The position numbers were made by a program, and so were the translations under genes. The notes beneath the pieces are model-generated. The model was not told the DNA's origin, made no database searches, and saw only the letters and a program-made list of their open reading frames with translations. A DNA stretch of 40,496 nucleotides, from positions 1 through 40,496 of the forward strand of contig JBGGMJ010000037.1 of NCBI GenBank assembly GCA_041288095.1, in the 5' to 3' direction. This DNA comes from Myxococcota bacterium. Lineage in GTDB: Bacteria; Myxococcota; XYA12-FULL-58-9; JALHOP01. Below, piece after piece: positions 1 through 40,496 of the stretch; the first letter of the stretch is position 1, and every line of letters starts with the position of its first letter.

Positions 1-1
1 C

Positions 2-466
2 GGCAGCGACAGTGTCAGCGTGAAGCTCTACGACTTCGACGCGGCTCGCTGGATCGACAAGGGCACCGGCCGCTCGACGGCCATCCTGCCGCACGGCGCC
101 ATCCTCGGCACACCCGGCTACATGGCTCCAGAGCAGGAGCACGGCGGCCACGTCGATCACCGCGCCGACATCTATGCGTTCGGCGTCGTCATGTACGAAA
201 TGCTCACCAACGCTTGCCCGTACGGCCAAACGACGTCTTTCTCGGACATGGTGCGCACGCGTTTGTTCGGCACACCAAAGCCGCTCCGAGCCTTCCGCCA
301 CCTCAACGAGCTACCCTCGAGCGTCGACGCCCTCGTGCGTCGCTGCATCGAGCGCGCGCCGGAGAAGCGCCCACACGACATGACCGAGGTGAGCGCCATG
401 TTGCGCGACGTGGCGCTCGACCTCGAGGAAGTCGGTGAAATGACGCAGGAGCTGGTCGCCGCTTAG
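2..466 (+). CDS. Hanks-type Ser/Thr protein kinase, C-terminal part (5' end outside window)
   Basis: Frame is open from the window start. Kinase motifs present: VKLYDFD (DFG position), [38 protein letters not shown]. Confidence 0.92.
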
Positions 467-552
467 GTTTGGAGCTTTTCGAAACGTGAGTCGCGGAAAG
501 CGTCATCAACTTGGACTGCTTTCGCCGTTTCGACTAACCTCCTTCCGTAGCG

Positions 553-1413
553 ATGGCGACCCAGTTCTTCGGCCAATTCCTGCTCGCGCGCGGTCTTCTG
601 TCGCGAGCACAGCTGCTGGACGCCGTCGAGTACCAGGAGCGGCAGAACCTGCGCTTGGGTGACTACGCCGTCAAAAAAGGCTTCATCACCCCCGCCGACG
701 CGGCCCGCATCCATACCGCGCAGACGACCCGCGACATCCAGTTCGGCGAAGCCGCCGTCGAGCTCGGCTTCCTCGCGCGCGACCAGCTCAAGGAGCTGCT
801 CCGCGCCCAGCAAGCCGACCACCTCTACCTCGGCGACTGCCTTACCCGACTCGGCGTCCTGTCCGCCGAAGCGGTCACCAAGGCGCTCGCCGAGTATCGC
901 GAGGATCAACGCGGCCAAGAAGGCGACGTCCTCCGCATACCCGACGACTTTCCCGAGGTCGCCTTCGCGTCCGAGGCCTGCGAGCTCACCCGCAAGATGC
1001 TCCTGCGTCTCTGGGGCACGCCCACCAAGTATGGTGCAGCGACCTCCGGTGTCGCCGAGCTCAAGCTGCCCGGCACCGCCGCGAGCGTCGACGTGCGCGG
1101 AGACGTCGTGTGCCGCTACATCATCGGCATCCCCGACGAGCTCACCTTGCACGCCATGCGCCGCCTCTTCGGCACCGTCGACACCCAGAGCCGCGAGGAC
1201 CGCATCGACTTGGTGAGCGAGCTCGCCAACATCGTCATGGGAAACCTCGCCGGCACCTTCGCGAGCATGGGCCAGACCATCGAGCTCTCGGCACCAAAGC
1301 TTGCCCCGGCGCAGCTCCGTCTCGAAGGCGAGAAGGCCCTTGTGCTGCGCCTGATCGCGCCGCTCAATGAGCTGGCGATCGCCATCACTTACGCTTCCGG
1401 CTTCCGCGTTTGA
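553..1413 (+). CDS. CheX-like chemotaxis phosphatase with N-terminal MshEN-like repeats
   Basis: Four N-terminal repeats of type (R/Q/Y/F)(L/F)GxxxxxxGxxxxxxxxxxxxxQ. C-terminal DLVSELANIVMGN carries the CheC/CheX E-xx-N motif, followed by IELSAP. Confidence 0.8.
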   Translation: MATQFFGQFLLARGLLSRAQLLDAVEYQERQNLRLGDYAVKKGFITPADAARIHTAQTTRDIQFGEAAVELGFLARDQLKELLRAQQADHLYLGDCLTRLGVLSAEAVTKALAEYREDQRGQEGDVLRIPDDFPEVAFASEACELTRKMLLRLWGTPTKYGAATSGVAELKLPGTAASVDVRGDVVCRYIIGIPDELTLHAMRRLFGTVDTQSREDRIDLVSELANIVMGNLAGTFASMGQTIELSAPKLAPAQLRLEGEKALVLRLIAPLNELAIAITYASGFRV

Positions 1414-1603
1414 CGGCCCCCCGGCGCGGCCAACCGAGATCACCGTCACCGTCGTGCAGCGTCAGCAGCGGATGGCGCTCCGCCGCGAACATGCCGGTGT
1501 CGAGGTAGCCCTCGGCGACGAGGTCATCGTCGCCGAAGTGTTGATAGCTGATGCCACCGCTCGATCCGAGGGTGATGAGCGTGGCTGAATCTCGGCGGTT
1601 CAT
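1385..1603 (-). CDS. Small hypothetical protein (72 aa, MNRRDSATL...)
   Basis: ATG at 1603 is preceded by GGAG, and a sigma-54-like site lies about 50 bp upstream. No family recognised. Confidence 0.45.
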   Translation of the reverse strand: MNRRDSATLITLGSSGGISYQHFGDDDLVAEGYLDTGMFAAERHPLLTLHDGDGDLGWPRRGAVKRGSRKRK

Positions 1604-1652
1604 GGGGACTCTCCGTTTCCGCGCCGCGATAGCGGTCGCGTTGCGAGAGAGT

Positions 1653-1667
1653 TCAAGGGCGATGCCA
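1653..1667 (-). promoter_or_regulatory. Putative sigma-54 (-24/-12) promoter
   Basis: Minus strand reads TGGCATC-GCCC-TTGA against consensus TGGCACG-N4-TTGC. Spacing is correct; the -12 element deviates (GA). Confidence 0.4.
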
Positions 1668-1783
1668 ACGGCGGGAGCGCGGCAGCGGCGTTTTGGCCGC
1701 ATCGAGGCGGTGCGGGGAGGTGCGTGTGTCATTCTGCGACGAATTTTCTCGACGGACGCTGCTCAGGCGACCGACAAGAGCGC

Positions 1784-2743
1784 ATGCGCCGCAGCATCAA
1801 GGTGAGTGGGCCCAACGCGGGGCGACGCGTCGATGCGTTCTTGCGCAAAGAGCTGGCGAGCGTGCCGCGGCACACGTTGATGAAGTGGCTACGGACGGGG
1901 GTCGTGAGGGTCAACGGGAAGAAGGTGAAGCCGGAGGCTCGGCTGAATGAGGGGGATGAGATTGGGATGCCGGTGCTCGAAGAGGACCGAGGACCGAAAG
2001 CCGATGACCGATCGCCGAAAGCCGATCGCCGATTACCGAAGACCGATCTGCGAGTCATCTTCGAGGATCCGGACCTCCTCATCGTCGACAAGCCCGCGCA
2101 CCTGCCCGCGCACGCCGGCACTGGCCACAGCGATTCCCTCGCCGCGCGCGTGATCGCATATCTCGATGCCGAGCACGCTCCGGTCGGTCACAAACCCGGC
2201 CTTGCCCAACGCCTCGACAGCGGCGTCAGCGGCCTCGTGCCCATCGGCAAACACGCCGCCGCCCTGCGTGTGCTCGCCGCCGCTGTTGCCGCTGACGAGG
2301 TTCGCAAGATTTACCGCGGTGTCGTCCTGGGCGAGCTCGCCGAAGCCGAAGGTGAAATCCTCCTCGCCCTGCGCATCGATGATGAACCGATGGGCAACCG
2401 CCCGCGTGTCCATCCCGATCGCAACGGCCTGCCCGCGCACACCACGTGGAAGCGGGTCGAGCTCCTCGCTGGCGCGAGCGTCGTCGACGTCGAGATCCAC
2501 ACCGGCCGTACCCATCAGATCCGCGCGCATCTCAAAGCCATCGGCCATCCGCTCATCGGTGACCCGCGCTACGGCAACCCTCTCGCGGAAAAAAAGCTCG
2601 GCGTCGCGACGGCGATCGATCGTCCGGCCTTGCACGCGCGCCGCCTCACGCTGCGCCACCCGACGACCCGCGAAGACCTCGCCGCCGACGCGCCTCTGCC
2701 GGCGGACATGAGCCGCCTCCTTGCCGCCCTGCGCCGGCGCTAG
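1784..2743 (+). CDS. RluA-family pseudouridine synthase with N-terminal S4 domain (RluC/RluD-like)
   Basis: S4-like GRRVDAFLRK...VRVNGKKVK, then DKPAHL, QRLDSGVSG (catalytic Asp), TGRTHQIRAHL, GHPLIGDPRYG and LHARRL. Confidence 0.95.
   Translation: MRRSIKVSGPNAGRRVDAFLRKELASVPRHTLMKWLRTGVVRVNGKKVKPEARLNEGDEIGMPVLEEDRGPKADDRSPKADRRLPKTDLRVIFEDPDLLIVDKPAHLPAHAGTGHSDSLAARVIAYLDAEHAPVGHKPGLAQRLDSGVSGLVPIGKHAAALRVLAAAVAADEVRKIYRGVVLGELAEAEGEILLALRIDDEPMGNRPRVHPDRNGLPAHTTWKRVELLAGASVVDVEIHTGRTHQIRAHLKAIGHPLIGDPRYGNPLAEKKLGVATAIDRPALHARRLTLRHPTTREDLAADAPLPADMSRLLAALRRR
1984..2046 (+). repeat. Tandem heptanucleotide array (NNNCCGA)x9 inside the pseudouridine synthase linker
   Basis: GGACCGA GGACCGA AAGCCGA TGACCGA TCGCCGA AAGCCGA TCGCCGA TTACCGA AGACCGA, followed by a degenerate TCTGCGA. 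Confidence 0.9.
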
Positions 2744-2760
2744 TAGGAACCCCCCACCTC

Positions 2761-3939
2761 ATGACCGAACCGACGACCGTCGCGCCCAAACCGGCAACTC
2801 CAGCGACCGATCCCGCGCCGACTCCAGCGAGCGCCGCGCGTCTCGTCTATTTCGTCCTGCTCATCTTCTCGCTGATCCTGGTCTCCACGATCTTCGTCCC
2901 CGTATGGAAGCCGGTCGTGCTCGGCGCCGTCCTGGCGGCCACGCTCATCCGCTACTACGAAAAGTTCGTTGTCCGCCTTCGCGGACGCAAGAGCCTCGCC
3001 GGCATCCTCATGACCATCGGTGTCCTGGTGTTCGTGCTCTTGCCGCTCGCCGGCGTTTTGTCCTTCCTGGTCGTGCAAGGCACGCAAGCGGCGAAGGTCA
3101 TCAGCGATCTCCTCAACTCGAGCCACGGGCTCGAGGAGTTTCTCGCGATGTTGCCGGACTCCGTGCAGGGCTCGGCGCGCACCCTGGTCGAGATGGTGCC
3201 CATCGATCTGCAGCAGCTCTCCCAGCGCGCCGCCGAAGGCGGCAAATGGGCGGCGACCACCGTCGGCAGCGTCTTGTCGGTTACCTCGTCGATCGTCTTC
3301 AGCCTCAGCCTCGCGCTCATCTCGTTCTACTTCTTCCTCGTCGACGGACCGGCGTTCGTCCGCTGGCTCGCCGAGGTACTGCCGCTCAAGGATCGGCAGA
3401 CCTACGAGGTGCTCGACGACTTCCGGCAGATGGCTCGTGCCGTCATCGGCTCGAACATCATCGTTGGCGGCACCCAGGCGATCGTCGCGGGCATCGGCTA
3501 CACCATCGCGCCGATTCCGCATCCCATCTTCTTCGGCATCGTGACCTTCCTCGCGTCGTTCATCCCATCGGTGGGCACCGCCATCGTCTCGATCCCGCTC
3601 ATTGGCTTGCTCCTGCTGGTCGGCAAGCCCTGGTGGGCGCTCTTCCTCGCCATCTGGTGCTTGGGCCTCGTCGGCGCCGTCGACAACATCCTGCGGCCCA
3701 TCCTGCTGCGCGGCGCGGGTCATGTTCACGCCGCCATCGTCTTCTTCTCGCTCATCGGCGGCATCGGCATCTTCGGACCGATGGGCCTCATCGTCGGACC
3801 GCTCGCCATCACCTTCGTGGTTGCGATGATTCGGCTGTGGCAGCGCGACTTCAATCCGCAGACACGGCGCCCCGAGTCCGTGCTCGATGACCGACCTCGC
3901 GAAGCGCTAGTGTCCGCCCAAGCAGACAACAAGGTCTAG
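2761..3939 (+). CDS. AI-2E family transporter
   Basis: Multi-TM protein with FYFFLVDG, FLASFIPSVGT, VDNILRPILL and GGIGIFGPMGLIVGP motifs. Confidence 0.93.
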   Translation: MTEPTTVAPKPATPATDPAPTPASAARLVYFVLLIFSLILVSTIFVPVWKPVVLGAVLAATLIRYYEKFVVRLRGRKSLAGILMTIGVLVFVLLPLAGVLSFLVVQGTQAAKVISDLLNSSHGLEEFLAMLPDSVQGSARTLVEMVPIDLQQLSQRAAEGGKWAATTVGSVLSVTSSIVFSLSLALISFYFFLVDGPAFVRWLAEVLPLKDRQTYEVLDDFRQMARAVIGSNIIVGGTQAIVAGIGYTIAPIPHPIFFGIVTFLASFIPSVGTAIVSIPLIGLLLLVGKPWWALFLAIWCLGLVGAVDNILRPILLRGAGHVHAAIVFFSLIGGIGIFGPMGLIVGPLAITFVVAMIRLWQRDFNPQTRRPESVLDDRPREALVSAQADNKV

Positions 3940-6317
3940 GCGACGCGCGAAGCCGCGGGACGTCGCGCCGGTGCCGCGTACATCGGGCCCTGCATGGTCT
4001 CACCGCCGCCGATGTGGCGGAAGAACGCCTCGGGATCGGTGACGTGATAGCCCTGCAGCCCATCGCGGTAGGTGCGACCGTCGGTGCGTGTGCCCGGTAG
4101 TGGCTGCGCCGTGCGGATCCACGAGGGGATCTTCACCAAGCTCACCTGATAGCCGCCTTGCGAGAGATAGACCGGGCCGGTCGGGTTGGCGGGCGCGTAC
4201 AGAAGGTTCGTACGCGGGTCGACGTAGAAGCGAATGCGCGCGTCGCCTTCGTTCACGGTCGCGTTGTCGAACCCTTCATAGAAGACGCGGCCGTCACCGT
4301 CGGTACCGCGGCGGTCGATGGTCACCGAATGGCGGAGGCCCGAGCCCGGGTTGCCACGCGCCGCGCCGGGATCACCACGGCGCATCACCGCGATCTGCAC
4401 CGGCACCGACATGTCGAGCATCGTATCGATGGCGCGACGGCCGGCGGTCAGATGGCGGCCGTCAGCGCGGATGGCGCCGAGCACGTTGTTCGCGCCGTAG
4501 GCCATATAGTGGTTGAAGCCACCGGCGAGCGTGGTGCGCGCCATGTTGGACGAGGCGATGGTTTCGCCGGCGCGGCGGAAACAGCCAGCAGGGTCGGAAT
4601 CGCGATAGCCGGAGAAGCGCGTCGGGATTTGCACCGGACGAACGCTGGCGTCGCGGAGTGCATCGTCGGCGCCGGGGGCGCGCTGCGTGTAGGCACGGAA
4701 CTGTTGGTCGAAGCCCTGCAACACGTGGCGGCGGATGAGCCCGAGCACTCGCCCGGCGTCCGAGTCCGTCGTCGTGCCGGCGCGCCGGTGACCGAGGCTG
4801 ATGGTGTTGGGCCGCAGGCTTTCTTCGCGGTTCCCGGGCCGCTCCGCCAGCGTGTCGAAGAGGTAGCTCGCAAGCTCGCCGGAGCTGCGGCCATGGCGCT
4901 GCACTTCCGCGGGATCGATGCCGGCGTCGCGCAGGAGGTCAGCGACCTTGCGCGGACCATTCGCTGTCGGAATTTGCTGGTTGAGGCGCTCAGCGGTGAC
5001 GTAGCCGGCCGCCAAGTCCTCGGCGAGATCTTGGCGGGTCTGCAAATTGTAGCGCCGCGTGTGACGATCGAGGACCTCGAGGACGCGGCCGGCGGGCGTG
5101 CGCTCACCGTCGACGTCCTTCACCCACGGGCGGATGACACCGTTGCGTCCGCCAAAGCGGTTACTGGCGAGCAGCGCGTGCAGGCGCTGCCAGGCGGCCC
5201 CCGCGGCATTTCGGTCGGTGTTGCCGCCGATCGCGTCACCGCTAGTGGTCAGGCGGCGCAGCTCCGCGACGTCGACCCCCGCGCTGCGGAAGGCTTCGGT
5301 GAGGTGCTGCCAGGCGGCGGGATCAGTCCGCTCGACTTCGGCGAGGTCGAGGCGCGCGTCGCGGTGGTAGTTGGAGAACGTATCGAGCTCGATGCTGCTG
5401 CGCGCGGCGAGTGGCTGGTTGCGACCGCTGGCCAGGGGGCTCTCGGACAGGACGGCGGAGGGTGGCGGAATCAGGGTGTCAGGGCGCGACTCTTGACGGG
5501 ACGGACCCTGCTGGACGCCGCGCTGGTCGAAGAGGCTCCGCAGGATACTGACTGATCGATAGGTGTGGTTCTCGTCGGGACGCTCGGGAGCGCGCGGCTC
5601 GAGTGGGAATGGCGTCTCACGCTGCGCTACGGCGCTCGGGCCCCTGGCCGTCATCGTCGCGCCGTTGCCGTCGCTATCCAAGTTGTCGAGGCGGCGGAAC
5701 ATGCGCGAGAGGAAGTCCGACGAGACCTGCTGCGGCAGCTGCGAGTTTTGCAGACGCGTGCGGAGTTGCTCGTAGACGCCCGCGGTCTGCAGGAGCTTGA
5801 CCTGGTCGCCGGTGAGGTTGCGGAAGCGCTCGGCGTTGAATTCGCCGTTCATGAAGCCGGCGACGAACTCTTCCTCGGTGAAGCGCACGTCGTTTTCCGT
5901 GCTCTCGAGGATGCGCTTGAACGCGCGGCCGGAGTGCGTGAGCGTCGATTCGCCCGGCCCTGCGTCGCCCGCGGTGTACAAGGTGATCGAGCGCGATGAG
6001 CCGTTGACGTCGAAGCTATCGAGCCAGGCGAACACTTCCGCGGCGCGGGTGCCGTTGATGTAGCCTTTGCTGTCGGCCATGGCTTGCAGCCGTTGCAAGC
6101 GGGCGTCGGCCATCTGCTCGGCCAAGGCATCGCGGCGCTCGGGCGTCAAATCACGACGGCGCTCGAGCTCGGTGCGAATCACAGCCACAGCCGAGGCGCG
6201 CAGCTCGGCACGCACAGCGCTGTTGCCCAGCAACGTGTTGACGTTCAACCGGGCCTGCTGAAAGCGGGTCGTCAGGTCACGAACGTCTACGGTGTTGGCT
6301 GTGCTGCGCTGCGACAT
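3936..6317 (-). CDS. Large hypothetical protein with helical repeats and a C-terminal papain-like Cys-His-Asp domain; paralogue of 7449..10307
   Basis: 793-aa ORF with ATG at 6317 after GAGG. Collinear similarity with the 952-aa ORF. Candidate triad in GCFRRA, RHSVTI and FDNA. Confidence 0.75.
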   Translation of the reverse strand: MSQRSTANTVDVRDLTTRFQQARLNVNTLLGNSAVRAELRASAVAVIRTELERRRDLTPERRDALAEQMADARLQRLQAMADSKGYINGTRAAEVFAWLDSFDVNGSSRSITLYTAGDAGPGESTLTHSGRAFKRILESTENDVRFTEEEFVAGFMNGEFNAERFRNLTGDQVKLLQTAGVYEQLRTRLQNSQLPQQVSSDFLSRMFRRLDNLDSDGNGATMTARGPSAVAQRETPFPLEPRAPERPDENHTYRSVSILRSLFDQRGVQQGPSRQESRPDTLIPPPSAVLSESPLASGRNQPLAARSSIELDTFSNYHRDARLDLAEVERTDPAAWQHLTEAFRSAGVDVAELRRLTTSGDAIGGNTDRNAAGAAWQRLHALLASNRFGGRNGVIRPWVKDVDGERTPAGRVLEVLDRHTRRYNLQTRQDLAEDLAAGYVTAERLNQQIPTANGPRKVADLLRDAGIDPAEVQRHGRSSGELASYLFDTLAERPGNREESLRPNTISLGHRRAGTTTDSDAGRVLGLIRRHVLQGFDQQFRAYTQRAPGADDALRDASVRPVQIPTRFSGYRDSDPAGCFRRAGETIASSNMARTTLAGGFNHYMAYGANNVLGAIRADGRHLTAGRRAIDTMLDMSVPVQIAVMRRGDPGAARGNPGSGLRHSVTIDRRGTDGDGRVFYEGFDNATVNEGDARIRFYVDPRTNLLYAPANPTGPVYLSQGGYQVSLVKIPSWIRTAQPLPGTRTDGRTYRDGLQGYHVTDPEAFFRHIGGGETMQGPMYAAPARRPAASRVA

Positions 6318-6358
6318 CAAACACGACCTCTCAGAGACGAGACTGGCCCATGATCGAA

Positions 6359-6387
6359 ATTATCGTTGCCAGGCCGAGTCCGATGCG
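6359..6387 (-). promoter_or_regulatory. Sigma-28-like promoter motif copy
   Basis: Minus strand CGCATC-N15-ACGATAAT, about 40 bp upstream of ATG 6317. Confidence 0.55.
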
Positions 6388-6402
6388 CATGATGAACCTG
6401 AC

Positions 6403-7452
6403 ATGCTGGCACGTGGTTTCCCCAGTGTTGGTAGGGCCTTAGCGGTCATCGCAGTGCTCACGAGCAGCGCTTGTTTCTGGGCGGCGCCGGGTCACCGGGG
6501 CCCAACGAGCCAACACTTCGACGGCCGCGAGTTCTCGAACCTCGGCCGGCGTGACGTGCATGGCTTCGCCAAGGCGATGTGGCTGTTCGCGTTCACCCAT
6601 CGCGACGCGTGGGGTCACCGCGACATCCAACCCTCGGTCCCCCCACGGCGCGTCGGCCAAGGCGAGCTGCGCATCACCTTCGTGAACCACGCCACCATGC
6701 TCATGCAGTTCGACGGCCTCAACGTGGTCACTGACCCTGTCTACTCGGACCTCGTCGGCCCCGTCTCCTTCGCGGGCGTCCGCCGGCTGCACGACCCTGG
6801 AGTCGCTTTAGCGGACTTGCCGCCGATCGACGCGGTGCTCGTGAGCCACAACCACTACGATCACATGGACATGCCCACCCTCCGTACGCTTTCGCATAAC
6901 CACGCGCCGCGTATCTTCGCCGGGCTCGGTAGCAAACACCTGCTCGACGAACAGGGCGTGCTCGGGGGCGAGGATCTCGATTGGTGGGAGACGAGCGAGC
7001 TCGCGCCGGGCATTCGCGTCACCGCCGTGCCGGTACGCCACTGGTCCCGGCGCGGCGTCGGCGACACCGACAACACGTTGTGGTGCGGCTTCGTCATCGA
7101 GACCTCGCGCGGCCCGGTGTACTTCGCCGGTGACACTGGCTTCGGCGAGCACTTCCACATGGCCTACGAGCGCTTCGGGCCGATGCGCGCGGCGATGCTG
7201 CCTATCGGCTCCTACAAGCCCCAGAGCTACATGCATATCTCGCACATGAGCCCGGACGCGGCGCTCGAGGCCCACCTGCAGCTCGCCTCGAGCCTCAGCA
7301 TCGCGATGCATTTTGGCAGCTTCCAGCTCGCCTTCGACGATCAGGGCGAAGCCGAAGCGCGTTTGCTCGCCGAGGCCGAGCGACGCGGTATCCCTGGCTT
7401 CGTCGTGCTGGCTCCCGGCGAAACCCGGGTCATAGGGGCCGTGGACCGCTAG
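6403..7452 (+). CDS. MBL-fold metallo-hydrolase, NAPE-PLD/RomA-like, probable lipoprotein
   Basis: ITFVNHAT, TDPVYS, SHNHYDHMD (HxHxDH), HWSRR, YFAGDTGF, LPIGSY and MHFGSF motifs. N-terminal hydrophobic stretch ends in LTSSAC. Confidence 0.92.
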   Translation: MLARGFPSVGRALAVIAVLTSSACFWAAPGHRGPTSQHFDGREFSNLGRRDVHGFAKAMWLFAFTHRDAWGHRDIQPSVPPRRVGQGELRITFVNHATMLMQFDGLNVVTDPVYSDLVGPVSFAGVRRLHDPGVALADLPPIDAVLVSHNHYDHMDMPTLRTLSHNHAPRIFAGLGSKHLLDEQGVLGGEDLDWWETSELAPGIRVTAVPVRHWSRRGVGDTDNTLWCGFVIETSRGPVYFAGDTGFGEHFHMAYERFGPMRAAMLPIGSYKPQSYMHISHMSPDAALEAHLQLASSLSIAMHFGSFQLAFDDQGEAEARLLAEAERRGIPGFVVLAPGETRVIGAVDR

Positions 7453-10307
7453 AGGCGCGCGCCACGCTCGCCGCGCGGACGAATTCCGCCGTTGGCGCGG
7501 GCGAAGTCCGCACGCCAATCATCGCCCTGCTGACCGCGAATCGAGGTCACCTGATAGCCGCCCGAGCCCACGGTGTAGCGCGCGTTGCTGGGGGCGAAGA
7601 GCAGGCCGCTATTGCGGTCGCGATAGAGGTAGCCGACGTAGCGCAGACGGCCGCTGGCGTTCTCGGAGTAGTGGTAGCGAACGCGGCCGGACTGGTCGAC
7701 GTCGCGACCGACGACCGTGAACCAGTGATCGGTGATGCCGTCGCGGTTGACGTCGGTGCCACCGTTGCGGGCGACGCCGAGAATCATGCGGTGGTTATTG
7801 GCAAGGCCCCAGTTGAGGTAGTTGTTGAGCGAGCGGAAGTCCTCGGGGTTACCACCGATGCGGCCGCCGGGCTCTTCGCTCTGCGCCGTCCAGTGACCTT
7901 CCCACGGATGCGCGCGACGGCCGGAGCTGGGTGTCGCACCCGGCGCCGCGCCGCGGAAGGCGACGTCATCGAGCGCACGGAGCAAGCAGTCGTCGCCGGC
8001 GCGCATGTAGTGGAGGCGGCCCGGCGTGAGGTTGATCGTCGCCATCTCGTCGGGGCGCGCGAGATCCGCGTCGCGGATGTCGCCGTAGGCGCGCGGGGTG
8101 TGCGTGTTCGGGCGCATGAGGCGCGCCTCGCGCATGAAGTCCATGACCTGGCCTGCCGTCGATCGCTCGTTGCCGCGTGTCGTCCTGTGGCCCAACGAGA
8201 GGGTGCCGGGGTGCGGGTCGAGCGCGCCGTATTCGCTCGGCAGTGCGGCGAGGCGGCGATAGAGCTCGTTGGCGGCGACACGACCTTGGCGGCGCGTCGG
8301 GTCGGCGCTCATCCATTGGGCGAAGCCGTCGACATCGAAGCGATTGTCGGAGATGCGACGCAGGTGGTCGCGCACCGTCTCGCCCGGGATGGGATTCGGG
8401 ATGACACCCGGAACCAGATCGCGTCGCGGCAAACGGCGGTCGAGGTCGGCCGCGGTGAGATGGAAGTTGCTGTTGGCGACGTCTTCGGCGAGGCGCTCGG
8501 GCGTGCGGATGTCGTGGCGCTGGGTGTAGCGGTCGAGGATCTCGACCACGCGGCCGACGCGCGTTTGGTTGAACTGGCCCTCATAGAGAGTGAGCGCCCG
8601 ACTGCGGTCGCCACCCTGAATGCCTTGGAGGGTGGCGTAGAGGCGGCTCATCTCCGAGTTCGGACCGCCGATGGTGTTGTTCGCCTCGGGCGGGCGGGCC
8701 AGGCCTTGGATGGTGGCCCAGGGGAGACCGGCTTGCGCGAGCGCTTCGCGATCCTGCGGCGTGATGGCGCCGATGTTGATGCGCCCGAACTGCATGTAAT
8801 CGCGGAACGCGTCACGGTCGACGGTCGCGCGCTCCGAAAGGCGCTGCTCGTTCTCGCTGAGAATGTTCCCCGTGTAGTTTGGGTCGGGGAGCGGCGGATC
8901 GAATGAGCTGCGCTGCGGCTGATCGGGGTCCGCCGGCAGGCTCGAGCGGAAGACCGCGTTCAAGCCGGCGACGATGCGGCCCGAGTCGGTAGGACGGTCG
9001 GCGCCGCCCGGGACGTTGAACGGGAGGTCGTCGGACGGGGTGCGCGTCGCGTGGTGCGAGACGAACGAATCGCGGCTGCCGTTTTCGTCCGGCCGGTCCG
9101 CGGCCCGGAAGAGGGCGCGGAGCTGCGGCACCGTGAGCTGAGCCGACCCGCCCGCGAGCCGCTCGCGCAGTTGCGGCAAGATGCCTGACTGATCGAGCGC
9201 GCGGTAAGCGTCGGGATTGGTGCGCTCGAGGTTGGCCAGCGCCGCGGCGTCGAAGGTGCCGTTGCGGAAGCCGCCGACGAAGTCGCGCTCCTTGACGGTG
9301 ATCGCGGTGCTCACGGTGGTGTTGGCGAGGACCTGCTGCAAAGCCTCGCCGGAGGGGGTGAGCGTCGCTTCGCTGCCGGGCCGGCCAGCGGGCGGATTCG
9401 CGACCATGGCGATGGAGCCGGCGCGGCCGTTGGCGTCGAAGCGGTCGATCCAGGAGAAGACATCGCCGGCGCGGCTCGCGGGAACCACCCCGTCGCGGCC
9501 CGCGAGACGGCGGAGCTCGCCCATGCGCTCGTCTGCTATAGCGGTGCGAAGGGTGGTGCGCTGCTCTTCGGAGAGAGCGGCGACGCCTTGACGCTGGAAG
9601 TTACGCCGGGTGTCGGCATCGAGGTTGAGCGCGCCCATGACGGTGCGCGAAACGTGGCGGTGAGCCCCGGCGCCTTTGCGCTCGAGATAGGAATAGCCGG
9701 TATCCGAAGCGAGGGTGCGCAGGCGCGCGTTGTCGACGAGCGTCGAGGTCTGCAGCTGGCCGCCCTCGACCGTCGAGCGGAACGTCGCCGCGTCCATGCT
9801 GCGTGCCGCCGCGGGGTTGTCGACGCGGGGCGCCTGTGTGACGGGCGCGGCCGCGGTGGGCCAGGAGATCGGAACGGTGCTTGGCTGAAAGCGCGTGGCA
9901 TCGGCCAAGGCGCGGAAGTGAGCTTGCTGGACGAGCGACGGGCGGTCGAAACCCGAAAAAGCGTGGTCGAAGCGGTTCGGAGCTCGGGTCACTGCCGACA
10001 TGTCGAGGTGCGGTGCGGTGAAGGCACCGTCGAGCGTCATCGAGCCCGGGCTCATCATCCCCGGCGTGATGCCGAAGCGGGCAAGGACGCTCGGGTCGCC
10101 GGTCACCCCAGGAAGCGTCGAGCGGGGGCGGTCTCCCTTGGGAGCGACGGTGTCGGTATTGGCGATGGCCGGCTGCTGCTCGCGACGGCCAGTCTGCCTG
10201 CCGGTGCACGTATTCGAAGCGGCGTCCTTATCGCCTTCTTCGACATCCGTGGTGCCGTTGGGGCGCCGCGTCGCGATGCTGCAGGTTGCTGGCCCGGTGC
10301 CGGTCAT
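7449..10307 (-). CDS. Large hypothetical protein with low-complexity N-terminus, helical repeats and a C-terminal papain-like Cys-His-Glu domain
   Basis: 952-aa ORF with GGAGG upstream. Paralogue of 3936..6317. Candidate triad in DCLLRA, DHWFTVVG and SENA. Confidence 0.75.
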   Translation of the reverse strand: MTGTGPATCSIATRRPNGTTDVEEGDKDAASNTCTGRQTGRREQQPAIANTDTVAPKGDRPRSTLPGVTGDPSVLARFGITPGMMSPGSMTLDGAFTAPHLDMSAVTRAPNRFDHAFSGFDRPSLVQQAHFRALADATRFQPSTVPISWPTAAAPVTQAPRVDNPAAARSMDAATFRSTVEGGQLQTSTLVDNARLRTLASDTGYSYLERKGAGAHRHVSRTVMGALNLDADTRRNFQRQGVAALSEEQRTTLRTAIADERMGELRRLAGRDGVVPASRAGDVFSWIDRFDANGRAGSIAMVANPPAGRPGSEATLTPSGEALQQVLANTTVSTAITVKERDFVGGFRNGTFDAAALANLERTNPDAYRALDQSGILPQLRERLAGGSAQLTVPQLRALFRAADRPDENGSRDSFVSHHATRTPSDDLPFNVPGGADRPTDSGRIVAGLNAVFRSSLPADPDQPQRSSFDPPLPDPNYTGNILSENEQRLSERATVDRDAFRDYMQFGRINIGAITPQDREALAQAGLPWATIQGLARPPEANNTIGGPNSEMSRLYATLQGIQGGDRSRALTLYEGQFNQTRVGRVVEILDRYTQRHDIRTPERLAEDVANSNFHLTAADLDRRLPRRDLVPGVIPNPIPGETVRDHLRRISDNRFDVDGFAQWMSADPTRRQGRVAANELYRRLAALPSEYGALDPHPGTLSLGHRTTRGNERSTAGQVMDFMREARLMRPNTHTPRAYGDIRDADLARPDEMATINLTPGRLHYMRAGDDCLLRALDDVAFRGAAPGATPSSGRRAHPWEGHWTAQSEEPGGRIGGNPEDFRSLNNYLNWGLANNHRMILGVARNGGTDVNRDGITDHWFTVVGRDVDQSGRVRYHYSENASGRLRYVGYLYRDRNSGLLFAPSNARYTVGSGGYQVTSIRGQQGDDWRADFARANGGIRPRGERGARL

Positions 10308-10404
10308 GAACTACTCTCGGCCTCCGTCAACGCACAAGTTATTGAAATCGCGTAGCTTTGAAACCCTTCTGCAGGGCAAACCGTGCAGAATCCCCAGTAT
10401 CTAG

Positions 10405-10434
10405 ATTATCGGTGTGTGCCTGATGGGAGTTGCG
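10405..10434 (-). promoter_or_regulatory. Sigma-28-like promoter motif copy
   Basis: Minus strand CGCAAC-N16-CCGATAAT, about 100 bp upstream of ATG 10307. Confidence 0.7.
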
Positions 10435-10918
10435 CGAAAAACATGCTGCTTCTCTACATATTCATGTGGGCGTGATTCTGGATGTCTAACCAAAGCGCCA
10501 GTTAGCTCGTATGGTTAGTAAGCGCGTTTGGCGATTCTGCGTGGATCTGTCTGTGCGCGTGTGTTAATTGAATCATCACAGTAGTCGATCACAGCGTGCT
10601 CATTTGAATCCTGGTTCGAAGCTCTTCTCAGCGCCCCCTTGGCGCAGCCTGTGGTCGGTAGCGAGACACGGCGTCCCTACGTCCGTGGCATTCCTGCGTT
10701 CAGCCCCCACCATCTCTGAGCCAGCGTCCGTTATCCCGAACGAAATCTGTTTTAGCGTTTTACCTGCGACGCGTGTCGGCGGTGTCCCGTCGGTCCGCGC
10801 GTATGGAGAGTTTTTGGTTCGGCGGGCCGCGTAGGTTCGCCGGTTTTGAAGGCGTGGGTAAGCTACGCCGCAGTGTGTGTGACCGTTCGATAGTGAGCGG
10901 CGCCAAGGAGATGGAAGC

Positions 10919-11419
10919 GTGGGTAACAAGTTGTTTGTGGGCGGTCTGAGCTGGAACACCAAGGATGATGGTCTGAAGGCCGCTTTCGAGCGGTTCGGAG
11001 CGATCAGCGAAGCCAAGGTGATCCTGGACCGCGACACTGGCCGTTCGCGCGGCTTTGGTTTCGTGACCTTTGGCAGCACTGACGAAGCGCGCAAGGCCAT
11101 GGAAGAGATGAATGGCGCCGAGCTCGACGGCCGCACCATCAAGGTGAACGAAGCTGAAGAGAAGCAGCGTCGTCCCGGTGGCGGCGGTGGTGGCGGCTAC
11201 GGCGGTGGTGGCGGCGGCTACGGCGGCGGTGGCGGTGGCTACGGCGGCGGTGGCGGCGGCGGCTACGGCGGCGGCGGCGGTGGCGGTGGCTACGGCGGTG
11301 GTGGCAGCGGCGGTGGCGGCGGTGGCCGTGGTGGTCGTGGCGGCCGTGGTGGTCGTGGTGACCGCGGCGGTGGCGGCGGTTACGACGGCGGCGACGGCGG
11401 CGGCGGCGACCGCTGGTAG
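10919..11419 (+). CDS. RRM (RNP-1) RNA-binding protein with Gly-rich/RGG tail
   Basis: RNP2 KLFVGGL and RNP1 RGFGFVTF. Tail of YGGGGGG and RGG repeats. AAGGAG Shine-Dalgarno before the GTG start. Confidence 0.97.
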   Translation: MGNKLFVGGLSWNTKDDGLKAAFERFGAISEAKVILDRDTGRSRGFGFVTFGSTDEARKAMEEMNGAELDGRTIKVNEAEEKQRRPGGGGGGGYGGGGGGYGGGGGGYGGGGGGGYGGGGGGGGYGGGGSGGGGGGRGGRGGRGGRGDRGGGGGYDGGDGGGGDRW

Positions 11420-11463
11420 TTCGCGCTCGAGCGATGTCCGCGGCGCCTACGCGTTAGCGGACA

Positions 11464-11529
11464 CAGCAAAACGAAGAAACCCATGTCTCACGGCAATCAC
11501 CGTGAGCACATGGGTTTTCGTTTTTGTTG
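11464..11529. terminator. Long inverted repeat, probable bidirectional intrinsic terminator
   Basis: CAGCAAAACGAAGAAACCCATGTCTCACGG-caatca-CCGTGAGCACATGGGTTTTCGTTTTTGTTG lies between convergent genes and has A and T tracts at its outer ends. Confidence 0.8.
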
Positions 11530-11542
11530 AGAGGCGCTACGC

Positions 11543-11965
11543 TTAGTCGAAGATCTCTTCGAGACCGCGGCCCACGTCACCGGCCACATTGCCGGCGGCG
11601 GCCAGCGCGATGGCGATAGGGCCCGCGTTCTGGCGGAACAGGCCCTCGATGCGCTCGTAGCCACGCACGAAGTTCTCGGCGCGATCACGACGGGAGCGCG
11701 CGACTTCGCGGTCGGCGATGGCCCTGGCGATGTCCAGCGGCCCATTAGCGGCGTCGAGATTGCGCTCGGCGCGATAGAGGCCGCGCTCGGTGCCGGCGAG
11801 ATGCTGCTTGGCTCGCTCGAGCGAGTTACGAACGATCACGAGCTCCAAGGGGCTGATACCGCCCCGCAAGGCTTCGTCGAGGATATCGGCGCTTTCGCGC
11901 GAGTCGACGACGTTGCCACTGCGCATGGCTTCGCGAACGCGGGTATCGAGAGTAATGCGGTCCAT
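11543..11965 (-). CDS. Hypothetical helical protein (140 aa)
   Basis: ORF with GAGGGG upstream that fills the gap between the terminator and the motif copy. No family recognised. Confidence 0.7.
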   Translation of the reverse strand: MDRITLDTRVREAMRSGNVVDSRESADILDEALRGGISPLELVIVRNSLERAKQHLAGTERGLYRAERNLDAANGPLDIARAIADREVARSRRDRAENFVRGYERIEGLFRQNAGPIAIALAAAGNVAGDVGRGLEEIFD

Positions 11966-12032
11966 TTGACGAAATTCCCCCTCGCGGACCTGGTCGGGTC
12001 CACGGACTGGTTTGAATGCAATGGGATGTCGC

Positions 12033-12062
12033 TTTGTCGGATCCCGGAGCCCAAGGGTTGCG
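12033..12062 (-). promoter_or_regulatory. Sigma-28-like promoter motif copy
   Basis: Minus strand CGCAAC-N16-CCGACAAA, about 70 bp upstream of ATG 11965. Confidence 0.6.
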
Positions 12063-12135
12063 CGTTTCCGCCTCGCAGGCGGGTGCCGCGCGAGCTCCGC
12101 AAAATAAAACGACCGGTCGTGCTTTTTTGCCTTAG

Positions 12136-13929
12136 CTACCGGTACGCGGCCGCCTGGAGGGTAAAGAGCTTGGCGTAGACGCCACCAGCCGCCATCAGCT
12201 CGTCGTGGGACCCCCGCTCGATGATCCGCCCGCGCTCGATGACCACGATGCTGTCCGCCATGCGCACGGTCGAAAAGCGATGGGCGATGAGAATGGCGAT
12301 CTGTCGCTCGGTGAGCGCCTTGATGCGCTCGAAGACCTGATACTCCGCCGCCGCGTCCATCGATGCCGTCGGCTCATCGAGCACGATGATGTCCGCGTCT
12401 TGCCGCATGAACGCCCGTGACAAGGCAATCTTCTGCCACTGGCCGCCGGAGAGCTCCTGCCCATCCTTGAACCAGCGCCCGAGCTGCGTGCGGTATCTCG
12501 CGGACAATTCCTCGATGAACGGCGCGGCCATCCCTTTCTCAGCCGCGGCGCGCTGCCGCGGCTCTTCCTCGAGGTAGCGTACGTCGCCGCTGCCGATGTT
12601 CTCGCCGACCGGTAGCTGGTAGCGCACGAAGTCCTGGAAGATGACGGCGATACGGGCGCGCAGCGTCTCCGGCTCCCATTGCGCGAGGTCGGCGCCGTCG
12701 ATGAGGATGCGGCCGCTGGTGGGCCGGTACAAGCCGGCGAGCAGCTTGATGAGCGTCGTCTTGCCCGAGCCGTTTTCACCGACCAGCGCGAGCTTCTGGC
12801 CCGGCCGGATGTGCAGGTCGATGTCCGCTAAAGCGGCCACTGAAGAGCCGGGGTACACGAACGACACACCCTCGAAGCGCACCCCATCCGACGGATCCGT
12901 GCCGCGCGTCACCGTGCCTTGCGCCACCGCGAGCGAAGGCTGCTCCAGGAACTCGTAGAGCGTCGACAGGTAGAGACTGTCTTCGTACAGGCCGCCGACC
13001 GCGCCCAGCGCCGCCGCCACCGCGCTCTGACCTTGGCGAAACAGCGCCAGGTACATCGTCATGTCGCCGAGCGAGATGCCGCCGCGCACCGCCTCCAAGG
13101 CGATCCACGCGTAGGCCGCATAGAACGCGCCCGTGCCGAAGAGGCCCACGAGAAAACCCCACACGCTTCGCTTCACCGTGAGGTTGCGGTCCTCGGCGTA
13201 GAGTCTTTTGAATATATTCTTGTAGCGATCGAGGAAGAGCGGGGCGAGCTGATAGAGCTTCACCTCCTTGGCGTAGCTCTCGATGGCAAGCACGGTCTCG
13301 AGGTAGCTCTGCTGTCGTGTTTCGGGTGAGCGCCAGCGGAAGAGCCGGAACGCGTCGCTCGAGAACTTCGCTTCGACCAGGAACGACGGCACTCCGGCGA
13401 GCACGAGCACCGCCGCGGCGTAACCGGAGAAGCCGACGAGCAGCGTCCCGAACGCGACCAGTGACACCATGTTCTGCATGAGCCCGAAGGAGCGGCGTAC
13501 CATCGCCATCGGCCGGCTGGATGCCTCGCGCCGCGCCCGCGTCAGCTTGTCGTAGAACTCGGAGTCCTCGAACTGCGTGAGCTCGAGCGTCACGGCCTTC
13601 TCGAGGATCATCTCGTTGACCCGCTCGGCGAGTAGGGCGCGCAGCAGGGCGTCGCAAGCCGACAAGCCGCGCTGAGCGGCGAGCAGGGTGACGACGAGGC
13701 CGCCTTCGACAGCCACCCAACGCAAGGCCTCGCCGTGCCCGCGCGCTTGCACGACCGCGTCGACGATCAGCTTGCCGATGTACGCGATACCAGCCGGCAA
13801 CACCGCCGCGACCACGGTGAAGAGGCCGAAGGCGAGGGTCAGAGCCGCGCTGGTCTGCCACGCGAGCGACAAGGCGCGACCGCAATAGCGTACAATGCTG
13901 CCGACGTTACGTAACGGCCGCTCGCTCAC
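12136..13929 (-). CDS. ABC exporter, fused permease/ATP-binding subunit
   Basis: N-terminal TM domain, Walker A GENGSGKTT, signature LSGGQWQK, Walker B IIVLDEPT, and H-loop IAHR. Confidence 0.96.
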   Translation of the reverse strand: MSERPLRNVGSIVRYCGRALSLAWQTSAALTLAFGLFTVVAAVLPAGIAYIGKLIVDAVVQARGHGEALRWVAVEGGLVVTLLAAQRGLSACDALLRALLAERVNEMILEKAVTLELTQFEDSEFYDKLTRARREASSRPMAMVRRSFGLMQNMVSLVAFGTLLVGFSGYAAAVLVLAGVPSFLVEAKFSSDAFRLFRWRSPETRQQSYLETVLAIESYAKEVKLYQLAPLFLDRYKNIFKRLYAEDRNLTVKRSVWGFLVGLFGTGAFYAAYAWIALEAVRGGISLGDMTMYLALFRQGQSAVAAALGAVGGLYEDSLYLSTLYEFLEQPSLAVAQGTVTRGTDPSDGVRFEGVSFVYPGSSVAALADIDLHIRPGQKLALVGENGSGKTTLIKLLAGLYRPTSGRILIDGADLAQWEPETLRARIAVIFQDFVRYQLPVGENIGSGDVRYLEEEPRQRAAAEKGMAAPFIEELSARYRTQLGRWFKDGQELSGGQWQKIALSRAFMRQDADIIVLDEPTASMDAAAEYQVFERIKALTERQIAILIAHRFSTVRMADSIVVIERGRIIERGSHDELMAAGGVYAKLFTLQAAAYR

Positions 13930-14477
13930 TCCCCGAAGCGTGCACGCGTCAGCCGTGAACGACCCTTGGCGTCGATGTCGACGATGAACATGTCGCCATA
14001 CGCGCCCTCGTCGAGGGTCACCTTCTCTTGCACACCGAGCAACTTCACGAGATCGGGGATGACGTTGATGTGCGAAGCGATGACGACGCTCTGGCCCTTG
14101 TGGTCGCTCAACAGGCGCTTCGCGAAGGCCTTGTCGTTGGTGCCTTCGATGATCGAGATGTTCAGCCGGTGCGCGGCGGCCAACGGCTTCACGGTCGCCT
14201 GCGTGCGCTTGTACGGGGTCGAATAGATGGCGTCGACCTTCTCTTGCTCGAGCGCGCCGACTAGCGCCTGGGCGCGCTCTTGGCCGCGTGCGGTGAGGCC
14301 GGGATCGGTCTCGCCGCCGGCTTTTTCACAGTGCCTGATGAGGATGTAGCGACTCACGGTCTGTTTGCGATCGGGACGCGCCGCGATCGATTGTTGCACG
14401 GGTTGCGGTTTCGGGCGCGCCTCCTTGCCGGGAGGTGCAATCGCGATCATCAACGCTAGAGCCGTGGCAACCGTCAT
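13926..14477 (-). CDS. Histidine phosphatase (phosphoglycerate mutase/SixA-like) family protein, exported
   Basis: ILIRHCEK, LTARGQERA, YSTPYKRTQAT and IASH motifs, with an N-terminal hydrophobic signal. Confidence 0.88.
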   Translation of the reverse strand: MTVATALALMIAIAPPGKEARPKPQPVQQSIAARPDRKQTVSRYILIRHCEKAGGETDPGLTARGQERAQALVGALEQEKVDAIYSTPYKRTQATVKPLAAAHRLNISIIEGTNDKAFAKRLLSDHKGQSVVIASHINVIPDLVKLLGVQEKVTLDEGAYGDMFIVDIDAKGRSRLTRARFGE

Positions 14478-14935
14478 ACCTTGAGTGCCTCCTCGACCAG
14501 CTTGCGCGTCAGCGCCGGGTCGACCTGACCTTTGTGCTCTTTCATGATGGCGCCGATCACTCGGCCGACATCTTTGGCTTCCTTGGCGCCGAGCGCGGCG
14601 ATGGTGTCTTTCACCAGCGTCGCGGTAACGTCAGGGGACAGCATTTTGGGCAGAAACTGGGAGAGGTAGTCAATCTCGTTGCGATAGCTCGTGATCAGCG
14701 CTGTCCCGCGGTCGCCGGCGCCGCCGAGGTCGGCGATGCCCTTCTCCAGCATGCGCACGTAGCCGTTGATGGTCTTCTGATAGAAGGCATCGTCGGCCGG
14801 GCCTTTGAAGTCGGCCGCGTTCATCGCCTCTTGCGCCTTGGAGCGAAGCTGGCGCACACAGGCGACCTTCGCCTGGTCCTTGGCCCTCATGGCGGTCTTC
14901 AAGTCGTCGTCCAAGCGCTTTGCGATGTCTGACAC
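14474..14935 (-). CDS. GatB/YqeY domain protein
   Basis: DDLKTAMRAKD, EIDYLSQFLPKML and KDVGRVIGAIMKEHKGQVD. GTG start at 14935 with GGAG upstream. Confidence 0.88.
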   Translation of the reverse strand: MSDIAKRLDDDLKTAMRAKDQAKVACVRQLRSKAQEAMNAADFKGPADDAFYQKTINGYVRMLEKGIADLGGAGDRGTALITSYRNEIDYLSQFLPKMLSPDVTATLVKDTIAALGAKEAKDVGRVIGAIMKEHKGQVDPALTRKLVEEALKV

Positions 14936-15000
14936 GGAACGGCTCCTAGATATTGTCTCGCTTCGAGTAGTGCGTATCGTACCGACCAAGGGGAACCAGA

Positions 15001-15810
15001 ATGAAATGGACTACAGCGATCCTTTCTCTCGCGCTAGCCACAGGCTGCGCCACATCACCCACTGGTCGTAAACAGCTCATTCTGGTGCCCGATGACCAGA
15101 TGGATCAGCTCGGCGCCCAAGCCTTCACCGAAATCCAAAAGGAGACGCCGGTCACCAAGAACGGCCAGGCCATGCAATACGTTTCCTGCATCGCCAAGAG
15201 CATCACCTCGGTGCTGCCGAAGGAATACCAGGGCGCTTGGGACGTGAAGGTGTTCGAGTCCGAGCAAGTGAATGCCTTCGCATTGCCCGGCAAGAAGATC
15301 GGGGTCTTCACCGGCCTACTCAAGGTCGCGGTCAACCAGGACCAGGTCGCCACCGTCATGGGACACGAGGTTGGCCACGTGCTCGCGCGCCATGGCAACG
15401 AGCGTGTTTCGCAGAACGTCATCCTGCAATCGGGTCTGTCGGTCGTCGATGCCTTCGTCGGCGGCAGCGCTACCCAGCGCAACCTCATCATGGGCGCGCT
15501 CGGCGTCGGCGCCCAGTTCGGCGTCGTCTTGCCACACGGCCGCACGCAGGAGTCGGAGGCCGACCGTATCGGTCTCGAGCTCATGGCCGCGGCCGGCTTC
15601 GATCCAAAAGAGTCAGTCGACCTCTGGCAGAACATGGGCAAGGCCTCGGGTGGCCAGGAGCCGCCGGAGTGGATGTCCACGCACCCGGCGAACGCATCGC
15701 GCATCGCCGGCCTCCAAGAGCACATGGCGATGGCCGAAGGGGAGCGCGCCAAGGCCAAGGCGGCCGGCCGCGTCCCGCAGTGTGGTAGCGCCGGAATCGC
15801 GGCGAACTGA
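15001..15810 (+). CDS. M48 family zinc metallopeptidase, lipoprotein
   Basis: Lipobox LATGC, VNAFALPG, GHEVGH (HExxH), QESEAD and WMSTHP. Confidence 0.95.
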   Translation: MKWTTAILSLALATGCATSPTGRKQLILVPDDQMDQLGAQAFTEIQKETPVTKNGQAMQYVSCIAKSITSVLPKEYQGAWDVKVFESEQVNAFALPGKKIGVFTGLLKVAVNQDQVATVMGHEVGHVLARHGNERVSQNVILQSGLSVVDAFVGGSATQRNLIMGALGVGAQFGVVLPHGRTQESEADRIGLELMAAAGFDPKESVDLWQNMGKASGGQEPPEWMSTHPANASRIAGLQEHMAMAEGERAKAKAAGRVPQCGSAGIAAN

Positions 15811-15818
15811 GGCTCGAT

Positions 15819-18326
15819 TTGCCTTCATTGTTGCTGCTCGTCGCGCTGGTGGCGCAGGTGTCCGCCAAATCGGACACCGCCGCGCCCGAGGCGGAAGCGA
15901 AGTCTCCGTTCGAGCGTCTCGCCGTCGTCGACAGCGCCATCGAGGCCGTCGACAAGCACCTCGCGCTCGAGAATCTCACCCAGGCGCAGCTGCTCGAGAT
16001 CAAAGAGCGGCTGGTGCCGCTCGAAGACGAGCTCGCGGCCATCGTTGGCGAGCTCGAGCCGTATATCGAAGGCATCGACGCGCGCCTCGAGCAGCTCGGC
16101 AAAGCGCCGGGGCCCGATGACCCGCCCGAGGATCCCAACGTCGCCGCCGACCGGGAGCAAGAAACCAAGAAGCGCCAGGAATGGGACGATGCGCTCAAGC
16201 GGTCGAAGATCTTGCAGCTACGCGAGCGCGAGCTCGTCGCCGACGTGGCGAAGCACCGCCGCCAGATGTTTTCCGCGGAGCTCTCGGCGCGCACGACGAG
16301 CATCCTCGGCCTCACGTACTGGCGGGCCGTCCTCGGTAACATTCCCATCGATGCTCGGCGCTTCGAGCTGCGCTACCGCGAAGGCGTCGCGGCGCTTTCC
16401 AAAGGGCTGACGGGCGAGGCACGCACGCACCTCGCGTTCCTGTGCTTGCTCGGCCTCGCGATCGCCATCGCCGGTCCCCTGCTCGGCGTGCGCGTGGGCG
16501 AAAAGCTCGCGCTGCGTTGGCTGCCCGACAACCGCTTGCGGCGGACGCTCGTTGCGCTGTGGACGGTGATCGTCTTCGTGGCCCTGCCGGTGTTGGGTGC
16601 GAGCTTGGTGGCGGACGCGGTCGAAGGGACGCCAGGGCTGACACCGTTCATGGCTACCATGGTCGCGACGTCGGTGGCCGTGGTCCGCATCGTCGCGCTG
16701 ATCACCGGTCTCGCGCGCGCCTGGCTGCAGCCACGGTGTCCGCAATGGCGACTCGTGTGGTGGAGCGACGCGCAGGTTGCCCGCCTGCGCGGCTTTCCCA
16801 TGGCCATCGCGATTCTCGTCGCGTGCCGTGTGGTGCTCGAGCGCGCGAACGACAATCTCGGCACCAGCCTGCACGTGTCCATCCTCGGTCGCACGGTCTT
16901 TGCTTTGGCCATCCTGTGCGTCTTCGCGGTCGCGTTGGCTCGCCTCGGCGCTATTCGCCACGAGCTCATCGCCAATCCGCCGCCGCGGCTCCCCGGCGGC
17001 AAAGCGCACAACCCCGTGCCCGCGGCGCTGGTGTCGAGCTTCGCCTGGATCCTCGTGCTCGTCGCGCCGATCGCGCTGGTTCTTGGTTACAACGCGCTGG
17101 CGATCTTCATCGTCAGTGAGATCACGCAAGTGGGTGTCGTGCTTGCGGCGCTGTTCCTGCTCATGCGCCTCGTCGACGACATCTTCGAAGCGGTCCTGTC
17201 CGAGCACTTTCCGCTCGGCCGTCTGCTAAGGCGGTCCATTGGGTTCTCCGCTGCCTACATCGATCAGATTGCCGTCGTCCTCGCGGCGGTATCGCGCGTC
17301 GCGCTCGTTTACGTCGCCGCGCGTCTCGTCCTGCTGCGTCTGGGTGGCGAGGATGTCACGAGCGTCGCCGGCCGGATCCAAGACGGCCTGGCCGATCTCA
17401 AGGTCGGCGAGGTCACGATTTCACCCGGCGCCATCGTCGGCGCCCTCCTCGTATTCGGTGGCGTCTGGCTGCTCACGCGCACGGTGCGACGCTGGCTCGA
17501 GAACAGTTATCTGCCGCACACGAGCCTCGACAGTGGAGCGCGTAACTCCCTGTCGACCGGCATCGGCTACCTCGGTTTCGTCGGCGCCGTGCTCATGGCG
17601 GTCGCCTACCTCGGGGTGTCGTTGGACAAGGTCGCGCTCATCGCGAGCGCCCTGTCGGTCGGCGTCGGCTTCGGGCTCCAGGCCATCATCAGCAACTTCG
17701 TGAGCGGGCTCATCTTGCTCGTCGAGCGTCCCATCAAGGTCGGCGATCTCGTAAACGTCAGCGGCACCACCGGCGACGTGAAGAAGATCAGCGTGCGTGC
17801 CACCGAGATCCTGCTCGGCGATGGCTCGACGTACGTCGTTCCGAACTCCGACCTGATCTCGAAGCCCGTCGTCAACAAGACGCGTCTCGGTGTGCGCGGG
17901 CAGGTCCAGTTCTTGTTGCGCATCGCCTACGGAGAGGATCCGAACCGCACGCGCGAGGTCATTCTCGACGAAGCCGCGAAGCTCGAAAAGCTCCTGAGGG
18001 ATCCGAAGCCCGCGGTCTTCATCGACGATGTCGACGACCGCGGATACGTCTTGAACATCGTCGCGAACGTCGCGTCCCCCCGCGATACGTACGGCGCCAA
18101 GAGCGACTTGTTCTTCGCCATCACCAAGCGGCTACGCGCCGAGCGCATCGCGCTGGGCAGTCCGATTACCAGCGTGGCGTCCGACGAGGGCTCCGCGAGC
18201 GCCGAGCAGACCGACACCGAGGTCGAGACGACCGCGGAAGAGCCGGCTGCCGAGCCGCCGCCATCGTCGACGGAGGACACCAGCGAGCGGCCGGCCTTGG
18301 GTGACGGGAAGGGCGCGGGCTCGTAA
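15819..18326 (+). CDS. Large MscS-family mechanosensitive channel (DUF3772/MscK-like)
   Basis: Signal peptide, coiled periplasmic region, many TM segments, and the MscS core ALSVGVGFGLQAIISNFVSGLILLVERPIKVGD...VPNS. Confidence 0.93.
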   Translation: MPSLLLLVALVAQVSAKSDTAAPEAEAKSPFERLAVVDSAIEAVDKHLALENLTQAQLLEIKERLVPLEDELAAIVGELEPYIEGIDARLEQLGKAPGPDDPPEDPNVAADREQETKKRQEWDDALKRSKILQLRERELVADVAKHRRQMFSAELSARTTSILGLTYWRAVLGNIPIDARRFELRYREGVAALSKGLTGEARTHLAFLCLLGLAIAIAGPLLGVRVGEKLALRWLPDNRLRRTLVALWTVIVFVALPVLGASLVADAVEGTPGLTPFMATMVATSVAVVRIVALITGLARAWLQPRCPQWRLVWWSDAQVARLRGFPMAIAILVACRVVLERANDNLGTSLHVSILGRTVFALAILCVFAVALARLGAIRHELIANPPPRLPGGKAHNPVPAALVSSFAWILVLVAPIALVLGYNALAIFIVSEITQVGVVLAALFLLMRLVDDIFEAVLSEHFPLGRLLRRSIGFSAAYIDQIAVVLAAVSRVALVYVAARLVLLRLGGEDVTSVAGRIQDGLADLKVGEVTISPGAIVGALLVFGGVWLLTRTVRRWLENSYLPHTSLDSGARNSLSTGIGYLGFVGAVLMAVAYLGVSLDKVALIASALSVGVGFGLQAIISNFVSGLILLVERPIKVGDLVNVSGTTGDVKKISVRATEILLGDGSTYVVPNSDLISKPVVNKTRLGVRGQVQFLLRIAYGEDPNRTREVILDEAAKLEKLLRDPKPAVFIDDVDDRGYVLNIVANVASPRDTYGAKSDLFFAITKRLRAERIALGSPITSVASDEGSASAEQTDTEVETTAEEPAAEPPPSSTEDTSERPALGDGKGAGS

Positions 18327-18429
18327 GGTTCACGAACAACTGGCATCGACCTCGGGAATCTCCTAGCCTGCTGGCCGTCGACTCGTAGTCGACGTCGAAA
18401 GCCCTAAAGGCGATTCGCCCGGAGCAATC

Positions 18430-21400
18430 GTGACCCCCTCACGTGTGGTGCTGGCGTTCTCGTGTCTATCCCTCGGTGTCCTGCTCACCCGCTGCGGCGG
18501 TGACGACTGTACAGAAAACTGCGATGGGCCTCTCGTCGGCTTGACGGTCATCGCCCCCGACCAGATGGCGGAAGCGAGTTGCGCCCCCGCGCAGATCGTC
18601 CAGCTCGACGGGGGCACGACCGTGCGTCCGACGCGCGAGACCAGGCTCGCGCTCTCCGGAGACGCCTCGTGGTACTCGGACTCCGGCTGTAGTGTGGCGG
18701 CAACGAGCGCCACGCAGGACGCGGGTGCTCGGAGCGCCATCGCCTATCTGTCGGGCAGGAGCGCTGGACGCCTGCGAGCACAGGCTCGCGGCCGTGACGT
18801 CGGCGGCGAGGCCATCGTCGAAACGCGGGCCATCGGCGGCGCTTACACGAACATCCGAGTCGGCGGAGCCCGCTAAGCTGACGTGGGCGTATGCGTACCC
18901 ATCTGGTTCGCGGCGGCCGATAGCGCCGGCGCACCCGCGAGCGTGGGCGGCGGCGTCACCGTGTTGCTCGCGGCTCCCGGCACCAGCTTCTTCGAGACCG
19001 AAGGGTGCACCTCGGCGCGCAACACCTTCATCCTCACGGCGGGCCACGAGAGCGCCATCGCTTACGCCCGTTTTGGCGTACCCGGCGACGTGACCGTGAC
19101 CGCGAGCGTCGGCGGCACTTCGCAAGGCAGCGCTCAGGTCGACGTCGCGGGCGACCCGCAGTACCGCGTCTTGATCACTCCGGCGGCCGATACCGCGCTG
19201 GTCCAGGCGGGCGAGTGCAAGCCCTTCGCCGTTGCGATTGTCGATCAGCTCGGCGCGCCAATCTCGGTGAACGCCCTCGATGTCGCCGTGCGCGGCAACG
19301 ACGCGTCTGTTTTCGCGGACGCCGCCTGCGCGACGCCGCCGATCACCACGGCCAGGGTTTCGGGCACGACGCCGACGACCGTCTACGTGCGCGCGAGCAA
19401 GGTCGGTAGCGCGAGCTTCACCGCGAGCCTTTCCGAGCTGGTCTCGCGCACCATCCAGCTGCAAGTCAGCGCCGCGGCGGCTTCGGCTCTGCGTCTCGGC
19501 GGTCCGCCGCGCTTGTCGCAGAACGGCTGCTACCCCTTCGTGGTCGAGCGCACCGATGCGTTCGGTAACCTCGTGACCGGTGGCGCCGTGGCCACGACGT
19601 TGAGCTCGACGCTCGGCATGTTCACGGACAGCGCCTGCACCGCCGCTACCACCGCGGTCAACATCGCGTCAGGCGAGTCGGTTGGTCACTTCTTCGTAAG
19701 TGGCGCGAGCCTGGGCACCGGCGTCGCTATCGGCGCCACCGCTACCGGCCTCAGCGCCGCCAACAAGACCGTCGACGTCATCGCGGTGGCGACCGCGTTC
19801 CGGCTGGAGATTCGCAACACCGCGGCCGCCGGCGAATGCGTGCCCGCCAGGTTGTACAGCGTCAACGGCACCGGTGCGGTGAGCGACGTGCTCGTCGCCG
19901 AAACGCCGACCATCTCGCCGACACCTGGGCAGCTCGTGCGTTACCGAGACATCAACTGCAGCATCATTCAGAGCACCGCTACCATTCCCGCGCTCGGCAG
20001 CCAGGTCGACTTCTACGTGCGAGCGACCACCGCGGATAGCTACTCGATCGTGACCACCGGTGGGACGCTGACCGCGGCGCCGGCGCGCACCATCGATGTC
20101 GGTCCTGGTCCGCTAGCGCAGACTGACGTCTACGGCCCCGATCGCGTCAACTTCCGCACCTGCACCCCGATCTTCGCCGACTTCTACGACCAGTACGGCA
20201 ACCCGGTAACCTTGTCGAACGGCAGGTCCCTCGATGCCGGCACCCAAGACTTCGGTGACATCTTCGACAACGCGGCGTGCGCCGGCAACCCGGTGGACCA
20301 GATCTACGTGCCGAGCGGCTCGTCCTCGACCATCGTCTACTATCGCGGAGAGCACCTCGGCGACGACAGCGTCGGCGTCGGCGCCAGTGACGTCTATCCG
20401 GGCAGCGTGAGCTTCGAGGTGTTGCTCTTCATGGGCGATACCCGGATTCCACTCTCGGATCTCCCCATCGCCAAGGAGGTCGCGATGCGCGCCGACGGCA
20501 GCGTCCTCTACGCGCAGACGACGACCGGCATGATCTACCGGTCGACCGACAACGGCGCCACCTGGCTGGCGCAGTGCACGACGAACGCCATCGTTCCGCT
20601 CGACTACGTCGGCAATCTTTTCGTCTCGACCGCGGGCGACGCCACGGCTTACGTCACCGACCAGTATACGAACTACGCCCGCATCGACCAGCTCGATGGC
20701 GGCGCCTGCCCGAGCATTCGCCAGCCCTTCACCCAGTACATCTACGGCTACTGGCAGAGCAGCGCCATCACCGTCGATCCGCTGGGCCAGCTTTGGGCGT
20801 GGAACGGCAACCAGCTCTACTACTCGGGCAACCAGGGTACCGACTGGACCTTCCAATACACGAACCCGGCGGTGAACACCCAGTACACCGCGCACATGTC
20901 GCACCACCCGACCGACACCAACATCAAGCTCGCGGACTTCTACTATGCAAGCTCCGGCACGGGCCTCTATCAGTCCTTGAACGGCGGCACGTCGTTCACG
21001 GCGACCAGCGCCGTCGGCTTTGGCGAGCCCACGTACCTTGCGCGCTTCGATCCGGCGCACACGGGCTACGCTTACAAGCTTGGCCGTCAGAGCGTCGACA
21101 ACGGCGCTACCTGGACCGCCAACACCGGTTACAACGGCCTCTCGGTTTCGTGGGCGCTCGACTCGAGCGGCGCGGCCTATCGCTTTACCGGCAACGGCAC
21201 GACGACCGTGGTCGAGCGCGCTCCTGATGCGCGCACGCCGGTTTGGGCAGCCCTTGCGGACGGCACCTTGAGCGAGCCCTTCAACACCTACGTGTCGCAG
21301 ATGGCGGTCTCGACCGATGGCAGCACCATCGCGGTGCAGTCGGGTGGACACCTGTACTTGACCACCGACGCCGGCGCGAACTTCGAAGCGATCACCACGC

Positions 21401-22332
21401 CCGGCACCTTGGCGGAACGCAGTCCCGGCCTCGTCATCACCTCGCCGACCGACGCCTATGCGGCGAGCGGTGGAGACCCGGTGCTCATCTACGCCACCAG
21501 CGACGGCGGCGAGAACTGGCAACGGATGGGCTTGTTCGCCGGCTACGGCACCCAGCCGTACTTCCACGTCAACCCGAACTTCCCGCAAACCGTTTACATG
21601 CGTGGCGAGGCGTTTGGCGGCACCGACGACGGCAATGTCTTCGCCACTCAGGATGGGTTCAACACCATCAACTACGATCCCGCCGGTTCGGTCGAGACCT
21701 GGTGGGGCACCGGCGCGGTCAGCCTCCACGACCCACTCGTGTTCTACACGCTAGGCAACGGCATTTGCCGGCGCACCTTGGACGGCGGCTTGAGCTACGA
21801 AGATCATCCGTGCGACGTGCCCCAGTACTGGTATGCGGCCGCGGTTGGTTGGGTGAGCCCCGCCTCGCAGGACATCGTGTACATCGCGGGGTACGACTGG
21901 AACATCGGTGGCCCGTATCTGTGGAGCGTGAATTGGGTGACCGGCGAGCGTACGCTGCTCCCGAGTGTCGGCTACGGCACCGCGGGCCTCGAGATGTACG
22001 ATGGCCCGTCGGGAGTCGTCATGCGCACCGCCGACGCCTATGGTCGCTTGCAGAGCTCGACTGACGGCGGCGCGAGCTTCACACCGCTCACCAACGGTCC
22101 GTTCGACAACTATTGCTACTACGGCCGCAACGTCACGTCGCTGAAGGGCCGACCCGAGGTCGTGGCGAGCGGCTGCCACCTCTACAACACCGTTTCGATC
22201 AGCCTCGACGGAGGAGACAACTGGACGACTCGGACCATTTCGAACTGCCCGATCCGCCAGATCTCGCTCCTCGATGGCGTCATGGTGGTGTCGTGCACCA
22301 ACCGAGCGCCCGAGGTTATCGAGTACACCGAC

Positions 22333-22341
<9 letters not shown>
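18430..22341 (+). pseudogene. Large surface (lipo)protein with six Cys-paired Ig-like repeats and Asp-box beta-propeller(s), interrupted by an in-frame TAA at 18874-18876
   Basis: ORFs 18430..18876 and 18883..22341 share one frame, and the stop falls within the start of repeat 2. About ten Asp-box-like motifs (e.g. STDNGATW, TSDGGENW, STDGGASF, SLDGGDNW). Could be a true nonsense allele or a sequencing error. Confidence 0.7.
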
Positions 22342-24147
<1,806 letters not shown>

Positions 24148-24220
24148 GAAGGCGGCGGCTTATACACGCCGTGGGGGGGCTTGGCTATGAGGGAAGCTCC
24201 GCCGGCTCCCAGCACCCCCG

Positions 24221-24694
24221 CTAGAGCTGCTTCTCGATGTCGTCCGCGAGCGTCTTGGGCTCGTCGTTGGGGGCGAAGCGCTTGACCACCTTGCCGGTCT
24301 TGTCGACCAGGAACTTGGTGAAGTTCCACTTGATGGCTTCGGTGCCAAGAACCCCTGGGGCCTGCGCTTTGAGCTCCGCGAACAGCGGATGCGCGTAGGG
24401 GCCGTTCACCTCGACCTTGTCGAACATCGGGAAGGTCACCCCGTAGTTCTTCTCGCAGAACGCGGCGATTTCCTCGTTGCTGCCGGGCTCCTGGCCGCCG
24501 AACTGATTGCAGGGGAAGCCCATGACCACGAGGCCGCGCTCCTGGAAGCGCTTGTGGAGGTCTTCGAGCCCTCGGTACTGCGGCGTGAAGCCGCAGTTGC
24601 TCGCCGTGTTCACGATGAGCAGCACCTTGCCCTTGTAGTCAGCCAAGGTCGTGGGTTCGCCTGCGAGGGTTCGAATGGGATGGTCGTAGCGCAT
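24221..24694 (-). CDS. Glutathione peroxidase family protein (Cys type)
   Basis: VNTASNCGFTPQY, GFPCNQFGGQEPG and IKWNFTKFLVD. Confidence 0.97.
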   Translation of the reverse strand: MRYDHPIRTLAGEPTTLADYKGKVLLIVNTASNCGFTPQYRGLEDLHKRFQERGLVVMGFPCNQFGGQEPGSNEEIAAFCEKNYGVTFPMFDKVEVNGPYAHPLFAELKAQAPGVLGTEAIKWNFTKFLVDKTGKVVKRFAPNDEPKTLADDIEKQL

Positions 24695-24701
24695 CGGGCT
24701 C

Positions 24702-24890
24702 TCAGTAATGAGGTGGCTTTACGTTTCCGGGCGGTAGCACTCCAGGTTCGGAGAGCTGCCGCAAGCGGGCCACTTCGCCTACCAGGAGATCGACGGTCTC
24801 CGAAAGCTTGCGCACCACGTCGTCCAGCTCTTCCACCCGACGCTCGGTGTACGCAAGCTTGAATTCGACCTCGTCGAGCCGCTCGCTCAC
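24702..24890 (-). CDS. slyX: SlyX family protein
   Basis: ERLDEVEFKLAYTE coiled coil and C-terminal KPPHY. Confidence 0.9.
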   Translation of the reverse strand: MSERLDEVEFKLAYTERRVEELDDVVRKLSETVDLLVGEVARLRQLSEPGVLPPGNVKPPHY

Positions 24891-26191
24891 AACTGGGCGT
24901 TGCTCGCGTACTGGAGCATGTGAAGGTTCAGATCGCGGAAACGCAGCAGCTTTTCGCCCTGATTCTCCGCCATGAGTCGTTCGAAGGTGTCGGTGGTCTT
25001 GTGGTAGTCGGGGTTCTCGCCGCCGCCACCGGTGCGCCTGGTCAAGCCTTCGAAGTTGAAGAGCGTGATGATGCCGGCGCGCGTGAACACCTGGTTGTCC
25101 TGGCGTCCTTCGAACGAGTTGATGTCACGATTGACGAGGGCGAACTTGCGCTCGCCGAGCTGCTCCTGCGCGTAGGCAAAGGCGTCGGTAAGGAACGTCT
25201 TCTTGCCCTTCGTGGTGTCGATGACCGACATGCGGTCCGCTTCGAAGCGGCCGATCATGTCGTTGTTGATCGAGCCCTTGATAGCCGACAGCGGAATGCC
25301 GGGGATGGGGTGCTTGATGAAGTAGTTGGCGCCGACCAGGCCCTTCTCTTCCGCGGCGGTCCAGATGACGAGGACCGAGCGGTTGAGCTTGCCGGACTTC
25401 TGCAGCTCCGCGAGCATCGGCAGCAGCGAGGCGTTGGTGCCCGAGCCCGAGGCGTTGTCCGAAGCACCGGGGAACCAGCGCTGCGGTGTGCCGCCCAGGT
25501 GATCGAGGTGCGCCATCAGGACGATGTATTCGTCCTTCTGCGGGCCGGTGCCGCGCATGACGCCCATGACGTTCTGGACCTTCTGAGCGACGACGCCATT
25601 GCGGCGCAGGCTGTCGGGCGTGAGCTCCTCGCGCGGCGCGATGTTTACGCGGCCGTCGTAGTTGCCGATGCCGTGCTTGCGGCACTGCTGCTTGATGACG
25701 TCCTTCTCTTCGGCGTCGATGGTGTGGTCGAGGTAGAAGCCACCCTCGAACAGGTCGCGGCCGAAGCCACGCGGCGTGATGTGCGCGTGGTCGTCATCGC
25801 GGCGCAGCGAGAAGAGATCGAACGTCTGATAAAACGGATTGCCCGACGGGTCGCCCGGGTTCGGGCCTTCCATGCCGTACTTCTTCATCAGGCTGACCAT
25901 GAAGGCCGAGGCCGTGTCGAAGCCGGCCGAAGGGCTGCCGCGGCCCAGCAGCTCGATGGAGGACAGATACTTCACGTGCGCGATGGGATCGGCGTCGGGG
26001 TTGTTCTTGGCGATGGCCTCGAGACGGGAGACGGCTTTCGGACCGCCGACGCGGACGCTCGAGTCGGGCGTGCTCTTCAGGCGGCGAAGCTTCGGATGCA
26101 GCTTCTGGGGGCCGGGGGCCTGGGCCGATGGGGCTTCGCCGGAGGAAGAAACACGCGCGCCTTGGGTTCGGAGATCGCCGACCTTCGTCAT
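24887..26191 (-). CDS. M28 family metallopeptidase with no signal peptide
   Basis: AHLDHLG, GASDNASG, AAEEKGLVGA, NNDMIGR and DYHKTTDT zinc-ligand motifs. N-terminus is polar and Pro/Ser-rich. Confidence 0.92.
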   Translation of the reverse strand: MTKVGDLRTQGARVSSSGEAPSAQAPGPQKLHPKLRRLKSTPDSSVRVGGPKAVSRLEAIAKNNPDADPIAHVKYLSSIELLGRGSPSAGFDTASAFMVSLMKKYGMEGPNPGDPSGNPFYQTFDLFSLRRDDDHAHITPRGFGRDLFEGGFYLDHTIDAEEKDVIKQQCRKHGIGNYDGRVNIAPREELTPDSLRRNGVVAQKVQNVMGVMRGTGPQKDEYIVLMAHLDHLGGTPQRWFPGASDNASGSGTNASLLPMLAELQKSGKLNRSVLVIWTAAEEKGLVGANYFIKHPIPGIPLSAIKGSINNDMIGRFEADRMSVIDTTKGKKTFLTDAFAYAQEQLGERKFALVNRDINSFEGRQDNQVFTRAGIITLFNFEGLTRRTGGGGENPDYHKTTDTFERLMAENQGEKLLRFRDLNLHMLQYASNAQL

Positions 26192-26221
26192 GGAACTGCT
26201 GCCTTTTAGGGGAGGTCCCTA

Positions 26222-26250
26222 GTTATCCCGCGTAGGCCGCGAATGTTGCG
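26222..26250 (-). promoter_or_regulatory. Sigma-28-like promoter motif copy
   Basis: Minus strand CGCAAC-N15-GGGATAAC, 30 bp upstream of ATG 26191. Confidence 0.55.
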
Positions 26251-26400
26251 CGGGATTCGGACGGCGAGCCGCGTCGTAACCTACCGCGCCTTCGGCGCTG
26301 AAGGTCGGGATGCACAACGGCAACGTGCAACCCGACGCCAGCCGCCTCGGATCGCTGAAGTTTTCGCGGTGCGGCAACGGCCCTCCGCGTGCTTCGACGT

Positions 26401-27432
26401 TTAGGCGGTCGAGCCGCCGCAGCTCGAGCCGGCCCCGGCGGTGCAGCCGAAGCAGTGGCGATGGGTGACGATGGTGCGGGCCTCGAGGGCGGCCTTGTCG
26501 AAGTCCTTGATGTGGCGCGGGGCCTTGGCGTCGACTTCCATGTCGAGCATCTGGTTGAAATCGCAGTCGTAGAGCTTGCCGTCCCAGCTTACCGAGATGG
26601 TGTTGCGGCACATGACATTGGCGGCGGCGGCCGGGTTGTAACCGTTCACCAGCCGCTCCATGTAGCCTTCGAGATTGCTCGTCTCCATGAGCCATTCGAG
26701 ATAGCGGCTGATCGGCATGTTGGTGAGGCAGAAGAGCGCGTCGAACTTGATGCCGTGCAGCCGGTCGAGCTCGCGCTTCCATTCCTTCTCGAGCGAGGCC
26801 TGAGCCGCGGGCAGGAAGGCGCCTACCGGATTGGTGACCAGCACCAAGCGCAGTCCGTTGCCGGTTCCGTAGCCGACGGCATTGAGCTTCTTCAGCGCGC
26901 TGATGGATTTCTCGAAGACACCTTCGCCGCGCTGCGCGTCGGTGTTGGTGGCGCGGAAGTGGGGCAGGGAGCAGACCACTTCGACTTGGTTGTCGGCGAA
27001 GAACTTCGGGAGATGGGCGTGCGACGGCGTCTCGAGGATCGTGAGGTTGCAGCGATCCATGACGTGACGGCCGAGCTTTCTCACCTCGGTCACGAGCCAC
27101 TCGAAATGCGGATTGAGCTCGGGCGCGCCGCCGGTGATGTCGACGGTGGGGATGTCCGTTTTAGCGAGCGCCTGGAGACAGAGCTCCATGGTGGCACGCG
27201 ACATCTGCTCGCGCCGGTCAGGGCCGGCATCGACGTGGCAATGCTTGCACGTCTGATTGCAGAGCTTGCCGACGTTCAGCTGGAAGATCTCGATGCGCGT
27301 CGGGCGGAACGGCATCAGCGACGATTCCTTCAACGCCTCGTGGAACTCACGCGCGACCGGCAATCCCTCGAGCGCCTTGAGTTGCTCCGAGGTGCTGGCG
27401 AGCGGTGCTCTGCGCGACAGCAACGACGACAT
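26401..27432 (-). CDS. arsS: Radical SAM/Cys-rich protein, ArsS (arsenosugar biosynthesis) family with DUF3641 C-terminus
   Basis: CNQTCKHC (CxxxCxxC), DITGGAPELNP, YDCDFNQML and HCFGCTAGAGSSCGG. The ATG at 27432 overlaps the upstream TAA. Confidence 0.88.
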   Translation of the reverse strand: MSSLLSRRAPLASTSEQLKALEGLPVAREFHEALKESSLMPFRPTRIEIFQLNVGKLCNQTCKHCHVDAGPDRREQMSRATMELCLQALAKTDIPTVDITGGAPELNPHFEWLVTEVRKLGRHVMDRCNLTILETPSHAHLPKFFADNQVEVVCSLPHFRATNTDAQRGEGVFEKSISALKKLNAVGYGTGNGLRLVLVTNPVGAFLPAAQASLEKEWKRELDRLHGIKFDALFCLTNMPISRYLEWLMETSNLEGYMERLVNGYNPAAAANVMCRNTISVSWDGKLYDCDFNQMLDMEVDAKAPRHIKDFDKAALEARTIVTHRHCFGCTAGAGSSCGGSTA

Positions 27433-27767
27433 TACATCCCGACCTTTTTGACGTGGGCGCGCATCTGCGTGCCGTGAACGAGCGACGAGCCGCCCCGGAT
27501 GGCGGCGGCGACGTGAATGGCTTCGGTCATCTGCTCGATGTCCGAGCCCTTGGAGAGACAGTCGTTCGAGTAGGCGTCGATGCAGTAGGGGCACTGCACG
27601 GTATGCGCGACCGCCAAGGCGATGAGCGACTTCTCGCGCGCGGTGAGAGCTCCGTCGGCGAAGACGGCGCCGTACCAATCGAAGAACTTCTTGGCCAGCT
27701 CCGGCGCGGCTTTGCCGATTTCCGGGAAGCGGCCGAGGTCCGATGATTCGTAGTAATGCTCGTGCAT
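27432..27767 (-). CDS. CMD/AhpD-family peroxidase-like protein associated with ArsS-type radical SAM genes
   Basis: GALTAREKSLIALAVAHTVQCPYCIDAY (CxxC) and AAIRGGSSLVHG. Translationally coupled to arsS. Confidence 0.9.
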   Translation of the reverse strand: MHEHYYESSDLGRFPEIGKAAPELAKKFFDWYGAVFADGALTAREKSLIALAVAHTVQCPYCIDAYSNDCLSKGSDIEQMTEAIHVAAAIRGGSSLVHGTQMRAHVKKVGM

Positions 27768-27814
27768 GGCGGGGGAGCTTTACCCCTGAGACGCTCTGAA
27801 GCAAGAGAGTCTTC

Positions 27815-28675
27815 ATGACCACCATCGGAATCATCGGCGGCAGCGGCCTTTACGCTCTCGAGGGGCTCAGTGACGTCCAAGAAGTCGCGGTGCCCACACC
27901 CTATGGACCCACCTCCGACAGCATGATCACCGGCCGCCTCGGAGACACCCGGCTCGTCTTTCTGCCTCGCCATGGCCGCGGCCATCGCCTGACGCCCGCG
28001 GAGGTGCCCTATCGCGCCAACGTCTTCGCCATGAAGTCGCTCGGTGTCGAGTGGCTCGTGTCCGTTTCAGCGGTCGGATCGATGAAGGAGCACATCCATC
28101 CCGGCGATCTCGTGGTGCCGGATCAGTACCTCGACCGCACTCACGGTCGGGACCGCAGCTTCTTCGGTGACGGCGTGGTCGCGCACGTCAGCATGGCCGA
28201 CCCAGTGTGCATCACGGCCGCCAAGCACTTCGTGGCGCAGGCGCGCGCGCAAGGCCTCGATGTCCACGATGGCGGATCGCTCGTCACCATCGACGGTCCG
28301 CAGTTTTCGACGCGCGCCGAGTCGTTCGCCTACCGCGCCATGGGCGTCGACATCATCGGCATGACCGCGATGCCCGAGGCCAAGCTCGCCCGCGAAGCCG
28401 AGATGCACTACGTGACCCTCGGCTTGGTCACCGACTACGACTGCTGGCACACGAGCGCCGAGCCGGTCACCGTCGAAGCGGTCATCGCCATCCTCAAAGC
28501 GAACAGCGCTCGCGCCCAGAAGCTCCTCGAGAAGGCATTGCCCGCGATCGCCGGCCTCGACAAACGCTGCGCCTGCGACGCGGCGCTGTCGGTAGCCATC
28601 GTCACCGACCGGTCACTCATCGCCAAGGAGCGCATCGCCCAGCTCGGGCCGATCGTGCGCAAGTACTTGGCCTAG
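27815..28675 (+). CDS. mtnP: S-methyl-5'-thioadenosine phosphorylase
   Basis: IGIIGGSGLY, FLPRHGRGH, YRAN, GPQFSTRAES, GMTAMPEAKLAREAE and VTDYDCW. Confidence 0.95.
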   Translation: MTTIGIIGGSGLYALEGLSDVQEVAVPTPYGPTSDSMITGRLGDTRLVFLPRHGRGHRLTPAEVPYRANVFAMKSLGVEWLVSVSAVGSMKEHIHPGDLVVPDQYLDRTHGRDRSFFGDGVVAHVSMADPVCITAAKHFVAQARAQGLDVHDGGSLVTIDGPQFSTRAESFAYRAMGVDIIGMTAMPEAKLAREAEMHYVTLGLVTDYDCWHTSAEPVTVEAVIAILKANSARAQKLLEKALPAIAGLDKRCACDAALSVAIVTDRSLIAKERIAQLGPIVRKYLA

Positions 28676-29895
28676 GGCTGAGCTTCCGCTGGCGGCGGTG
28701 TCGTCGGTTCTTTCACCGGCGGCGGCGGGACTTCCTTCGGCGGCTCCTTGGCCGGCGCGGGATCGCTCGGCGGGGGAGCTTCGACGGGCGGCTTGGGTGC
28801 CGGCGGCTCGCCTGCCGGTTCCTCGGAGGGTTGCGGTGTCTGCTCCGGCGGATGATCGCCTGGGCTCACCTCGGGCTTCGGCGCGGCCGCCTTCTTCTTC
28901 TTGGGTTGCTCGGTCGTGGGCGCGGTCATCGAGCTGTCCTCGGCTCGCTTGCGCTTCGGCTCGACCGGCATGGGCTTTTCGGCGTCGATGCCGGTGCGGC
29001 CTTCCGGCGCGGTGGCGACATGGACGCCGAATGGCAGACCACGAATGGCCGACAGACGGTCGCGTAGGTAGGCGGGTAGCTCGACATCCGCCGGCTTGGT
29101 GTTGTCGATGCGCTTGCGAACACGTTTGATCTTTCGCTGCACCAGCATCGGATCGGGATGATCCATGAGGCACGCGTAGTAATAAGCGAGCGCTCGCGAC
29201 ATCTCGCCAGTCTCCTGGAAACAATTTCCGAGCTCGAAGAGCACCAAGGCAGTCAGCTCGCGCTCCGGTTGCGCCGCCAGAAGGTGCTCGTAGCTGGCTA
29301 CTGCTTCGGCGTAGCGCTCTTGCAGGTAGTAGGAGTTGGCGATCTCGAACTGGGCCTGCGCGGCCTCGGCGCTGCTCGGCGCTTTCGCGATGAGCGCCTC
29401 GGCTTCGCGCCGGGCTTGGTCGTAGTTCTTCAGCTCGAAGTAGGCGTGTGCGATCTTCAGTCGCGCCCGGAGCGCTTCGTTGCTCTCGGGGAACTCGCGC
29501 ACCAGCTCCTGGTAGACCTCGATGGCCGCCGGCACGTTGCCGATCTTGTGCTGGTAGACGTCGGCGACCGTCGCGAGCGCCGCCATGGCCTGGTCGGTGC
29601 GCGGATAGAGCTTCACCAGCTGGCGGTAGAACTTGATGGCCGCGTCGTAGTCATGAAGGTACAGCGCGTTGAGCTTGCCGAGGCGATCGAGCACGGCGAG
29701 GCGCTCGTTCTCCTGACCGTCGGAGAGGTTGCGGCCGTGGTCTTCGAGGCGACGCAGGAGCTTGCGGTAGAGGCGCTCCGACTCGACGTACTCCTTGTGG
29801 TAGAGCAGGTCGTTCGCCGTATCCATGCCCTCTTCGATGCTGGTGCCGCAGGCTGGAAGCGCGGCGGCGAGCGCGATGGCGAGGAGGAAACGCAT
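28672..29895 (-). CDS. TPR-repeat lipoprotein with Pro/Glu-rich tail
   Basis: Start MRFLLAIALAAALPAC is a lipobox. Several TPR units of BamD/CpoB type follow, then a PEP-rich C-terminus. Confidence 0.85.
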   Translation of the reverse strand: MRFLLAIALAAALPACGTSIEEGMDTANDLLYHKEYVESERLYRKLLRRLEDHGRNLSDGQENERLAVLDRLGKLNALYLHDYDAAIKFYRQLVKLYPRTDQAMAALATVADVYQHKIGNVPAAIEVYQELVREFPESNEALRARLKIAHAYFELKNYDQARREAEALIAKAPSSAEAAQAQFEIANSYYLQERYAEAVASYEHLLAAQPERELTALVLFELGNCFQETGEMSRALAYYYACLMDHPDPMLVQRKIKRVRKRIDNTKPADVELPAYLRDRLSAIRGLPFGVHVATAPEGRTGIDAEKPMPVEPKRKRAEDSSMTAPTTEQPKKKKAAAPKPEVSPGDHPPEQTPQPSEEPAGEPPAPKPPVEAPPPSDPAPAKEPPKEVPPPPVKEPTTPPPAEAQP

Positions 29896-29977
29896 CGGCG
29901 GCACTCTGCCTAAACGCTTGCCTTGCGTCCATGCTTCCGGGGACAACCACCGCCTAAACCCACCCTCGGGGGCTCTC

Positions 29978-30631
29978 ATGGCGCTCAAGATCATCGGTGT
30001 TCTAGTCGTCATTCTTGCTGGATTCGGCGTCTACGTGGCAATGCAGCCGGCCGACTTCACGGTCGAGCGCTCGGCGACCATGGCGGCGCCGCCGGCCATC
30101 GTCTTCGCGCAGGTGAACGACTTCCACAACTGGCCGAATTGGTCGCCGTGGGAGAAGCTCGACCCGGCGATGGAGAAGACGTTCTCGGGCGCTCCCGCCG
30201 GCACCGGCGCGGCCTATGCCTGGAGCTCGAAGGACAAGAACGTCGGCGCCGGTCAGATGACCATCACCAGCGCCAAGATGCCCGAGCGCATCGATCTCAA
30301 GCTCGACTTCCTCGAGCCCTTCAAGGCGACCAACAACGTCGTCTTCAACTTCACGCCTGAAGGCGAGGGCACCAAGGTGAACTGGGCGATGAGCGGCCAG
30401 AAGAACTTCGTCATGAAGGCCTTCTGCTTGTTCCAGGACATGGACAAGATGGTCGGCGCCGACTTCGAAAAGGGCTTGTCCGCTTTGGCGGCCACGAGCG
30501 AGACGAAGGCCAAGGAAGCACAAGCGCAGGCGGCGGCCGAGGCCCAAGCGGCTCAGGCGGCGGCTGATGCGCAGGCTCAAGCGGCGGCCCCGGCTCCCGA
30601 AGCGCCCAAGGTCAAAGCGAAGAAGCGCTGA
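29978..30631 (+). CDS. SRPBCC (polyketide cyclase/START-like) family protein
   Basis: N-terminal TM, FTVERS, WPNWSPW, GTGAAYAWSS, VGAGQMTI and MVGADFEKGL, with an Ala/Gln-rich tail. Confidence 0.92.
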   Translation: MALKIIGVLVVILAGFGVYVAMQPADFTVERSATMAAPPAIVFAQVNDFHNWPNWSPWEKLDPAMEKTFSGAPAGTGAAYAWSSKDKNVGAGQMTITSAKMPERIDLKLDFLEPFKATNNVVFNFTPEGEGTKVNWAMSGQKNFVMKAFCLFQDMDKMVGADFEKGLSALAATSETKAKEAQAQAAAEAQAAQAAADAQAQAAAPAPEAPKVKAKKR

Positions 30632-31272
30632 ACGAAACGAGCGGGATACAACGCCTCCCGAGTGAAGAGACCCTCCGGGTTCTCTACGTCACCCTGGTGG
30701 TTTGCGGTCTAGCAGGCGGCGGCAAGCTGATGGCCATCGGGTCGCTTGCCGCGTCCGCGACCGTCGTCGCCTACCAGCTTTCGTTCGCGTTGGTGGACTA
30801 CGTCAACGAGATGCACGGGGCCCCGCTGGCGCGTGGCTTCGTGCGTCATGGCTTCATTGCCCTGGCGGTCGCGCTGGCGTGCTTCGTGATGATCGTGGTG
30901 GTGCCGCCTGCTTCGGGCTTTGCCGATGACGCTGCCTACGCGCGCGTCTTCGGCGTCACCCCGCGCATCGCCGCCGCCGGCCTGGTGGCATTCATCGTCG
31001 CGCAGCTCGAAAACGTGTGGATTTACGACATCATCCGCAGGCGTAAGCCGCGGCTCGGGGTCGCCGTGCGCGCGGCCTTGGCGACCGCGGTGGCGCAGTT
31101 CGTCGACACGGTGATCTTCATCGGTATCGCTTTCGCGGGCACGGTCGCGGACTTACCGCGGCTCTTGTTCGGGCAATACGCCGTGAAGCTGGTGCTCGTA
31201 GCGGTCAGCGCGCCCCTCCTTGCGATGGTGGTGCGCTGGCGCCGCGACCGAGTCGGGTCGCAACCGCGATAG
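30628..31272 (+). CDS. Queuosine precursor transporter (YhhQ/VUT family); start codon uncertain
   Basis: DYVNEMHG, PRIAAAGLVAFIVAQLENVWIY, AQFVDTVIFIGIAF and GQYAVK. The family-like first TM begins upstream of the first canonical start (GTG 30697). Confidence 0.82.
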   Translation: MNETSGIQRLPSEETLRVLYVTLVVCGLAGGGKLMAIGSLAASATVVAYQLSFALVDYVNEMHGAPLARGFVRHGFIALAVALACFVMIVVVPPASGFADDAAYARVFGVTPRIAAAGLVAFIVAQLENVWIYDIIRRRKPRLGVAVRAALATAVAQFVDTVIFIGIAFAGTVADLPRLLFGQYAVKLVLVAVSAPLLAMVVRWRRDRVGSQPR

Positions 31273-31294
31273 CAGCCAACAGGGTATGTCGCCC

Positions 31295-32023
31295 ATGAGC
31301 GCGCCGGTCAGTCGCAGCACGGCTCTGCCCGCACCGCACTCGCCTGCATCCCTCGAGCGTTTCGGCGACCCTGGGTCCCCGCGCGGTGACGAGGCGCGCA
31401 GGAAGGCGCAAGACGGGCTCGTTCAAGACAGCCTCGGGGGGCATCGGCCCCCATCGCTCCATGGCTCGAGCCCCATGCTCCGCGGCATCGAGCCAGGCGG
31501 CGACCTGGGTGGTGTCGGCTTGCGCGGCGGCGCGAGAGGACCTCAAAACTTCAATCGCGATCGCGACTCCCTGCCCCTGATGCGCGACATCGACCGGCGA
31601 GGCGCCGGCGACCGGCGCAAGATCGATGACGCCGGCCATCGCGCACTCGAGGGTCTCACCGCGGCCGACCCTCACAACTTGCGACTGAACCATGACGCCA
31701 ATAGCGGCGCTCTCAGCATCGATCGGCAAGCGGTCGACGACCGCGGCAACGCGACTTGGCGCCGCGTCTGGGACGGCGAGGTTCCGCGTGCGAACCACGC
31801 CGATCCGTCAGCGGCATGGTCGGTGATGACGCGGGACGCGGGCAACCGGCTCGCCGAGGACTACCGCGAAAGGCCCTACAACAACCGGGCTCCGCTCCAC
31901 GACAACGCCTTCCCCGATGCCGCGCGCGGCGCCATCCAGCCGACGGAACCCACCCGAGAACATCCGGGGCGGGTGCGCAAACCGTCTGATTGGGGTCTGC
32001 CGAGGGACCAACGGCGCACCTAA
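31295..32023 (+). CDS. Hypothetical protein with low-complexity S/P/G/R-rich N-terminus
   Basis: ORF fills the gap up to the gyrA end with GC3-rich codons. Start is ATG 31286 or 31295. Confidence 0.6.
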   Translation: MSAPVSRSTALPAPHSPASLERFGDPGSPRGDEARRKAQDGLVQDSLGGHRPPSLHGSSPMLRGIEPGGDLGGVGLRGGARGPQNFNRDRDSLPLMRDIDRRGAGDRRKIDDAGHRALEGLTAADPHNLRLNHDANSGALSIDRQAVDDRGNATWRRVWDGEVPRANHADPSAAWSVMTRDAGNRLAEDYRERPYNNRAPLHDNAFPDAARGAIQPTEPTREHPGRVRKPSDWGLPRDQRRT

Positions 32024-32051
32024 ACGGCTAGCCGCGGGCGAGCGCCTTCCC

Positions 32052-34757
<2,706 letters not shown>

Positions 34758-34832
34758 GAGAGGCGGCGCTTATAGCCCGAAGAAATGGCGGTGCGGAAGG
34801 CCTCGAGGGCCTCCGAAAATACCTGGATTTTC

Positions 34833-34862
34833 GGCAACGCCACGCTGGCACACCCCGATAAG
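34833..34862 (+). promoter_or_regulatory. Sigma-28-like promoter motif copy
   Basis: GGCAAC-N16-CCGATAAG, 15 bp upstream of ATG 34878. Confidence 0.68.
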
Positions 34863-34877
34863 AGCGGAGGTTGGTGG

Positions 34878-35564
34878 ATGGGAGATGGGGTGATGGAAAA
34901 AGTCAGCAGCCGTATGGACACGATCGTCAACATGCCGGTCGGTCCGACGCCGATCGTCGTTCGGGCTTTGGCCGGCAGCAGGCTCACAGAGGCCATCGAC
35001 AAGATGGTCGCCAAGCACCCCCGGCCGGTGCTCCAGGAGCTGCGGCGAGCCACGCGGACCGACCATGTGCTCCAGCGTTTGGGAAACGCCGGCTTTTACG
35101 CCGCCAGCTTCGCCGGCTTGAGCATTCTCGTCGAGCTCGGGGGCCGCATTCTCATCGGCGGCGGCGCACCGGACCCCGCATTCGTGGGCGTGATCGCTGC
35201 CTTGGGCGGTGCTTTCGGCGTCTCCTTGCCCATCGATCAGAGACCGCTAAAGCGGACGAAGGCGAACGAGGAGGCGCTCGGCAAGGCGGGCGCGGTGATC
35301 ACCGCCATGGCCTACAACGTCGAGCTGTCGCCGGAGGCCGCGAAGTCGTTCAAGGGCGTCGGAGGCTACAAGCTCGGCTCGCCGTCGGTGCTCAGCTTGG
35401 TTTTCGACAAGGCGGCGTTCAAAGACGAGCACGCCGAAGAGGTCCGCGCCGGCATCGAGAAACAACTCGACGAGCGCGGCATGACTGGGCTCGCTCCGGA
35501 CTTCGTGCGCTTCAAGGTCACGTTCTGGGAATTGCCGCCACGGCGGGCGGTGCGCGAAAACTAG
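34878..35564 (+). CDS. Hypothetical protein with a central two-helix hydrophobic hairpin
   Basis: ATG 34878 follows GGAGG (alternative start 34893). Hydrophobic segments AGFYAASFAGLSILVELGG and FVGVIAALGGAFGVSL. Confidence 0.7.
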   Translation: MGDGVMEKVSSRMDTIVNMPVGPTPIVVRALAGSRLTEAIDKMVAKHPRPVLQELRRATRTDHVLQRLGNAGFYAASFAGLSILVELGGRILIGGGAPDPAFVGVIAALGGAFGVSLPIDQRPLKRTKANEEALGKAGAVITAMAYNVELSPEAAKSFKGVGGYKLGSPSVLSLVFDKAAFKDEHAEEVRAGIEKQLDERGMTGLAPDFVRFKVTFWELPPRRAVREN

Positions 35565-35579
35565 GCTATCATCGATGGC

Positions 35580-36746
35580 ATGTTGGGACGCGCGCTCGCG
35601 CTCGGATTGGCCGTGGCACTCGTCGCCTGTGGCGGCGAGGAGGGGCCCACCGGCACCATCGAGGTCGACGGCATGGCTTACGGCATGACCGTGACCGTGT
35701 GGTCGGTTGATGGCCGGGAGCAAACAGTCGAGGCTGAGCCAGAGGGCGCCTTCGGCGTCTCGGGGGTCCGGCCCCCTTACGACATCCTCTTCGCCGGCAC
35801 GCAGCGGAAGTCGCTGATTCTCGGGAGCCGCGCCGCGTACCACGACGTGGCGCGTCCACCGCCGCCCAATCGTACCCTGCAAGACCTCTCGACGGTCTCT
35901 TTCGGGCTCACACCCCAGCCGCCCTCCGACGCGACGACGCTCTGGGTCGTCGAGTGCGGCGACGAAGTGCTCGGTTCGCACTCTGGTGACGGCGCGGTGG
36001 ACCTCGAGCGCGGGTTCTATCTCGACGCGCCGCGAAGCTGCGCCGCGAAGGTTCTCGTCTTGAATCCCGGAGCTGACGGTTATGGCGGACGAGGCAGCGC
36101 CCAGCTCCAGCTGCAACCGAGGAGCCACAGCGAAGTCGCCGTTGACGTCTCCACGGTCGTCACGAGTCGGCTGGTCACCTTCGACGTGATTGACCCGAAT
36201 CCCGACACCACGTTTGCCGCGGTCGGCATGGTTTGGCCCGCGGGCAGCCGAGGCTACGCCGCGCATGTGATCCGCGAAGGCGTGTTCGCTTCCACGACCG
36301 TTCCGGCACCGGAGAGCTCGGGGGTCGGGCTGTCGATGATCTTCGCGGCCGCGAGTGACGGCGACGCCTTGCAGGGCAGCGTTGCCTGGCGAGCGCTCGC
36401 CCTCGACGCCGGCCAAGCTCTGCGCGAAGTGACGCTACCGAGCGTCGACATCATCGTGGAGCCCGCGACCGGCGCCCAATTCGTGGGCACTTTTGCGCTC
36501 GAGCCTCGCGATGGCGGCATCTACGTCTTCGTGCTGGGTGACGTGACGGTCACCACGGCTTCCCCCGAGCTCACGCTCGCGGACCTGTCGCGGCACGGCA
36601 TCGTTCTCGGGAGCGGTGTGCGGACGTTCCGCGGCTACATCACCACCGCGGCGTCGGTGGACGCCGATCTCTCGCTGGACGGCATCGTTCGCCAGCGCGA
36701 TGCGGTGCGCATTCAGAGCCGCCCCAGCACCTTCGTCGTCGACTAG
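35580..36746 (+). CDS. Hypothetical beta-rich lipoprotein
   Basis: MLGRALALGLAVALVAC lipobox. No family recognised. Confidence 0.75.
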   Translation: MLGRALALGLAVALVACGGEEGPTGTIEVDGMAYGMTVTVWSVDGREQTVEAEPEGAFGVSGVRPPYDILFAGTQRKSLILGSRAAYHDVARPPPPNRTLQDLSTVSFGLTPQPPSDATTLWVVECGDEVLGSHSGDGAVDLERGFYLDAPRSCAAKVLVLNPGADGYGGRGSAQLQLQPRSHSEVAVDVSTVVTSRLVTFDVIDPNPDTTFAAVGMVWPAGSRGYAAHVIREGVFASTTVPAPESSGVGLSMIFAAASDGDALQGSVAWRALALDAGQALREVTLPSVDIIVEPATGAQFVGTFALEPRDGGIYVFVLGDVTVTTASPELTLADLSRHGIVLGSGVRTFRGYITTAASVDADLSLDGIVRQRDAVRIQSRPSTFVVD

Positions 36747-36756
36747 AGCGCGATCG

Positions 36757-37425
36757 CTAGCGGCCGAAGAGCCAAGCCAAGAGGCCCGTGCGGGGCGGGG
36801 CAGGGACAAGGGCTGTATTCGTCACCGCATACGTCGGCAGGCTCGAGCGAATCGCCCCCAACGCACCCTTCAAATACGCTGTGGTCTGGTTGGTGTAATA
36901 GTTGGTCTTGTTCGCGCCGTCTTGCGCTTGTTTGGCAAGGGCGGGATCGAGCTTCTCGAGCGGCACGACCAAGGCGCGCAGGGCGCCTCGTAGGTACTCG
37001 AGCTGGGCGTCACCGTTGTACCGTTCCGCCTCGGTAAGCGTCGCCGTGATGTTGGCGGCGAGCTCGTCGATCATGGCGCGTCGCGTCTGCTGGCCGTCGA
37101 TGGTTTGAACGACGATGCTCGTCGCCCGCGCGGTTTGAATGGCCGCGTGGAGGCCTGCGCTCATCGCGGAGGGCAGCGTACGGCTCAGGGCCTCGCTGGC
37201 GCCGTCGGTGGCGCGGAGCAGGGCTACGACGGCGTCGGGGTCCGGCCGGCGATCGGCGATGCCACGCAGCACGGCATTGGTGGCTCTGCTGACCGTTTGG
37301 ATCCACTGGTCGATCGGCGGCTCGGCCCCCTCGGAGACCACGGGGAGGTTGGCTGGAGCGCTCTCGACCGGCGTCACTGGCTTGGCGTATTGGGACGGAA
37401 CGGTGGCAATGGCTTGTCCGGTCAT
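36757..37425 (-). CDS. Hypothetical helical protein, possibly translated from a leaderless mRNA
   Basis: 222-aa ORF with a Pro/Thr/Ala-rich N-terminus and no obvious Shine-Dalgarno. The promoter-like motif ends 6 nt before the ATG. Confidence 0.7.
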   Translation of the reverse strand: MTGQAIATVPSQYAKPVTPVESAPANLPVVSEGAEPPIDQWIQTVSRATNAVLRGIADRRPDPDAVVALLRATDGASEALSRTLPSAMSAGLHAAIQTARATSIVVQTIDGQQTRRAMIDELAANITATLTEAERYNGDAQLEYLRGALRALVVPLEKLDPALAKQAQDGANKTNYYTNQTTAYLKGALGAIRSSLPTYAVTNTALVPAPPRTGLLAWLFGR

Positions 37426-37431
37426 GCCGAC

Positions 37432-37461
37432 AATATCGGTGGCCTAGGGCTCGAGGTTCGC
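37432..37461 (-). promoter_or_regulatory. Sigma-28-like promoter motif copy
   Basis: Minus strand GCGAAC-N16-CCGATATT-N6-ATG. Confidence 0.58.
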
Positions 37462-37500
37462 GGCTGACCGTGACATTCGGGCACCAGGAAACCGCAACGT

Positions 37501-38982
37501 TCAGGTCTCGCCCTTGCCGGCGTCCCCTGCGATGCGCGCCATCCGCTGTTGCGGACGGCTGCGCGTCTCGACCCAAACGCTGTCGCTCGACACTTGCCCA
37601 TCTGACGCGCCGATGTCCTCGAGGAACGCGCGCGCCTCGGGCGAGAGGGTGAACGACACGCCGTTCCAGAAGTACGATGGGTCTTCGCGGTGGATGTCGG
37701 CGATGTCGCCGAGGACGCGCATGACTTGGTCCTTGGCGGCGTCCGTCATCTTGGGGTCGACGTCGATGGCGTCGGTGATGAGCTGGAGGTCGACTTCGCT
37801 GACGGTGCCGTCACGCGCAGCCATGCGCATGAGGCGCTTCCACTCGGAATCGTCGACCGCGTTGTCGGCGAGTACCTTTTTCAGATAGTCCTCGACGGTG
37901 TCGCCGGCGCCATCGCGGTTGAAGACGCTGAAGTGACCCTGATCGCTATTGCCGTTCGCGAGGATGCCGACGCGGCGATCGAGACCACGGACGGCACGGT
38001 CGTAGCCGCGATCCGAGACGACCCCGGCTTCGCGCTGGGTCGCGAGCGCTTGCGCGACGTTGTCGATCTCCGTCTTGTCGATGTTGCCGTCGCGGGCCAT
38101 GTCCTCGAAGAGCGCGCCGATCTCGCCACGCGTGAGGCGCGCGTCCTGGCGATCGCCGACGAGGGCCTCGATGAGCGCCTCGGCCCCTTGGGGTGTCGAG
38201 ACATCGGGGGCGTCGGGCGCGAGCTTCAAGGCGGCGTAGTCGACGAGGGCGCGCGCGACTTCGTCGAGTCCCTCACCACTCGCACCTCCATAGCGGGCGA
38301 CCAGCTCTCGATCGATCTGGGCGTTGATGGCGGCCAGCGCGGCGTCGTCGATGGCGCCTTGTTCGTTGGCGATCTGCGCCTGGCGGTAGATGGCGCGAAT
38401 GTCCTGCACCGAGAGACGTCCGGCATCCTGGGTCGCTGCGACGAAGATGCTCTCGAGCTCGGCGTGCTCGACGGTTCCATCCGAGATAGCGGACTGTGTG
38501 ACTTGCTCGACCGAGGACGCGCTCTGGAAGTCGCGGGCGCGCTGAGTGATGCGGTCCAAGCGATGCGAGGTGCCGAAGCGATCGACACCGTCGAGCAAGG
38601 GCGCGAGCGATGACGCGTTGCCGGTGGCCGTCACCGCGCCGGCTTCGACCTGCCGGTTCGCTTCACCCACGACTTGATTGAACATGGCGCGCGCCCGTTG
38701 CTCGGTGAGTGTGCCGTCGCGGACAACCTGACCGAAGAGCGTCTCGAGCTGCTTGAGATCTTCGGCGCCGATGACGCCGTCGGAGCCGCGCATCGCGGTG
38801 ATGATGCCGTCGATGTCCAGCTGCCGCATGCGGCCGCCGCGATAGGTCGCGTAGTTTTGCACCGCGATACGCACGGCGTCGTCGGGAGTCGCGCCGCTGG
38901 GGATCGGCGCGCTCCCGTAGGTCGATTCGATGTTCAGCGAGAGGGTCTGGGGGATGCGCGGCGTTTGGGCTGCTCGTTCCAT
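37501..38982 (-). CDS. Hypothetical acidic helical-repeat protein (TerB/EF-hand-like DGx(I/V)xxxE units)
   Basis: ATG 38982 follows GGAG. Repeated units SDGVIGAED, RDGTLTEQ, SDGTVEHAE, RDGNIDKTE, ADNAVDDSE and RDGTVSEVD. Confidence 0.72.
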   Translation of the reverse strand: MERAAQTPRIPQTLSLNIESTYGSAPIPSGATPDDAVRIAVQNYATYRGGRMRQLDIDGIITAMRGSDGVIGAEDLKQLETLFGQVVRDGTLTEQRARAMFNQVVGEANRQVEAGAVTATGNASSLAPLLDGVDRFGTSHRLDRITQRARDFQSASSVEQVTQSAISDGTVEHAELESIFVAATQDAGRLSVQDIRAIYRQAQIANEQGAIDDAALAAINAQIDRELVARYGGASGEGLDEVARALVDYAALKLAPDAPDVSTPQGAEALIEALVGDRQDARLTRGEIGALFEDMARDGNIDKTEIDNVAQALATQREAGVVSDRGYDRAVRGLDRRVGILANGNSDQGHFSVFNRDGAGDTVEDYLKKVLADNAVDDSEWKRLMRMAARDGTVSEVDLQLITDAIDVDPKMTDAAKDQVMRVLGDIADIHREDPSYFWNGVSFTLSPEARAFLEDIGASDGQVSSDSVWVETRSRPQQRMARIAGDAGKGET

Positions 38983-39013
38983 TGTGCGGTCTCCATGGTG
39001 GTGAGGAGACCAG

Positions 39014-39030
39014 AGCAAGGGTCGGGCCAG
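39014..39030 (-). promoter_or_regulatory. Putative sigma-54 (-24/-12) promoter
   Basis: Minus strand CTGGCCCG-ACCC-TTGCT matches YTGGCACG-N4-TTGCW with one mismatch, about 30 bp upstream of ATG 38982. Confidence 0.7.
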
Positions 39031-39120
39031 ACACGCAGCGCCCCGGAACGCACCCCCGCGCCCGGCGACTGTGCAGTCGAGCTCCCAGTGTGAGGAGGCG
39101 CTCACACGCGCTATCTGCCG

Positions 39121-40496
39121 CTAACCGCCCCGCTGGGTCGTGAGCTCGGCCCAATCGAGCTCTTCCTCGAGCTTGTGGAAGGCAGCGTCGCCAATGACCG
39201 CGGTCTTGCGGAGATCCCAAACCGCCTTGCGGGCGGCCTGAGAGGCGGTCATGCGCAGGTCAGCCAGCGACACGTCACCGTCGCCGTCCGCGGGTGCCTC
39301 GCCACGGGCGCGGTGCAGCATGTCCCCGAGCTCGTGGCGGAGCGCCGCGGCCAGAGGCGTTTGGTTCTCGGCCAGCGTCGCCAGCGCGGCTTCGTAGGCG
39401 ACGGCGCGGCCGTGGCGTAGCTCTTGGCCGACCGGATCGTCGTCCTTGAGGTTCAAGAGGCGTAGCAGGGCCGGCAGGGTGAGCCCCTGAATGACCAACG
39501 TGCCGAGCACGACCGCGAAAGCGCACAGCACGAGCAGGTCACGGTAGGGCATCTCGGGGGGGAGCGCGTAGGCCGCCGCCAGGGTGACGATTCCGCGCAT
39601 GCCGCACCAGGAGAGAACGACGCCGCCTCTGGCGGTGGGTGCCATCATATTCGCGCGTTTCGGCTTGTGTCCGTTTCGGCGGATGAGCGCGCGACCGATG
39701 GTATTGATGGTCATGACCAAGGCGGCGCGCGTGCCGATGACGGCGGCGAGCACGACGGCGGCGATGCACAAGTAGTCGTTGCGCACGTCACTCGAGAGGC
39801 GATTCAGGATCGGACCTACCTGCAAGCCGACGAGCACGAAGGCGAGGACGTTGAGCACGTAGACGCTGGTCTCCCACACGGCGAACGAGGGCACGCGCAT
39901 GCGCGCCGGCGTGTCGCTCGCGAGCCGGGCCGCCGTCATCGCGAAGGTGACGGTGGTCAGCACCCCCGAAAGGTGAAGGCGCTCGGCGGCGATCCAGATG
40001 CAGAAAGCGCCGACGAACTGCGTGAGGATGGCGGTCGGTGCGTCGTGGATGCGCTTGAAGATGCCGTTGAACACCCAGGCCACGGCGGGGCCCGCGATGA
40101 TGCTGCCGAGGATGCCCAGGCCGAAGACGGGCATGGTGCTGGTCCACGAGAAGGTTCCCGCGACGGCGGCGCCGACCGCTACACGGTAAATGAGCAAGGC
40201 GCTGGCGTCGTTGAGGAGGCTCTCGCCTTCGAGCAGCGTCAAGATGCGATGGGGGATGGTGATTTGCCTGAGCACGGCGGTCGCTGCCGCGGCATCGGGT
40301 GGAGCGACGATGGCCCCCAAGGCGATGGCGGCCGCCCAGGGCATGGCCGGAACCATCCCGTGGACGACAACCGCCGTGACCACGGTGGTGACGCCGACCG
40401 CGACGACCACGAGGCCGAGCACCCCACGCCAGTTATCGCGTAGGTCACGTAGCGAGGTGTCGAAGCCGGAGTCGATGAGCACCGGCGCCACGAAGA
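39121..40496 (-). CDS. CPA1-family Na+/H+ antiporter (5' end outside window)
   Basis: LGAIVAPPDAAA, LEGESLLNDASAL, LSGVL, SWCGMRGIVTLAAA and TLVIQGLTL. Confidence 0.95.
   Translation of the reverse strand, partial: FVAPVLIDSGFDTSLRDLRDNWRGVLGLVVVAVGVTTVVTAVVVHGMVPAMPWAAAIALGAIVAPPDAAAATAVLRQITIPHRILTLLEGESLLNDASALLIYRVAVGAAVAGTFSWTSTMPVFGLGILGSIIAGPAVAWVFNGIFKRIHDAPTAILTQFVGAFCIWIAAERLHLSGVLTTVTFAMTAARLASDTPARMRVPSFAVWETSVYVLNVLAFVLVGLQVGPILNRLSSDVRNDYLCIAAVVLAAVIGTRAALVMTINTIGRALIRRNGHKPKRANMMAPTARGGVVLSWCGMRGIVTLAAAYALPPEMPYRDLLVLCAFAVVLGTLVIQGLTLPALLRLLNLKDDDPVGQELRHGRAVAYEAALATLAENQTPLAAALRHELGDMLHRARGEAPADGDGDVSLADLRMTASQAARKAVWDLRKTAVIGDAAFHKLEEELDWAELTTQRGG

What the first reader, a model, noticed from the sequence alone, without database searches (positions are those of the whole stretch)
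6359..37461. Dispersed regulon: a shared (C/G)GCAAC-N15/16-CCGATAA motif precedes scattered signal-peptide-less genes, a candidate effector repertoire
Seen: copies oriented with the downstream gene at 6359-6387(-) CGCATC-N15-ACGATAAT, 10405-10434(-) CGCAAC-N16-CCGATAAT, 12033-12062(-) CGCAAC-N16-CCGACAAA, 26222-26250(-) CGCAAC-N15-GGGATAAC, 34833-34862(+) GGCAAC-N16-CCGATAAG and 37432-37461(-) GCGAAC-N16-CCGATATT, plus a weak copy at 31259-31288(+) CGCAAC-N16-AGGGTATG. Each lies 6-100 bp before a start codon. By eye I found none ahead of the housekeeping or Sec-exported genes. All targets lack a hydrophobic signal peptide and most begin with polar S/T/P/A-rich tails (MSQRSTANT, MTGTGPATCS, MTKVGDLRTQGARVSSS, MTGQAIATVPSQ, MSAPVSRST). 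Known: the FliA/WhiG (sigma-28) -10 element is GCCGATAA with a TAAA -35, and type III export substrates have unstructured N-termini. Inference: a divergent sigma-28-family factor with a GCAAC -35 co-expresses a genome-wide set of non-Sec secreted proteins (cysteine-protease-like enzymes, a peptidase, membrane-inserting proteins), possibly for predation or cell contact. The sigma factor and export machine are not in this window.
Basis: partly seen in the sequence, partly recalled or inferred. Interest (0 to 1): 0.9.

Follow-up and report, generated by a model that had tools for sequence, protein, structure and literature searches.

The report
Promoter marking myxobacterial secretion-system cargo

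Summary
Six of the seven sites are real; 31259 is not. They belong to about 340 promoters, consensus GCAAC-N15/16-CCGATA(A/C), in an uncultured Myxococcota genome (117 exact copies against 0-4 at other spacings). The likely reader is a FliA-like sigma factor with an altered -35 recognition helix, encoded in the needle-less T3SS* cluster. The motif heads that cluster's operons across the phylum, and M. xanthus has a sigma factor at the same place (MXAN_2437). Targets are depleted of signal peptides (25 of 317 against 554 of 2110), mostly orphan, have polar N-termini, and include normally exported peptidases, murein hydrolases, lipase and nucleases. Six of seven mappable M. xanthus counterparts rise on prey contact in published RNA-seq. 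A conserved neighbour (MXAN_2436-like) is modelled to bind the sigma factor, so it may be an exported anti-sigma. The regulon is not purely cargo: it also holds the T3SS* itself, a Flp pilin and some metabolic genes. Secretion is inferred, not shown. The scan noted this promoter class before, in this genome (e1-7734304) and in two other phyla. I found no paper on it.

The parts
6359..6387 (-). Weak promoter copy (GCATC-N15-ACGATAA), 43 nt before the 793-aa gene
   Evidence: 11.4 bits; same site in G030, 17.4-bit site in G086, none found in G066; the GCATC variant has its own spacing peak genome-wide
3936..6317 (-). 793-aa orphan without signal peptide; C-terminal papain/C39-like domain (Cys579, His663); paralogue of the 952-aa protein
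   Evidence: No Pfam family above cut-off; 27% identity over 754 columns to the 952-aa protein; residues located
10405..10434 (-). Strong promoter copy (GCAAC-N16-CCGATAA), 99 nt before the 952-aa gene
   Evidence: 24.6 bits; 25.3 and 25.1 bits before orthologues in G030 and G066 with changed spacers
7449..10307 (-). 952-aa orphan without signal peptide; long polar N-terminus; C-terminal papain/C39-like domain (Cys774, His861)
   Evidence: No Pfam hit; only 2 homologues found; Atlas features 0.90-0.91 to Peptidase_C39/C39_2/C70 clusters, structure TM 0.58 to a C39_2 part
12033..12062 (-). Promoter copy (GCAAC-N16-CCGACAA), 69 nt before the 140-aa gene
   Evidence: 17.4 bits; 16.7 and 20.1 bits before orthologues in G030 and G086
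11543..11965 (-). 140-aa orphan, no signal peptide, no clear membrane helix
   Evidence: orthologues at 89% and 43%
26222..26250 (-). Promoter copy (GCAAC-N15-GGGATAA), 32 nt before the M28 peptidase
   Evidence: 16.9 bits; kept in three congeners and before the orthologue in three distant 9-10 Mb genomes at 17.4, 17.8 and 22.8 bits
24887..26191 (-). M28 aminopeptidase, 434 aa, with a polar N-terminal tail where other family members have a lipoprotein signal peptide
   Evidence: PF04389 E=3e-30; N-termini of 120 homologues
34833..34862 (+). Promoter copy (GCAAC-N16-CCGATAA), 32 nt before the 223-aa gene
   Evidence: exact match; 17.7 bits
34893..35564 (+). 223-aa orphan with a two-helix hydrophobic stretch (about residues 70-115), no signal peptide
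   Evidence: no usable Atlas hit; no orthologue in the syntenic congener stretches fetched
37432..37461 (-). Promoter copy, 8 nt before the 222-aa gene (leaderless spacing)
   Evidence: 17.5 bits; 16.2 bits before the orthologue in G030
36757..37425 (-). 222-aa orphan, Pro/Ala/Thr-rich N-terminus, no signal peptide
   Evidence: 52% orthologue in G030
31259..31288 (+). Proposed weak copy: rejected. The gene behind it (31295-32023) is real but not shown to belong
   Evidence: -0.3 bits; 44% orthologue in G030 without a site

Best explanation
The motif is the -35/-10 promoter of a FliA (sigma-28) paralogue encoded at the head of the needle-less type III secretion cluster (T3SS*) of Myxococcota, here at G000:C92:35188-36072. 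Its region 2 keeps the FliA-type residues, so the -10 box stays CCGATA. Its region 4.2 helix reads SKSW[TA]SR instead of SESRVSQ, which would explain the GCAAC -35 box. It transcribes its own operon, the T3SS* operons, a Flp pilin and some 300 scattered genes. A large part of these, probably most, are T3SS* cargo: they lack signal peptides and carry a polar, low-hydrophobicity N-terminal tail, as type III substrates do. They would be moved across the inner membrane and delivered to contacted prey, probably with the Tad/Kil pilus, to digest wall, membrane, protein and nucleic acid. The conserved gene just before the sigma (159 aa; MXAN_2436 position) probably binds the sigma factor and is itself exported, so that assembly of the machine at a prey contact switches the regulon on, as FlgM export does for flagella. 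SHOWN: motif, spacing, position, strand, conservation, co-occurrence with the sigma and T3SS*, target composition. INFERRED: promoter function (about 0.95); identity of the sigma (about 0.88); export of most targets (about 0.6); anti-sigma export switch (about 0.4).
For: (1) Promoter geometry: spacer 15/16 only; intergenic and same-strand; 39 of 337 start codons lie 8-12 nt behind the -10 box, as for leaderless mRNAs. (2) The genome holds SctR, S, T, Q, P, O, N, L, J and FliO/FliG-like genes on C92, SctV on C31 (above the TIGR01399 cut-off) and SctU on C41. Sites of 17.0, 17.3 and 19.3 bits precede the sigma operon, the sctJ operon and sctV. (3) In 39 loci of sigma relatives, sites of 16 bits or more peak at spacers 15/16 (32 and 30, against 3-11 elsewhere); a site of 14 bits or more precedes the first gene after the sigma in 23 of 34 loci that hold it. 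The same holds in a further 19 stretches from other families: 20 and 10 against 0-2. (4) In 80 genomes, the 44 with both this sigma and a close SctV have 1039 exact motifs against 121 wrong-spacer controls; the 30 with neither have 153 against 86. (5) S-K-S-W-x-S-R-x-H is invariant in 31 of 31 sigma sequences, against SESRVSQLH in solved FliA. (6) Signal-peptide-like N-termini: 25 of 317 targets (33 if every upstream start is allowed) against 554 of 2110 other operon leaders, and 8 of 94 against 14 of 49 among Pfam-less proteins. Replicates: 0 of 26 in six 8-13 Mb genomes and 4 of 30 in G088. (7) P+S+T+Q+A make up 42.8% against 34.2% of residues 2-31, but only 35.3% against 32.0% of the last 30; cross-validated AUC 0.735 against 0.593. 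(8) Pfam names 60 of 208 targets against 81 of 130 controls; 18 of the 60 are peptidases against 4 of 81. The targets also include SLT, M74 murein endopeptidase, lipase and two nucleases. Distant genomes add a PG-binding amidase and Peptidase_M91 ('Effector protein'). (9) The same catalytic domain occurs with either a signal peptide or a polar tail, among M28 homologues and in-genome paralogue pairs. (10) M. xanthus RNA-seq on S. meliloti (PMC9548883 supplements): MXAN_2434, 2438, 2458, 2754, 6365 and 0987 rise at 2 h (log2 0.67-2.11), among 277 up transcripts. Only 1 of 6 M28 and 1 of 4 M4 genes is on the 2-h list, in each case the one matched to a motif-bearing gene. The sigma gene MXAN_2437 is flat. 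(11) Complex model of the sigma with the 159-aa protein: score 0.84, best of 3 controls 0.00; the mark was reached by 116 of 157 solved complexes and 2 of 215 mismatched pairs; runs agree in at least 40% of contacts; partner pLDDT at least 61.
Against: No transcription start, binding or secretion was measured. The signal-peptide test is my own hydrophobicity rule and the genes are my own calls. The N-terminal signal is statistical only (AUC 0.735), with no position-specific consensus in G000. The D-x-F-E motif seen in the 9-13 Mb genomes is not enriched in G000 (8 of 281 against 48 of 1484). The regulon holds clearly cytoplasmic or membrane enzymes (PanB, branched-chain aminotransferase, UbiA, fatty-acid desaturase, TrmFO/GidA family, kinases), though several lie more than 150 nt from the site and may be mis-assigned. 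Peptidases are not significantly enriched when counted over all targets (18 of 208 against 4 of 130, p=0.07). Median N-terminal overhang against in-genome paralogues is only 2 residues. 9 of 44 genomes with sigma and SctV show fewer than 5 excess exact motifs, and G112 has 41 motifs with neither gene found (75% complete). 11 of 34 loci lack a 14-bit site before the post-sigma gene; no site of 12 bits or more precedes sctU or the Tad secretin in G000. In M. xanthus the TPR gene before sctV, MXAN_2436 and sctN are not up (sctN falls at 6 h). The M. xanthus matches rest on domain content, length and gene order; the motif was read in relatives, never in DK1622 DNA; hydrolases are enriched among prey-induced genes anyway. 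T3SS* has no secretin, so exit beyond the periplasm is unexplained (PMC3459982). One of three complex runs scored only 0.41, and binding does not distinguish an inhibitor from a cofactor.
Confidence: 0.62

Rival explanations
1. Same sigma factor and promoter, but a general predation or lifestyle regulon like the attack-phase FliA programme of Bdellovibrio. The T3SS* is only one client; most targets are cytoplasmic or leave by vesicles or lysis, and their polar tails are ordinary disorder of young orphan proteins.
For: Metabolic, regulatory and some signal-peptide genes are in the set. The composition bias persists weakly along the whole protein. About 340 sites is many more than the effector sets I recall for known T3SSs. 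Bdellovibrio precedent: 92 of 140 attack-phase promoters (PMC3627812).
Against: Signal-peptide depletion holds among Pfam-less proteins too. The bias is strongest in the first 30 residues. Families normally exported through Sec (thermolysin with propeptide, subtilase, M28, S41, amidase) appear here without signal peptides. Multi-pass membrane proteins are nearly absent (1 of 317 against 4.3%).
Confidence: 0.25
2. The promoter is read by the second FliA-like factor (C127:21759-22571, next to a FlgM-like gene), alone or together with the T3SS* sigma.
For: It scores as well against TIGR02479 (166 against 164 bits) and has a FlgM-like neighbour.
Against: Clear orthologues occur in only 4 of 80 genomes, whereas the motif heads T3SS* operons in many genomes without it. 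It has the canonical-type helix TDSRVCQ. Its flgM gene is preceded by TCAAG-N15-GCCGTT, not GCAAC.
Confidence: 0.04
3. The regulon is as described, but the 159-aa neighbour is a permanent cofactor that completes the shortened middle domain of the sigma factor, or a structural T3SS* part, not an exported anti-sigma.
For: The modelled interface lies on sigma residues 154-233 and 285-293, not mainly on region 4 as I recall for FlgM. No FlgM profile or fold match was found.
Against: Its first 40 residues are predicted disordered and begin with a conserved M-x-R/K-I-G-G-G start, like other motif-bearing proteins. In M. xanthus target genes rise while the sigma transcript is flat, which needs post-transcriptional control.
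Confidence: 0.3
4. The motif is an operator for a DNA-binding regulator, or a repeat, not a promoter.
For: No transcription start was mapped.
Against: It is asymmetric and two-part, with a 15/16 spacer and free spacer sequence, and strand-locked. It has a peak of start codons 8-12 nt downstream. Its -10 half is identical to the mapped FliA -10 of Bdellovibrio.
Confidence: 0.03

Closest known systems
Needle-less T3SS* of Myxococcus xanthus, MXAN_2434-2464 (PMC10433427, PMC12075869, PMC12428579, PMC10849154: passages read; 'long' Myxo locus of PMC3459982: passages read)
   Same: Same core genes and order (hypothetical, TPR, hypothetical, sigma, hypothetical, sctJ ... sctL, N, O, P, Q, R, S, T); no secretin in the cluster; MXAN_2437 is a region 2 + region 4 sigma factor at the same position; a Tad secretin and a Flp pilin are also present.
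   Different: The papers say its effectors are unknown and, in the passages read, mention no sigma factor or promoter for it. They restrict Kil plus T3SS* to Cystobacterineae, whereas this sigma was found in 180 of 301 Myxococcota genomes. In G000 the cluster is split over three contigs and the regulon is far larger (117 exact sites against about 2-20 in most 9-13 Mb genomes).
FliA attack-phase regulon of Bdellovibrio bacteriovorus (Karunker et al. 2013, PMC3627812: passages read)
   Same: A sigma-28-type factor as a broad regulator in a predator; identical -10 (CCGATA) and similar spacing; proteases and many unknown genes among targets.
   Different: -35 is TTAAG there and GCAAC here. There it is the flagellar FliA; here it is a paralogue with an altered helix inside a non-flagellar secretion cluster, and no flagellin was found.
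FliA-FlgM export switch of enteric flagella (recalled; solved FliA chains seen)
   Same: A sigma-28 fold, and a small partner with a disordered N-terminus and helical C-terminus that is modelled to bind it; the proposed logic is the same.
   Different: The partner has no detectable FlgM similarity and is modelled on another surface; output would be lytic cargo, not flagellin.
Dedicated T3SS regulons with a promoter box used to find effectors, such as HrpL and the hrp box of Pseudomonas syringae (recalled, no call)
   Same: A dedicated alternative sigma factor co-transcribes the machine and scattered effector genes.
   Different: HrpL is an ECF sigma with another box and serves a needle-bearing system aimed at plant cells; this one is sigma-28-like, needle-less and aimed, by inference, at bacteria.

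Membership tests
FliA/WhiG (sigma-28) subfamily | Regions 2 and 4 without region 1; nearest solved structures are FliA/WhiG | tested here: met
   Pfam r2 + r4; all 6 PDB hits at E<=1e-20 are FliA or close sigma factors
FliA/WhiG (sigma-28) subfamily | Score above the TIGR02479 cut-off | tested here: not met
   163.7 bits against 189.6; still the best family
FliA/WhiG (sigma-28) subfamily | -10 box CCGATA(A) | tested here: met
   Matrix; Bdellovibrio consensus
FliA/WhiG (sigma-28) subfamily | -35 box TAAA/TAAG and region 4.2 helix SESRVSQ | tested here: not met
   -35 is GCAAC; TAAA/TAAG show no spacing peak; helix is SKSW[TA]SR in 31 of 31
FliA/WhiG (sigma-28) subfamily | Drives late flagellar genes | tested here: inconclusive
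   No flagellin and only one FHIPEP gene in G000, which is 90% complete; two congeners have a second, FlhA-like hit
FliA/WhiG (sigma-28) subfamily | Held by a FlgM anti-sigma | tested here: inconclusive
   Neighbour modelled to bind, but no FlgM profile or fold match
Myxococcota needle-less T3SS* (long locus) | Export gate SctRSTUV, ATPase SctN with SctL and SctO, SctQ, SctJ | tested here: met
Myxococcota needle-less T3SS* (long locus) | No secretin in the cluster | tested here: met
   The three secretin genes lie in other contexts: type IV pilus-like, type II secretion-like, Tad-like
Myxococcota needle-less T3SS* (long locus) | No needle or translocon | tested here: inconclusive
   No such Pfam hit among 32 proteins scanned, most from the cluster; several are unnamed and no dedicated SctF search was run
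Myxococcota needle-less T3SS* (long locus) | Needed for prey lysis | not testable with these tools
   Shown for M. xanthus; the lifestyle of this uncultured organism is unknown
Type III secretion substrates (the target genes) | No Sec/lipoprotein signal peptide | tested here: met
   284-292 of 317 targets by my hydrophobicity rule; all six window targets
Type III secretion substrates (the target genes) | Polar, poorly ordered N-terminal 20-30 residues | tested here: met
   As a group only: AUC 0.735; no disorder predictor was available
Type III secretion substrates (the target genes) | Export depends on the T3SS ATPase; the N-terminus is sufficient | not testable with these tools
   Needs bench work
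Papain-like C39/C70 peptidases (the 793- and 952-aa proteins) | Cys at the start of a helix and His at the start of a strand, in a papain-like fold | tested here: inconclusive
   Cys and His are present in both; Atlas lead; no Pfam hit; my own single-sequence model was unusable (pLDDT 35.5)

The most novel reading that the evidence does not exclude
Myxobacteria run prey lysis through an export-coupled switch. The needle-less T3SS* assembles at a prey contact and exports a new kind of anti-sigma (MXAN_2436 family). This frees a dedicated sigma-28 paralogue (MXAN_2437 family) that transcribes the machine and its whole cargo from GCAAC-N15/16-CCGATA promoters. The motif then lists the unknown T3SS* effectors in any myxobacterial genome, and this uncultured genus carries some 250-300 of them, mostly proteins of no known family, aimed at other bacteria.
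Probability: 0.35. Interest if true: 0.93.

Novelty: new variant of a known kind. Interest (0 to 1): 0.82.

Why it matters
Reviews from 2023-2025 state that the effectors of the M. xanthus T3SS* are unknown or hypothetical. The promoter gives a short, testable candidate list in a genetically tractable organism (MXAN_6365, 2754, 0987, 2458) and names the likely regulator pair (MXAN_2437, MXAN_2436). The Myxo system is the earliest-branching non-flagellar T3SS, so a retained but re-tuned FliA-type switch would show how flagellar gene control was carried over as the flagellum became a secretion device. The orphan targets may be a source of new antibacterial enzymes.

Tried and rejected
(1) The 31259 site: rejected. 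(2) The second FliA-like gene as reader: made unlikely. (3) The reversed-pattern control understates chance in some genomes: family f10 has 9-18 motifs without the sigma, but also 3-14 at wrong spacers, so I used the spacer control. (4) A D-x-F-E export motif, obvious in M28 homologues and in 8 of 26 targets of the large genomes, is not enriched in G000. The start pattern M-x(0-3)-[RKTSN]-[IV]-[DNSGE] is enriched (42 of 281 against 75 of 1484) but was chosen after looking, so I give it little weight. (5) N-terminal overhang against in-genome paralogues: no general shift. (6) The 159-aa protein: no Pfam, PDB-sequence or fold match (best Z 6.2 for a helical bundle). (7) Single-sequence fold of the 793-aa C-terminal domain failed, so no fold search was run on it. 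(8) Atlas search of the 223-aa protein: no usable hit. (9) Mapping two further motif genes to M. xanthus by position failed; three Pfam accessions were absent from that table; three other genes (L114-L116) were not tried. (10) Sequencing runs: no RNA holder listed. (11) Thiery et al. 2022 is not held; I know it only through reviews, and its supplements may list T3SS* genes or substrates. (12) Paper searches returned no paper on this motif or on MXAN_2437; subscription papers are not covered. (13) Rows dropped before alignment A2: 6 of 36 candidates (L012, L039, L042 wrong frame; L025, L026 unrelated ORFs; L098 a duplicate of L029).
Full report
OBSERVATION. Two match GCAAC-N15..17-CCGATA exactly, against 0.03 expected in shuffles. 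In the whole genome (G000, 5.85 Mb, 212 contigs, 90% complete) the exact pattern occurs 81 times with a 15-nt spacer, 36 times with 16, and 0-4 times at each other spacer from 10 to 23. I called 5147 genes with a self-trained model and built a two-block matrix. It finds 389 sites of 16 bits or more, against 47 at control spacers 19/20, so about 340 are real. 176 of 186 sites of 20 bits or more are intergenic, though only 7.4% of the genome is. 337 sites have a same-strand start within 250 nt (336 genes). Of 287 sites of 18 bits or more, 165 face only a same-strand gene and 12 only an opposite-strand gene. 39 of 337 starts lie 8-12 nt behind the -10 box, the spacing of leaderless mRNAs. In the window, five sites score 16.9-24.6 bits and one 11.4; the 31259 copy scores -0.3 and is rejected; the other 27 of 33 genes examined have nothing above 9.3 bits. 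Congeners keep both boxes while the spacer changes, before orthologues of five of the six genes; no orthologue of the sixth was in the stretches fetched.

ORGANISM AND MACHINE. Close relatives of the sigma factor lie in records mostly titled Myxococcota or Deltaproteobacteria, some Bdellovibrionales. G000 has no flagellin and one FHIPEP gene, which passes the SctV cut-off and not the FlhA one. Contig C92 carries sctT, S, R, fliO-like, sctQ, P, O, N, L, a FliG-like gene and sctJ; sctU is on C41. Its three secretin genes lie in other contexts. This is the needle-less T3SS* of myxobacteria, which M. xanthus needs to lyse prey and whose effectors are unknown (PMC10433427; PMC12075869; passages read). 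Motif sites precede the sigma operon (17.0 bits), the sctJ operon (17.3) and sctV (19.3), and a Flp pilin (20.6). None of 12 bits or more precedes sctU or the Tad secretin.

WHICH SIGMA. Two FliA-like genes score 164-166 bits, below the 189.6 cut-off. The C92 one ends the operon 185-aa protein, TPR protein, 159-aa protein, sigma. In relatives this operon sits directly before sctJ. In 39 loci of relatives, sites of 16 bits or more peak at spacers 15 and 16 (32, 30; others 3-11). They fall mainly before the 185-aa gene and before the gene after the sigma (23 of 34 loci at 14 bits or more; 11 lack it). Nineteen more stretches from other families give 20 and 10 against 0-2, and closed 9-10 Mb genomes have GCAAC-N15-xCGATAA at the head of the cluster. 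The sigma was found in 180 of 301 genomes of the phylum (the tallies include G000 and the unpublished G195, on which no other claim rests). In an 80-genome subset that I chose to span high and low counts, 44 have both the sigma and an SctV of 60% identity or more: 1039 exact motifs against 121 at spacers 18/19. The 30 with neither have 153 against 86, of which 41 come from G112 (75% complete). Nine of the 44 show fewer than five excess motifs. Kin are not independent, so I give no p-value. The C127 sigma has clear orthologues in only 4 of 80 genomes, the canonical-type helix TDSRVCQ, a FlgM-like neighbour and a TCAAG-type site before that neighbour. The C92 sigma keeps the FliA region 2 stretch (YYRIRGAIYDGLR) but has S-K-S-W-x-S-R-x-H invariant in 31 of 31 sequences, where FliA has SESRVSQLH. 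That a changed helix explains the changed -35 is inference. MXAN_2437, inside MXAN_2434-2464, is annotated as a region 2 + region 4 sigma factor of 837 bp (PMC9548883 supplement).

WHAT THE TARGETS ARE. By my hydrophobicity rule 25 of 317 complete targets have a signal-peptide-like start (33 if any start behind the motif is allowed), against 554 of 2110 other operon-leading genes. Among Pfam-less proteins it is 8 of 94 against 14 of 49. One target in 317 has three or more membrane helices, against 4.3%. The depletion repeats in other lineages: 0 of 26 genes behind 30 sites in six 8-13 Mb genomes (4 sites had no gene), and 4 of 30 in G088 (30 of its 53 sites). Among proteins without signal peptides, P+S+T+Q+A make up 42.8% against 34.2% of residues 2-31 and 35.3% against 32.0% of the last 30; a cross-validated classifier reaches AUC 0.735 on the N-terminus and 0.593 on the C-terminus. 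There is no position-specific consensus. I scanned 208 of the 317 targets: 60 have a Pfam family at 1e-6, against 81 of 130 neighbouring control leaders. Eighteen of the 60 are peptidases (M4 twice, S8 twice, S9 twice, M14, M20, M24, M28, M64, M74, S41, C2, C26, trypsin, GGT, beta-lactamase fold), against 4 of 81; over all proteins this is 18 of 208 against 4 of 130 (p=0.07). SLT domains, a lipase, two nucleases, two serpins and a Fic protein also occur. So do ordinary enzymes such as PanB, a branched-chain aminotransferase, UbiA, a desaturase and a GidA-family protein; several of these are over 150 nt from the site. Thermolysins with propeptide, subtilases and S41 are normally Sec-exported (recalled); here they lack signal peptides. 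The window's M28 peptidase shows the swap directly. Of 120 homologues 15 score as signal-peptide forms (the rule misses a few); most myxobacterial ones, including that of M. xanthus DK1622, have a polar tail instead. Its orthologues in 3 of 3 distant genomes where it was found (5 searched) carry the motif (17.4, 17.8, 22.8 bits). Motif genes of the large genomes include a PG-binding amidase, Peptidase_M91 with RTX repeats, and an annexin. The two large window proteins are paralogues (27%) with only two homologues found for the 952-aa one; both have a Cys and a His in a C-terminal domain that the Atlas places near C39/C70 peptidases, which is a lead, not a result.

INDEPENDENT EXPRESSION DATA. 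In M. xanthus preying on S. meliloti, 277 transcripts rise at 2 h (PMC9548883; passages and supplement rows read). I matched first-behind-motif genes of relatives to M. xanthus genes by domain content, length and order. Up at 2 h: MXAN_2434 (log2 1.16), 2438 (0.67), 2458 (2.03), 2754 (1.98), 6365 (2.11) and 0987 (1.16). Not up: the TPR gene before sctV. That is 6 of 7. Only 1 of 6 M28 genes and 1 of 4 M4 genes is on the 2-h sheet, each time the matched one; both amidase genes are. MXAN_2436 and 2437 are not on the up list and sctN falls at 6 h. Limits: the motif was not read in DK1622 DNA; for MXAN_2438 the site in most of the large genomes is a weaker one inside the sigma gene; annotated genes were easier to map; other mappings failed or were not tried (see Tried and rejected).

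A CANDIDATE SWITCH. The gene before the sigma encodes a family with a conserved M-x-R/K-I-G-G-G start, about 40 low-confidence residues and a helical C-terminal domain (31 rows, 6 of 36 candidates dropped). It has no Pfam, PDB or fold match. A complex model with the sigma scores 0.84, best of 3 controls 0.00; the mark was reached by 116 of 157 solved complexes and 2 of 215 mismatched pairs; runs agree in at least 40% of contacts, partner pLDDT is at least 61, and one of three runs scored 0.41. The model supports binding; it does not show it. The interface is on sigma residues 154-233 and 285-293, so it does not look like a copy of the FliA-FlgM complex as I recall it. An exported anti-sigma would explain why targets rise while the sigma transcript is flat; a fixed cofactor is the alternative.

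MECHANISM AND ODDS. Promoter, 0.95. Read by the T3SS*-encoded sigma, 0.88. Most targets are T3SS* cargo, 0.6. Export-coupled anti-sigma, 0.4. How cargo crosses the outer membrane is open; the Kil/Tad pilus has been proposed for this (PMC12075869), and a Flp pilin is in the regulon.

COMPARISON AND NOVELTY. It works like the Bdellovibrio attack-phase FliA regulon (TTAAG-N16-CCGATA, 92 of 140 promoters; PMC3627812) and like dedicated T3SS regulons. It fails two defining FliA features (-35 box, recognition helix) and the family cut-off, so I file it as a FliA-like paralogue, not as FliA. Nine paper searches found no description of the motif or of MXAN_2437 ('mxan2437': 0 papers); subscription papers, including Thiery et al. 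2022 and its supplements, were out of reach. The scan itself noted this promoter class in another piece of this genome (e1-7734304) and similar T3SS-linked sigma-28 promoters in two other phyla (e1-7801342, e1-4158169); these notes are unchecked and not independent support.

VERDICT. New variant of a known kind; interest 0.82.

Noticed in passing
G000:C149:28751-30190 and C22:68985-70379: Two ClpX-like AAA+ paralogues (42-48% identical to the ordinary ClpX-like gene on C77) carry the motif and have unrelated N-terminal regions in place of the usual one.
   Followed up: no
G000:C127:21759-22853 (L008:9760-10851): A second FliA-like sigma with a degenerate region 2 profile and a FlgM-like gene, in a genome where no flagellin or flhA was found; two congeners have an FlhA-like gene, so this may be a flagellar remnant or the assembly may lack the flagellar genes.
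   Followed up: partly
G000:C23:7871-8122 (L123:7874-8122): A lone Flp/Tad pilin gene behind a 20.6-bit site, away from the Tad secretin on C29; a possible link between T3SS* and Kil regulation.
   Followed up: partly
handles G048, G054, G018, G128 (family f16, 1.3-2.0 Mb): Very small Myxococcota genomes keep the T3SS* sigma, and in the three tested a close SctV (63-69%); a 25.8-bit site precedes the post-sigma gene in G054. They could be host-dependent predators or symbionts.
   Followed up: partly
handles G083, G088, G116 (family f12): Four to six SctV/FlhA-family genes per genome, suggesting several type III-like systems side by side.
   Followed up: no
G000:C134:41728-43230 and C79:9168-11339: Two serpin-domain proteins without signal peptides in the regulon, one fused to DUF6929/DUF6910; they may restrain co-exported proteases.
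   Followed up: no
L192:3-1409 (-); L171, L174, L195: Motif-bearing genes of the large genomes include a bacterial annexin and Peptidase_M91 proteins with RTX repeats that also have polar N-terminal tails.
   Followed up: no
G000:C92:36795-37943 (L009:11799-12944): The TPR protein before the sigma weakly matches SycD/LcrH and SctY profiles; the 185-aa gene before it may then be an SctX-like export substrate (order recalled from Yersinia).
   Followed up: no
window 18430-22341 (+): A lipoprotein-like 148-aa gene and an 1152-aa protein with Ig-like repeats and a BNR/sortilin propeller; probably a surface protein pair, without the motif.
   Followed up: no
window 26401-27767 (-): A carboxymuconolactone-decarboxylase-family gene and a radical SAM/DUF3641 gene in one operon.
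   Followed up: no
G000:C103:20964/21007, C199:3895/3940, C210:41730/41731: Back-to-back or overlapping pairs of the promoter driving divergent genes.
   Followed up: no
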